This document shows, one piece after another, positions 1-64,000 of a stretch of 64,000 nucleotides of DNA (its first letter is position 1; each line of letters opens with the position of its first letter). This stretch comes from Tubulanus polymorphus. Its lineage: Eukaryota > Animalia > Nemertea. The position numbers were made by a program, and so were the translations under genes. The stretch covers positions 17,087,101 through 17,151,100 of the forward strand of contig NC_134025.1 of NCBI RefSeq assembly GCF_964204645.1, in the 5' to 3' direction. The notes under the pieces were generated by a model. That model ran no database searches. It saw only the letters and a program-made list of their open reading frames with translations, and was not told the origin of the DNA.

Positions 1-473
1 GATACGATATCACCAATAAAGATAGATCATTTTATTCAATTTTACCAGAGTTGTTTATTGGAGGAAAGTATCATTGTTAAGTACGCCGAGAACAACCATG
101 TTGTAATATCAGTTGACTGGCATTGATTGATTGATTGATTGATTTTATTTTCATAGAACATAGTTTAGTATAATAATTTATCTTACAAAATACCACAATG
201 AATTATGAATTATTGTAAAATTCGATTCGGCAATATTCTAATATAAATTTTCTTTTTAGGACGCCCTACCCGCCTGCTGCGCACTCATAAGGCGGTAGCA
301 CCCTCTTACGCACTCGGCAGAGATTCGCTTTGTAATGCGCGTCGGGAAAAAATACCTTTTATTATCTTTTCCATGCGTTAAACAACAGTGATTGAATTTA
401 CGCGTTGTTTGTCGTAAATTACAATATCTCGATGGTTATTTGCCGCTGCTGTAGTTTTTTGGAATTGAATCGA

Positions 474-698
474 GCGGCCTCGGTAGCTCAGTGAGATAAG
501 GCGTGATGCTGTTGTATCCACTATCGATGCTGAGTTACAAGTGGGTTCGAGTCCTGCTGGCTGCGAACAGTGTGCGGGCAACACTTCAAAGGCCGGACCG
601 TCGTGAGGTTAAATGAACAATCCAATAGGAATAGTCTTGGGAAACCAAGATCCAAACGACGTACGTAATGCCAAACAAACAAAAAGACAAACAAACAA
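474..698 (+). mobile_element. tRNA-derived SINE
   Basis: Pol III A-box-like TAGCTCAGTGAG (484-495), B-box GGTTCGAGTCC (544-554), unrelated body, (CAAA)n-type tail at 673-698. Confidence 0.65.
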
Positions 699-1187
699 TC
701 ATCAGCCGGCCTCAGTGACACCAACGCCGGCATCGCTCTCTGCGACGTTTTGCATGCATACATGCATCAGAGCTTGGAGCTCTAAGATCAGAGGGTCTTG
801 CAATTGCATTCAGAAAAATTGTTCTGTTTTTTTTTTCATTATTCAGTGGGGCCTAACAGTTCATGCGTAAAAATGGGTTTTTGTATCCAAATCTTGATTG
901 ATATAAATATCTTGGCTGGGACATGATGGAAAACATCAGAATAAACTAGTTTCGTCTTTTTAACAGAATCGCATTAATGAGGTTTAACAGTACAAATAGC
1001 CTAGGCTAAATCGTTCGGCAAAAAATAAATTCACTTTCAGGAATAAAATCGCACTGGACAAATAGACCTTTAAGTCTGTGGTTCTCCCAATCAACATCGC
1101 CATAGAAGATTTGCCGGCAGATGTAAAACATTATAACCACTTAATACCACAGTATAATCTACCAATGCTTCAAGGCTCGTGGGCCTC

Positions 1188-1377
1188 TTGTTATCAATAT
1201 GTTTAAATAAATATCCACCACCAGTAAATGCTAAAGCGTTAACAATTGCTGATACTATGATAGTTATAATTGCAGATGCCATTTATTTAACATAAAAATT
1301 ACGCATCAATTGGAGGAATATGTTTCTGTTTTTCTAAATAATCAATTGTTAAATTAGATAAAGTAACTGCTAATGTT
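1188..1377 (-). pseudogene. Polinton relic: 5' part of small hydrophobic protein gene (MASAIITII...FKHIDNK)
   Basis: Near-identical to the start and upstream region of ORF 43815..44087; homology is lost after KHID. Confidence 0.8.
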
Positions 1378-2100
1378 AGTATATATTTCGGATATATGTG
1401 AATCCCCCCCAGGGCCCATTAACATACCAAAAATTGGGTCGGTCGGACTCAAGATGGCCGTCCTATGACCACAATCAATTAGAAAGTTGTAGCTCGTAAC
1501 GTGTTCTATGATTGTGGTGAGTTTCAAGGTAATTGGATTTCGTATATGGCCACCAGGGGGCGTTGAATAATACAATATCTTAGCATTTCTTTATTATATT
1601 CGTACCTATGCATATTTTGTAACCACAATCAATTGGAAAGTTGTAGCTCATGACATCATCTATGACTGTTGCGAGTTTTAAGGACATAGGTTTTTCTATA
1701 TGATCACCAGGGGGCGTTGAATAGTAGAATAACTTAGTATTTCCTTATTATATTGGTACCTAGGCATATTTTGTTACCATGATCAATTGCAAAGTTGTAG
1801 TTCATGACATGTTCTATGATTGTGGTGAGTTTTGAGGTCATTGGGTTTTGAATATGGTCACCAGGGGGCCTTGAATAGTAGAATGACTTAGTATTTCCAT
1901 ATTAAATTGGTAACGAGGCATATTTTGTTATCGCAATCAATTACAAAATCGTAGCTGCTGACATGTTCTATGATTGTGGTGAGTTTCAAGGTCATTGGTT
2001 TTTGTAAATGGTCACCAGGGGGCGTTGAATATTGAAATTGTTAGATTGTTGAGCATTTGAAACCACTTCCCAAGTGGGCATGGTGTCCCTGGACCCCTAG
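1378..2100 (+). mobile_element. Non-autonomous Helitron/Helentron-type element with internal 154-bp tandem repeat
   Basis: Repeat anchors at 1471, 1625, 1779 and 1933 (154-bp period); 3' hairpin GGGCATGGTGTCCC then CTAG followed by a T-rich target; interrupts Polinton sequence. Confidence 0.6.
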
Positions 2101-3370
2101 TTTTATTTTTGTTATCATTTCAACATTTATAATATTATTAGTTTCATTTTCATATATTTCAGTTATTATTTTTTAATAACAATAATAAAATCTTCATCTA
2201 ATTCATAAAATTCTCTAATTAAATTTAAATTTTCTCAGTAATTTTTTCTACATCATAGATTTCTTTAATTGTTGTTGTTTCATAAATAAATGTTTCATTA
2301 TAAAATGTAGTATTTCTAATATGAGTTATCACTTCACATATTTCAAATTTCATTTCTTGTTCACGTTTAAACCAAATCCAAAACATATACTCGGTCCAAC
2401 TGTTAAATTCATATTTATATAGTGGAAAATTTATTCTGATGAAATTGAACAATCAATGAAAAATAACTAAAATTTTATTGAACCGGACATAATGTAGAAA
2501 AGGCTTTTTTTTATTTTATGATAAGAATAATATAAAGAATCATTTCTGCGAGTATTGTCGAATAAAATTTGGTTCTGAAAATATATAAGATTGGGAAAAT
2601 CATCAATTTAATGAAGTACATTTAAATAAGATTTCTAATAAATTTGAAACAAAATCTTATGAAAGAAAAAATAATCTATTAGAAAAAAATAAAATATGAG
2701 AAAACGTTATCAAATAATAAAGAAACACTTGAAAAATTAGAAATAAAACAATATCATGGATTAGTAAGAAAAACATATTATTCCAAATATTGTACATTGA
2801 TTATTACAATGAGTAATTCAAATCTACATAATAAAGCAATAAAACATAATGAAAACGTAAGTGAATATCAGAAAAATTAATGTACATCTATTACCAAAAT
2901 TTGAAAGAAAAATGCCTACAATACATTTATGAGTTTACGATTCTATGATATTTTGTAATGAATGTTGTTATGAAAAAGATTTATGGGGCGATGAAAAAAC
3001 AAGAATTTTCGTGTAGAACCAAAATTGAAATATCTAGATGACATTTTTAGAATATTTTCTATAAAAGATTATTCACCAGAATATATGCAATGGCTTGTTG
3101 AAAAAAAAAATGAAAATTATAGAAAATGAAAATCGTAAAAAAACAGAAAAAGATGTGTTAGAAACAATTATTCCATTAGATTTAAACACAAAACTAAAGA
3201 AAATGTATTTACATTTAATATTTAACGATTATTATTATAAAACACCTTAAATAACAAAGGAAGATATGAAAAATATAAAAGAAACATTCTCAAAATATTA
3301 AATTATTACGTGGATAATAAAATAAAAGATTCAATTTTATGAATTCTTTTTAAATAAGATTGTACATTTT
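2101..3370. pseudogene. Polinton relic: decayed homologs of ORF 44329..44673 (minus) and of the Zn-finger and small ORFs at 53673-56137 (plus)
   Basis: Translated remnants HFCEYCRIK..ENI*DWENHQF, CNEC..KDLWGDEKTR and EPKLKYLD match ORFs later in the window; many stops and frameshifts. Confidence 0.75.
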
Positions 3371-4099
3371 AAATCCCAGCGTCCGTCCGTCCGCCCGTAG
3401 ACGTAGTTATTTTGGGAAGTTTTGAAGACGCATCAATGAAATGTCTTGATATTTGCGTTACACATGTATCTACCCAAGACACATCTCAAAAACTGGCCCT
3501 GTCAGAATCAAGATGGCTGACTGGCAGCCATTGTTGTAGATGAAGAATCTGAAGATGATGATTTAGGTGGCGCTCCTGGAGAACCATATGAGTTACCTAC
3601 TTACCAAGTTACCACACATCAATACAAGTGCATTGTTAAGGGCTACTATCCATACACTGCAACCACTATTCATCACCATCGGTTAAGGAACAGTCCCCTC
3701 GTGGCAGTTGTATGAACTAATCATGCAGTGTGGCGTATTACACGGATGTCTATGCACTTAAAACCAAGGTATGATTTTCATAATGGACAGACTGCATTTC
3801 ATGCGAAAAACGGATGCTGAAATGAGTTTTCAAAATTTACACCACCTAGTGGTTAAAATAGGAAGTTATTATGTGAGGGGTTCGAAACGCTACGATCGAA
3901 CATATCAAAGGTCGAAGGTTCGAAAAATAAATTCTCGCACACTCGAATTTATTTTTCGACCCCTCAACCTTTGAAACAGAACAACTAATACCCTATTACT
4001 TCTATATAATCACGAGTCTCATAAATTTACAAGCCTCAACACGTTGAGTATTGCGTAATACATGTTGATTCTAGATGGATGCTTCTAGAAAACTACATT

Positions 4100-4292
4100 A
4101 GCCAATCACAGTTGAGTATTACTCTAGCCAATCACAGTTGAGTATTCCCTATTACTCTATCCAATCACAGTTGAGTATTAATCTATCCAATCACAGTTGA
4201 GTATTCCCTATTACTCTAGCCAATCACAGGCCTGATAATTTACAAGCCTCAACACGCAGCTGGGTTTTCCCCACTGTTGAGTAGTATAAATA
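4100..4292 (+). promoter_or_regulatory. Array of five CCAATCACAG boxes plus TATA-like TATAAATA
   Basis: CCAATCACAG at 4102, 4128, 4161, 4187 and 4220; TATAAATAGG near 4285, about 100 bp upstream of ATG 4388. Confidence 0.45.
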
Positions 4293-4387
4293 GGAGGGAC
4301 GCACACGTGGTGGGACTCATAAGTGGCGGCGGGACGCGTTGAGAGGTAAGTGTTATGTTCAGTTTTAATAAAAAAATTGATATTAAA

Positions 4388-4741
4388 ATGGAGAGTAAAC
4401 AAGCACACCGTGAGAACAACAAATCATTTCTAGATAGAATAAAAGATGTCACAAATGCTAAATCTGTAGATTATAAATTTAAGAAGTTAAATGAATTAAC
4501 AAAACATAAGAAATATTTAATTACAAATATTTATACAGTTACTAATAGATATGGAGATAAATTAGTTATCCACTTAGAATATGAAGGATTAAAGGGAAAT
4601 ACATATAAATTCAGAACATATTTACCAGATAGATTTCATAGATTATCTAGTGAAGATCTAGAAGAATTATGTTCAGGTGATTTCTATTTCATATATAAAG
4701 GTAAGAATGAAAAAGGGCACCATGAAATAGATTTCGAATAA
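4388..4741 (+). CDS. Polinton small hypothetical protein (about 117 aa)
   Basis: Open ORF; homologs at 56444..56755 (KYGEKV..FKVFLPDKW..LSTEEL) and a remnant at 44860-44995. Confidence 0.65.
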   Translation: MESKQAHRENNKSFLDRIKDVTNAKSVDYKFKKLNELTKHKKYLITNIYTVTNRYGDKLVIHLEYEGLKGNTYKFRTYLPDRFHRLSSEDLEELCSGDFYFIYKGKNEKGHHEIDFE

Positions 4742-4781
4742 AATATGTCAAATAAATTTTAATAAAAAATTGGATATTAAA

Positions 4782-5953
4782 ATGGAAGCAAATAAGTACT
4801 ACTGTTCAACATGTAAAATTGATATAGATAAATCCCAAAAATCAAGACATAATAAAACTAAAACACATTTTGAGAATAAATTGAAATTAGAATATAAAGA
4901 TGATATATTGGAAACTAAATTAGATGAATTAAAGAATGAAAAAGAAATATATAAATGTGATACATATAATCAATCATTCAGTGATAAAAGATATTATCAA
5001 GAACATTTAAAATCTAAGTCATATTAGAAACATGAGTAATGATATTTTAGGTGAAGATTATTTTGATAATGATAAGAAACAGAAGACAATTAAAAGAATA
5101 AAAAATAAAATAAACAATAAAAGACCATACATGGAAGATGTAAGAAATTATATTTATTCATTAGATAATAAAAAAGAAATAGAAATAACCGAAGCATTCA
5201 AAAGTGATATTGGTCCAGCTGCAATTGAATCTAAATTTCATAAAGGTAAACATTAGAAGAAAATAAAAAAACATTTAGAAAATATGAGAAATATTATAAG
5301 AATAATTACTGATGTTGAATACCCTAAAATTAGTATATCTTCTAAAGTTAAATTTATAAAATATGAAGATAAACCAATTTATAACATAAATTCTCATTCA
5401 CAACATATTATATCTAAACAACAAATAGATGATAGATTAAATAAATGTTATAATGAAATAAAAAGTAAAATAGAAGAGAAATATTTTGAAGGATCAGGTT
5501 TAATATTTGATGAAATAATATTTATGACTTTACATGTTTATAACACAAAATATAATAAGTTAACTTAATCAAAACCAATTGATGAAAATAATTTATCATA
5601 TTATAAAGATGATAATATAAATGGATCAAGTTATATCAAATTACCATTTCAAACTAATGCTGTTATAAATGTACACAATTCTGATGATAAATGTTTTCTA
5701 TGGACAATTATAAGTTGCTTACATCCAACAGAAGATATTACTCATAGTTTTAGATTAAAAAATTATAAACAATTTGAAAATAATTATAAGATAGATAATT
5801 ATCCTGTTAGAATTAAAAATATCCCAAAAATAGAAAGAGATAATAATATAAAGATAAATGTATTCGATTTAATCAAATTACCAAAAACAAAAGGTAACAA
5901 TATAAAACATTGTACATTAGTACCTTTATACTTATCAAAAGATTATGATTATG
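4782..5953 (+). pseudogene. polB: 5' fragment of protein-primed family B DNA polymerase
   Basis: MEANKYYCSTC Zn finger, FEGSGL, GSSYIKLPF and NSDDKCFLW match PolB at 48615 and 47483; multiple stops. Confidence 0.85.
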
Positions 5954-5959
5954 AAAAAA

Positions 5960-6856
5960 GAGTTAAAATATGGCCGACGACAGGCTGGTACGTTGAAAGC
6001 GCTCCCGGAAATACTAGGATTGGGGCTGATATGTACGATACTCAATGTTGAATGTAGAAACTGGAAATTGATATATGTGTAGCTTACATTTCCTGAAAGT
6101 TTGAAGCCTGAAATATGATTTTAAAACGGTAAATGAAGGAATATTCGGTGAAATTGCGTTTGATATTCAGTATAATATAGCAGTGATCAGCGATCAGTTC
6201 AGTGTCAACTGTCAAAAGCTCACTCAGCTGTCAGTAAACAAAGAGATCAACAGATATGTAATTGGAGAAATTGGATTTTGAAGTCGAAGTTTTTTCAAAC
6301 GGAAAGACTACTCAGAAACTAAAAACTAAAGAGGGTCGTAAACAAGGTCCACCAAATAAAAAAAAGGAAGGAAAGAAGTTTGACGGTGGATTCTGAAATG
6401 TCCGTTGAAGAGGGCATGATGAAGCTTACAAAATCTATAGAAGAAATGAACAAAAAATTGATTCACTAGCTGGAATGAAAACAGAAATACTAGATACCAT
6501 TGATCGTAAATTAGAGAAAATTGGCAACCTTGTCTACCGAACCGAAGAGAGATTATACGATATTGAACAATCGAACAATACGAAGACAACCGAAATCGCT
6601 GAAATTACAGATTCTCAACATTCCGAAGAAATATCCGCGCTAAAAAGTGAAATCGGCGAACTTCGTGCCCAGCTCTCCGAGAGCAAAACGCTAGCAATGA
6701 AAAATAATCAATATTCGTGACGAAATCACATAAGAGTTTTTGGTGTCACCGAGTCCAAAGATGAAAACTATAGATACAATTGTGAATATATTGAATACTA
6801 AATTACACTTAAGCGAAAAGGAGCGATTAAAACTAAGCAGTAGAGGTAGAGGTAGC
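5960..6856 (+). mobile_element. LINE (CR1/L2/L1-like) 5' region and ORF1 N-terminal half
   Basis: Coiled coil followed by NQYS*RNHIRVFGV.ES; joins the ORF1 half at 47715 across the GGTAGC TSD (VEVAHRVPP). Confidence 0.7.
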
Positions 6857-7135
6857 AGTAATAGGGAATAAGTTGTTTCATACCAAAGGTCGAACGGTCG
6901 AGCTCATAAAAAATGAAAAAATAAATTCTCGCACACTCGAATTTATTTTTCATTTTTTACTCGCCCGCCCCTTCAACCTTTGATATGAAACAACTTATTC
7001 CCTATTACTCTTAAAATATTCATATATATGAATAACATATAAATGAATAACTTCTAAAATCAATTTTAATAAAAAATTTGATATTAAAATGGAAGCAAAT
7101 AAGAAGTACTACTGTTCAACATGTAAAATAAATAT
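6857..7135 (+). repeat. Left TIR of element A (first 153 bp self-palindromic)
   Basis: Reverse complement of 47440-47714; includes the first codons of PolB (MEANK..YYCSTCK). Confidence 0.9.
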
Positions 7136-7837
7136 AATATAGGCCTAATACATGTCTCTTATTTTTACAAAAACGCCTGTTGCTATAGTTGCAATAGTGA
7201 CACACGGCGCCTGTTGAGTATGTATTGCGACATAATGAGTCATAATAAACCACAGACGCATAAGATCATTCTGGAAGGCGCGCCCGAACTGAATAGATGG
7301 TGCATATAGGACGTATAGGATATTCTCTCTCGAAACGCAATTAGGAGTTTATAGTTTACAGTTCTAAATCTAAATGTAAGTACTGTTTTTGTAGTTATTA
7401 TGAAGTAGGGAAAGGGGGCTACTAAATATGAAACCTTTAGATATATTTAAGTGTATTTAGTATATCTTTTAGATAACTAGAGTTACCACTAATATCTTTT
7501 AGATTAATAAAATGTCATACGCATCAAGAAGCGATAGAGATACTCAAGATACTCTTTCTGAGGAATAGACAGCAATGGATATCGAACCAATATAAATTGG
7601 TGTAGAACCACAAGAAACACAAAAGATCGACGAAGAAACTATATAAGAATTTCAAAAACATCTAGACTTACTCCAAAAATTCCAATGATTAAGTTTAACA
7701 TTTGTTGATGTAGTTAAATATTTACCGGCAATTGAAAAAATGTTTGTAATTATAAATTTTATATATAGAAATCAAATGATGTATTGGATGAAACGACCGA
7801 ACATACTTGTAAATGTATTGTGTAAATCTGCTTGGTG

Positions 7838-8048
7838 AAATTTCGGTGTTCGGTTGTTTCTATTCGCATAATAAATATATAATTATGATTAGCGCATGCG
7901 CATTAAGCAAAACCGGACATCAATGTCCGCTTTTGCTTAATACGAATGCGTTTGAATTTTCTATGTTCGGTTGTTTCTATTTGCATAATAAATATATAAT
8001 TATGATTAGCGCATGCGCATTGATCAAAACCGGACATCAATGTCCGCA
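7838..8048. repeat. About 120-bp tandem duplication
   Basis: TGTTCGGTTGTTTCTATT...AAAACCGGACATCAATGTCCGC occurs twice. Confidence 0.8.
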
Positions 8049-8532
8049 TGCGACACGGATATTGCAAATGGTATGATTTTGATATCAAGGAACCGAAATG
8101 ACTTATCAAAAGCAGCGAGGAATGAAAAAGGATGACGTTAGTCGAAGATGAACAGACGGAAATTATCAAATAGATTTCAAATAAAAATATAGCTGCAAAG
8201 CAGCGATACCGGGTTTTCTGAGCAGGCGTGCTATTCATAGTTTGAAATGAAGATAATAGAAATATATCAATACGGGATACGCATTTGATGTGTCAAGTCA
8301 CACCAATGCGGTTTAACATAACATAATTTATAGTTATAGTCAAATTGGGGGTTGTTAAGACTAACGACTGGTTAAAATCCCTAACGAGTCGTTACTTAAA
8401 CACTCGTTTAAAGACTGTTTAGATCGGTTGCTCAAAGACTGTTTAAGCCTTTGGTTAACTAACGAGTCGTTATCTTTTTTTTAACTGGTAGTTAAGTCCT
8501 AAACAGTGTTTAGCCTCATTTTCAAAATCAAA

Positions 8533-9682
8533 ATGGCTGCAAACATGGAATCTGTGTCAGTTAAACCTGCTCAACAAAACATTAGAAATAAAAGAAAAAC
8601 TAATTTCAGTGTAAAAGAAATCGATCTGTTAACTAGCCTAGTGAGAGAAAACTACGATTTATTGACCAGCAGCTTCACTAACAGTGTTACAAATCGGAAA
8701 AAAACATGGTAAGTGGGTGGAGATAAGTAAGTCAGTGAGTTCTCTTGGAATTTGTGAGAGGACACCTGCTGCTGTAAAGGAAAAGTGGCGGCAGCTTTGT
8801 GTAATTGCCAAGGCCACAGTAGGAGGCTATCAGCGGGAGAGCCGGAAAACTGGAGGAGGACCTGCACCTACTCAGCCAGCACCAGTTATCAACGAGATTA
8901 TTGCCATTCAAGAAGAGCGAGGGAATCCATCCTTTTTTGGAATAGAAGGTGGTGTGGAAACTACCTTTTTGAGCGATTTAACAACTATTGGTGAGTTAAT
9001 CTATCGTGTATCATTTTATTCAAATACTATTAAAAGGGCTTTTAATGATTTTTGGGTCTAATTTGGTAACATATTTTCAATCGTCTGCTTTTGTTTTGGT
9101 TTCTAGCCAACGACCTTCAGACCGGCTTCTAGTGACTGTGATTTAGTTCGCACATCAGAGCTAATTAAAGCCCTCTGGACTACTGATTATTTAAATGCTT
9201 ACATTTAGATACTTAATGTCTGATATGAAAATCAATGCTAGATTCCGGCCATTATAACTGTTAACTTAGGCAACATGACAGTCATGTACAGCAAAGGTCA
9301 AGAAGAACCTAAAACTACTAGTGGAGGGTGTACCAAAATTGCGGTTACGGATTTGGAATTTGGCTCGGTCCAATTCAATTCTATGTCAATCAGCTTTTTA
9401 TTACCTCATCTTACTCAGTGGGTTGATTTCTCATTTTCAGATGCTTATGAATTACAATCGCTGATTGACAGCCATTCGGAACCAGCGCCGAAAGTTACAG
9501 AGGAGCAAGAGAAGCTGACACCTACGCTGCCGGAGTCAGTAGTAGCAAAACTGCCAAAACGGAGGAAGTTTACCACTGATGACCGATTGCAGCTTCAGTG
9601 CGAGTTGCTGGTTGTCCAGAAAGAAGTGGCAGAACTCCAAAAACAAAAATTACTTCTGGAAATTAGGAAATTAGAAAAATAA
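8533..9682 (+). pseudogene. Harbinger Myb/SANT-like DNA-binding protein (spliced, frameshift near 8700)
   Basis: RKTNFSVKEIDLL...W.EI...RTPAAVKEKW...RKTGGGP; donor GTGAGT at 8991; C-terminal coiled-coil exon 9441-9682. Confidence 0.8.
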
Positions 9683-9781
9683 TTTAAAGATTCCGTTTCA
9701 TGTTTATAATTATCCAATACAACGTATGATTTAATGTTTTTTTCAATTTTATTAAAGATTGTTCCCATGATTAGATTGATT

Positions 9782-11017
9782 TTAGTCATTGAAATGCCTG
9801 GCCGCAAATCTGGCTCTGAATGCCACGCCATCAACATTTGGTGGTGCAAAGACGTCACCAAACTCCATTTCGTCGACGACATCTGCGGGCTCTGGTTCAT
9901 TCAACTGTATAGCTATGTTGTGTAGTATGGCACAGCACAAAATGATCTTACAGACACGTCCGGGTATCATTCTTATTTCTCCGTTTAGAATGTGGAATCG
10001 GCGTTTAAAGATTCCAAAAGCCCTTTCTATGATGCTTCTGGTACTTTTATGAGAGTCGTTGTACCTTCTCTCTGCCCTTGAGTGCGGATGTAAAAACGGA
10101 GTAAGCAGAAACCTCCGGCACGCATATCCACTATCTCCTAAAATGATGCCATCATATTCTGGATGTGCTTCCAAATATCTAAGAAAGAAAAAATCAGCCA
10201 TCCCTAAATCAAGTTGTGAGTTATAGATGGTGAATGGTTCTAAGCTTCAATAAGAAAAGATTCCAATGATTGATAGCAATTCTCAGTCAAATGGACTTTT
10301 TCTTAGATTTCGACTCATGGGAAAATTATTTTCCTTCTGGTTTTTCCAATAACGTAACACTTAAAAATATGCAAGAATTGATCTCTGTGAAAAGTTATTT
10401 TTATAGTTCATAAATTACAGAAACAAGGGAGGGCGAACACATAGTTCAAGTGAGACGGAGACATTCATACCTGCTGATTGGAGATGATCGGAATATATGA
10501 CTATCATGAGTCGATCCAGGCCATTTTGCAATGATGTTGGTAAATCTTGCTGGAAAGAAGAAAAACAGCGTGATCAATAGGCCTACTAATAGACATTTTT
10601 TACGTATAATGACTGAGGGTTAAGTTTGACACAAACATAAGTAGGGTATGCTTCATGATGGTAGACCTATCTTGGGATTCGAACCAGTATTGAAGCGGGG
10701 AAGATTAGGGACTGTATAGTGGCGCCTTCTACTGTAATGCTAAGACTGAGATAAAACTGTCGCTTGCTGCATCTAGTCGCAAGTACCCGGAAATATATAA
10801 ATTACGGGAGAAACAAAACATTAACTGGGAATAATATTTTACCTTTGTGATCACATATTGCCTGAACATTGATGCTATGAAAGCTCTTTCTGTTGACGAA
10901 AGCTGGCTCATTTTCTGTTGGAGCCTGAATGCGAATGTGCGTACAGTCGACGGCACCAACAACGTTCGGAAATCCGGCCAGATCATAAAAGCCTCTCTTC
11001 AGGTCATTCAAATCGTC
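9782..11017 (-). pseudogene. HARBI1-like DDE transposase, 3 exons, 5'-truncated
   Basis: Exons 11017-10843, 10549-10471 and 10178-9782 with phase-compatible GT-AG introns; motifs [37 protein letters not shown]. Confidence 0.9.
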
Positions 11018-11424
11018 AGTAATAGGGGTAATGGGCTTTCAAATCAAAGGTCGAACGGTCGAGCTCATTAAAAAACAAAACATTAAAAGTAATTTAAAAC
11101 TATAATATATTTTCATAACCGTGTGCATTTTATATTATAACTAAATATTTATTCTAAGATATCAATAATTTAAATTTTAAATGCATATTGTATTAAATCA
11201 ATTGGTCGCTCCACTTCGCTACCGCTCCGCGACCAATTGATTTATTTACAATACACAAATTCATATAATCAAATATATTTTAATAATAATTATTATTCTA
11301 TTATTCAACTGAAATACACACGGTTATGAAAATATATTATAGTTTTAAATTACTTTTAATGTTTTGTTTTTTAATGAGCTCGACCATTCAACCTTTTACC
11401 TGAAAGCCCATTACCCCTATTACT
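11018..11424. repeat. 407-bp terminal palindrome of element B
   Basis: AGTAATAGGGGTAATGGGCTTTCA...TGAAAGCCCATTACCCCTATTACT with long complementary arms and a central CAATTGGTCGC...GCGACCAATTG stem. Confidence 0.9.
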
Positions 11425-11656
11425 CTTAAAATAATCATATACATGAATAACATATAAATTGACAGATTATTCAATATAAAAGTGTGAGCTCTTATAGAAT
11501 ATATAGATAGATATATTTACAACATTATTTCAATATTTATATTTGTATGAGTTAGATTTTTAAACATTAAAAGTGTTAGTAAAGTGTGATTGAAATAATA
11601 CATATTTAAATCATTGAGCTTCTAAAATCAATTTAGTAAAAAAATATGTATAATAA

Positions 11657-12310
11657 ATGGAATCAGAACAACCACAAACTATAAATATTACAAATAACAC
11701 CGGTGTTATAAATATATACTACAAGAAGTGTTCTAAATGTGAATTAGATAAATTAGCTTTAACAGAATTTAGTAAGCGTAAGATTAGCAAAGATGGTTTT
11801 CAATATTGCTGTAAAACTTGCACTAAACTATATACCAAACAATATCGAGAAGATAATAGAGAAGCTTATAATGATTATATGACAGAATATATGAGAGAAA
11901 GATATCAAACAGATCTTAATTTTAGATTGAAACAATGCTTAAGATCTAGATTAACACAATTATTCAACAAAGAAACGCATTCAGAAACACTATCTAATTT
12001 ATTGGGTTGTTCAGATGAATTTTTCATATCATGGATAATATATCAATTCGATGATAAAATGAAAATAGATAATTATGGTGAATACTTTCATATTGATCAC
12101 GTGTTGACGATTTCTAAATTAAACATGAATGATGAATACAATAAAAAACTTATTTGGAATTGGAAGAATCTAAGACCTTTAGAAAAGAAGGAAAATATAA
12201 TTAAATCTAACAAACTAGATATGAAATTATATTTAGATCAACTGGATAAAGCAAAGACATTTGTTGAATTATGGAATTCAACACATAATGAAAAATACGT
12301 TGAAGCTTAA
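11657..12310 (+). CDS. Zn-ribbon plus HNH (His-Me finger) endonuclease
   Basis: CSKC..F..KDG..CKTC N-terminus; HIDHV...NWKNLRPL...ENIIKSN C-terminal HNH-type motif; open 217 aa. Confidence 0.8.
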   Translation: MESEQPQTINITNNTGVINIYYKKCSKCELDKLALTEFSKRKISKDGFQYCCKTCTKLYTKQYREDNREAYNDYMTEYMRERYQTDLNFRLKQCLRSRLTQLFNKETHSETLSNLLGCSDEFFISWIIYQFDDKMKIDNYGEYFHIDHVLTISKLNMNDEYNKKLIWNWKNLRPLEKKENIIKSNKLDMKLYLDQLDKAKTFVELWNSTHNEKYVEA

Positions 12311-12899
12311 ACGCTTAGAAAACCGGTTACTCTCGATCTATGTCAAACCGCCTATATGTAATTGTATTAGGTTGTTTACAAAAACATCTGTGCCGTATTT
12401 CATATTCAGTTGAATGGGGCGCACCTCATTTGAATATTGATCGAATGTGCTATTTCAGTTGAAAAGAATTAATTAACTTCATCATAAAGAACATCTGTTA
12501 CAATCCAGGCAAACATGCAGAAGTAATTAGTTTGGTCGAACGTGCGCCACGTCGGCAGTTAGAAATTAACTTTCACATACATAGTACGTATTGGATACTC
12601 TCAAAACACAGTTTACAGTTCTAAATCTAAATGTAAGTACATATATTATGAAGTAGGGAAACCTTTAAACATATTTAAGTACAGTAATTCATTTTCACGA
12701 CATCTTTTAGATTAAAATGGAATACAAAGATAAACCAGAAATTCTAAGCCAACCATCGGAAAAGGAACTAATGCTTTTGGATAGTGAAACTCGTGAATCA
12801 ATAGAAATGGAGGATGAAACTCTCGTAACACACTGAAGGTCTTTGTAATATAGATATCAAAAATGTAATCTCGATTGTATATATCTGTTTTAATATTGT

Positions 12900-13255
12900 A
12901 TTGTTTACTGTTAACTAAGTATTGCGCAATAACCGGTCCGATTGAACCGCTTTTCTATTGTTCTCCATTGTTCTATTATTGATCGTTGTTAATGGCGGCG
13001 GTTGTTCTGTATTGATTGATTACTGTTAACTAAGTATTGCGCAATAACCGGTCCGATAGAACTGCTTTTCTATTGTGCTCCATTGTTCTATTATCGATCG
13101 TTGTTGACGGAAACAGCTGCTCAATATTGATTGGTTACAGTTCTATGTTTGAATGTTGTAGTTTACAGAAAAAAAATATAACTGTGTATTGCGCATTAAC
13201 CGGTCCGATTGGACCGCTTTTCTATTGTTCTCCATTGTTCTATTATCGATCGCTA
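12900..13255. repeat. Three imperfect tandem repeats
   Basis: TATTGCGCA.TAACCGGTCCGAT...GCTTTTCTATTG..CTCCATTGTTCTATTAT occurs three times. Confidence 0.8.
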
Positions 13256-13309
13256 AAATTTGTATAATAAATATATGTGTTTATGAAATAGTAATTCCAC
13301 CAGTCGTTT

Positions 13310-13384
13310 TTGATGGGTTTCGTCGTCAGACGAACCCATCTATGGCATCGTCGTCATGTCTGTCTGTCTGTCTGTCTGTCCGTC

Positions 13385-13420
<36 letters not shown>

Positions 13421-14100
13421 GATGTTTCTTTATGACACGATTTAAGCTGTTTGTGTGTGTGGACCGACAATTCTGTAATTTCACACAGGTATTCTCTACT
13501 TGATGTAGATGGTGCAGCTTGGTTTATATTTGATTCCGATGGTTATAAGTGCTCTAATTTGGTTAAAAGATAATTAACGTTACTCGCTAGTTCAAGCCGC
13601 TGTATAGCGCGTTGCTACGACGACGCTCGATCAACATACTGGTACTCGCTGTGTAATACTGAACACGTATATACCTGTAGATATTGATCGTACTAGCACC
13701 GGTTTTAGATAGCGCGCGCGCTGATCGGTCTTAACACTTCTCGGAACTGCTGTGCTAAATGCTGAGAGGCCGAATCTATGCGCAATCATTTATTGGGCTC
13801 GTCATATTTGATAGTGAATGGATAAATAACCGGTGTCAATGACGGTCGCTACTCCCCATCAGTATAAGAAATAATTCTTTCGAGTTTTTTTTTCAATCCC
13901 CGAAGTTGTTGTTACTATGTTGACCTCGCCGTTTTATAAGCTTACCGATGATTCTTCTAGTATTTTCAGGGTCACAAGACATGACGAAGTCGCAAAGTTT
14001 TGTACAAATTTCACGAAACAAACAATTATTTAGGCGGCACCTGATCTATTGATTAATTATGATAAATAATGTTTATTTCATTAAAAATTTGTTTTATTCA
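13310..14100 (+). mobile_element. Probable Helentron-associated interspersed element (hairpin plus GTCT microsatellite)
   Basis: GATGGGTTTCGTC..GACGAACCCATC hairpin followed by (GTCT/GTCC)n at 13357-13398; 3' boundary uncertain. Confidence 0.45.
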
Positions 14101-14912
14101 AACACTACTTTCATCGCACATAGCGTGATCGGTAGGCCCTACTATTCTACGGTAGGCCATGGACTCTTTCATGTGGTAGGCCTATTACAAATGATACAAT
14201 CCGCGTGTCCGTGAATAAGTGACACGTGTCGGGGCGGGTTGTGAGGAGCATCGAAACTAATCCGTCACAAATAATAGATAGAAAACAATACCTTAAGAGG
14301 TTAACTTTTATTAACATCATTACCAAATCAAAACCTGCACATCCTATCATAAATAGAAATTCTAAGAATTTATTTCAACGAATAATAAATTACGTCTAAA
14401 TATTGGGATTCGAACTCGTAGCATCGATTCAGGTGCCTTTCCCAAAGCGGGTATCCCGCGGGGAAAACCCATTACTATTTATATCGAGAATCGCCTTTTT
14501 GACAGCGAGTTCGGTGAATGAAACAGAAACAATTACACAGAAACCCATCATGGAAAGTTTCTTTCTGGTTTTGAATTTATTTTCAGTTTGAGGATTTATT
14601 ATCGAGGATCCGAAATGACTTTTCTGGACAGTTATAATTAAGATAGACAATAGTAGTGAGATATTAAATCCTAATTTAAATAAAATATAATAAAAAAACA
14701 ATAACTTCAACTGCTAGTGAATTCTATTATATTTTTAATATTTTCTTTTCAAAAAAGAATACTTTATATTTTGAATAGATTCAAATAGAAATTCTTTAAA
14801 TTCAAATAGCTAGTATCAGTAGTCAATACTAGAATTCTTTAACTTTAAGTATCTAGTATCATTTGAAGAATTATACTTATAATATTTTTCTTATTAAATT
14901 TCTCTAATATAA

Positions 14913-15518
14913 ATGTCAAAGAAATCTAATAAGAATAGTATTGATATTGAAAAAAAAATTAGATGATTTAGGTATTAGTGATAATAAGGATCCAGTTGTT
15001 TCTAATTCTATTCAAGTTAATAACAATATTGATTATGAATACTATTTATATTGTAAGCATCATCTAGAACTATTGATTGCTGGTGGAAAATCTTAAAGTT
15101 TTTAAATAGCATCATTACTTTTCAAGAATTATACTCTATGAAACCCGATAAAGTAATAAAATATTTTAAGATTTATGAAGAGGCAAGATTAGCCCGAATA
15201 AATGATTCTATTTCAGATGGTATTGTCAAATGTTATTCTAAGTTATGTAACCAGTTAATACCAATTAATGATGAAAATAAATTATATAGTGATTTGAAAA
15301 ATGACTATTTAGTTATGACTGAATTACAAAAATGGGTTGGTTATGCTTCATTTCAATTAGGATCTGTTATGACATTAATTTCTACTGGCGTCATTACATT
15401 TTCGAACATCAAACCTATGGAAAATAAATCAGGTAAGAATGAAACAGATGTACTACAACCAAACGTCGAAACAGAAAATGAATCAGAACAAAAATTAACT
15501 AAAATAAATGAGTGGTGA
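14913..15518 (+). pseudogene. Conserved Polinton hypothetical protein (about 200 aa), disrupted
   Basis: Homolog of intact ORFs 31678..32286 and 57259..57864 (DLKNDYLVM.EL.KW.GY.SFQLG). Confidence 0.8.
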
Positions 15519-15876
15519 TGTTAAGAAAAAGCCTAGATCCGAGAAACAAATTAAATGGGCAAGAGAATTAGGTAAAAGATCTTCAGAATTAAAAAAAGCT
15601 AAGAAAAAGAAATTAACTGATATAAATGAATCACAGACTTTATCTGATATTGATTCAAATAATAATCCATCTGATTCTTCTAATGCTGGAAGTAATTATG
15701 AATTATATATTACAATTGGATTAGTAACAGTTATTATATTATCCGGTGTAATATATAAATCAAAATTCAAATCTGATGATAAAGATGATTCCAATGACAA
15801 TAAACCTATTATACCAGAAAATAAGTCAAATCATAAAGTCATTGAAACTAAATCTAAATTACTATTAATGGATTAA
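15508..15876 (+). CDS. Small basic protein with one TM segment
   Basis: KKKPRSEKQIKW; hydrophobic LYITIGLVTVIILSGVIY; homologs at 31318 and 56958. Confidence 0.75.
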   Translation: MSGDVKKKPRSEKQIKWARELGKRSSELKKAKKKKLTDINESQTLSDIDSNNNPSDSSNAGSNYELYITIGLVTVIILSGVIYKSKFKSDDKDDSNDNKPIIPENKSNHKVIETKSKLLLMD

Positions 15877-15882
15877 AATAAG

Positions 15883-16995
15883 ATGGAAAAAGAACAATAT
15901 TTAAGAGATTTATATTATAACCCAGAAAGTGAAGTATCATATTCTAACGTTTCAGAATTATGGAATAAAATTAAATCTGATAATGAAAATGGTAATGGTG
16001 CCGTATGGCACCCACACGGTGATATAAAATATAGTGAATTAAAATCATGGTTACAAAATCAACCAACATATCAAATCCACAAGAAAATGGATAAAACTTA
16101 TTTAACAAGAAAAGTTATGGTTTCATATATCGATCAACAATGGCAAGCTGATTTAATTGACATGAAGAACTTAGAGGAATACAACAAAGGATATTTCTGG
16201 ATATTAAATTTTATAGACATATTCAGTAGATACGCATGGTCAATTCCAATCAAAAATAAAACTGGTATAGAAGTAACAAATGCTTTTAAATCAATATTTA
16301 AAGAAGCTATTCCAGATAAGATACAATTTGATGAAGGTAAGGAATTTTATAACAAACATTTTAAAAAACTATTATCTGATAACGATGTAGACTATTTTTC
16401 AACACATTCAGATAAAAAAGCATCTATTATAGAAAGATTTAATAAAACATTGAATACTAGAATGTGGAAATATTTTACTGCTAATGAAACATATAAATAT
16501 ATCGATGTATTAGATGATTTAGTGAAAGGTTATAATAATTCTAAACATAGTTCTATAAATATGAAACCTATACAAGCTAGAAAAGAAGATATTTCGGAAA
16601 TAGTTTGGAATAATTTATATGGAGCATTTGTTACACATGATTTCGGCGAACCTAAATTTAAAATAGGACAACACGTTAGAATATCTAAATATAGAAAAAC
16701 ATTTTATAAAGGTTATACCCCAAATTTTACTGAAGAAATATTTGAAATTAAAAAGATAATATTAACTAAACCATTTGTTTATAAATTAGAAGATCTAAAA
16801 GATGAAGAAATATTAGGTTATTTGTATGAACAGGAATTATCACTTGTACCAAATCCAGATGAAATAGAATACAAAATAGAAAAAGTATTGAAAACAAAAA
16901 CTCTTAAAGGAAAAGAGTATTCTTTGGTGAAATATAAAGGATATATGATGATAAATTTAATGAATGGATTTTATCTAGTAAAATTAAAAAAATAA
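15883..16995 (+). CDS. int: Retroviral-like (rve) integrase with C-terminal chromodomain; late frameshift
   Basis: WQADLIDM, IDIFSRYAW, QFDEGKEF, IERFNKTL (DDE); YKIEKVL..LVKYKGY chromo start, frameshift near 16945. Confidence 0.93.
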   Translation: MEKEQYLRDLYYNPESEVSYSNVSELWNKIKSDNENGNGAVWHPHGDIKYSELKSWLQNQPTYQIHKKMDKTYLTRKVMVSYIDQQWQADLIDMKNLEEYNKGYFWILNFIDIFSRYAWSIPIKNKTGIEVTNAFKSIFKEAIPDKIQFDEGKEFYNKHFKKLLSDNDVDYFSTHSDKKASIIERFNKTLNTRMWKYFTANETYKYIDVLDDLVKGYNNSKHSSINMKPIQARKEDISEIVWNNLYGAFVTHDFGEPKFKIGQHVRISKYRKTFYKGYTPNFTEEIFEIKKIILTKPFVYKLEDLKDEEILGYLYEQELSLVPNPDEIEYKIEKVLKTKTLKGKEYSLVKYKGYMMINLMNGFYLVKLKK

Positions 16996-17607
16996 ATGAA
17001 TAAAGATTTATTTATATTTGAACCGCATAATATGTTAGTTACTGGTGTAACAAACTGTGGTAAAACACATTTCATATTAGATTTGTTAGAAACTATTTAT
17101 AAGAATCATTTTGATAATGTAATATTATTCTGTCCTACTTATGAAATGAATAAAACATATAATAGAGATATAGTTAAAATAAAAAAGTTTATTATATTAG
17201 ATCCTAAAACAGTAAAAGAAAATTTAGATAATTGTATTAAAAAAGCAATTGATACTTATAAAGGATCAAATACATTATTCATTATAGATGATTGCGCAAA
17301 CTTACATGATTCAAAAGTTAGAGAAAGTGAGTTATGTTATCTAGCTTTCTCTGGGAGACATTTTGGGATAACAACATGGGTTTTAAATCAAAAATATAAT
17401 TCGATTGTTAAAGACTTTAGGGAGAATATAAGATTTCTAGTTTTATTTTATAACAAAGATAAAAAATCTATGCAACAATCATTGGAAGAAAATCAAATTA
17501 TACCTACTGAGTTACATGATGAATATATGAATAAATTAAAGAATAATAAAGGTTCAAAACTATTACTGAGATTACAATTTCCCTATGAATATAAATTTAT
17601 AAAATAA
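16996..17607 (+). CDS. A32/FtsK-HerA-like genome packaging ATPase
   Basis: Walker A GVTNCGKT, Walker B LFIIDD, GRH and NQKY motifs; intact 203 aa. Confidence 0.92.
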   Translation: MNKDLFIFEPHNMLVTGVTNCGKTHFILDLLETIYKNHFDNVILFCPTYEMNKTYNRDIVKIKKFIILDPKTVKENLDNCIKKAIDTYKGSNTLFIIDDCANLHDSKVRESELCYLAFSGRHFGITTWVLNQKYNSIVKDFRENIRFLVLFYNKDKKSMQQSLEENQIIPTELHDEYMNKLKNNKGSKLLLRLQFPYEYKFIK

Positions 17608-17649
17608 CTATTTATAATTTTGAATATTATAGAAACTAATTTATATACC

Positions 17650-17893
17650 TATGTACTAGACGTACGAGTAAGAAAGTAAGATTCTTACCTTTTTACTTTC
17701 TTGGCAAGAATCTTGGATTCTTACGTACGTCTAGTCCATAGAAATATGAATTATTAAATGAAATATATAATAATGAATAAATCATATATTAAAACTATGT
17801 TTATAATTTATGTTTATAATTTATGTTTATAATTTATATTTCTTGGTAAGGATTCTTGGATTCTTACTTTCTTACTCATACGTCTAGTGCATA
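17650..17893. repeat. Inverted and direct repeat cassette between convergent genes
   Basis: CTAGACGTACGAGTAAGAAAGTAAGA pairs with TCTTACTTTCTTACTCATACGTCTAG; (ATGTTTATAATTT)x3 inside. Confidence 0.7.
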
Positions 17894-17937
17894 GATATAT
17901 AAATATTTTTATAGATATATAGATAGTTTTACAATAA

Positions 17938-18315
17938 TTATTCTAATTTTGTTTCTAATACATTTATAAAATCATCTTTGTTTATATCAAATTCATCAGA
18001 AGTCTTTGGCATATTTATTAATTCTATTTCACTCTTCATTCTACGTTCATCATCACTTAATCCAGCTTTTATTCTTAATTTTTCAAAGTAATCATAAGAA
18101 TTATCACCATCAAAATCAAATTTAAAATCATTTATTAAATTAAATAAATCTAGGTATCCATTATACGCTAATTTATATATTTGGTCAGGATTATCTTCTG
18201 CATAAGCTAATAATTTATCAAATAACAACTTAAAGAATATATGATATTGTTTAGTTTCAGGATTAAAATATTTGATATATTTCTTTGGTTCATCTAACAA
18301 TGGTAACATACCCAC
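17938..18315 (-). pseudogene. Unknown Polinton cargo ORF, 5'-truncated by transposon
   Basis: 125-aa open frame with virus-like composition running up to the TIR at 18337; no homolog in window. Confidence 0.45.
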
Positions 18316-18439
18316 TTTTTTATAAACATTAATTAGAACACATTATTATTCGAAAATGGAATTATTAAATTCATGGAATCAATTGTAAAGCTGAAAAAAG
18401 AAAAACGGTTATGCTTCGGTCAAAGGAATGATAGAGAAA

Positions 18440-18787
18440 TGATATATAGAAGATGAGCTAGATAGCTTACAGTGAAACATATGCTCCGGAAATTTGAGCG
18501 CATATTTGAAACTCTACATTAGTAAATATGGCCTTCGTGATTAATCCAGATGGTCATTGTTTTTGCCAACGTGGCCTTCGTGATCATCAATTGTGATCGT
18601 TCAATTGACGTGGCCATCTGAGAGTATAAATACACTTGTCGTGGACTCTCTCTTGTTCTCTCTCTTGTTCTGGACTCTTGTTCTAGCTCTCGCAACAGCT
18701 CGGTCGGCTCAATAAACTGAATTAACTAACAACCACATTTCTTGTCAATTCTCTGAGCTAGGAATTTCACTACGGAACCCTATATCA
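18440..18787 (+). mobile_element. Solo LTR (Gypsy-like)
   Basis: TGATATA...TATATCA ends, GAAA 4-bp TSD, TATAAAT and AATAAA inside; absent from the duplicate copy near 38950. Confidence 0.85.
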
Positions 18788-21700
18788 GAAATTGTTACCT
18801 AGCAGTGCGGGTTTGCGTAGAACGTGTGATTCAGCTGTTAGCACTGACCGAGGCTACAATATTGTAACCTAGGTCGGTTCACTGCACAACTTTTTTTGTA
18901 AACACTGACCGAGGCTACAATATTGTAGCCTAGGTCGGTTCACTGCATGACCTTTGCTTGCGATTACTGGCCCAACCCCAGTCGGTTGTTTTTACAGTAT
19001 TTGAAGTACTGGCTAATTGGATGTTTCCATAAATAAACAGTATTTTGAAGATGGACAGAGAGAATCTGTTTTTTATTTCGTCTTGAGAAGGTCCTACTGT
19101 TCAAAATATGAATTGAAATATAAAGGATGGAGTTAGTTTCCTTTACCAATACTGTATTTATGCTTTTAATCATGAAGGATAATTGTGTTATAGCAATTAT
19201 AGTGATAACCTACGACAGTTTCAAATTCACGTATTAGAAAACGACAATTATCTTTAAATTCCAAATTTCATTTGGAAAGCGGCGTTTATGCGCACAATTC
19301 CTAATATGTCAGAATTCCGAAAACTAGGGATTCACACGGTTAGAATGTTAACTAAATAAGTTTCGTCCGAGCAACGGCGAAACTTCACGGGTTGGTGCGG
19401 TCTGTGCGCCGTATGAACGGGTTTTTGGTATCAAATGTAAAATACCGGCCGTGTACATGTTCGGATTTGTACCGATACATTGAGTTTAGTTCAATTTTTG
19501 GATCATTATAGTTTAGGAGCTCTGTGTGACGTCACTCAGCGCGCTGATCAAAAATAGTCTGCACACTGTGAGCATCACATGTTGCTTGGTTTTAAAGGAC
19601 AGTGTGCTAATTGACTATACATGAAAATGGGCTTGACCAAAATTTTCTTCCTGACAGAGCAATGTATAATCGCACTGACATAGCTGTCTTGCTAGGTTGA
19701 AGGGTGTTTGAACTTCGCCGAATTCAGTTAAAATTCAATTAAACACAATAATTAATAAAATCTTATTGACGGAAATTTACCGCTATATTTAGGTTATTTT
19801 TCAGTACGTTTTAAAATTACATTGATTTCATCGTTCGAGAGGTCACTGATGGGCGCAAAAGAATTTATATTGAGTCCAGTTGGGAGAATATTCCCTTACT
19901 TTAGGGTGATTTAGTATTTTATGAATCAAGAAATTATTTACAATGGACTAATTTTCCGCTAGCAGCAAAACAACACACTGTTATCTGAACTGTCAATCAT
20001 TACGTCGTGTCTAAATAAATATGCGTGATTTCCACGCGAGAACCAAACAAGACGGTTGTTAGTAGACGTACTCAAGTTGGATGGTCAGGAGTCAACAACG
20101 GTTTAAATAATTTATAAAAACAGATGTAAGCAGTTGTAAACTTGTGAACAGAGGAAATATCAACATATATACATTATTGTGTCTAACTTTCTCCTGTCTG
20201 GTTTTATGTTAAATATATCCCGAACAAAGATTTTGTTTGAATAAATATTCAAATATCGATCCGGAAGAGCAATGCGGCCAACAACATTTTATTTTGAGTT
20301 GAAATAATGACCTGTTGACTCGGTAAGACGGCTGTTCGATTTACCGGGTGCGCACTACTATGTTTTAAATGGCTATGAAAACGGAGTCGAACCAAGAACA
20401 GCAATTAAGCTTGATGTCTCGTTTCCCTCACAGTTGACATATCAGAATCAGTTTTCTCAAAATCTGTTTCTTACCGAAGTCCTTGATTCGTGCTTGAATA
20501 TGTACATAAGATTTTACAAATGAAACCAAAGATATAACAAGAATTGAGGTCTTGGTTATTCGGTGACAAGTCGAATCGTTTGGAACTAAGAAAAATCCTC
20601 AGACTTAGAAAAGTCTGCCTTAGGTTGAATTTCAGATAAGTACGATTACTAATTGTTTCTGTTATCGGAAATTAAATCAACATCTACATCTAATGTATCT
20701 ATTGATACGAAACGGTTTTAGGACCGTAGATTGATTGAAAGTTACGGAGAGGGAGGGGTAGCTCTATCGCATTAAAACATTATTGCTCAGTTATACAGAT
20801 GGCATTCATCCATTTAGCTCAAACAACAAACACACTTCTGCGCAGAAAAATACCAAGGCTATATATGCTTAATTATGTATTTTATTGATACAGACAATAA
20901 AATCGCTGTCCGCGTTTTGTCCCCTTGCTTAAGTCACTTACGTTTGTTGTCTAATACAAATTAATACAGGTCAGCAGAACTTGAGGGCTTCCACCGTTGA
21001 GTAGTAGCCTATCTGTAATGAGGCCTGATCAGGCACATGTGTTATATTAGAAATACAATATGACTTTTCAATTTTTTAGGCGAAACGTTGCCTTAAATAT
21101 ATTCCCCGCGTCTTGATTTTCTTGAGGGATTTCTCTTGATTGTTAAAACAATATCAAATCATCCTGTCTCAAAAAGTATGAAATCTAGGCTGAAATATGT
21201 AGCCCATTTGGAATTGGATGAAATGTTCAAAATAAGCCATTCGACCCTGTCATCAAACATATCATTGTTCTTTAAAACACTTGTTAAATATCGGAGCATT
21301 TTTAAGCCGAGCTTCAAACATTTCGATTCCTGAACTAAAATAATTATGCGGCAGGTAATTATCCAAGACTATATGACTATGAATATGTTTTTTAGGTGAC
21401 TGTTTAAGGTGTTCCTTTTATCCGGGAAGGATTTGTTTCAATCTCACTTTTAAGATATCAACTGTGAAAAGTAACGGTATCGAGTAATCGCTGGCAGATT
21501 TAGCAGTTAAAATCGTCACATTTTTTTAATGTTTGCGTTGATGAAGGCGATTAGAGGGACACATGGCATCCACTGCTTTAAAACAGTAGATAGATTTCTG
21601 GAGATATAAAGTTTGGATGCTCTGATGAACTCTATCAGCTGTTGGTTGGTTAAAGCATAGCAGTGCTAAATTTCTACGGTTATAGTACATTGCAGGTGAC

Positions 21701-21959
21701 CCAAATGATTCGCCTGCTGCCTGGGTACTATAAACCTGGTACCTACGATCGAGCATGGACTCGTTTAGATGGATGTCTGGGCGTTATAGTACAGTGTTCA
21801 TGACTATAGACCCGGGTGACCACCTGCCTGAAAATCTCATAGCGGTGGTAACGCGTATATCTTTGCTGCACACCGATCTCCTTGAGGTCAAAATGCTATT
21901 TTTGTGAAGAAGTACACGGGCCTCTCCATACTCTGATACTTTGAACGCAGGATACATAA

Positions 21960-23520
21960 ATATTTAACTAATACTTTTAAACAAGATTTCTTCAGAATAA
22001 AAACTACGTCCAAATATCTGGCTAAAGTACTCCCCGGCTCTGGGTACTTTTTCTGATTCTCACATTCGGCACAATATGGATCTTTTAGACAAACTCAAAA
22101 ATCTCAAACCTGATGGCCAAGAATTTATATCTTTCGACGCTATATCCTTGTTTACAAATATACCATTGGAACCAACTCTCAATTTATGAAGAAGAAAACT
22201 CCCGGACTCCAATCTTGATCTTCCGATTCCTGTAGATTGCTTACTTGAACTTTTAGAGCTCTGTACAACCAATCTATACTTCCAATTCCAAGACAAATTC
22301 TATGAACAAATTTTCGGTTTCGCTATGGGTAACCCATAATCCCCCATTTTGGCTAATCTTTTCCTTGAACATCTTGAATCCGAAATTCTTCCCAATTACG
22401 CTGGCTCTAAACCTAACTTTTAGATGTGTTGATGACATTCTGTGCTTAGTTTCTGATAATTTTGATCTTAACTCTTTTATTGACTTCATCAACTCTCAAT
22501 ATCCATCTTTGAAATTCACATTTGAATGGGAACAAAATGACCAAATTCCGTTTTTAGATGTTCTAATCCACAATAAATACTCTCATTTGTTTTTTTCAGT
22601 CTACCGTAAACCGATCAACGCTGAGGCATATCTCCATTTCTTTTCGTTTACTGCTAAAATCAAAATTGGTCTCGCTCAAGGCTTCTTTCTCCGTGCACTG
22701 TGGATCTGCGATGAAACCTTCCTTTCGGCTGAATTTGACCATATATCCAACTCTCTTAAAAAATTGGCTTACCCTGATCACATTTTGAAAATCGCTATTT
22801 CTAAGGCTAAACGTACTTTCTTTAACTCTAAACCTCCAGAAAATAAAAAACACATTTCAGAATTCATTGTAGTTCCGTATGTACCTGTTTTGGAAAAGTT
22901 TCGTCACTCTCTCCCTTAAATGGATAAACAAATCATTTTCACGTATGAAAACAAAATTAGCAAGACTTTGGTAAAAAACAATCAATCTAAACCTTTGGAC
23001 TGCGGAGTTTACGAAATTCCATGTTTTGGCTGTGATAAAATGTACTTTGGAGAAACTGGTCGTGATTTAAAAACTCGAATTTCGGAACACAAAAGGATAT
23101 CATATATCAAAAACCGGCTAGTGGCGTAGCCAATCACGTTTGGAACACTGATCATCGTTTTAATTTTGAAAGCCGAAATTATTTATACTTCCAGCAATTA
23201 CACTAAACGCCACATAGTTGAGTCTGCCCTAATTACTCGTCACTCAGATATTAGTACCAATTTAAATAATGGCTTTTCTCCCAACAATTCCATTACTCCA
23301 TGCCTTGCCAAACACTAATTAGTTACTCACTCACCAATTTACTCAATTAACCTGTTCTCCTCTTTATATATACCCCTGTTTTTAGTCAATTTCTCACACC
23401 TGACGATGATCTCTAGTGTGAGATTGAAACGTCGTGTTCTTAAATTTTAGATTGTTTCAATAAATAATTCTCGATTTTAGATTTCTTTTAATTTTTAAAT
23501 AGTGGGTTTTTATCTTACGT
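21960..23520 (+). mobile_element. Penelope-like retroelement (RT plus GIY-YIG), 5'-truncated and decayed
   Basis: SFDAISLFTNIP, GFAMGNP, RCVDD, PFLDV, VYRKP; CGVYEIPC..C...YFGETGR.LKTRISEH. Confidence 0.92.
23396..23437 (+). ncRNA. Minimal hammerhead ribozyme in Penelope pseudo-LTR
   Basis: ACAC-CTGACGA-tGATCTC(TAGTGT)GAGATT-GAAAC-GTC-GTGT: core CUGANGA/GAAA, stems I and II, short palindromic stem III. Confidence 0.75.
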
Positions 23521-26500
23521 CTGATAATATCATCAGTTTTTTATGCATTTTGCTTGCTAAAAGTCACGAATTATGTCATCTTATATGTACGCAGCTTAGT
23601 AAAAGTCACAGATTATTCAAGATGAATGTTGGGAAAAACAACACCGAAAATTTGAAATTTTTGAAACGATTTAAGCTTTTCAAAATCAGAATATTGAAGT
23701 ATTTTATTAAATTTATTTAGGAGGGATATTTGCCTAGGGGAGATTTTTACCGGGTGGGGGGATATTTACTGGGGGATTTTTCCGAATATAAACAATTTTA
23801 ATGGCAAAAATAATCAAAAATAATGTTGACCTATACTTGAAAAAGCTGCATTTCTTCCAATTAAATTTTCATTAAATTATTGCCATGAAATAAAGGCAAT
23901 TTCGATTAATCTTAAAACTTCAAAACTTATCACATCATACAAACAGATTTAGCTCGATGGTTATCGGTTAGAGTTTTATCGCTCATATATTTCACATCCT
24001 CAAAGAGCATATTCAGAATCTTTAGATTTTGACTGCCCTGAAAACTATATAGCGTTTGCATACAGTTTTGCACTACTGTTTATGTCGCTATTTATAACAT
24101 GGAATCTGGCAAGAGAATCCAAACTGAAAAGAAGATGCTTATGGAGAATGGCATGATCGCGGGGGGCAGACTTGAAATAAATGCCATTGAGTAATTTAGA
24201 TAAATGTTCGAGAATCTAGCTTTTGGAGAAGGGCCACAGGTGCGTAAGGCACAAAAGGGGTATGGTCTTTGAAGAATGAGATGCGTTTAGGTGCTTTCTG
24301 AGCACTTTCTTAGTTGAAATTAGGAATGGTATATGCTCACGATTTCAGGCATGTTTTATGTAAAAAGGATAATAATTACAATAGATTCAAGGAGGCTAAG
24401 AATATCTAATGTATAAAATGAAGGTTAAAATCTATCTAAGCCCACGAACTGTTGAAGAATTTCAGAATGTAACGCTATGCAGAAATACGACAATAACGGT
24501 TTTACACTGGTATCCTTTAACAGCAGGCGATGAAAAAAATTGTCAGAAAAGTGGATGAGGGCCTGGCCCCACGTCTATGTATTGTTCTCTGAATCCAAGA
24601 ACATGTCTATCGCACATTTGAGCCTAAACGTCTACTTTTATTTAGTAGCCACTTAAGATTTGCGGTGATATGTGACAACATGAACACACTGAGAAACTAG
24701 TGGAAAATTCTATTCTCACGCTATAGTTTTGGGTATAGTTGTATTTTGAGTGACTCAGTTAAGCTCTGAAGATAGTTTAACCACTAAAAATCGAGATTGG
24801 AGTAAATTAGTTTACAAATTGCCATTGGTTATGGAGTTTAACGATGAATCGAAATTTCCTTCTTTTTATGGCGATATTAGTTTAATGAAGAATTCGATTT
24901 CAACAAATGCAGCTATTTTCAAGCATGTCTGCATTCATATTTTGATTTAATTTTTAAATTAGAAGCGTTATCATCAATTCAGGCTAACCTCTCATTATTG
25001 AAATGGTGGTTTATTTTCAACGGGGGTCTGGATGTCTTTGCATCATAAATTAAGATGTGCATTTTGGAGTGTTCGAACCTCCCTTGATTTTATATTAATT
25101 TCGCTGAATCGTTGATTTAAAAAAATAAAATATGCTGTATTTATGATGGATTTATGTGGATCTATCAATGCATTCTAAAGAAATCTTCCGAACTGAGGCC
25201 GAATTTAATAGAAATAAGTAATTTCGTATAGTATTCAAAATTTCATTTGGATAACGGTAACGGCCTTTGGTGATCTTCACCGTGGGGTCATGAATGAAGA
25301 AATACCGTAATAGAACTCTTAATATGATAACATGTGTTGAGATGAAACCGCAACGTTTTGACTGTTGACTAACAGCCATCATCAGGTGGAATGTAGACAT
25401 TCCAGTGATTTGAGCTTTAAGTCAGATGGCAGTCATTGAAAATCCGAACGTTGTTGTGGTTTAATTTTGATAATTAAATGTCATCGTATAAAATTTTATT
25501 GCGGAATTTCTTCATTTATCGGATTAGTGTTCTATTCGACTACATCGGGTCATGTAGTCGTTTAGATAGACAATTATTTACTTGTCGCCACGGAAGGTAT
25601 ATGCAACCGTGTCAGTCGCTACGGGAGAGATTCTCTGTATATCGGCATCTTAAATCGGCACCTTTGTTGGTCCTAGCCTGCATTCACTTCCAATTTAACG
25701 TATTGGTAACGTTATTCTTACTATGAATGCACTTCTGTCGTAGAATATGGTGCCACTGATATAAAAGTAGTTTTTATTTTACGATAATTTGAGAAAATGA
25801 GTTATATTCGAAAAAAACTGATAAAGTACCTTAAAATTCAGCGATTCATTGGCATTTTATTTCATTGGCATCTTCAAATAGAGTTTTGAGGTGCTAAGTT
25901 AAATACTATTAAAAGGTTATTATTTTTGGTGGTCAGTGCAGTTTGTTTATTCGTTCATCAATCACTGTCTAGTTAGCCAGTGTAATTCACCTGTTGACTG
26001 ATAGCTGCTGCTGGGCTTTTGATAACCTATACAAACAATTTACTCAACAAAGTAGGAAAGCATGTGAAACTGAAATTTCAGCCTTGCATTCTTTTACTTA
26101 GACCAGAAGAGGTATTTTTATCAAATTGGAATAACTGATTTCAAAACTACGTGAACATCTCAACTGAATTTATTTCAGTATTTATTCAATCAATAATGAT
26201 AATTGTTAGGCTTATTCTCACTAGCATACGCTCAGTAAGTAATGGGTATTAGATTATAATATAATGCACTATTATTTTGATCTTATATTAGAAGTTGTAA
26301 TATCATTTCAACCAAACTGTATAACTATGAAATGAAATTTCGGTTAAGGTATATCAATTCTAACAAGCGATAAAAGGGTTCAATATTCATAAACGAACAA
26401 GCCGAGAACAGCGTGACAATGAACATCACATGGATTACTTAAAAATTGATTGTATCGAAATAAACAATAATTGTAGCTTAATTGTAGGTTAATTCTAAGT

Positions 26501-27984
26501 ATTTTAGATACATTTTTTGGGAAAATTTGTTGTAGTCTTTCATCCAAGTAAAGAGATCTAAAGACATAATCCATTTCATGAACATATGATTTTATTTGTA
26601 TTTTCGTCTCTCATATATCCTTGAAGACAAATTCATTTCTACAGAATCAAAGATTTATGACAGTATGAATGCACCAGCATGTTTTATAATCGCAAATATA
26701 AAACAAAAATCATAAAATTCCAAATTAGATCTGGCACAATACTTGTTTTAACGGATTTAATCCATAATGATGTTATATAAATCAATAGTTTTCCTATTGG
26801 TTATTCCCATTTTGTTGAGCGTGATATAATTTAGGGGGTTCTTAGCAACTCAGAAACTAGGATTACTATTGACAGAACTGTATTCAAACATACAGAGTTC
26901 TGTATACAAAGCATATGGGGTTTAACAGTACCTTTGACCCTGTCACGTATCACTGCAAATCTTTAACAGATGTGGCTATTTTGACCAGGAAATTACTGTG
27001 CCATCTCAAAATGGTCATTTTTCACTAGTTGACTTTTAGAAACGATGTGTTTTGAGAGTAGCTATTGTGGTAGGAGTTACTATCACTAAGTCGCTGTTTA
27101 CAATCGGTTGGTTACAGTCACATCTACTGCCAGTGTGCACTATCAAAATGCTAGCACACTAGCACATCAGATGTTTTACAACAGTCACTTTTCAGCAGTA
27201 GACTCTTTCAAACAGCTTCTATGGAAAACCAACTGAATTGAAAGGTAGACTATTTCGGCGTCAGTTTATTTGTTGTTTGTGATTACATCCAGCAGTCAAA
27301 TGATTTCATTTCAATCGTTGCCTCAACTTACAATCGTCACGATTTTTTATATATTTTTCTGTCATATCTGAAACTCGGTTCCCCAGGGCGAATCCCTATT
27401 AAAGCCGTAAGACTACATCGAAGTACCGATGACGTAAGCCGAAAGCCGTTACCGCTCTCCGCAAAATACATTCGTTACCGTAATCCAACTGAATTTTAAT
27501 AGAATATATGTAACGAAATTATCAATGAATCGGTCAAATGAAACATTTTCTTTAGAATATGTAAAATGTGCATGGATTCCGCGTAAATTCAAATCAGCGA
27601 AATTAATATAATAATCAACGATTCAGTGATTCAGCGAAGTTCGAACACCCCCAAAACAATGCACATCTGACTTCAATTCTATATATTGTCATCCGATTCT
27701 AGAAACGTTTTCGTATCAATCATGGCAATTGCGCAATATAAGTCTGAGGCTCTCACTTAAACTTCTTTTAAACCGTTAATTTGGAATGTGTGCGATGTAC
27801 ATTCCTAACTGTTCAAGTCATTCCTCAATGATATGAGACGTTTGACTGAAACACTTTTGGATTCCTCGTTAGTCAAAACTACAAATCAACCGACTGATAT
27901 CGGACCAGCAATAACTCTAAAAACTGATCAAGTTAACTGACTGATCTTAATCTTGGATTAGTGAATACTGCAAATATAATGCAG

Positions 27985-28148
27985 TAAACCGACCTAGGTT
28001 ACAATATTGTAGCCTCGGTCAGTGTATGCAGATAAACCATGCAAGTCAACCGACCTAGGGTACAATATTGTAGCCTCGGTCAGTGATTGCAGATAAATCC
28101 GCGCAAGTCAACCGACCTAGGTTACAATATTGTAGCCTCGGTCAGTGT
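27985..28148. repeat. Three palindromic subterminal repeats of the 10-kb transposon
   Basis: AACCGACCTAGG.TACAATATTGTAGCCTCGGTCAGTG x3; two inverted copies at 18843-18945 and one near 38860-38900. Confidence 0.85.
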
Positions 28149-28301
28149 TCCACTGATGAATCATACATTTGCCTCAACCTAGTCTGCCAGGTTACTTATT
28201 GCTTTGTCTTTATCCTGGCCCAATCATAACCGTATTTCTTATTTCAACTTTACAACTGATTCCACGAATTTAATAATTCCATTTTCGAATAATAATGTGT
28301 T

Positions 28302-28367
28302 ATTTATATTATATCTGACGCGCAATTAAATATTGTAAATTCTCAATTAAATAGTGTTATGTATTAG
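28302..28367 (+). pseudogene. Displaced 3' tail of major capsid gene
   Basis: IYIISDAQLNIVNSQLNSVMY* matches the C-terminus of intact ORF 60032..61279. Confidence 0.85.
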
Positions 28368-28398
28368 AATTTTAATTTTAATAAAAAATTTATAATAA

Positions 28399-29079
28399 AT
28401 GGAAGGAGGTAAAGTATATAAACATACTCCATACATCGATACACATGAAAATAATGATGGCTTATATTATGTAATACCTTGTAATATAGCTTTGATATTT
28501 GATCCTATTTTCAAAAATTATAAAACTAAACTAATAGAAATCGATAATAATAAAAGTGAAGTTGCTGATAATTTAAGTAATGAAATTGATAATAATGATT
28601 TACCTTCTACATCAAATAATGTTTTACCTTCTACATCAAATAATGAAATAATATTAAATATAAGTGAAAATAGAAATTATTGTGGTGACTGTAAAGGTGA
28701 ATTTTCAAACAGTCAATCAAATTGGAATAATCATATGAATACAGCTTCACATATTACTAATGTAATAGAACGTGTTGGTATAAGAGAATTTATAGAACAC
28801 CCATTTAGATATATAACAAAGTTTGTTTCAAATAAAAAAGTAAATGGTAAAGATTTATATAAAGATTCATTAGGTGAATTTTTATCTAAGGAACCTAGTA
28901 ATGATAAATTAGATTTATCTGCTGCTAAAAAAATATTAGGATCAAACATTGTAAATGAAATGTTGGAGTCAAACACTAAGAAAGATGACAATGAAAATAT
29001 AGTTACTGGAAAGCATATTCATAATGAAGATTATAGAGATGCAGATTGGACGAAACGTAAAGAAGTAAAAAAAAATTAA
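28399..29079 (+). CDS. Polinton cargo protein with C2H2-like Zn finger
   Basis: CGDC..F.....WNNHMNTASH; TAAATG start; probable A-run frameshift at the end. Confidence 0.55.
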   Translation: MEGGKVYKHTPYIDTHENNDGLYYVIPCNIALIFDPIFKNYKTKLIEIDNNKSEVADNLSNEIDNNDLPSTSNNVLPSTSNNEIILNISENRNYCGDCKGEFSNSQSNWNNHMNTASHITNVIERVGIREFIEHPFRYITKFVSNKKVNGKDLYKDSLGEFLSKEPSNDKLDLSAAKKILGSNIVNEMLESNTKKDDNENIVTGKHIHNEDYRDADWTKRKEVKKN

Positions 29080-29274
29080 TGATGCGGTAGATAGGATGAA
29101 AAAGGATTATAATGAAGAATTTAATGATGATTCGGTAGAGAGTTTGAATAAATTGTTAGGGTCTGATGGTGAAAGTGATTCAGATAGTAATGATAATTAT
29201 CTAATACGCACATAATTATTAGTTGAAAATTGTATAAAATAATAGTTAATAAAAAAAGGGGTTTTAAGTATTTA

Positions 29275-29602
29275 TGTATCTAATACGTATCTAATACGTA
29301 TCTAATACGTATCTAATACATATCTAATACGTATCTAATACGTATCTAATACATATTATTTGAAAATACTTTAAATTATAATTTTTTTAAACATTCATAT
29401 TGAAACCTCAGTAATAATAAATAACCTTTATTATTTTCAAACTTACTCATATATTAGTTGAAAAAAATGAAAATAAATTGGTTGAAAATTGTATGAATAA
29501 TATTTATTTAAAAAAGGGGGTTTTAAGTATTAAGGTATCTAATAAGTATCTAATACGTATCTAATACGTATCTAATACATACCTAATACATACCTAATAC
29601 AT
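29275..29602. repeat. 11-bp minisatellite (GTATCTAATAC)n in two blocks
   Basis: Tandem arrays at 29275-29352 and 29535-29602 with duplicated flanks. Confidence 0.85.
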
Positions 29603-29618
29603 AAATACTTAAAATATC

Positions 29619-30230
29619 TTACTTTTTAAATTTATATTCATAGGGAAATTGAAGCCTCAGTAATAATTTTGAACCTTTACTATTCTTTAATTTATTCATA
29701 CATTCATCATGTAACTCAGTGGGTATAATTTGATTTTCTTCCAATGATTGTTGCATAAATTTTCTATCTTTATTGTAGAATAAAACTAGAAATCTTATAT
29801 TCTCCCTAAAATCTTTAACAATTGAATTATATTTTTGATTTAAAACCCATGTTGTTATCCCAAAATCTCTCCCAGAGAAAGCTAGATAATATAACTCACT
29901 TTCTCTCACTTTTGAATCATGTTAATTTGCGCAATCATCTATAATGAATAATGTATTTGATCCTTTATAAATATCAATTGCTATTTTTATACAATTATCT
30001 AAATTTTCTTTTACTGTTTTAGGATCTAATATAATAAACTTTTTTATCTTAACTATATCTCTATTATATGTTTTATTCATTTCATAAGTGGGGCAGAATA
30101 ATATTATATTATCAAAATGATTCTTATAAATAGTTTCTAACAAGTCTGATATGAAATGTGTTTTACCACATTTGGTTACCCCAGTAACTAAAATATTATG
30201 CGGTTCAAATATAAATAAATCTTTATTCAT
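29619..30230 (-). pseudogene. Packaging ATPase, frameshifted
   Basis: GVTKCGKT, LFIIDD; near-identical to 16996..17607; break near 29920. Confidence 0.9.
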
Positions 30231-31311
30231 TTATTCTTTTAATTTTACCAGATAAAATCCATTCATTAAATTTATCATCATACCCTTTATATTTCACCAA
30301 AGAATACTTTTTTCCTTTAAGAGTTTTTGTTTTCAATACTTTTTCTATTTTGTATTCTATTTCATCTGGGTTTGGTACAAGTGATAATTCTTGTTCATAG
30401 AAATAACCTAATATTTCTTCATCTTTTAAATCTTCTAATTTATAAACAAATGGTTTATTTAATATTATCTTTTTAATTTTGAGTATTTCTTCTGTAAAAT
30501 TTGGAGTATAACCTTTATAAAATGTTTTTCTATATTTAGATATTCTAACGTGTTGTCCTATTTTAAATTTAGGTTATCCGAAATCATGTGTAACAAACGC
30601 TCCATATAAATTATTCCAAACTATTTCTGAATTATCTTCTTTTCTAGCTTGTAGAAGGTTTCATATTTATAGAACTATGTTTAGAATTATTATAACCTTT
30701 CACTAAATCATCTAATATATCGATATATTTATATGTTTCATTAGCAGTAAAATATTTCCACATTCTAGATTTCAATGTTTTATTAAATCTTTCTATAATA
30801 GATGCTTTTTTATCTGAGTGTGTTGAAAAATAATCTACATCGTTATCAGATAATAGTTTTTTAAAATGTTATAAAATTCCTTACCTTCATCAAATTGTAT
30901 CTTATCTGGAATAGCTTCTTTAAATATTGATTTAAAAGCATTTGTTACTTCTATTCCAGTTTTATTTTTGATTGGAATTGACCATGCGTATCTACTGAAT
31001 ATGTCTATAACATACAGTATCCAGAAATATCCTTTGTTGTATTCTTTTAAGTTCTTCATGTCAATTAAATGAGCTTGCCATTGTTGATCAATATATGAAA
31101 CCATAACTTTTCTTGTTAAATAAGTTTTATCTATTTTCTTGTGGATTTGATATGTTGGTTGATTTTGTAACCATGATTTTAATTCACTATATTTTATATC
31201 ACCATTTTCTTTATCAGATTTAATTTTATCCCATAATTCTGTAACGCTAGAATATGATACTTCACTCTCTGGGTTGTAATATAACTCTCTTAAATATTGT
31301 TCTTTTTTCAT
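30231..31311 (-). pseudogene. int: rve integrase-chromodomain, frameshifted
   Basis: Near-identical to 15883..16995 on the opposite strand. Confidence 0.9.
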
Positions 31312-31317
31312 CTTATT

Positions 31318-31688
31318 TTAATCCATTAATAATAATTTAGATTTAGTTTCAATGATTTTATCATTTGACTTATTTTCTGGTATAATAGGTTTATAATCAT
31401 TGGAATCATCTTTATCATCAGATTTGAATTTTGATTTATATATTACACCAGAGAATATAATAATTGTGATTAACCCAATTGTAATATATAAGTAATTATT
31501 TCTTCCACTATTAGAAGAATTAGATGGATTATTATTTGAATCAATATCAGATAAAGTCTGTGACTCATTTATATCAGTTAATTTCTTTTTCTTAGCTTTT
31601 TTTAATTCTGCAAATCTTTTACCTAATTCTCTGCCCATTTAATTTGTTTCTCCGATCTAGGCTTCTTCTTAACACCATCACTCATTTA
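31318..31688 (-). pseudogene. Small basic TM protein homolog
   Basis: Paralog of 15508..15876, disrupted 5' end. Confidence 0.75.
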
Positions 31689-32286
31689 TTTTAGTTAATT
31701 TTTGTTCTGATTCATTTTCTGTTTCACCGTTTGGGTGTCGTACGGCGCCATCTGTTTCGTTCTTACCTGATTTATATTCTATAGGCTTGATATTCGAAAA
31801 TGTTATGACACCAGTAGAAATTAATGTCATAACCGATCCTAATTGGAATGAAGCATAACCAACCCATTTTTGTAATTCAGCCATAACTAAGTAGTCATTT
31901 TTTAAATCAGTATATAATTCATTTTCATCATCAATTGATATTAACCGGTTACATAATTTTGAATAACATTTGACAATACCATCTGAAATAGAATCATTTA
32001 TTTTAGCTAATCTTGACTCTTCATAAATCTTAAAATATCTTATTACTTTATCTGGTTTCATAGAGTCTAATTCTTGAAAAGTAATGATCTTAGTCAAAAA
32101 TTGTTTACACTTTCCGCTAGCAATTAGTAATTCAAGATGGTGCTTACAATATAAGTAGTATTCATAATCAATATTACAATTAATATTATTTTCAATTTTG
32201 GTCGGAATATCCTTATTATCACTAATGCCCAAATCATCTAATGTTTTTTCAATATCAATACTATTCTTATTAGATTTCTTTGACAT
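31678..32286 (-). CDS. Conserved Polinton hypothetical protein (202 aa)
   Basis: Intact; YEYYLYCKH.LE.LIASGKCK; homolog at 57259..57864. Confidence 0.8.
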   Translation of the reverse strand: MSKKSNKNSIDIEKTLDDLGISDNKDIPTKIENNINCNIDYEYYLYCKHHLELLIASGKCKQFLTKIITFQELDSMKPDKVIRYFKIYEESRLAKINDSISDGIVKCYSKLCNRLISIDDENELYTDLKNDYLVMAELQKWVGYASFQLGSVMTLISTGVITFSNIKPIEYKSGKNETDGAVRHPNGETENESEQKLTKINE

Positions 32287-32556
32287 TTATATTAGAGAAA
32301 AAAGCGAAAAAAAATATTATAAGTATTCTTCAAATGATACTAGAAAGTTAAAGTTAAAGAATTCTAGTATTGACTACTGATACTAGCTATTTGAATTTAA
32401 AGAGTTTCTATTTGAATCTTATCAAAATCTATTTAATCTAGTGTTAACAAGAATTGCAAAAGAAAATATTAAAAATTAAAATAGAAATAATTGTTAGTTG
32501 AAGGTATGCAATTTTTATTATATTTTATTTGAGATATATTAATCTTTAACCACTTA

Positions 32557-33208
32557 TTAAAGACTCAACGTATTGTTCATTATTTGGATCATTATTCCAT
32601 TGATCAATAAATTTCTTTGCCTTTGTTAACTGGTCTAAATATAACTGTAAATCTAGTTTGTCATGTTTAATCTTATTTTCTTTCTTTTCAAGAGGTCTTA
32701 GATTCTTCCAATTCTTAATTAGTTAGTTCTTAATCATATTCATCCTTCATGTTAAATTTAGATAAAGGCAGCACATGATCTAAATGAAAATAATTGCCAT
32801 AATTATTTATATTCATTTTATCATCGAATTGAAATATTATCCATGATTTGAGAAATTCATCCGAACAATCTAGTAAATTAGATAGCGTTTCCGAGTGACT
32901 ATCTTTGCTAAATAATTTTGATATTTTAGATCTTAAACATTTTTTCAATTTGTAATTAAAATCTGTATGATATCTTTCTTTCTCATAATTATTTTGATAC
33001 GCTTTATAATATTATCTATTATTATCCCTCCATTCTCTCATATATTCTGTTATATAATCTGGGTGGATTTTCTCTCCATTGTTTATTATAAGCTTTCCAC
33101 TTTTCACTATTATCTATATAATAATCTGGATTATTTTTATGAAATTTTTTACAATTTTGTTTATTACAAGTTTTGCAATTATAACTTTTACCATCTTTAG
33201 AATTTTTA
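32557..33208 (-). pseudogene. HNH endonuclease, second copy, decayed and 5'-truncated
   Basis: HSETLSNLL.CSDEF..SWII.QFDDKM, HLDHVLP, KNLRPL; homolog of 11657..12310. Confidence 0.85.
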
Positions 33209-34119
33209 TCATTCTTCAAAGACCACACCCCCCCCCCTTTTGTGCCTTACGCACCAGTGGCCCTTCTCCAAAAGCTAGATTCTCGAGCATTTATCTAAAT
33301 TACTCAATGGCATTTATTTCAAGTCTGCCCCCCCCCCCGCGATCATGCCATTCTACAAAAGCATCATCTTTTCAGTTTGGATTCGCTTGCTAGATTCCCT
33401 GTTATAAATAGCGACATGTGCTTCAGATTTGCAGTGATACGTGACAATATAAACGGCGTATAAACAGTAGTGCAAAACTGTATGCAAACGCTATATAGTT
33501 TTCAGGGCAGTTAAAATCTAAACATTCTGAATATGCTCTTTGAGGATGTGAAATATATGAGCGATAAAACTCTAACCGATAACCATCGAGCTAAATCTGT
33601 TTGTATAATGTGATAAGTTTGAAGTTTTAAGATTAATCGAAATTGCCTTTATTTCATAGCAATAATTTAATGAAAATTCAATTGGAAGAAATGCAGCTTT
33701 GTCAAGTATAGGTCAACATTTTTTTTTATTATTTTATGTCATCGCCTGCTGTTAAAGATTCAATTGGAAGAAATGCAGCTTTGTCAAGTATAGGTCAACA
33801 TTATTTTTGATTATTTTTGTCATTAAAATGGTTTATGTTCGGAAAAATCCCCCAGTAAATACCCCCCCCCCCGGTAAAAATCTCCTCTAGGCAAATGTGT
33901 CCCCCTTGCTAACAGCAAAATTTAATAAAATACTTCAATATTCTGATTTTTAAAAGCTTATATCGTTTCAAAAATTTCAAATTTTCCGTGTTGTTTTTCC
34001 CAATATTCATCTTGAATAATCTGATAATAATCTGACTTTTACTAAGCTGCGTACATATAAGATGACATGATTCGTGACTTTTAGCAAGCAACATGCATAA
34101 AAATGATGATATTATCAGA

Positions 34120-35800
34120 CGTAAGATAAAAACCCACTATTTAAAAATCAAAAGAAAATCTAAAATCGAGAATTATTTATTGAAACAATCTGAAATGTAA
34201 GAACACGACGTTTCGATCTCACACTAGAGATCATCGTCAGGTGTGAGATATTGACTAAAAACAGGGGTATTTATAAAGAGAAGGAACAGGTTAATTGAGT
34301 AAATTGGTGAGAGTAACTAATTAGTGGTTGGCAAGACATGGAGTAATGGAATTGTTGGGAGAAAAGCCATTATTTAAATTGGTACTAATATCTGAGTGAC
34401 GAGTAATTAGGGCAGACTCAACTATGTGGCGTTTAGTGTAATTGCTGGAAGTATAAATAATTTCGGCTTTCAAAATTAAAACGATGATCAGTGTTCCAAA
34501 CGTGATTGGCTACGCCACTAGCCGGTTTTTGATATATTATATCCTTTTGTGTTCCGAAATTCGAGTTTTTAAATCACGACCAGTTTCTCCAAAGTACATT
34601 TTATCACAGCCAAAACATGGAATTTCGTAAACTCCGCAGTCCAAAGGTTTAGATTGATTGTTTTTTACCAAGGTCTTGCTAATTTTGTTTTCACACGTGA
34701 AAATGATTTGTTTATCCATTAAAGGGAGAGAGTGACGAAACTTTTCCAAAACAGGTACATACGGAACTACAATGAATTCTGAAATGTGTTTTTTATTTTC
34801 TGGAGGTTTAGACTTAAAGAAAGTGCTGAGATAAAATCCCACTATTTACAGATTAAAAGAATTTAAAAACCGGAATTTATTTATTCAAACTAAGATATAT
34901 AAAAGACACTATCTTATTATCCGTTCACCACGTTTGAGTGTGGTTATCGTTCTATTAAAAATTTCCATAAATGTGATCGGGGTAAGCCAATTTTTTAAGA
35001 GAGTTGGATATGTGGTCAAATTCAGCCGAAAGGGAGGTTTCATCGCAGATCCGCAGTGCACGGAGAAAGAGGCCTTGAACGAGGCCAATTTTGATTGATT
35101 TAGCAGTAAACGAAAAGAAATGGAGATATGCCTCAGCGTTGATCGGTTTACGGTAGACTGAAAAAAAACAAATGAGAGTATTTATTGTGGATTAGAACAT
35201 CTAAAAACGGAATTTAGTCATTTTGTTCCCATTCAAATGTGAATTTCAAAGATGGATATTGAGAGTTGATGAAGTCAATAAAAGAGTGTGAGAACACGAC
35301 GAAAAATCATCAGAAACTAAGCACAGAATGTAATCAACACATCTAATCCAAGTTAGGTTTAGAGCCAGCGTAATTGGGGAGAATTTCGGATTCTAAATGT
35401 TCAAGAAAAGATTAGCCAAAATGGGGGATTATGGGTTACCCATAGCGAAACCGAAAATTTGTTCATAGAATTTGTCTTGGAAGTATAGATTGGTTGTACA
35501 GAGCTCCAAAAGTTCAAGTAAGCAATCTACAGGAATCGGGAGAGCAAGATTGGAGTCCGGGAGTTTTCTTCTTAATAAATTGAGAGTTGGTTCCAATGGT
35601 ATGTTTGTAAACAAGGATATAGCGTCGAAAGATATAACTTTTTGGCCATCAGGTTTGAGATTTTTGAGTTTGTCTAAAAGATCCAAATTGTGCCGAATGT
35701 GAGAATCAGAAAAAGTACCCAGAGCCGGGGAGTACTTTAGCCAGATATTTGGACGTAGTTTTTATTCTGAAGATATCTTGTTTAAAAGTAATAGTTAAAT
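34120..35800 (-). mobile_element. Penelope-like retroelement, duplicate copy
   Basis: Same RT and GIY-YIG motifs; extra about 150-bp insert near 34825-34975 resembling a Penelope 3' end. Confidence 0.9.
34203..34244 (-). ncRNA. Minimal hammerhead ribozyme, second copy
   Basis: Minus strand ACACCTGACGATGATCTCTAGTGTGAGATCGAAACGTCGTGT with perfect stem II. Confidence 0.78.
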
Positions 35801-38800
35801 ATTTATGTACCCTGTGTTAAAAGTATCAGATGGAGAGGCCCGTGTACTTCTTCACAAAAATAGCATTTTGGCCTTTCAAGGAGATCGGTGTGCAGCAAAG
35901 ATATACGCGTTACCTCCGCTATGAGATTTTCAGGCAGGTGGTCACCATGGTCTATAGTCATGAACACTGTACTATAACGCCCAGACATCCATCTAAACGA
36001 GTACCAGGTTTATAGTACCCAGGCAGCAGGCGAATCATTTGGGTCACCTGCAATGTACTATAACCGTAGAAATTAAGCACTGCTATGCTTTAACCAACCA
36101 ACAGCTGATAGAGTTCATCAGAGCATCCAAACTTGAAATCTCCAGGAATCTATTTACTGTTTTATAAGCAGTGGATGCCATGTGTCCCTCTAATCGCCTT
36201 CATCAACGCAAACATTAAAAAAATGTGACGATTTTAACTGCTAAATCTGCCAGCGATCACTCGATACCGTTACTTTTCATAGTTGATATCTTAAAAGTGA
36301 GATTGAAACAAATCCTTCCCGGATAAAAGGAACACCTTAAACAGTCACCTAAAACATATTCATAGTCATATAGTCTTGGATAATTACATGCCACATAATT
36401 ATTTTAGTTCAGGAATCGATATTTTTGAAGCTCGGCTTAAAAATCCTCCTATATTTAACAAGTGTTTTATAGAACAATGATATGTTTGATAACAGGGTCG
36501 AATGGTTTATTTTGAACATTTCATCCAATTCCAAATTGGCTACATATTTCAGCCTAGATTTCATGCTTTTTAGACAGGATGATTTGATATTGTTTAACAC
36601 TCAAGAGAAATCTCTCAAGAAAATCAAGATGCGGGGAATATATTTAAAGCAACGTTTCGCCTAAAAAATTGAAAAGTCATATTGTATTTCTAATATAACA
36701 CATGTGCATGATCAGGCCTTATGACAGATTAGGCTACTACTCAACTGTGAAAGCCCTTAAATTCTGCTGACCTGTATTAATTTGTATTAGACATAAACGT
36801 AAGTGACCTAAGCAAGGGGACAAAACGCGGACAGCGATTTTATTGTCTGTATCAATAAAATACATAATTAAGCATATATAGCCTTGGTATTTTTCTGCGC
36901 AGAAGTGTGTTTGTTGTTTGAGCTAAATGGATGAATGCCATCTGTATAACTGAGCAATAATGTTTTAATGCGATAGAGCTACCCCTCCCTCTCCGTAACT
37001 TTCAATCAATCTACGGTCCTAAAACCGTTTCGTATCAATAGATACATTAGATGTAGATGTTGATTTAATTTCCGATAACAGAAACAATTAGTAATCGTAC
37101 TTATCTGAAATTCAACCTAAGGCAGACTTTTCTAAGTCTGAGGATTTTTCTTAGTTCCAAACGATTCGACTTGTCACCGAATAACCAAGACCTCAATTCT
37201 TGTTATATCTTTGTGTTCATTTGTAAAATCTAATGTACATATTCAAGCACGAATCAAGGACTTCGGTAAGAAACAGATTTTGAGAAAACTGATTCTGATA
37301 TATTTCATCTGTGAGGGAAACGAGACATCAAGCTTAATTGCTGTTCTTGGCTCGACTCCGTTTTCATAGCCATTTAAAACATAGTAGTGCGCACCCGGTT
37401 AATCGAACAGCCGTCTTACCGAGTCAACAGGTCATTTTTTCAAACTCAAAATAAAATGTTGTTGGCCGCATTGCTCTTCCGGATCGATATTTGAATATTT
37501 ATTCAAACAAAATCTTTGTTCGGGATATATTTAACATTAAACCAGACAGGAGAAAGTTAGACACGTGTATATACGTTGATATTTCCTCTGTTCACAAGTT
37601 TACAACTGCATACATCTGTTTTTATAAATTATTTAAACCGTTAAATTATTTAAACGTTTAAACTTGAGTACGTCTACGAACAAACGTCTTGTTTGGTTCT
37701 CGCGCGTGGAAACCACGCATATTTTTTAGTCTATATCTACTTGTTAAACTAGACACAACGTAATGATTGACAGTTCAGATAACAGTGTCTTGTTTTGCTG
37801 CTAGCGGAAAATTAGTCCATTGTAAATAATTTCTTGATTCATAAAATACTAAATCACCCTTAAGTAAGGGAATATTCTCCCAACTGAACTCAATTTAAAT
37901 TGTTTTGCGCCATCATTGACCTCGAACGATGAATTCAATGTAATTTTAAAACGCACTGAAAAATAACCAAAATATAGCGGTAAATTTCCGCCAATAAGAT
38001 TTTATTAATCATGGTATTTAATTGAATTTTAACTGAATTCGGCGAAGTTCAAACACCCTTCAACCTAGCAAGACAGCTATATCAGTGCGATTATACATTC
38101 CTCTGTCAGGAAGAAAATTTTGGTCAAGCCCATTTTCATGTATAGTCAATTAGCACACTGTCCTTTAAAACCAAGCAACATGTGATGCTCACAGTGTGCA
38201 GACTATTTTTGATCAGCATGCTCAGTGACGTCACACAGAGCTCCTAAACTGTAATGATCCAAAAATTGAACTAAACTCAATGTATCGGTACAAATCCGAA
38301 CATGTACACGGCCGGTATTTTACATTTGATACCAAAAACCCGTTCATGCAACGCACAGACCGCACCAACCCGTGAAGTTTCGCCGTTAGTTTCTTATAGA
38401 CTAGTATACATTTGCTCGGACGAAACTTATTTAGTTAACATTCTAACCGTGTGAATCCCTAGTTTTCGGAATTCTGACATTTTAGGAATTGTGCGCATAA
38501 ACGCCGCTTTCCAAATGAAATTTGGAATTTAAAGATAATTGTCGTTTTCTAATACGTGAATTTGAAACTGTCGTAGGTTATCACTATAATTGCTATAACA
38601 CAATTATCCTTCATGATTAAAAGCATAAATACAGTATCGGGAAAGGAAACTAACTCCATCCTTTATATTTCAATTCATATTTTGACACAGAATAGCGAAC
38701 AGTAGGACCTTCTCAAGACGAAATAAAAAACAGATTCTTTCTGTCCCCACATCTTCAAAATACTCTTTATTTATGGTCATCCAATTAGCCAGTACTTCAA

Positions 38801-39047
38801 ATACTGTAAAAACAACCGACTGGGATTGGGCCAGCAATCGCAAGCAAAGGTCATGCAGTGAACCGACCTAGGCTACAATATTCGAGCCTCGGTCAGTGCT
38901 AACAGCTGAATCACACGTTCTACGCAAACCCGCACTGCTTGGTAACAGACTATCATTCCTTTGACCGAAGCATAACCGTTTTTCTTTTTTCAGCTTTACA
39001 ATTGATTCCATGAATTTAATAATTCCATTTTCGAATAATAATGTGTT

Positions 39048-39928
39048 AAATGTGCATTTTGAAATTTTTGATTCCTTTTTTTCTTTGTCATGAATAATTG
39101 TATTCCATCTTTAGTGTTCTGTAATTTTTTCCCAGAACCATGTAATGAATTATCCTCTGTTGTTCTGAAATCTAACCATAGTGCGTATTTATTACCTGTA
39201 TAATAATTAATATTACAATTTTCAGATGATTTTACTTTTTCATTCATAAGATGTTTTCTAATTTCTGGCCATTGATCTATCATTCTCATTCCTTGACAAA
39301 ATATTTTATTTGCTATTCCTTCGATAGTTATTTATACTTTTGTTATTTCAGGATTATAATAATTATCAACCTGTATTGCGCCATTACAATATGTTGCAAT
39401 GGTAAAAATATTAATATACCTTTAATAGATCTTCTTGGGAAGTTAATATTCTCATTAATAATTTCATCACTTGCATTAATAGTTACAATTTTAAATTTAT
39501 CAATATAATCATATAATAATGAAAATCCTTGATTGTATTGAGTTTCGAATTGTGTTAGCAATATTTTCATCAGTTACTGTATCATATTCTTAACATTATT
39601 CGATAATTTAATGCATAAATAAATTATAATCATCTAATGAGAAAACTGTTTCTGGCCTAATCTTTATAGTTAATTTTTTAATCAAATATCTTCCAACATT
39701 ATCGACAACATAATTATTATTATTGCCAGTTACTTTTATATCGGCTGATAAATAAATACTATTTGGAACATAAAAAGTATTTTGTGTTAATCTAGGGATT
39801 CTAACATATAAAGTTTCATCAGGATTAATATTAGAAGGATTATGAGTAATTATATGATGAGATCTTTCTGCTTTAATAGCATTAGATATTCTATGATTCT
39901 TAGAAGGATTTATATAACTCCCACTCAT
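39048..39928 (-). pseudogene. Putative major capsid protein of element A (internal deletion, transposon insertion)
   Basis: Near-identical to 60032..61279; deletion near 39605; ends at MHI against the TIR. Confidence 0.8.
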
Positions 39929-39948
39929 TTATTTAACAAAAAAATTAA

Positions 39949-41874
39949 TTATTTATTTTTATCATATTCACTAACCCAAAAATAATTGCACTTAGAACTG
40001 TAATTAGAAATAAAATAATATGTTCAGCAGCAAAGTTAAGAATATTCCCAGCAGATTTCAATATAAAACCAACAATTGACGCAATAACTCCGGGTAAAGT
40101 TGCAGCAGATTTTTTAGATAGATTCCCATAAATATTTTGCTAATTTTTTTAAACCATCCTTAACTTCATCATGTATAGAATTATTATCATTTGGGGGTTT
40201 ATCTGGTTTATTGGGAGTAGGAGTAGATTTTAATGAATTTGATATAGCTAAACCTATTGTTGTAAATACCATAGTTACAGCTGTTAGAATTGAAAGAATT
40301 GTTATTCCTTCTAATTTAAATAATAATTTTATTCTATCTTTCAATGATATTTCAGAATTTGGTTTAATCAACAAATCTTTAAAAATCACTTTTAATCTAT
40401 TAATATTATAATCATATGATTTTAATAATAATTTAATTTCTTCTTTCTGAAATTCTATGTTATATTCTAAATTATCAATTTCTTTTTCTAAACTTATAAT
40501 TCTTTGTCTATGTTCCATTTCATCAATTACTTGATGACCTAAATCAGACTTTAATTGTTCTATTTCTTTATTTTTATCAGTTAATTCTTTTTCTAAAAAT
40601 CTAATTTTAATATCTCTTTTACTTTTTTCATGCGCAATTTTATCAGCTGATTCTTGCATACCATTAATTTCTCTACGTGCTTGTTCAGGAAATGCTTCTA
40701 ATTCATCATCGGTTAAATCCAATAATCCTTTTTCTAGTAAAGATTGTATTCGATTTATTCCAGTTTCAGCACCGGGTGTATCTAAAACACTATTCATCTG
40801 TTCTTCAAATGAATGAACTGTATCTAACATGCTATCAAAATGTTTTACTAATTGTAATTGACTTGAATCATTATCAATTTGTTGAATATCTCTTCTCGAT
40901 GTTTCGGGAGTTGAAGATCTTAATCTATCTGATCGATCTGCATACTCTTCCATTTCTGGATCAACATTAGTAGGATTTGGATTTGGATTTTTAAATGGTG
41001 AATATTTGTTTATATCAATATTAGGAATTGGTTCTTCTTCATTTATTCTATCGAGTGCATTCCATATAATTCTGAGAAATTCTCTACCGCCTTTTGAACC
41101 TTCAATTGTAGATCTCGCTAACATTTCTTAATTTATCTAATCGATCCCCATACTCTTCCATTTCTGGATCAACATAAGTAGGATTTAAATTTGGATTTTT
41201 AAATGGTGAATATTTGTTAATATCAATACCAACATTTGGTTCTTCTTCATCTATTCTATCGAGTGCATTCCATATAATTCTGAGAAATTCTGTACCACCT
41301 TTTGAATGTTCAATTGAAGATCCAGATTTCAGGATGGTACAGATCTTCTTGTCCCATTTTAGATAATTGAATTGATACAGTTTCGTTATTTAATTCAACT
41401 TTATAAAACCATGAATCATTTTTAAATTCTAAATTATTCATGAAATGTGGATCATCTTTTCTAATTTGTTCTGAAATATCTTCTGGTTCAATGTTATATG
41501 TTACATTTTTTGGTAATAATTCTTCAATAACTGTATTTGTTACACTATGTTTTATGTATGATAATTCTTTTTTCAATACAGGGTTTTCTGTTCTTTCTAA
41601 TCTATTAATTAAATCTTTTCTTTCTGGTCTAGTTTTAATTATTATCTCATCGCGGGTTCTTAAATAATCTATTAATTATTCACTTGTTACAGTATCATAT
41701 TTAAATTCATCATAATCATATAATATAGGCCCACTAGAATCATCTTCACCTAAATTAGTATTATATGCTGATTCATCATCATTATCAATATTAGTTTCAT
41801 TAAATTCAGGTTGTGGTTCATCACTTATACCGGGAGCGTCACCAAAAGGTATCCATTGGAATATCTTCTTCCAT
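39949..41874 (-). pseudogene. Coiled-coil membrane protein with variable acidic N-terminus
   Basis: C-terminal half matches 61300..62718 (LEGITILSILTAVTM..); internal about 208-bp duplication at 40931-41307; frameshifts. Confidence 0.75.
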
Positions 41875-43053
41875 TTATATAATAAAAAATTTAAAGTTAA
41901 AATATAATATTCCTCCGATTACAATTCCTATACTAGTTATAGCTAATTTAGCATTTTCATGGGATTTATTATCATCATTAGTTTTAATTATTTCATGTTG
42001 AATATTATCAGTTTTTATATCTTCTGTAGTATTGTAATCTTTTATTTTAGAATCATTATTTAATTTAATATTCTTAGTTTTAGTTTCTGTTGATTGAATA
42101 TGTTTTTTATTTTTTTCACCTTCCATTAATTTTGGAGCAGTGATAATCTTTTTGTTTATATCATTTAATCCAAATGAATTATTTATTGTTGCAGTTTTAA
42201 TTAGATTATTATAACCAATTATACTTCCCATCTTTAATACTAAATCATTAGAAATAATTAATGGATTATGGCCTATACAATCATTTAATCTAATATGTGA
42301 TTTATCTAAATAATTTTGATATCTTACTATATTTTCTGGAATCGATCTATTTTTATCATTATGAATGGAATCTTCAAATAATACTTTGAATTGTTTTTGT
42401 GTATCAAATGAAGTGTTATCATTTCCAACTATTGGTGATGTTGTTTCAACTTGCGGACCTAGAATACATATCAAATAAGTTCTAATAGATTGATTTATTC
42501 TTTGTATACCTGATTTTGTAAAACCTTCACTATTTTCTAAAATAAAATTAATCCATCCATTATTGTTTTGTTGTTGTATATTATTATAATATTTTGGTAA
42601 TTCATTCCATAATAGTGTTCTTATATCTGTATTTGTCATTATTTTTCCAAATTCTTTAGTATATAATATTCCTAATCCACCCATTGTTCCAATTTTTGAT
42701 CTAAAATCATTATTTGAATTAATATTAAATTCATTACATATTTTATAAAACTTAGAAAAATTAATATTATTATTTAGTTCATTAAAATATTTTGAACCTG
42801 GTAAAGGACATTCTAATTCATCTAATATTAATTTTATTTGAAAATATGTATGAAATCTAAAAAGTGATAACATCAATGGTAAACTTGGTTTTTTTAAATG
42901 ATCATTCCAACTTATACCACACCCTGTTGTTGCGCAATAAACAGCAAAATTTAATTGGTTCTGCCAATACTTCATATTAGATTTTAATGACCATTGTTTT
43001 GCCTCATTTAAATTTTTAAAATTAATTGTATACACATGAAATATATTTTCCAC
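41875..43053 (-). CDS. Conserved Polinton-like hypothetical protein (about 400 aa, C-terminal TM)
   Basis: WQNQLNFAVYCATTGCGISW.DH, FRFHTYFQ; frame open upstream to about 43170 but ATG lost; homolog at 62735-64000. Confidence 0.7.
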   Translation of the reverse strand: MENIFHVYTINFKNLNEAKQWSLKSNMKYWQNQLNFAVYCATTGCGISWNDHLKKPSLPLMLSLFRFHTYFQIKLILDELECPLPGSKYFNELNNNINFSKFYKICNEFNINSNNDFRSKIGTMGGLGILYTKEFGKIMTNTDIRTLLWNELPKYYNNIQQQNNNGWINFILENSEGFTKSGIQRINQSIRTYLICILGPQVETTSPIVGNDNTSFDTQKQFKVLFEDSIHNDKNRSIPENIVRYQNYLDKSHIRLNDCIGHNPLIISNDLVLKMGSIIGYNNLIKTATINNSFGLNDINKKIITAPKLMEGEKNKKHIQSTETKTKNIKLNNDSKIKDYNTTEDIKTDNIQHEIIKTNDDNKSHENAKLAITSIGIVIGGILYFNFKFFII

Positions 43054-43204
43054 CTTAACATTAAAATTATTACTTTCAGTAACATAAATATCTAAATCAA
43101 TTAATGAATTAAAAACTTCATTTCTATATGAAATATCTTTATTAAAATCTATTGCATTTAATTGATTTATTATATTGGAAAGCTTTTAGAAAAATAATTA
43201 AAAA

Positions 43205-43632
43205 ATTAATAATTTATTAATTCTTTTAATAATTTATCTTGTTCTTCAACTGTAATATTATCATTCAAACTTATTATATAATCTAGTGTATTTTTCAATT
43301 TATTAATTTCTTTTATATTAGTTTTAATTTTTTCTTTATTACTTTTTATATTTACTTATACCAGTTAAAACACTTGAACTTAACCTAACACACCAATTGA
43401 TATAGCTAAAGGAGTTAATGGACTGAATATTGCTAGAAATGTTATTACAGAACTAATTGTAACTGAACCACTGATAATAACATAATATATAATTTTACTT
43501 TTTAAATATTTTTTCTTTTTTATCTTTCAAGTCACTTTCAAATTCTAATATTTGTTTTTCTAAATATATTTTTAATTTAGTTTTATTTATATCATGAGGA
43601 ATAATGTCAATATTATCAACTTTATCATCCAT
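43205..43632 (-). pseudogene. Small TM protein, decayed
   Basis: T-run-GCTAAATAAATG start; hydrophobic IVISGSVTISSVITFLAIFSPLTPLAISIG; frameshifts. Confidence 0.5.
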
Positions 43633-43814
43633 TTATTTAGCAAAAAAAATTACTAATTAGTAAATTCATATGCTACAAATATAACAATAACTGTTTCGCC
43701 TAAAAATCCAAATTATTTCATATTTCTGTTGTTCTTTACTTGGGGTATAATAATCTGATAATTTAGGTTTGTATAGATGTAATTTTTCTTTATTGGTTAC
43801 CGCGTTATATAAAC

Positions 43815-44087
43815 TCATTGCATCATCAATTGCATCATCACTGATTGAAAATCTCTATGTGAAATCTTCTGATCATATAATTCCTTGTTGATATAATCCA
43901 TATAGTTTTGCCTCTTTTCTCTATATTCTTCTGCAGCTTTATTATATTTCTCTAACGCTAAGTTATGTCTTTTTTGTTCTGATAATGATCCATTTTTATC
44001 AATATGCTTGAATAAATAACCACCACCAGTAAATGCTAAAGCGTTAACAATTGCCGATCCTATAATAGTTATAATTGCAGAAGCCAT
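43815..44087 (-). CDS. Small protein with hydrophobic N-terminus and coiled coil (3' frameshift)
   Basis: MASAIITIIGSAIVNALAFTGGGYLF...EQKRHNLALE; second copy at 1188-1282. Confidence 0.7.
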   Translation of the reverse strand: MASAIITIIGSAIVNALAFTGGGYLFKHIDKNGSLSEQKRHNLALEKYNKAAEEYREKRQNYMDYINKELYDQKISHRDFQSVMMQLMMQ

Positions 44088-44328
44088 TTATTTAGCAAAA
44101 AAATATGCATTTATATGGGAGGAATATATTTTTGTTTTTCCAAATAATCAATAGTTAAATTAGATAAAGTAACTACTAATGTTAATTTTAAGATATCATT
44201 TATGTCAAATCTATCAACATTAACACTTCCCATTTTAAATACTTTTTATAATACCATTGAATAACCAACAATTCCAACTGATAGTAAGGCGCCATTATAT
44301 AATCCAGTTATTATCCACTTATTATCAC

Positions 44329-44673
44329 TCATTTATTTATCAAAAAATTACTATCTTCAGAATATTTAGTTATCTTAGTGATAATTATTTCAACATTTAT
44401 TTCATTTCTACTTTTATGATTATCATATATTTTAGATAATATATCTTTAATATCATCAATAATTCCATCTTCATTTAATTCATAATATTCTAAAGGTGTT
44501 TTAATTAAATCAATTACTTTTTCTATATTATAATTTTCTTTATTAATCATTGATGCATTGTTAAATGATTTACTTTTTATATCAGTAATTACATCATTGA
44601 CTTTAATTCTCATTTCTTTACCATGTTTAAAATCAAACCCAAAACATATACTCGGTCCAACAGTTATATTCAT
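44329..44673 (-). CDS. Polinton hypothetical protein (114 aa)
   Basis: T-run-CACTATATAAATG start; decayed homolog at 2101-2412. Confidence 0.55.
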   Translation of the reverse strand: MNITVGPSICFGFDFKHGKEMRIKVNDVITDIKSKSFNNASMINKENYNIEKVIDLIKTPLEYYELNEDGIIDDIKDILSKIYDNHKSRNEINVEIIITKITKYSEDSNFLINK

Positions 44674-44690
44674 TTATATAGTGAAAAAAA

Positions 44691-44830
44691 TTACTCTCTA
44701 CATCTTATAACTAATTCATATATCACAGGAAAGTTATTCAAATCAATTAAATATCCATTATGATTTCTAATTGCTAATCTAAAATTATTAAATTGAGGAA
44801 TGCATGGTTTGAAATCACATTAACTGTATT
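44691..44830 (-). pseudogene. Probable penton (minor capsid) C-terminal remnant
   Basis: FNNFRLAIRNHNGYLIDLNNFPVIYELVIR resembles the I.D..G..IDFNG penton C-terminal pattern; fused by deletion to a remnant of the 4388-type ORF. Confidence 0.5.
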
Positions 44831-45019
44831 GTCACAGTAACTGTAACAATATTTTTAATTAGATATTTCTTATGGATTGTTAATTCTTTTAACTTCTTGA
44901 ATTTATAATCTACTGATTTGACATTTGACGTATCTTTGATTCTATCTAGAATGATTTGTTGTTCTCACTGTGAGCTTGTTTACTCTCAATTTATAATATA
45001 TATTTTTATTAAAATTTGA

Positions 45020-47483
45020 TTAACACGTTATAATCCTGTTCATTATTTCCTTCTCTTTTGTTTCTTCTCTTTTAAATCTTAAGTATTCATCTAAATTACA
45101 ACCATATGCAACTGTGTGTATACCATCATCTAAAATATATCTTTTATCATCAAATGGGTTTAGACTGATCTTCTCTATCTCTTCAATAAACATTTCATGA
45201 TCTTCAGATCTTAAACATCTCATCTTATGTTTTCTAACTTCTTCATTGAATATACAATTGATGTAGTCTTTGAAATGAATATTCTTTTCTACTACGCTTT
45301 TGGTAATTCCTTTTAACTTTTTAGATTCATGAGTTTTAGTTTTATATGAATACATTTTAGATTTAATACCAATGAATTCAATCATTTCTTCACCACCCAA
45401 TTCATCCCGGGAACTTTTTTATTATCATTGCTAAACAATTCATGATCTTTAATTCATGATGTTTTTAAATCATCAGTTATGTTATTAGTTTTTAACTTTA
45501 ATATGTAACTGTCAGTATCAAAATATAAGATTTGAAAATTGATTGTCTTAGCTTGTAAGTTACAATTCTTATGTGCTGCGCCTCTAAACTTTCCATTCAA
45601 ATGATCATGGTCTCTAACCTTTTTACCTTTTAGATTAAATGTCTTTTCACAATAATAACATTTATCTGCAAACTCAAATGCTTCTTTATCTTCTTCTGTC
45701 ATAATTATTTCTTTATTTGTATCTAATAGTTTACTAAATTTTATTTCATACTCGATTAATAAGTCACAAAAATGATTGATAACATTTTCATTTCTATAAT
45801 GATAATATTCACTTTTAATTAGTTCTGGATAATCAGATTTTATATATAACCCGAAAGCTGCAGCTGATTGATGAATCTTTTTAATAGTATTTGTTATTAG
45901 GGGATCTGAATAGTCAATTATATCATTTTCATTAGAATTTAATTTCTTTCTTTTATGATATATTTCTTTTCTATCTTGATCAGTTAATTCTTTATTTGAT
46001 GATTCAAAATCTCCATATATAACAAATGGTACTTTATTCTTGTAATCATATTTTTTGAATTCTAATATTTTATCCTTTTGCATTTGGTAAAACTATCTTA
46101 CAATAATCATGATTATCACATAATTGTTTATGATTTAATAATGCACTTTCAGTTCTCAATTTATGTAAACATTTTCTACATAGATATATTTCATTATCAA
46201 AATCATTTTCTGATTTAAAAAATAAATCGATTTGTTTAATCCACATATAATGATTTTCATAATATAGTATATCTATAACATCATTTGAATCATAATCTTT
46301 TGATAGGTATAAAGGTTCTAATGTATAATGTTTTATATCGTTACCTTTCTTATTTGGTAATTTGATTAGATCGAATACATTTATTTTTAGATTATTATCT
46401 CTTTCTATTTTTGGGATATTTTTAATTCTAACTGGATAATTGTCTGTCTTATAATTATTTTCGAATTGTTTATAATTTGTTAATTTAAAACTATGTGTAA
46501 TATCTTCTGTTGGATGTAAGCAACTAATTATTGTCCATAGAAAACATTTATCATCAGAATTTTGTACATTTATAACAGCATTTGTTTTAAATGGTATTTT
46601 GATATAACTTGATCCATTTATATTATCATGTTTATAATATGATGAATTATTTACATCAATTGGTTTTGATTTAGTTAACTTATTATATTTTGTGTTATAA
46701 ACGTGTAAACTCATAAATATTATTTCATCGAATATTAAACCAGATCCTTCAAAATATTTCTCTTCTATTTTAGTTTTTACTTCATTATAACATTTATCTA
46801 ATTTATCATCTATATGTTGTTTTGAAATAATATGTTGTGAATGAGAATGTATATTATATATTGGTTTATCTTCAGATTTTATAAACTTTACTTTAGAAGA
46901 TATGCTAATTTTAGGGTGTTCAACATCTGTGATTATTTTTACAATATTTTATATATTTTCTAAATTTTTTTTATTTTCTTCTAATGTTTTTCCTTTATGA
47001 AATTTAAACTCAATAGCTGCTGGACCATTATCACTTTTAAATGCTTCGGTTATCTATTTCCTTTTTATTATCTAATGAATTAATATAATTTCTTACATCT
47101 TCCATGTATGGTCTTTTATTGCTTAATTTATTTTTTATTCTTTTAATTGTCTTCTGTTTCTTTTCATTATCATTATCAAAATAATCCTCACCTAAAATCA
47201 TTATTCTTATTTCTAATATGACTTTTAGATTTTAAATGTTCTTTATAATATCTTTTCTCACTGAATGATTGATTATATGTATCACATTTGTATGTTTCTT
47301 TTTCATTCTTTAATTTAGTTTAACTTTAGTTTTGTTTTTCTCTAATTTAGTTTCTAATATATCATCTTTATTTTTTAACTTTAATTTATTTTCTAAATGT
47401 GTTCTAGTTTTATTGTGTCTTGCTTTTTGGGATTTATCTATATTGATTTTACATGTTGAACAGTAGTACTTATTTGCTTCCAT
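45020..47483 (-). pseudogene. polB: Protein-primed PolB of element A, intein-free, large internal deletion
   Basis: DDKCFLW..HYMW, YGDFES (ExoI), VRDHDH..RGAAH..CNL, then a jump to YFDTDSY, KSKMYSY, KKLKGI, LNPFDDKRY. Confidence 0.92.
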
Positions 47484-47714
47484 TTTAATACTAAATTTTT
47501 TATTAAAATTGATTTTAGAAGTTATTCATTTATATTTTATTCATGTATATGAATATTTTAAGAGTAATAGGGATAATAGGGGTTCATATCAAAGGTCGAA
47601 AGGGCGGGCGAGTAAAAAATGAAAAATAAATTCGAGTGTGCGAGAATTTATTTTTCATTTCTAATGAGCTCGACCTTTCGACCTTTGGTATGAAACAACT
47701 TATTCCCTATTACT
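47440..47714 (-). repeat. Right TIR of element A
   Basis: Ends CCCTATTACT followed by GGTAGC; internal palindrome 47563-47714. Confidence 0.9.
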
Positions 47715-48530
47715 GGTAGCACACCGAGTGCCTCCAAGACAACTAAAATACGACGAGAAAGGAGTTAAACAACCGGACAGAATAATTGTGCGTTTTTTCG
47801 ATCGAAAGAGGCGGAATTTTATCATTCGGAAACGTGCGACATTAAAGGATTCAGGGATTATAATACGCGAAGATCTTTGCCCTGAAATTGCGAAACTAGT
47901 TAATCGCGCGGTTAACTCGAGACTATATAACAAAGTGTGGACAGTCATTGGAGAAGTATTCGGTTGCACTGAGAATGGTGAGAAAAAAAGAATTAACATT
48001 TTCAAACCACTGCCGAAGTAATAGCAGTACCGGTAATTAACTAATTGTGACTAACTAACTTTTTTCCTTTCTTCATTCGTTTATGCGTTATACATTGTTA
48101 GCAATACAGGTATCTCTAAATGGATCTTACCAATAATTCAAATATTTGGTCAAACTTTCAGAATTACCAAATTATTGATATGTACATATTAACTTACCAA
48201 TCCTAATATAGATCCGTTTGGTTTAAATAATAACCCAAATGCTTTTCTGGGTAACCAGACTAAATTATCATGTTTTTGCTAAATGCTTTTGCTATATGTA
48301 TCATCTATTCTCAACTCATATGAAAAGTTCAATGAAACTCAATACACGCAATATTACAACTTGTTCTGTAATACATGAATATGAATTATATTGGTATCTG
48401 GGGATCTTAGCTAAAGTTCTATTTTTGAAAATTTTAGTAAAAAGAAATGTGTTTAGGTAATACAGATCCAGAGAGCCGCATTAAAAACATAAGAAACAAT
48501 CCCAATCTATTATTAAATGTATTCGGCGAT
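47715..48530 (+). mobile_element. LINE ORF1 C-terminal half and downstream sequence
   Basis: VAHRVPP...PDRIIVRF..RK...LKDSGIIIREDL...VWT..G; ORF ends at 48021. Confidence 0.75.
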
Positions 48531-48614
48531 AGTAATAGGAAATGTGTTGTTTCATACCAGAGGTCGAAGGTCGAGACACCACTCATCACCACAAGTATTT
48601 TTTTTCCCTAATAA

Positions 48615-51600
48615 ATGGGGGAGAATGAACACCAGCCAGAAAATAATAATGTTAATAAAAATCAATATTATTGCCAATATTGTAAAAAATACATCGATAA
48701 ATCCCAAAAATCACGACATGAAAAAACTGCAAATCATATAAAAAATGTATTAGATTTTGAAACACTAGATAATACAAATGAAAGAAAAGAACGATTAGAT
48801 GATATGAATGTGGATGAAATAAAATGTGAAGTTTGTGATGAATTTATAACAAAAAGGAATTATAATAGACATCTCGAATCACAAAAACACCATCACAATT
48901 TGAGTAATAATGTTTTAGGAAAAGATTATTTCGATGATAAACCTCAAAAAGTAAAAAAACCAACTTCAAAAACTAAATCTATTTCAAATAAACCTTACAT
49001 GGAAAATGTTAGAAATTATATTGATTCACTAGAAATAAAAGATACAATTGAAATATTAGAAACATTACGTAGTAAAATTGGTCCTGCAGCTATTATATTT
49101 AGATTTTTTAAAGGTACAACAATAGAAGATTATAGTAAATTTAATGAAATAATAGAAAAAATACTAGATTTGATAACAGATGTTGAATATCCAAAAATTA
49201 GTATCTCTGGGAAAGTAAGTTTTTTAAAGTCAGAAGATAAAATGGATTATACTATTCAAACACTCTCTGAAGAAATAATTTCAAAAACACAAATAAAAGA
49301 GAAGTTAGAAAAAATATTTAATGAATTTAAACGTCATATTGAAGAAAGATATTTTGAGGGTTCTGGCTTAACATTGAATGAAATTATATTTTTAGATTTA
49401 AATGTTTATAATACAAAAAGAAATAAAACATCAAAAAGTAATAAAATGTTTAAAAATGATTCAAACTTTAAAACAGAAAAGGAGGATATTAAAGGATCAT
49501 CTTATATTAAATTACCATTTACAACAAAAGCAGTAATAAATGTTCAAAATGAAGATAATAAATGTTTTCTGTGGCCAATTACTAGTTGCTTACATCCAAC
49601 AGAAGATATTACACATAGTTTTAGAATAACAAATTACCGGAAATATGAAACATTATATAAAATTGATCAATATCCAGTAACTATAAAAATGATTTCTAAA
49701 ATAGAAAAAGTTAATAATTTGAAAATAAATGTATTCGAATTAATGCAATTACCAAAGACAAAAGGTGAAAATATTAAAGATTATACATTGGAAGCTTTAT
49801 ATTTAACAGAATATTATGATGATGGAAATGTTATAGATTTGTTATATTACAAAAAAGATGAAAATGAACATTATATGTGGTTAAAACAAATTGATTTATT
49901 CTTTAGAACGGAAAGTGATCACCATAATAAAATTTATCTATGTAGAAAATGTTTATCTAAATTTAGAACTGAGAATGCGTTACTAAAACATAAAGAATTA
50001 TGTGATAATAAAGATTTTTGTAAATTAATAATGCCAACAGAAAAAGATTATAAATTGAAATTTACTAATCATAAATTTTAGAATATTGTTCCATTTGTAA
50101 TTTATGGGGATTTTGAATCGTTGAATAAAGAATTAACCGATCAAGATAGAAAAGAAATATATAACAAAAAGCAATTATTAAAATCAATAGATAAAGGAAA
50201 TGAATTAAATGAAGACACAACACAAGACCCACCAATTATAAATACAATTAAAAAAGTTCACCAAAGAGCTGCTGCTTATGGAATTTACATAAAATCAAAT
50301 TATCCTGAATTATATGAAAGTCAATATATTTCTTTTAGAGGTGAAAATGTAGTTAATGATTTTAGTAACAAAATAATTGAATTAGAAAGTGATTTTGCAG
50401 AATTATTAAACAAAAATAAAAGAATAGTTATGACAAAAGAAGATGAAATTGATTTTAATTATGCAACTCATTGTTGTTATTGTGAAAAACGTTTTTATTC
50501 ATTTGATAAAAAAGTTAGAGATCATGATCATTTAAATTCAAAATATCGTGGAGCTGCTCATGAAGATTGTAATTTACAAGCTAAAAAAGTAAATTTCGTT
50601 CCAATGTTATTTCATAATTCATCCGGCTATGATACCCATCTATTTATAAAACAATTATCGGGAAAATTGGGCGCAATTAATCAAGAAATAGAAGAATATA
50701 ATGCTATGAATGATGTAAATGTAAGAAAATATTATTTTAAACTATTAGCTACAACATCTGAAAATTATATTTCATTTCAATTGGTTGCATTAGATTTTTA
50801 GATTCTTATAGATTTCTAGCAAGTTCATTAGATAATTTATCAAAAAGTTTAGTTGATAATGATTTTATAATAACTCGATATTATTATCCAAATGACCAAG
50901 ATTTTAAATTATTGAGATATAAAGGCGCAATTCCTTATTCATTTTATAAAACACACAATGATTTTAATGTAACAGAATTATTAAAAGATCAATTTTGTGA
51001 TCAATTAAAAGAGGAGTATGTAAAAGACGAAGTGTTAAATAGAACATTAAATATTTGGAAACATTTTAAGATGAAAAATCATGGCGAATTAGTTGATTTA
51101 TATTTAAAATCAGATGTTATGATATTGGCTGACATATTTGAAAAATTTAGAGAAGTTAATTTGAATCATTTTAATGTTGATCCTTGTTATTGCTACTCTA
51201 GTCCTGGTTTAACCTGGCAATGTGGTTTAAAATACACAAATGTAGAATTAGATTTATTAAAAGAACCAGACATGGTTTTATTATTTGAAAAATCAATTAG
51301 AGGTGGAATTAGTGGTGTTATGGGAGATAGATATTTTAAAGCAAATGATGAATATAAATTATTATATATTGACGCCAATAATTTATATGGTTGAGCAATG
51401 ATGCAACTTCAACCATACAAAAATTTTATATTAACAGAAGTTGAAAATGATGATAAAACTGATTGGGAAAGCGCAATTGCGAGTTTAAAAGATGAAGCAC
51501 CAATTGGTTATTTCTTTGTAGTTGATTTAGAATATCCTGAAAATATAAAGTTTAAGACAAGAAACTTACCTTATTGCCCAGAACATTTAACCGTAGATGA

Positions 51601-53676
51601 TAGTTATTTAAGTGAATACCAGAAGAAAATAAAACCGAAAGATCATGTTTTTACAGAAAAATTAATACTTACTCAAAATAATAAATACAATTATATTGTT
51701 CATTATAGAATGTTAAAATTTTATCTAAAACAAGGAATGAAATTAAAGAAAGTACATAGATATATTGAATTTAATCAACCGAAGTGGTTAGAAAAATATA
51801 TAGATTTCAATACTCAACAGAGAACCATATCAAAAACAGATTTTGAAAAAGATTTCTTCAAATTAATGAATAATAGTTTTTATGGTAAAACATGTGAAAA
51901 TATTACAAATAGAAATGATATTGAATAAGTAAATAATTCTGAACGATTAAGACATTTACAATCAAGTCCTAGACATTTAGGAAATAAAAGATTTGAAGAT
52001 TATTTAACAGCAGTTAAATTAAAAAGAACGTTTAATAAACCTATATTCATTGGTTCAACTGTTTTAGAAGTATCAAAATTATTAATGTATGATTTTTATT
52101 ATAATGTTTTACTACCACTTTTTGGGGAAAAGCATATTGAAATATTATATTTTGATTCTGTAACAGCTGACACCCCAATATTATTAAAATGTAATGATAA
52201 AATATTAATGAGAAGAATTTCAGAAATAATTCCAAAACAAAATGAATGATATATTTCGTATGGTGAAAAAGAATTAATACAAATAAATGAATTAATGGAT
52301 GTTTGGACAAGAAATGGATGGAAAAAATTAAAGAATATTATTAGGCATAAAACAAATAAGAAAATCTATAGAGTTAGAACTAAATTAGGGTTTGTAGATG
52401 TTACAGAAGATCATAGTTTAATTAAACGAAATGGTAATGAAATAAAACCAACTGATATAAAAATTGGAGATGAATTATTACATAAAAGATTTTTCCAAAG
52501 AATGAATCATATGTCATTTGATAAAATAAATGATAATATTTATAATATAGAACCCGAAACATTAGAAGAAAAAGAATATTTTATCAAAGGATTTTTTATG
52601 GGAGATGGTTCAGCAGGTGTGTATAAATATGTTTGGGGTAATAAATATTGATGGTATTTATGCAATCAAGATTTGATATTATTAGAAAGAATTAAGAAAT
52701 TCTGTGAAGAAGTTTATCCAAATAAAACATTTAAAATCATGGATGTTATGAAATCATCAGCAGTTTATAGAATACTTGTAAATAATCCTAAAGATTTTGC
52801 TATAAAATATAATGATGAATTCTATATCATGCAATAGTGAAAAGTAATACTTCAACTAAAGAAAAGATAGTTCCAGATTATGTATTAAATGCAAAAAATA
52901 ATTTAAGAAAGTGGTTCTTCATTGGATTCTATGCCGCAGATGGCACTAAAAAATTTACAAAGGATAAAAAGATAACCTTTGCACAGAAAGGAAAAGTTGC
53001 TATATCAGGATTAAATATATTATGCATTTCATTAGGATTTAATATGAATATAGAATTAATTAAATCTAAACCAAATTGTTTTAATTTAAGGCATGTAGAA
53101 AAAGAATTAACAGAAGAAGTTAAAGATTTATTTGAAATATATAACCTATCAGATTATGTTTATGATTTATCAACTGAAGATGGTACATTTAACTGTGGAT
53201 TTCCATTAATTGCAAAAAATACTAACAGTTACATACTAAAAATCAAGACAAATGACATAACAAAAGACTTAAAAACATTAAAACATCATTTTGATTTTAG
53301 CAATTATCCCAAAGATCATGAACAATTTAGCAATGATAATAAAAAGATTCCTGGTAAGTTTAAAGATCAATTAGGGGGTGATGAAATGATTGAATTTGTT
53401 GGGATAAAAAGTAAAATGTATAGTTACAGAACAAAAGATCATGAAGCTAAAAAGTTAAAAGGAATAACAAAACATGTGGTTGATAAACATATAGAATTTC
53501 AAGATTATATAAAGTGTTTATATAACTCAATTGTAATGAAACACAAAATGAATTGTTTAAGATCAGAAGATCACAAGATGTACATTAATGAAGTTGAAAA
53601 AACTAGTTTGAATCCATTTGATGATAAAAGGCATATTTTAGATGATGGTATAAAAACATTACCTTATGGCCATTAA
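48615..53676 (+). pseudogene. polB: Full-length protein-primed PolB with intein; several stops and frameshifts
   Basis: Zn fingers, DNKCFLW..HYMW, YGDFES, HNSSGYD, YLKSDV, YIDANNLYG (A), KLMNNSFYGKT (B), YFD|intein|TNS (C), KMYSY, PFDDKRH. Confidence 0.95.
52157..53220 (+). mobile_element. Intein with LAGLIDADG homing endonuclease (decayed)
   Basis: N-terminal SVTADTPILL, block B VDVTEDHSL, endonuclease motifs FIKGFFMGDGS and FFIGFYAADGT, block F YVYDLSTEDGTF, C-terminal KN followed by +1 Thr. Confidence 0.93.
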
Positions 53677-53951
53677 AACAGAAAATCAATATCATCATGC
53701 TCGAAATCACTATTGGCTTCTTCATTTTCATTTAATTGTTCTTGTATAATTTGTTTAGGTTCTTCCATTTCATTTTTCTCATTTAAATAAAGTTCTATCT
53801 TGTACCACATTTCATATCGCTCTCTTTGTTTCTTTTTGTTTGTTAATTCGTCAAATTGAATTATAATATCGATGTTTAAATAATTTACAATCTTATTTAA
53901 AAAGAATTCATAATTAATTGAATCTGTTATTCTATTTTCCAAATGATACAT
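53673..53951 (-). CDS. Small hypothetical protein
   Basis: 92-aa ORF; DSI.YEFFLNKIV remnant also at about 3325-3365. Confidence 0.45.
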   Translation of the reverse strand: MYHLENRITDSINYEFFLNKIVNYLNIDIIIQFDELTNKKKQRERYEMWYKIELYLNEKNEMEEPKQIIQEQLNENEEANSDFEHDDIDFLF

Positions 53952-53969
53952 TAATATTTGTTTGAATGT

Positions 53970-54340
53970 TTATTTTATATTTTCCGTATCTTCTGTTAAT
54001 TTAGGTTTTTCATAATAATCGTTAAATAATAAATATATATACATTTTCTTTTGTTTTGTGTTAAATTTTGATGGAATAATTGTTTTTATAATATCTTTTT
54101 TAGTTATTTCACCATTTTTATTTTCTATCATTTTCATTTTTTCAAGCCATTGCATATATTCTGGTGTATGATCTTCTATAGAAAATGTTTTAAAAATTTC
54201 ATCTAGATACTTTAATTTTGGTTCTATGACAGAATCTCTAGTTTTTTCTTCACCCCATAAATTCTTTTGCCATCCACATTCATTACAAAATAACACAGTA
54301 CCTTCTTGCCTTAAGGTCGCATAATTACATTGTGGGCATT
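53970..54340 (-). CDS. Small CxxC-containing hypothetical protein (may be the 3' part of the Zn-finger gene)
   Basis: CPQC...FCNECG..NLWGEEKTR; decayed homolog at about 2900-3300. Confidence 0.5.
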
Positions 54341-54347
54341 TTTGTTT

Positions 54348-56137
54348 TTAATTTATTGGTAATAGATCTTCATTAAGCTCCTGGTATTTTCTTACGTTTT
54401 CTTTATGTTTTATTGTTCTATTATGTAGATTTGAATTACTTGTTGTAATAATCAATTTACAATATTTACAATAATATGTTTTTCTTGTTAATTCATTATA
54501 TTGTTTTTCTAACTTTTCAACTGTTTCTTTATCTGGTAACGTTTTCTCATATTTTATTTTTTCTAATAAACTATTTTTTCTTTCATTGATTTCTGCTTCA
54601 ACTTTATTAGAAATTTTATCTATATGTACTTTACGAAATTGATGATTCTCCCAATCTTCTATATTTTCAGCGGTGTTGTCATATCGCGGAAAGACGGAAT
54701 CGCGGAATTTTCCAAAAACGCGGAATTTCTTCATTCTTACTTTAAATAGAAAACGGGTTTTCCCACGGGGATACCCACTGTCGGACAGGGCACCGGACCG
54801 ATCGATGCAACGAGTTAGGTTCGAGTCCCATTATTTGCAGGCAATTTTATATGGAATTATTATATCACGATACCGTTGACTGGCTGCCACCTGTAGAAGA
54901 AGTCAGAATCAAGTGGGGTGAAAGAGACCAGGCACCTAATGTCTATTTCTACTGGGCAAACTTCGGTTATCGAAGTTCATCGACTTTTTGAGAACTTCAG
55001 AAACGAATATTATCAGATAAATATTGAGCACGTTCGCGGTGTCGGACCGTAGTTGTAGATGGTTGCAAACATGAAATCCTACGACCAAACAAGAATCGGT
55101 TCAAATTCCTTCGTCAAATTCGTCCAGTACCGGTACCAATGAGATTCTTTTGATCCAAATAATCAGCATAGGAACATATATGTTATAGCAGTCACAAAGA
55201 TAACATTAAAAAAACGAAACCATTTTATAATCTTTCATATCATTTAATTCTAAAAGATAAACCACATTCGCTTATAACAACAATGTAGACACACAACACG
55301 CATGAACAATCCTAAGCCAGAATGAAATGTACATAATGTCTATTTATTTTCGTCTGACATCGATCCAGTTCCACAGTTGTGAGTTAACTCTGAGTTACTT
55401 AGAATCAATTCATTTCCAATGTTTTAAATCCAGAGACCAGAGTCAAATCTTAACTCGGAACTGAGTCCTGGAGAATGACCCATGGTGTCATCAAAAATCC
55501 TACGTTTACGTACCATCGATTTGTATTCCTTCAGTTAATGCAGCGATACTCTGTATCACTGAATTCGCAAAGCACGTATTGCCTAGGTTCTACATTATTT
55601 GGAACAGTATCGTTAAGTTGTTGACTGGCGATATAATAAATTATCAAATACTAATTCCCGTGGTTGAAAACCTGGGTCCGATGCCCTGTCCGACAGTGGG
55701 TATCCCCGTGGGAAAACCCGTTTACTATTTATAGTTAAAATGAAGAAATTCCGCGTTTTTGGAAAATTCCGCGATTCCGTCTTTCCGCGATATGACAACA
55801 CCGTATTTTCAGGGTTATATTTTTTTCGACAAGGCTCACAGAAATGATCTTTTATATTATCCTTGTCATAGGATAAGAAAGGTCTTTTCCAAATAATTTC
55901 AGGTTCAACTTCAACAGAATTACTATTACTTTCGTTACTATCAACATTAGCCGTTGCGCCATTAATTTTACACTCCTCTGAATGTTTTTTAACATAATTT
56001 CTTGAGAATAATTTATTACATTTTGGGCAGTTTAGTTTAGGGGGTTTATAATTTTCATCATGTTTTTTCATATGTCGAGCCATATTACTTTTTCTTAGAA
56101 GTTCACCACAAATTTCGCATGGTATCTTCTCATCCAT
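54348..56137 (-). pseudogene. Multi C2H2 Zn-finger protein split by a MITE
   Basis: CEIC..RHMKKH, CPKC, HFCEPC..NPEN|MITE|IEDWENHQFRKVH, YCKYC; rejoins in frame when 54671-55812 is removed. Confidence 0.8.
54671..55803. mobile_element. 1.13-kb non-autonomous TIR transposon (Mutator-like by TSD)
   Basis: About 127-bp TIRs starting CGGTGTTGTCATATCGCGG; 9-bp TSD TATTTTCAG (54662-54670 and 55804-55812). Confidence 0.88.
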
Positions 56138-56205
56138 TTATTTAGGAAAAATTTTATTAAAATTAATTTTTAGTGATGAGCGGTAATTTTTTTATGTTAT
56201 AAATA

Positions 56206-56358
56206 ATGGTAGAATCAAAAGAATACAGAATATTTGTAGATTCTAGAAGACTTACAAATTATAAATCACATAATTTACTAGTTCAATTAGATAGAGAATT
56301 TAAGAATTGTGTAGATTTAAAATTAGTAAATATAAGTTTATGTAATTCTTTTTATAAT
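56206..56358 (+). pseudogene. Probable penton (minor capsid) N-terminus, cut by a Polinton end
   Basis: RIFVDSR...LVQLDREFKN..LKLVNISLCNSFYN resembles single-jelly-roll penton starts; abuts AGTAATTGG at 56359. Confidence 0.5.
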
Positions 56359-56443
56359 AGTAATTGGAAGATGTGGGTTTCATACCAGAGTACGAGAGTA
56401 CTAAACACCACTCATCACCACAAGTAATTTTTTTTCCTAATAA

Positions 56444-56755
56444 ATGGGAGATAGAAAAGCATTCTTAGCAACAATAAATAACAGAATAAAACCAGCAAAA
56501 AAACAATTTGAAATAAAAAAGTTAGTTGATGTTACAAAAGAAATTGAACATAAAATATTGAAATTAGAAAAGATAAAAACTAAATATGGAGAGAAAGTAT
56601 CAGTGAATTTAAGCTACTGTAATGTTAGTACATCGCGAGAATTTAAAGTGTTTTTACCTGATAAATGGGTTTCATTGAGTACAGAGGAATTAAAAGATTT
56701 AGAAGGATTTAAAATAATATATCATGGAAAAAATGAAGATGGACTGATGATTTAG
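56444..56755 (+). CDS. Small hypothetical protein, homolog of 4388..4741
   Basis: Shared KYG.K..FLPD....LS.E.L..L...IY.GKNE pattern. Confidence 0.6.
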   Translation: MGDRKAFLATINNRIKPAKKQFEIKKLVDVTKEIEHKILKLEKIKTKYGEKVSVNLSYCNVSTSREFKVFLPDKWVSLSTEELKDLEGFKIIYHGKNEDGLMI

Positions 56756-56957
56756 AAATTGTTGATTAAATTTAAAAAAATAAATTAATAAAAATAATGA
56801 ATATCTAGAATCCGAAATGACTTATCTGGACAATTTAATTGCTCCGCATAGATAGACAAAAGTAGTGAGATGGTGCCGTATGGCACCCACATGGTGATAT
56901 TCAATTAATATTCAATTAATTTAAAAAAATTATTTTTTTTGCTTTTTTTCTAAAGTA

Positions 56958-57326
56958 TTAATCCATTTTTTTTATTGTCAATTTTGGAATTTCAGAAGTA
57001 TTTTCACTTTTAATAGCAGTTGTTTCAGGATTATAAATATCATGAATTTTATTTGATTTCTTATACCAATTACACCCAATCAAAATGAATACAATTACAA
57101 ATCCAACTGTAAAATATAGACATTTATCAAATATTCTATTATTAGAAGGAGTAGAAATAACAATATTTTCACCATTTTTATTAACATTTTTATTACTTAT
57201 TTTTTCTTTTACAGCTTTTTTATATTCTTGTGATTTAATTCCTAATTGCCGAGACCATTCAATTTGTTTCTGTGATCTCGGTTTTTTCTTCACAGTTAAT
57301 TCCTTCACTTCTTTCACCTCGCTCAT
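56958..57326 (-). CDS. Small basic TM protein
   Basis: KKKPRSQKQIEW, TM segment; homolog of 15508..15876. Confidence 0.72.
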   Translation of the reverse strand: MSEVKEVKELTVKKKPRSQKQIEWSRQLGIKSQEYKKAVKEKISNKNVNKNGENIVISTPSNNRIFDKCLYFTVGFVIVFILIGCNWYKKSNKIHDIYNPETTAIKSENTSEIPKLTIKKMD

Positions 57327-57864
57327 TTATTATAGAAATATTTTTACTTTCAATATTTGAAAATGTTATAACCCCAGTTGATAATAATGTCATAAATCCG
57401 CCTAATTGAAATGATAAATATCCAATCCATTTATTTAATTCAGTCATAACTAAATAATCATTTTTTAAATCAGCGTATAATCTATTTTCATCTTGAATTG
57501 GCAGCATATAATTACATAATTTACTATAACCTTTTACTACATTTTCTGATATCGCGTCATTAATTCTAGCTGTTCTCGCGGCTTCATAAATCTTAAATAA
57601 TCTAATAATTTCATCTGATTTCATTGTGTCTAATTCATTATAAGTTAAATTTTTACCGACAAAATTTTTACATTTTCCAGATGCTATTAATATTTCTAAT
57701 TGATGTTTACAGTAAAGATAATATTCATAATTATTATTTGTTGTAACATTATTTAAAGCACCATCATCTGGAATTAATTTGTTTTCTGTTATTCCTAAAT
57801 CATCTAAAGTTTTTTCAATTGGAACATCACCATTTTTAGATTTTATTTTCTTTTCACCTACCAT
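57259..57864 (-). CDS. Conserved Polinton hypothetical protein (201 aa)
   Basis: Homolog of 31678..32286. Confidence 0.78.
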   Translation of the reverse strand: MVGEKKIKSKNGDVPIEKTLDDLGITENKLIPDDGALNNVTTNNNYEYYLYCKHQLEILIASGKCKNFVGKNLTYNELDTMKSDEIIRLFKIYEAARTARINDAISENVVKGYSKLCNYMLPIQDENRLYADLKNDYLVMTELNKWIGYLSFQLGGFMTLLSTGVITFSNIESKNISIINERGERSEGINCEEKTEITETN

Positions 57865-57889
57865 TTATATAACAAATAAATTAGTTGTG

Positions 57890-58262
57890 TTGTTGCAACT
57901 AGAATTCAACTAGAACGTAACTAGAATTCAACTAGATTAACAAGCTAGTTGAAATATTGTTGTTTTTATTTATTTCTTGTTAAATCTAGTTGATTTTTGT
58001 TCCAACTACCAATAACTAGAATTCAACTAGAATGTAACTAGAATTAAACTAGATTAACAAGCTAGTTAAAATATTGATAAATCTAGTTGATTTTTTTCCA
58101 ACTACTAATAACTAGAATTCAACTAGAATGTAACTAGAATTAAAATAGCTTAACAAGCTAGTTAAAATATTGATAAATCTAGTTGATTTTTGTTCCAACT
58201 ACTAATAACTAGAATTCAACTAGAATGTAACTAGAATTCAACTAGATTAACAAGCCAGTTGA
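57890..58262. repeat. About 96-bp tandem repeat built of AACTAGA subunits
   Basis: CCAACTAC.AATAACTAGAATTCAACTAGAATGTAACTAG at 58002, 58098 and 58195. Confidence 0.85.
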
Positions 58263-58264
58263 AT

Positions 58265-58874
58265 TTAAATAAATTCATATTTAAATGGTTGTTGTAATCT
58301 AAATAGTAATTTTGATCTTTTAATATTTTTCAACTTATCCATATATTCATTATGTAAAATCATGTGGAATAATATCATTTTCCTCAAGTGCATTTTTCAT
58401 CGATTTTCTATCTTTATTGTAGAATAAAACTAGAAATCTAATGTTTTCTCTAAAGTCTTTAACAATTGAATTATATTTTTGATTTAAAACCCATGTTGTT
58501 ATCCCAAAATGTTTGCCAGAAAAAGCTATATAACATAACTCACTTTCTCTAATTTTTGAATCATGTAAATTTGCACAATCATCTATAATGAATAATGTAT
58601 TTGATCCTTTATAAATATCTATTGCTATTTTAATACAATTATCTAAATTTTCTTTTACTGTTTTAGGATCTAATATAATAAATTTATTATTTCTAGTAAT
58701 ATTTCTATCATAAGTTTGATTAAATTCATATGTTGGACAAAATAATACTATATTATCAAAATAGTTTTTATAAACATGTTCTAATAAATTTAATATAAAA
58801 TAAGTTTTTCCACAATTTGTTACACCAGAAATTAACATATTATGAGGCTCAAATATAAATAATTCCTTATTCAT
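58265..58874 (-). pseudogene. Packaging ATPase with late frameshift
   Basis: GVTNCGKT, LFIIDD; frame breaks near 58355. Confidence 0.9.
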
Positions 58875-60001
58875 TTATATATTTTTAATTTTACTTGATA
58901 ATATCCATTCATTGAATTTATTTGGCCATCCAACCCATTTTACTAAAGAATATTTTTTTCTTTTAACAGTTTTTGTTTTTAATACTTTTTCAATTTTATA
59001 TTCTTGTTCTAGATTTTCAGTAGTTAAACTCAATTCTTCTTCATAAAAATACCCATCAACTTCTTCACCATCTAAATCTTCTAATTTATAGACATATGGT
59101 TTTGTTGTTATTACCTTTTTTATTTTATATATTTCTCTAGTAAAATTTCGATCGTATCCTTTGTCAAATATCTTTTTATACTTAGAAATTCTAACATTTT
59201 GACCAACTTTAAATTTAGGTTCACCAAAATCATCTACAAGAAATGCTCCATATAAATTATTCCAAACAATTTCAGCATTTTCAGGTTTTCTAGCATCAAT
59301 AGGTTTCATTCCAATAGAAGAATGATAAGAATTATTATATCCTATCAATTTTGGTAAAACATCAATCCATTTAAAAGTATTATTTGCTGTAAAATATTTC
59401 CACATTCTTGTTCTTAATGTTCTATTAAATCGTTCAACAACTGCTGCTTTTTTATCTGATTTTGTTGAAAAATATTTAATATTATGATTGTCTAAGAGTT
59501 CATGAACAAGTGAATTATCAAATTCTTTTCCATCATCAAATTGTATTTTTTCTGGTTTTAGTTTATCATCCGAAAGAAATTTTCTTAAAACATTTGATGT
59601 TTGTACAGCATCTTTTCTATAAATTGGGAAACTCCATACATAACGACTAAAAATATCAATTATATTCAATAACCACCAATAATCATCATTATCTTTCTTA
59701 ACATTTTTCATATCAATTAAATCTCCTTGCCACTGTTGATCTACATAACTTACCATAGTTTTACGAGTTTTATATTTTCTAACAATTTTTTTATGTGTTG
59801 TGTATGTTGGTTGTTCTAACATAAATTCATTTATATCTTTATATTTAACTAAATTGTGTGGGATTATCTTAATCTAATTTATCTTGTTTTACTTTACGCC
59901 ATATATTTTTGGTAGAAGAATAAGCAACCGAACTCTCAGGGTTGTAATATAAATTTCTTAAATATTGTTCTTTAGTATTAGGAGTTTTTTTTACCTCCCA
60001 T
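58875..60001 (-). pseudogene. int: rve integrase with complete chromodomain; 5' frameshift
   Basis: WQGDLIDM, QFDDGKEF, VERFNRTL, YKIEKVL..LVKWVGWPNKFNEWI; original ATG at 60001. Confidence 0.92.
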
Positions 60002-60031
60002 TTATATATCGTTAATTTTAACTTTATATTT

Positions 60032-61279
60032 CTAATATTGAATACTATCTAACTGTGAATTTACAATATTTAATTGTGCATCAGATATAATATAAATGTG
60101 CATTTTAAAATTTTTGTCTCCTCTTTTCTTTTTCATGAATAATTGTATTCCGTCTTTAGTGTTCTGTAGTTTTTTCCCAGAACCATGTAATAAATTATCT
60201 TCAGTTATTCTGAAATCTAACCATAATGAATATTTATCGCCGGTGTAATAATCAATTTGATTAATATTACAATTTTCAAATGATTTTACTTTTTCATTCA
60301 TAAAATGTTTTCTAATTTCTGGCCACTGATCTATCATTCTCATTCCTTGACAAAATATTTTATTTGATATTCCTTCGATAGTTATTTCTACTTTTGTTAT
60401 TTCAGGATTATAATAATTATCTACCTTTATTGCACCATTAGAATATGTTGCAATGGTAAAAAATATTAATATACCTTTAATAGATCTTCTTGGGAAGTTA
60501 ATATTCTCATTAATAATTTCATCATTTGCATTAATAGTTACAGTTTTAAATTTATCAATATAATCATATAATAATGAAAATCCTTGATTGTATTGAGTTT
60601 GAATTGTGCTAGCAATATTTTCATCAGTTACTGTATCATATTCTAAACATATATTCGATAATTTATATCCCATATCTTTAACAACGCTAGATAATACAAT
60701 TTCATTTACAGGAGCAAATGTTATCTCAAATATAATACCTTCTTGAATTGAGTATTTATATAAAGGTGCATTATTATTTATCAATTCAAAATCTAATGGA
60801 ATTTTATATTTGCTTCCATAAATCTTTTTTATCAAATTATCTGTGGCACGAGTTACTATTGCGTCATTAGCTCCTGATCTTAATTTATTATGGTTTTCCG
60901 ATTGTATCCCCTGAAATATCATATTATTTCTATTTTCTTTAGTTAACCATAAATCTTTATAATGCATAAATAAATTATAATCATCTAATGAGAAAACTGT
61001 TTCTGGTCCAATCTTTATAGTTAATTTTTTAATCAAATATCTCCCAACATTATTAACAACATAATTATTATCATGACCAGTTACTTTTATATCAGCTGAT
61101 AAATAAATACTATTTGGAACATAAAAAGTATTTTGTGTTAATCGAGGAATTCTAACATATAAAGTTTCATCGGGATTAATATTTGAAGGATTATGAGTAA
61201 TTATATGATGTGATCTTTCTGCTTTAATAGCATTAGATATTCTAGAAATCTTAGAAGGACTTATATAACTCCCACTCAT
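60032..61279 (-). CDS. Putative double-jelly-roll major capsid protein, intact 415 aa
   Basis: Size, beta-strand-rich pattern (L.VRIP, IKKLTIKIG, YKIPLDF, LSNICLEYD, KVEITIEG), position beside integrase and ATPase; resembles Polinton-like capsids; fold not verified. Confidence 0.75.
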   Translation of the reverse strand: MSGSYISPSKISRISNAIKAERSHHIITHNPSNINPDETLYVRIPRLTQNTFYVPNSIYLSADIKVTGHDNNYVVNNVGRYLIKKLTIKIGPETVFSLDDYNLFMHYKDLWLTKENRNNMIFQGIQSENHNKLRSGANDAIVTRATDNLIKKIYGSKYKIPLDFELINNNAPLYKYSIQEGIIFEITFAPVNEIVLSSVVKDMGYKLSNICLEYDTVTDENIASTIQTQYNQGFSLLYDYIDKFKTVTINANDEIINENINFPRRSIKGILIFFTIATYSNGAIKVDNYYNPEITKVEITIEGISNKIFCQGMRMIDQWPEIRKHFMNEKVKSFENCNINQIDYYTGDKYSLWLDFRITEDNLLHGSGKKLQNTKDGIQLFMKKKRGDKNFKMHIYIISDAQLNIVNSQLDSIQY

Positions 61280-61299
61280 TTATTTAACAAAAAAATTAA

Positions 61300-62718
61300 T
61301 TATTTATTTTTAATCATATTCACTAACCCAAAAATTATAGCACTTACAACTGTAATTAAAAATAAAATAATATGTTCAGCAGCAAAGTTAAGAATATTAC
61401 CTGCAGATTTCAATATAAAACCAACAATTGATGCAATAATTCCTGGTAAAGCTGCAGCAGATTTTTTAGATAGTTCCCATAAATATTTTGCTAATTTCTT
61501 TAAACCATCCTTAACTTTATCTTGTATAGAATTATTACCTGGGGGCTTATCCGGTTTATTTGGAGTAGGAGTAGATTTTAAAGCATTTGATATTGCTAAA
61601 CCAATTGTTGTAAATAACATAGTTACAGCTGTTAGAATTGAAAGAATTGTTATTCCTTCTAATTTATATAATAACTTTATTCTATCTTTCAATGATATTT
61701 CAGAATTTGGTTTTATCAATAAATCTTTAAAAATAACTTTTAATCTATTAATATTATAATCATATGATTTTAATAATAATTTAATTTCTTCTTTCTGTAC
61801 TTCTAAATTATCTTTTAAATTATTAATTTCTTTTTCTAAACGTAATTCTTTTTGCCTATATTCTATTTCATCAATTACTTGATGATCTAAATCAGACTTT
61901 ATTTGTTCTATTTCTTTATTTGCATTAGTTAATTCTTTTTCCAAATACATAATTTTTTGATCTCTTATACTTTTATTATGTGCAATTTTATCAGCTTCAT
62001 TTCTTATACTAATAATTTCTCTAATTGCTTCATCAGAAAATATATTTAAATCTTCTAATTGTTGATCTGTTGCATCAAGTAATCCATTCGGTAAAAGTTT
62101 TTCAATTGGAACTTTATTTGATTTAAGTTTACTAGTTTTGGAAGTTATATTCTGTTCAGAAGTTGTTTCTGTTTCTGATTTCTTTTTGATTATTTCAAAT
62201 AATTCATTAATTCTTTGTTTAAATACGTCTATATTATCATCTATTTCTTTTTGCGTAACATCAGTTATTTCATTACTATTACTTATTATTTTAATTTTAT
62301 CTGGTTCTAATTTTGATTCTGCTAATATTTTATTTTTATTATTTTTATAAGTGATATCAATATAATAATCACCTTTCAAACGATAATAACATTTACCATC
62401 TAAAAATTTTAATTGATCTGCTAAAAGTCCAACGTCTTCATCATTTATGTTAAGTTTAGATTTTTCAATTAAATCTTCTAATTTAGGTATTTTGTTTAAA
62501 TTATCTAAATCTTGTTTTACTAAATCTGGGTCTAAATTTTCAGGATTTAATTGTGATTCTGCATTTTTAATATAATCAGGCATATTCAAATTATTATTAT
62601 ATTCTGGCTCATTACCATCATTAAAACTTGTTTCATCAAAATCAGGTGGTTGTTCATCAGTTATGCCAGGTTCATCAAAATTATCCATTCCAATATCTTC
62701 TCCACCTTCTACATCCAT
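61300..62718 (-). CDS. 472-aa coiled-coil protein with C-terminal hydrophobic helices
   Basis: Acidic N-terminus, long coiled coil, GITILSILTAVTMLFTTIGLAI, ALPGIIASIVGFIL, IILFLITVVSAIIFGLV. Confidence 0.75.
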   Translation of the reverse strand: MDVEGGEDIGMDNFDEPGITDEQPPDFDETSFNDGNEPEYNNNLNMPDYIKNAESQLNPENLDPDLVKQDLDNLNKIPKLEDLIEKSKLNINDEDVGLLADQLKFLDGKCYYRLKGDYYIDITYKNNKNKILAESKLEPDKIKIISNSNEITDVTQKEIDDNIDVFKQRINELFEIIKKKSETETTSEQNITSKTSKLKSNKVPIEKLLPNGLLDATDQQLEDLNIFSDEAIREIISIRNEADKIAHNKSIRDQKIMYLEKELTNANKEIEQIKSDLDHQVIDEIEYRQKELRLEKEINNLKDNLEVQKEEIKLLLKSYDYNINRLKVIFKDLLIKPNSEISLKDRIKLLYKLEGITILSILTAVTMLFTTIGLAISNALKSTPTPNKPDKPPGNNSIQDKVKDGLKKLAKYLWELSKKSAAALPGIIASIVGFILKSAGNILNFAAEHIILFLITVVSAIIFGLVNMIKNK

Positions 62719-62734
62719 TTATATAATAAAAAAA

Positions 62735-64000
62735 TTAAAATTTAAAATATAATATTCCTCCTATAACAATTCCTATACAAGTTAAAGCTAATTTAGTATT
62801 TTCATGGAATTTTTTATCATTATCAGTTTTAATTATATCATGCTGAATATTATCAGTTTTAATATTTTCTGATGTATTATAATCTTTTATTTTGGAGTCA
62901 TTATCCAATTTAATATTCTTAGTTTTAGTTTCTGTTGATTGAATATGTTTTTTATTTTTTTCACCTTCCATTAATTTTGGAGCAGTAATTATCTTTTTAT
63001 TTATATCATTCAATCCAAATGAATTATTTATTGTTGCAGTTTTAATTAGATTATTATAACCAATTATATTTCCCATCTTTAATACTAAATCATTAGAAAT
63101 AATTAATAGATTAGGGCCTATACAATAATTTAATCTAATATGTGATTTATCTAAATAATTTTGATATCTTACAATGTTTTCTGGAATCGATCTATTTTTA
63201 TCATTATGTATGGAATCTTCAAATAAAACTTTAAATTGTTTTTGTGTATCGAATGATGTATTCAAATTTCCAATTATCGGTGATCTTGTTTCAACTTGTG
63301 CACCTAGAATACATATCAAATAAGTTCTAATAGATTGATTTATTCTTTGTATACCTGATTTTGTAAAACCTTCATTATTTTCTAAAATGAAATAAACCCA
63401 ACCATTATTGTTTTCTTGTTTTAAATTATCATAAAATGTCGGTAATTTATTGAAATTTAATGTTTCTAAATCCTTTGTTTCTATTTTACCATAACCTAAT
63501 TTATTACTATAGATATTATAAAAACTATTAGATGGTATGGGAAGTGCACAATATTCTGCAATCTTTTTAGGGCAAGGAAGTGATCTTATCGTTCCAATTT
63601 TTGTTCTAAAATCAGAATTATTTATATCTATATTTAATTCATTACAAATTTTATAAAACTTTGATAAATTAATATTATTATCTAATTCTTTAAAATATCT
63701 AGATCCTGGTAAAGCGCACTCTAATTCATTTAATATTATTCTGATTTGAAAGTATGTATGAAATCTAAATAAACTTTGAATTAATTTATATTATAGAATT
63801 ATTCAAATGATCATTCCAACTAATTCCACAACCTGTTGTTGCACAATAAACAGCAAAATTGAATTGGTTCTGCCAATACTTCATATTAGATTTTAATAAC
63901 CATTGTTTTTCATCTTTCAATTTTTTAAAATTAATTAAATATACATGAAATATATTTTCCATCTTTGCATTAAAATTATTAGTTTCAGTAACATAAATTT
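62735..64000 (-). pseudogene. Homolog of 41875..43053, 5' end outside window
   Basis: WQNQFNFAVYCATTGCGISWNDH near 63810-63880; frameshift near 63790. Confidence 0.75.

Follow-up and report, generated by a model that had tools for sequence, protein, structure and literature searches.

Poxvirus-type TAAATG start motifs and a predicted VLTF3-like gene in a clade of animal Polintons

INTRODUCTION

How animal Polintons live, as viruses in their own right, as transposons, or by parasitizing larger viruses, is a long-standing question. The accessible part of one account of Polintons/Mavericks ("adintoviruses"; PMC8502044) describes features shared with the elements studied here: a protein-primed DNA polymerase B (pPolB), an rve integrase, an A32/FtsK-like ATPase, capsid genes, and, likely, integration into animal genomes. 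The present clade is set apart by its clade-wide TAAATG starts, a predicted VLTF3-like gene, and an intein in PolB, and one relative also has a deoxynucleoside kinase; the words "promoter," "helper," and "intein" are absent from the accessible main text of Starrett et al. 2021 (PMC8502044).

Polinton-like viruses (PLVs) linked to entomopoxviruses are likewise proposed poxvirus hyperparasites in invertebrates (Barth et al. 2024, PMC11296320, as accessible). They carry protease and PLA2 genes and were detected physically within occlusion bodies, whereas our clade is known from cis signals and a transcription factor gene; neither a promoter motif nor VLTF3 is reported in the accessible text and supplement of that paper (PMC11296320). 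According to the accessible parts of two preprints, virophages and PLVs share their helpers' promoters, and VLTF3 is listed in figure legends on protist PLVs (bioRxiv 2022.07.28.501842, 2025.10.09.676808). The virophages Mavirus/EMALE and PgVV Gezel-14T, as far as the accessible descriptions go, are integrating dsDNA elements with no RNA polymerase (RNAP) seen and with helper-copied promoters, traits that our clade may share; they have protist hosts, Mimiviridae-type helpers, and TCTA or AAAATTGA motifs, all shown experimentally. In contrast, our clade has a poxvirus-type motif, a likely animal host, and a helper dependence that we infer.

In the yeast elements pGKL1/2, one element depends on the RNAP of the other, and we know of no capsid or integrase in either. 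These too carry pPolB and use an initiator of TAAA type and, in yeast, 5' poly(A) leaders, but their RNAP is element encoded, unlike in the TAAATG Polinton clade (PMC6831550, accessible part).

RESULTS

Damaged Polintons in the window

We analyzed a 64-kb stretch of DNA, hereafter the window. Toward the right end, it encodes on the minus strand a putative double jelly-roll major capsid protein (MCP; 60032..61279, an open frame of 415 aa starting at T7-N6-TAAATG), whose match to Capsid_N is weak and under the cut-off (E 0.007) and whose 172 homologs, mostly unnamed, adjoin ATPase, integrase, or polymerase genes in the loci retrieved. The same strand carries a conserved virion-module gene for a coiled-coil protein with a hydrophobic C terminus (61300..62718, T-run plus TAAATG start) and a broken, conserved ∼440-aa gene that continues past the window edge (62735..64000). 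With its coiled-coil membrane protein and several small genes for hydrophobic products, the virion module probably resembles, judged also by position, the Beta-type module of adintoviruses. Also on the minus strand are an rve integrase with a chromodomain, broken near its 5' end (58875..60001), with TAAATG at 60001 and an A-rich upstream region; a truncated A32-type packaging ATPase (58350..58874), in which the TAA before the start doubles as the integrase stop; and two small conserved genes (56958..57864) starting with TAAATG at 57864 and 57326. On the plus strand, a terminus-like leader runs through a T-run and TAAATG into a 103-aa gene with a weak SSB-like lead (56356..56755), and what is left of another conserved gene, likely that of the minor capsid, is a 5' fragment (56206..56358) that starts without strict TAAATG and is truncated by the next terminus. 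A second terminus-like leader precedes the pPolB gene (48530..53676, plus strand; T-run plus TAAATG at 48615), which is split into several frames; one piece matches PF03175 (E 8e-7), and the gene is colinear with intact P0122. With pPolB, an rve integrase (PF00665, E 2e-10 and 3.5e-9), and an A32-type packaging ATPase (PF04665, E 2e-12), the gene set is of Polinton/Maverick (Polintoviricetes) type, so we do not claim membership of Maveriviricetes (Lavidaviridae).

A second, decayed element (39047..47716, minus strand) has a terminal palindrome, a pol gene with a Kozak-type start (47483), and virion-module genes with T-run plus TAAATG starts at 44673, 44332, 44087, 43632, 41874, and 39928. A third fragment (11017..17630, plus strand) comprises a 410-nt terminal palindrome, an HNH-like gene (11657), small genes, an integrase with a non-TAA start, and an ATPase; its inverted duplicate lies at 28300..33200 together with a 226-aa zinc finger gene (28399, TAAATG). 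An imperfect terminal palindrome of ∼155 nt occurs at 6856..7010 and 47562..47714, with a decayed copy near 3880 to 4000. Element ends, beginning AGTAAT, are shared at five places, and no copy has both ends inside the window. The copies are damaged by stops, frameshifts, host insertions, and truncation, and one continues past the edge. Since none is both whole and intact, the suggestion in a preliminary description of this DNA that the locus is a bank of endogenous provirophages is unsupported; the window is a graveyard rather than a demonstrated reservoir.

TAAATG is enriched at viral starts

Among 32 viral starts assigned by homology in the window, 24 have TAA directly before ATG. Of the remaining 1,424 ATGs in element DNA, the motif precedes 84 (5.9%; P = 2e-23), and it precedes 84 of 999 non-start ATGs that come first after a stop (8.4%; P = 8e-20). 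When the 30 nt upstream were shuffled 20,000 times, the mean was 2.8 and the maximum 11. The 32 starts include duplicates; once these were collapsed, TAA held the majority in 11 of 16 gene families (P = 7e-9). A run of at least five Ts ends 4 to 8 nt upstream at 13 of the 24 TAAATG starts versus 3 of the 84 non-start TAAATGs. Six of the eight other starts (2412, 4388, 4782, 7089, 15883, 31311, 47483, and 56206) retain TAAA or TAAAT at most 5 nt from the ATG.

The preliminary description had reported the motif at most viral starts, and these counts bear it out: all seven T-run plus TAAATG strings are present at the 10 starts it quoted (the coordinate being the A of ATG, with 8 of 10 on the minus strand), as is plain ATAAATG at all nine listed positions. 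The motif also reaches beyond its coordinates (39928..62740), with occurrences at 1282 to 32286, and it had omitted the eight starts that lack strict TAAATG.

Element DNA is only 22 to 27% GC, which would favor chance occurrence, but the three backgrounds reach just 6 to 9%, viral loci of equal AT-richness have TAAATG at 18 of 225 open reading frames (ORFs), and clade loci with a GC content of at least 0.30 have it at 22 of 26. The motif is genuine and no artifact of AT content. Chance, or a Kozak context specific to the host, is largely refuted, and the T at −3 runs counter to what distant Polintons have there.

TAAATG marks one Polinton clade

TAAATG begins 52 of 62 ORFs in 16 close metagenome loci and 53 of 63 ORFs over the clade; in distant Polintons, it begins 4 of 292 (1 of 50 in AT-rich ones), with a purine at −3 instead. 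Likewise, 13 of 14 MCP starts in close loci (GC 0.20 to 0.44) have the motif, compared with 1 of 54 in more distant loci, where 52 of 54 have a purine at −3. Even 72 viral loci selected for one occurrence of the motif show it at only 34 of 470 ORFs. On these sequence comparisons, TAAATG is a marker of one Polinton clade, and its T at −3, opposite to the Kozak context of distant Polintons, leads us to reject such a context as its cause. Sister clades have other short start-proximal motifs (TATAG/TATATA), in one case alongside another VLTF3-like gene.

A translational role, whether the TAA couples termination to initiation, permits reinitiation on polycistronic mRNA, or prevents N-terminal extension as a stop in frame, would suit the tight gene packing and the 3 of 24 window TAAs that terminate a long upstream frame. 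We consider it very improbable. The other 21 TAAs end no such frame, for which reason coupling was rejected as the cause, and the triplet before ATG in the clade is TAA, TAG, or TGA in 53, 0, and 1 cases, compared with 42, 7, and 9 at gene ends. TAAATG also stands on both strands of seven divergent gene pairs, 19 to 30 bp apart (short divergent gaps are equally common in the Kozak-type clade; P = 0.62), and immediately after element termini, and a translational signal leaves the fixed-distance T peak and the VLTF3-like gene unexplained. The enrichment called for by the preliminary description is therefore present, clade restricted, and explained by neither overlapping stops nor Kozak context.

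The T-rich core is spaced as in poxvirus promoters

Of 53 clade starts, 46 have a T at position −12 from the ATG, as do 8 of 10 starts of the related locus L028 and 21 of 24 window starts, compared with 15 of 34 control viral TAA starts; for −13, the 10th nucleotide upstream of TAAAT, the counts are 40 of 53 in the clade and 12 of 34 in controls. In late promoters of vaccinia, this 10th nucleotide is a conserved T (PMC11980589, accessible part), so that the clade's T peak, 9 to 11 nt upstream of TAAAT, agrees within one base, lying one base nearer the ATG (−12 versus −13). Vaccinia intermediate and late promoters also share the overlap of TAAAT with ATG, the T-rich core 9 to 11 nt upstream, and an A-rich variant at some genes. 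By sequence, a poxvirus postreplicative (intermediate/late) architecture is well supported for the clade, which upholds, as a clade-specific and anti-Kozak feature, the poxvirus-late-like promoter first proposed for the locus.

A gene with a predicted VLTF3-like domain

The gene starting with a T-run plus TAAATG at 56137 (53673..56137, minus strand) encodes zinc fingers and a VLTF3-like region and is broken by a host inverted-repeat insertion (∼54669 to 55803) and in-frame stops. Its C-terminal part (53676..54347, minus strand, with X at one stop) is predicted to fold as a Zn ribbon plus a TFIIB/cyclin-like domain resembling VLTF3 (A2). A more decayed second copy lies at 2574..3373 (plus strand), and the gene is open in the relatives P0281 and P0282.

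The AF2 model, built on 5 sequences, has a pLDDT of 78. Foldseek against BFVD gave four matches with an E of at most 1e-3 (2e-5 to 3e-4), three of them named poxvirus VLTF3, from cowpox (E 2e-5) and two entomopoxviruses, and one unnamed; the cowpox alignment is whole length (226 columns; TM 0.51). VLTF3s of other nucleocytoplasmic large DNA viruses (NCLDVs) in BFVD ranked lower (E of at least 7e-3), a ranking that may favor poxviruses partly through length match with the query. A PDB search returned, as best matches, TFIIB-family chains of Pol II/III initiation complexes with middling scores (Z 6.3 to 7.3). Because the C-terminal piece scores 15.4 bits (E 0.015) against Pfam PF04947 (VLTF3), under the cut-off of 25 bits, and intact P0281 and P0282 show no match to this profile, we call the gene VLTF3-like and keep it out of the family. 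Like poxvirus VLTF3 (A2L), the domain combines a Zn ribbon with a helical domain at near-equal length, but in the fusion it follows C2H2 zinc fingers, and its identity reaches only 15 to 23%. No trace of VLTF3 was seen in the 12.4 kb of L028, an incomplete locus that has the motif. The model thus points to a poxvirus VLTF3/A2-like C-terminal domain, which adds independent support for poxvirus-type expression. A 2024 paper states that VLTF2/VLTF3 homologs are undetected outside Nucleocytoviricota (PMC11253617), and the literature searched yielded no animal Polinton with a VLTF3 of pox type; the gene predicted here, in an animal Polinton clade with TAAATG promoters, appears to be new.

The intein is of giant-virus type

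A broken intein with a LAGLIDADG-type endonuclease interrupts PolB motif C (52157..53220, plus strand); the other pol copy (45.1 to 47.5 kb) lacks it at the same site. The 120 relatives listed are other pPolBs followed by PolB and topoisomerase of large viruses, including mimivirus (44%), and none of the 120 is named poxvirus. The 17 viral loci that carry the intein have TAAATG at 13 of 178 ORFs. Judged by these relatives, the intein is of giant-virus rather than pox type. It had been read as fitting coreplication with a poxvirus-like virus: contact with large DNA viruses is supported, and the listed relatives are other Polinton polymerases and Mimivirus-type PolB.

This tie lends something to the idea of a nonpoxvirus helper (an RNAP-encoding sister Polinton, a cytoplasmic linear element like yeast pGKL2, or another NCLDV with an undescribed TAAAT initiator), as do yeast virus-like elements, which encode an RNAP of their own, have TAAAAT as initiator, and make 5' poly(A) leaders (PMC6831550, accessible part). 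We regard such a helper as improbable: the ORFs scanned contain no RNAP subunit, sampled giant-virus loci do not use TAAATG, and poxviruses rank first for the VLTF3-like domain.

A Pol II-like promoter at one element end

One element end contains a Pol II-like promoter (4101..4351, plus strand) with five CCAAT boxes, TATAAATAG at 4285, and GGTAAGT at 4345; it precedes Kozak-type starts at 4388 and 4782. In the subfamily with this CCAAT/TATA promoter, pol and the 103-aa gene start with AAA followed by ATGG. The module is multicopy in the host (read depth of 138 versus 24 to 41 in the lowest flank), and most element copies must lack it, because the adjacent pol gene has roughly five to seven times its depth. 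Some subfamilies probably also use a host Pol II promoter for replication genes.

The module could instead belong to an autonomous nuclear virus, free of any helper, that first expresses early genes from an ordinary Pol II promoter and then brings host RNA polymerase II to the TAAATG promoters with its own TFIIB-like VLTF3. The TFIIB-like fold of the VLTF3-like domain agrees with this, an integrase implies a nuclear phase, and mriyaviruses encode VLTF2/VLTF3 without RNAP and are thought to replicate in the nucleus (PMC11253617). We nevertheless hold both the helper-free virus and its early phase to be rather unlikely. With T at −3 and no room for a 5' untranslated region (UTR), a slipping poxvirus-type polymerase would fit better than Pol II; the ∼10 nt from core to start are far below TATA-to-start spacing; no VLTF1- or VLTF2-like partner was seen; and most copies are without the CCAAT module.

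DISCUSSION

We lean, by somewhat more than an even chance, toward a clade that reads its poxvirus-type promoters through the RNAP of a coinfecting poxvirus-like helper, steered by its own VLTF3-like factor. TAAATG with a T-rich core ∼10 nt upstream would act as an intermediate/late promoter; the helper's RNAP would transcribe the element genes, and the predicted factor would probably steer that polymerase. Initiation within AAA, with slippage, may yield a 5' poly(A) leader that compensates for T at −3 and the absent 5' UTR. Expression would be cytoplasmic, in the helper's factory, as part of a virophage-like cycle in which the elements integrate, stay silent, and are expressed upon helper infection. 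Subfamilies whose replication genes have a host Pol II promoter could multiply as transposons even when no helper is present.

No RNAP or capping gene was seen in the ORFs of the window, L001, and L028, whose elements are incomplete, so that the clade may have an RNAP gene of its own. The promoter type is common to poxviruses in general, and IMG/VR scans, leaving out L173 and L174, found neither a virus with locus-wide TAAATG nor a co-occurring helper. The earlier view that a poxvirus-like or other NCLDV helper transcribes the family thus gains from the promoter type and loses from the absence of a helper in these scans. PLVs are present in entomopoxvirus occlusion bodies (PMC11296320, accessible part). 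A bolder reading, which we put forward tentatively and rate below an even chance, is that this widespread animal clade consists of true virophages whose helper is an invertebrate poxvirus lineage yet to be described, with a captured late transcription factor that recruits or jams the helper polymerase, each sister clade's promoter naming its helper family. Were this so, host genomes would form a fossil record of large DNA viruses so far unseen.

A clade-wide poxvirus-type promoter and a predicted poxvirus-like factor make the Polinton lifestyle cheaply and specifically testable. They predict a poxvirus-like virus in hosts where IMG/VR scans found none.

Polinton Fragments in the Window and Their Decay

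At least five Polinton-type element fragments are interspersed with host transposons in the 64-kb window. They carry genes for a protein-primed PolB, an rve integrase, an A32 ATPase, a capsid, an HNH-like protein, and several conserved small proteins, and their DNA has a GC content of 22-27%; assignment to Polintons rests on the sequences of the polymerase, integrase, and ATPase. The preliminary description had read the locus as a bank of provirophages. The start-codon motif that it noted is real, but no copy in the window is both whole and intact: polymerases are interrupted by stops and frameshifts, one gene contains a host insertion, one element end cuts into a gene of another element, and another copy exits the window edge. 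Whole-genome reads labeled with the same species reach a depth of 650-1330x over element DNA versus 24-41x in the lowest flank, which may itself be repeated; because element depth is so far above this flank, we consider the family multicopy.

Other features of the locus include a large inverted duplication (14678-24279 versus 29619-38904, 86-95% identity) that spans element and host retroelement DNA, a Harbinger-type host transposase with a Myb/SANT gene (8666-10246), and a decayed reverse transcriptase without a Pfam match (22257-22919), which we take to be Penelope-like. The Harbinger/Myb pair and this retroelement suggest an invertebrate host. Tandem repeats of ~96 nt and 11 nt separate the ATPase from the next gene in two subfamilies (57878-58283 and 29228-29625). 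Atlas searches yielded no match for a 366-aa protein; a 117-aa protein matched unnamed clusters, with SSB as the sole, weak lead to a function.

The element termini are long imperfect palindromes (6856-7010, 47562-47714, and 11017-11424, with a decayed copy near 3880-4000), whose DNA folds at -50, -47, and -126 kcal/mol, given as raw energies without a shuffle control. To our knowledge, long palindromic ends are unusual for protein-primed elements. The arms of the 155-nt palindrome type contain the early core motif of vaccinia, AAAAnTGAAAA.

A TAA|ATG Motif at Viral Start Codons

We assigned 32 viral starts through homology to intact relatives or paralogs, without using the motif, and excluded starts that were doubtful or had been lost to deletion or mutation (near 43200, 45020, and 18309) as well as internal ATGs of a broken gene (53951 and 54734). 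TAA directly precedes ATG at 24/32 of these starts. By comparison, TAA precedes 84/1424 other ATGs and 84/999 first ATGs after a stop, the latter background controlling for ORF-calling bias, and shuffled upstream sequence yields 2.8/32. When starts are collapsed to gene families, the motif is retained in 11/16. The strings quoted in the preliminary description are all present in the window, and the enrichment that it called for holds against each background; chance is a highly improbable source of the motif.

Position -4 is A in all 24 motif starts, and position -12 is T in 21 of them. A T-run accompanies 13 of the 24, versus 3/84 non-start TAAATG occurrences. T-run starts are mainly those of virion-module genes, and A-run starts are those of the ATPase, integrase, HNH, and one small gene. 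This split, drawn post hoc, resembles late versus intermediate classes, with exceptions at the polymerase (48615), 56137, and 56444.

We find a translational signal, such as a stop coupled to the next start, very unlikely. Stop-start coupling fails because TAG and TGA close 16/58 clade gene ends yet stand before ATG in only 1/63 cases, because only 3/24 TAAs in the window close a long upstream frame, and because the motif lies directly after element ends and, in seven divergent pairs with gaps of 19-30 bp, is borne by each of the two strands. TAA|ATG also places T at -3, contrary to Kozak context. Of the two sources raised in the preliminary description, overlapping stops do not account for the motif, and Kozak context is highly improbable.

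The Motif Is Restricted to One Polinton Clade

A capsid profile recovered 83 loci, the metagenome part being the best 80 of 216 matches, and the capsid start could be assigned in 68 of them. Among these 68, the capsid starts with TAA|ATG in 13/14 loci close to the window capsid; the 54 more distant loci have one such start and 52 with a purine at -3. The window and the close loci form a supported clade both in a quick tree that omitted 4 short rows (SH-aLRT 99) and in a careful tree of 26 rows (100/99). Among ORFs of ≥100 aa, with duplicate upstream sequences collapsed to one, TAA|ATG is found at 53/63 in the clade, 4/292 in distant Polintons, and 1/50 in their AT-rich subset; this grouping followed the motif, with L080 (1 ORF) counted in the clade and L028 (10/10) kept apart, and counts without these choices are 52/62 versus 15/327, ten of those 15 from L028. 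The comparison with other Polinton clades proposed in the preliminary description therefore finds the motif clade specific. Short gaps between divergent genes do not set the clade apart, since the other clade has the same spacing. Counts of AATAAA and T5NT near stops followed AT content and did not discriminate between groups.

L028 is a 12.4-kb element with another PolB type and a capsid identity of 37%, yet it has TAA|ATG at 10/10 ORFs, with the same upstream spacing as the clade. The tree gives no support for a separate rise of the L028 motif: a single clade was not rejected (p-AU 0.216).

Sister clades (L059, L060, L015, L067, L061, and L064) have TATAG(A) or TATATA beside ATG, TATAG occurring in 11/24 upstream 30-mers versus 1.6 expected; this may be an asfarvirus-late-like signal or a splice acceptor. 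Three Polinton capsid contigs (L081-L083) are located in three prokaryotic genome bins, probably through contamination.

The Motif Resembles Poxvirus Post-Replicative Promoters

Upstream profiles of the clade and L028 share an A-rich stretch from -18 to -16 and a T-rich one from -14 to -12; the T peak is absent from control viral TAA starts. Vaccinia late promoters are described as having TAAAT over the start codon, preceded at ten bases by a conserved T, whereas those of the intermediate class have TAAA with an A-rich upstream region (PMC11980589; also PMC5294985). The motif is most likely a poxvirus-type post-replicative promoter. Early-type motifs, AAAATTGA and AAAAnTGAAAA, were scattered and unconvincingly placed.

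A VLTF3-Like Gene

The ORF at 53673-53951 has a weak match to VLTF3, a poxvirus late transcription factor. It is the 3' end of a long gene starting at 56137 on the minus strand, which is open in relatives; one related protein (P0281) is 47% identical and has its N terminus in common with the gene of locus L001, and another (P0282) is 36% identical. The last 224 residues, with X at one stop, have a predicted fold with pLDDT 78. Four BFVD entries match this model at E≤1e-3, namely cowpox VLTF3, two entomopoxvirus VLTF3s, and one unnamed protein; VLTF3s from other large viruses rank behind them, at E≥7e-3. Foldseek gave no PDB match at E≤1e-3; the PDB structure list was headed by TFIIB-family chains with middling Z scores of 6.3-7.3. 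Because its Pfam score is below the cut-off, we call the gene VLTF3-like only; the matches of the predicted fold make a poxvirus origin likely.

A second, decayed VLTF3-like copy lies at 2574-3373. A further VLTF3-like protein, with a Pfam E of 6e-4 and a low-confidence model (pLDDT 41), is encoded at L059:6543-7052. Sequence searches of the unknown ORFs against Pfam and PDB revealed no RNA polymerase subunit, a weak negative because those proteins were compared by sequence only.

Which RNA Polymerase Transcribes the Elements?

On balance, we lean toward transcription by a poxvirus-like helper that encodes an RNA polymerase. IMG/VR searches with the capsid and VLTF3 queries gave no match, the deoxynucleoside kinase (dNK) query gave one locus, and the HNH query gave one partial match. 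The intein query returned 17 large-virus loci without a locus-wide motif (13/178 ORFs), and a motif scan found locus-wide TAA|ATG in none of 72 viral loci chosen for having it once (34/470 ORFs). The IMG/VR scans yielded no candidate helper, the motif having been analyzed in the loci from the intein query and the motif scan. The dNK of L001, a close relative, lies at 10340-10981 (PF01712, E 2e-31) and begins at a T-run + TAAATG; the homologs closest to it are a small separate group.

A donor other than a poxvirus-like helper is quite improbable, although the intein points that way. It lies at PolB motif C with a homing endonuclease (52157-53220) and is missing from the other polymerase copy. 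Among the best 120 of its 231 relatives, most of them unnamed, Polinton polymerases come first, followed by large-virus PolB and topoisomerase, including those of mimivirus, and none is poxvirus named. A motif-C intein is common to several unrelated Polinton polymerases (P0122-P0126, P0134, and P0144) and giant-virus PolB.

The elements could instead be autonomous and use host Pol II, which we judge unlikely. In one element end (4101-4351), a TATA box and five CCAAT boxes occur together with a GGTAAGT that resembles a splice donor, and the genes downstream begin AAA|ATGG. Depth over this module is 138 versus 650-1010 on the adjacent polymerase, so it is multicopy and present in a minority of copies. 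Mriyaviruses have VLTF3 without an RNA polymerase and a presumed nuclear life (PMC11253617).

Precedents and a Possible Virophage-Like Lifestyle

The nearest precedents are entomopoxvirus-associated PLVs (PMC11296320), protist virophages and PLVs that share helper promoters (bioRxiv 2022.07.28.501842, 2025.10.09.676808), yeast linear plasmids (PMC6831550), the pacmanvirus transpoviron (PMC11788076), and egovirus-to-Polinton gene transfer (bioRxiv 2024.03.23.586382). In titles and abstract openings, with subscription literature mostly outside the search, we found no earlier description of a pox-type promoter together with a VLTF3-like gene in Polintons.

We infer the start site, the source of the polymerase, and helper dependence as follows. 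Helper RNA polymerase would start within the AAA of TAAAT and slip, producing a poly(A) leader that would make the mRNA translatable without a templated 5' UTR. The VLTF3-like protein, with its added zinc fingers, may steer this machinery toward element DNA, and some subfamilies may still express their replication genes through Pol II. By inference only, the window Polinton would then work in the manner of a virophage.

Follow-up and report, generated by a model that had tools for sequence, protein, structure and literature searches.

The window, by which we mean the whole stretch of DNA that was analysed (64 kb, no N), is a patchwork in which decayed pieces of Polintons stand beside a large inverted duplication and a Harbinger transposon (Table 1). 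In one of the Polinton pieces, here called element C, the coding sequence of a family B DNA polymerase (PolB) is interrupted by an insert of 1064 nt, which lies between EILYFD and TNSYILK, begins with Ser, ends with Lys-Asn and is followed by Thr at position +1. The extein scores 58.1 bits against PF03175 (cutoff 25.8), which places the host among the protein-primed PolBs. This polymerase is itself broken outside the insert, by stops ending at 50081, 51394 and 51928 and by a frame break near 50780, and the Asp position of its motif C holds Asn (53224-53226). The three polymerases nearest to it (P0290-P0292) are empty at the site.

Table 1. Features of the 64-kb window that surround or make up the polymerase insert of element C (window positions).
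Feature	Positions	Strand	Remarks
PIF/Harbinger transposon	8503..11038	.	served as host marker
PolB remnant of element A	45023..47474	-	empty site 45517/45516; 1.54-kb deletion joined near 45537
Terminus-like motif	48531..48622	+	upstream of the polymerase; direct copy (85%) at 56357-56451
N-extein of element C PolB	48615..52156	+	Polinton-type, protein-primed; zinc finger, endonuclease VII-like insert, PF03175 core; broken
Intein coding region	52157..53220	+	Hint splicing domain with inserted LAGLIDADG endonuclease; from profiles, relatives and the fold of the intact relative P0004
Block A	52157..52180	+	Ser1 at start
Block B (TxxH)	52397..52420	+	same in 8/8 inteins tabulated
Block C, first LAGLIDADG motif	52589..52612	+	acidic residue retained
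Block E, second LAGLIDADG motif	52924..52944	+	acidic residue retained
Blocks F and G	53158..53220	+	Lys-Asn at end
C-extein of element C PolB	53221..53676	+	+1 Thr; TNS at motif C of this copy
A32 ATPase, rve integrase with chromodomain, putative major capsid protein	58350..61279	-	Pfam

The rve integrase and A32 ATPase genes lie 5-7 kb from the interrupted polymerase, with the copy of the terminus-like motif at 56357 in between. We read this motif as a putative element terminus; no long partner arm for the motif at 48531 was found within 47400-64000. The integrase/ATPase/capsid block is 75-90% like element A, another Polinton piece of the window: over 57200-64000 the likeness is about 90% across the capsid gene and two unknown ORFs and about 75% across integrase and ATPase, a pattern that could reflect either a recombinant or two abutting elements. 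The putative major capsid protein matches PF16903 below its cutoff (E 0.0067), and no Pfam match to a cysteine protease or a minor capsid protein was obtained among the scanned ORFs. Two long ORFs common to the Polinton copies (61300-62718 and 62735-63790; 40114-41127 and 41875-43185) have no Pfam family above cutoff. The inverted duplication (14678-24279 against 29619-38904, 86-95% identity) holds Polinton integrase and ATPase genes and, inside it, about 5 kb with no Pfam match. Fold-back units of about 150 bp at 6857-7009 and 47563-47714 have ends that match the terminus-like motif at 48531, and are possibly miniature non-autonomous Polinton derivatives or hairpin ends. An inverted 129-bp pair (54671-54799 and 55675-55803, 96% complementary) shows very high read depth and many loose ends, and is likely a high-copy non-autonomous transposon inserted into element C.

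A preliminary description, made from the letters alone, had taken the insert for a homing-endonuclease intein at the YGD/TDS site used by known PolB inteins, and had listed its ends, two LAGLIDADG-like motifs, two TGA stops and a frame break. All of these are present, the stops at 52247-9 and 52649-51 and the frame break near 52826, so that the copy is indeed dead. The proposed search against Hint and LAGLIDADG profiles also bore the identification out, with likeness well above what chance would give. The first 224 residues of the insert, with X at stops, score 32.6 bits against TIGR01445 (intein_Nterm, cutoff 24.5); PF14890 matches below its cutoff in C (E 1.8e-5) and above it in P0003 and P0320, and the block E region gives PF14528 at E 0.012 in C and above cutoff in P0001, P0003 and P0005. 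The insert matches PI-PkoII by sequence (E 5.5e-5), and its two halves are 63% and 65% identical to the 354-aa intein of the intact 1693-aa polymerase P0001 and 44% and 34% identical to the mimivirus PolB intein P0032. The Ser of block A, the TxxH of block B, the Asp of block F, the terminal Asn and the +1 Thr are all in place. In the structural model of the intact relative P0004, block pLDDT is mostly 87-98 over the intein (72 in one block) and below 55 elsewhere, and the best matches of the model are TliVMA, PhoVMA, PI-PkoII and PI-PfuI (E 1e-16 to 2e-13), with the I-DmoI fold also matched. As far as sequence can tell, then, the insert is confirmed as a Hint plus LAGLIDADG intein at the YxD/TDS site of a protein-primed polymerase, and its kin are inteins of the same site. 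The penultimate Lys had been called unusual, a view that did not hold: among 229 delineated relatives ending before TDS-type motifs, 102 have Lys and 92 have His, and the mimivirus intein also has Lys. His, which is found in P0003 and P0320, is usual for class 1 inteins and not defining. The composition of the intein compared with its exteins gave no transfer signal (GC 0.242 against 0.241 and 0.258).

Nine Polinton-type clusters besides C carry the same intein (P0001, P0002, P0003, P0004, P0005, P0013, P0023, P0320 and P0332). Several of them are intact, and in the intact relatives the intein is in frame at the same site. The best five of the 232 matches are all protein-primed polymerases, interrupted at that site by the same insert; the other Pfam-labelled matches, among the best 120 of 232, are mostly PF00136 PolBs with a few topoisomerases. 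The P0320 cluster has 136 members, and the 15 listed include seven full-length proteins of 1537-1539 aa on contigs of 0.09-1.0 Mb; P0004 has 121 members. Blocks A, B, C, E, F and G are retained in all six full-length Polinton inteins tabulated. A search at 50% clustering, of which the best 150 of 1916 matches were used, added giant-virus-type hosts and three short P0002-like fragments (P0149, P0180, P0260). Among the 265 classified host proteins, 235 are RNA-primed PolBs and 11 are protein-primed (12 with P0005). No intein-bearing Polinton locus was found in viral contigs with P0004 as the query or in metagenome contigs with P0001 as the query; with the second half of the intein as the query, the viral contigs again gave no Polinton locus and one giant-virus match over 22 aa, and a phage collection gave one partial match (32% covered). 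One bacterial label, that of P0293, is likely a binning artefact. Related inteins (the set P0006, P0144-P0161, P0007, P0064, P0092, P0104) also occur in type II topoisomerases (DQD/TDG) and, in the same viral-type PolBs, at the motif-B site (xAN/S), and a further site lies just after TD; judged by sequence, these sites appear to show a non-allelic spread of the family.

The preliminary description had also reported the empty allele of the site nearby, in element A. The empty site stood: the PolB remnant of A is uninterrupted at 45517/45516, where it reads QILYFDTDSYILK, and it agrees with the flanks of C at 19 of 24 nt on either side of the site. Its allelic status did not, because A and C are only 70-72% identical in DNA, so that A represents another family. 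Element A also lacks about 1.54 kb (C 50596-52133), the edge of this deletion lying about 20 nt before the site; deletion and identity together rule A out as the empty allele of C. The match of the remaining flanks indicates that A derives from a copy that had no intein and belonged to a related family.

To look at the family beyond this one copy, we used raw whole-genome reads that bear the same species label and were generated in another study (12% of a run, 1.93 Gb, at least 85% likeness). Of 207 reads over the stop at 52247-9, 202 lack it; the stop at 52649-51 is missing from 191 of 225, the intein frame break from 150 of 181 and the motif-C change to TNS from 172 of 173. Since most reads lack each break, the breaks are largely private decay of the C copy. 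Reads span both intein junctions continuously. Empty sites that resemble the family of C, as that of A does not, come from these reads: 61 of them skip the intein in register, with four joints listed (18, 8, 30 and 5 reads), and for 38 of the 61 the codons just 3' of the site are given with different letters; given placement at 85% likeness, such empty reads may come from sister subfamilies. The flanking bins have depths of 432 and 557, and the two halves of the intein have 245 (first) and 156 (second), which suggests, very roughly, that 30-55% of the copies at this likeness are filled; an intein depth of about 245 amounts to about 13 filled copies in every 100 Mb of the genome. In a codon test on the 28 best-supported variable places of the intein, taken from the best 40 of 492 rows, 13 of 19 mid-frequency read differences fall at third codon positions (p 0.002), against 3 of 9 changes private to C. 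No single intact copy of the host species could be phased from reads or contigs. The polymerase is left at the single points 51117 and 53472 by 131 and 186 reads, which suggests common truncated or interrupted subfamilies.

Presence of the intein is patchy among the polymerases. Of the 119 nearest polymerase relatives of P0001, only 2 hold the intein; 84 have an empty site and 33 are not scorable. The filled P0124 and the empty P0127 do not differ at any of the 457 extein columns compared. On an extein tree of 73 rows the 12 intein rows need 11 changes, a number as low as that being reached in 228 of 500 shuffles. The 23 proteins examined in clusters P0320 and P0305 include seven full-length filled and seven empty ones. 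Filled and empty members of this family are 97-98% identical far from the site and 92% and 85.5% identical in the 60 aa on either side of it, where identity within the filled or within the empty class is 95-100%; 13 of the 22 differences between the classes fall within -10 to +45, a window of 55 residues (p 1.5e-12). Filled copies of the P0320 family read TDS and their nearest empty kin TDA, and the nearest empty kin of P0003 read TDG. Such site-centred divergence is the pattern expected from co-conversion, from target escape or from both. A very distant host is P0005, whose intein is 46% identical to that of P0001, with a best E of 0.015 between the two exteins, and is placed inside the Polinton intein clade at 99/95 in a 41-row tree and 93/89 in a 33-row tree. 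P0005 also has an insert that we take, by eye, to be VSR-like. The branching of the inteins within the main Polinton group largely matches that of the exteins, a pattern that vertical descent with losses gives as well. The earlier proposal that the intein spread by homing among Polinton copies is thus matched by indirect signs of several kinds in sequence, namely patchy presence, site-centred divergence, third-position bias and the 61 skipping reads.

The origin of the intein was approached with a quick tree of 87 rows and two careful trees built on hand-picked subsets (41 and 33 rows). Inteins at other sites from the same viral pool formed the root, and archaeal same-site rows were left out, as were inteins whose length fell outside 320-385 aa at the same site or 300-420 aa at other sites, the 80 of 140 same-site rows least like the Polinton set, the fragments P0149, P0180 and P0260, and the near-duplicates P0124, P0129 and P0138-P0143. 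The Polinton inteins are monophyletic throughout (11 rows at 99 in the 87-row tree; seven rows at 100/100 in the 41-row tree; six rows at 100/100 in the 33-row tree). When rooted with five other-site inteins, this clade is nested three starred branches deep among the same-site inteins of RNA-primed PolBs, and a tree in which the 22 same-site RNA-primed rows form a single clade is rejected (AU p=0.002). Two of the 12 rows of the sister group, P0008 and P0014, could be traced to giant viruses by matches at 100% to GVMAG contigs, and the other ten are PolBs of PF00136 type or classed as such by profile; support for the exact sister group is weak (93/81 in the 33-row tree, unresolved in the 41-row tree). 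The suggested affinity to giant viruses, and the direction of transfer, are therefore supported by the nesting and by the contigs of P0008 and P0014. Comparison of intein and extein trees, which the preliminary description had proposed, came out divided: the intein mirrors the exteins inside Polintons, and shows giant-virus affinity outside them.

The stem of the Polinton clade is long (0.45-0.54) and its main branches are 44-65% identical, so that the capture is old, and neither this host nor any animal need have been where it took place. A capture confined to this host does not fit a single old clade of this depth, and a recent one in this host is rejected on the same clade and stem. At the DNA level, 92 giant-virus sites share a median of 13 and a maximum of 16 of 21 nt with the site of element A; with so poor a match, the first jump needed relaxed recognition or another route, and the same point about site mismatch was made for mimivirus and archaea by Ogata et al. 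(2005; PMC549080).

Blocks A, B, F and G and the +1 Thr suggest that, in an intact precursor, splicing would take the standard Ser/Thr/Asn route (PMC7765530) and restore YxDTDS, the polymerase being presumably inactive until then. Empty motif-C sites elsewhere among the Polinton copies would be the target of the endonuclease, repair of the cut from a filled copy would transfer the intein with some flank, and empty copies with altered sites would persist. The trees would add one old transfer from an RNA-primed PolB of Nucleocytoviricota, followed by descent with gains and losses, and one jump into the very distant polymerase class of P0005. We consider it probable that the locus holds a broken Hint and LAGLIDADG intein, likely captured once from a giant-virus PolB, likely homing among Polintons and likely in an animal genome. 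With less assurance, we lean towards an actively homing, self-splicing lineage of giant-virus descent in animal Polintons, which would go through cycles of invasion, site escape and loss within genomes and jump between distant polymerase groups.

The agreement of intein and extein trees for C with P0001 and for the group of P0332, P0320 and P0003, together with the low number of filled relatives of P0001, would equally suit an old passenger, that is, an intein that entered a Polinton ancestor, still splices, is inherited vertically with occasional loss and no longer homes. We hold this to be unlikely, since both endonuclease motifs are retained in 6/6 full-length Polinton inteins despite 44-65% identity, identical exteins occur with and without the intein, divergence is centred on the site, the P0005 intein is far closer to that of P0001 than their exteins are, and precise loss would have been required many times. 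A giant-virus source likewise sits better with the data than a reverse or shared origin, in which Polintons or an unsampled third reservoir donated the intein to giant viruses, or both drew on that reservoir. The long stem and weakly resolved attachment of the Polinton clade leave some room for this, but the AU result for nesting and the great excess of RNA-primed over protein-primed hosts make it distinctly improbable.

The Harbinger transposase at 9785-10246 has 65 matches, all 56 named ones in animals, molluscs first, at 40-65% identity, and on this marker the host is very probably an animal, with the caveat that databases favour animals. The element could be real and its host a protist, fungus, oomycete or symbiont co-assembled with an animal, given that none of the 140 ORF pieces scanned in the window gave a host gene and that endogenous viral inteins are known in algae (PMC10710043). 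The wholly metazoan Harbinger matches and the copy number of the intein in reads of the same species label from an independent study speak against this, and we find it about as unlikely as the passenger. That the window is a mosaic of rearranged repeats might have pointed to an assembly chimera, and a Hint domain might have belonged to a host Hedgehog-type protein; both are practically negligible. The endonuclease lies inside the Hint domain, the GC content matches that of the exteins, and both readings are refuted by the continuous junction reads together with independent intact records that carry this insert at this position.

If the host is an animal, the intein family, which we still read as probably viral in origin and homing among Polintons, would bring cis-splicing, nuclease-bearing inteins into animal chromosomes through an endogenous virus. 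The family is also evidence, from sequence, that one cell once housed both Polintons and giant viruses. Filled, empty and site-altered copies in one genome make the homing cycle measurable within a single assembly. As an intein in motif C is tolerable only if spliced, its long conservation argues that these Polintons kept replicating. The intein of Chilo iridescent virus lies in ribonucleotide reductase.

That this insect virus has an intein is recorded in PMC549080. The survey of Green et al. (2018; PMC5784728) gives DNA polymerases as the most frequent hosts of viral inteins (67 listed). It lists Iridoviridae, Marseilleviridae, Phycodnaviridae, Mimiviridae and unclassified viruses, and its nuclear inteins are mostly fungal; unlike the case of C, no Polinton or animal nuclear intein is named in the available part of that survey. 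Nuclease inserts are known within Polinton polymerases, namely the HNH and VSR domains of pPolB2 (Jeong et al. 2023, PMC10748475; Krupovic et al. 2024, PMC11161782), and these resemble C in that respect. Krupovic et al. conjectured that they result from intein invasions, a conjecture for which the present family is a real case. The main texts of these two papers, as far as available, mention neither Hint nor LAGLIDADG, and the word 'intein' is absent from the text and supplement of Jeong et al., whereas C has a complete intein in motif C. The word also has zero occurrences in PMC8502044 and PMC8097293, and no intein in a Polinton polymerase came to light in the parts of the open full-text literature covered (including PMC12220804, PMC13768754, PMC5718144, PMC3671162, PMC11131425 and PMC12721341); earlier annotation is possible in sources beyond that scope, such as Repbase Reports, InBase, subscription papers or supplements. 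Nuclear inteins of Anaeramoeba and inteins of algal endogenous giant viruses (PMC10710043) share with C the flow from virus to eukaryote and the intragenomic spread; those hosts are protists and algae, and 'polinton', 'maverick', 'animal' and 'metazoa' are absent from the main text.

Among solved LAGLIDADG inteins, PI-PkoII, PI-PfuI, TliVMA and PI-SceI, from archaeal or yeast hosts, have a fold like that predicted for P0004, at 10-15% identity in the structural alignment. The closest described system is the PolB intein of mimivirus (APMV; PMC549080) at site III/pol-c, which shares with C the YGD/TDS position, the Ser start, the Lys-Asn end and the +1 Thr. Its blocks B, C and E are nearly identical to those of C, and inteins of uncultured giant viruses are closer still. 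Unlike the RNA-primed PolB of mimivirus (PF00136), the host in element C is a protein-primed Polinton polymerase (PF03175), carried in multi-copy integrated DNA. The intein of element C thus belongs to the known pol-c allele family; the class of its host protein is new, and its compartment is likely new as well.
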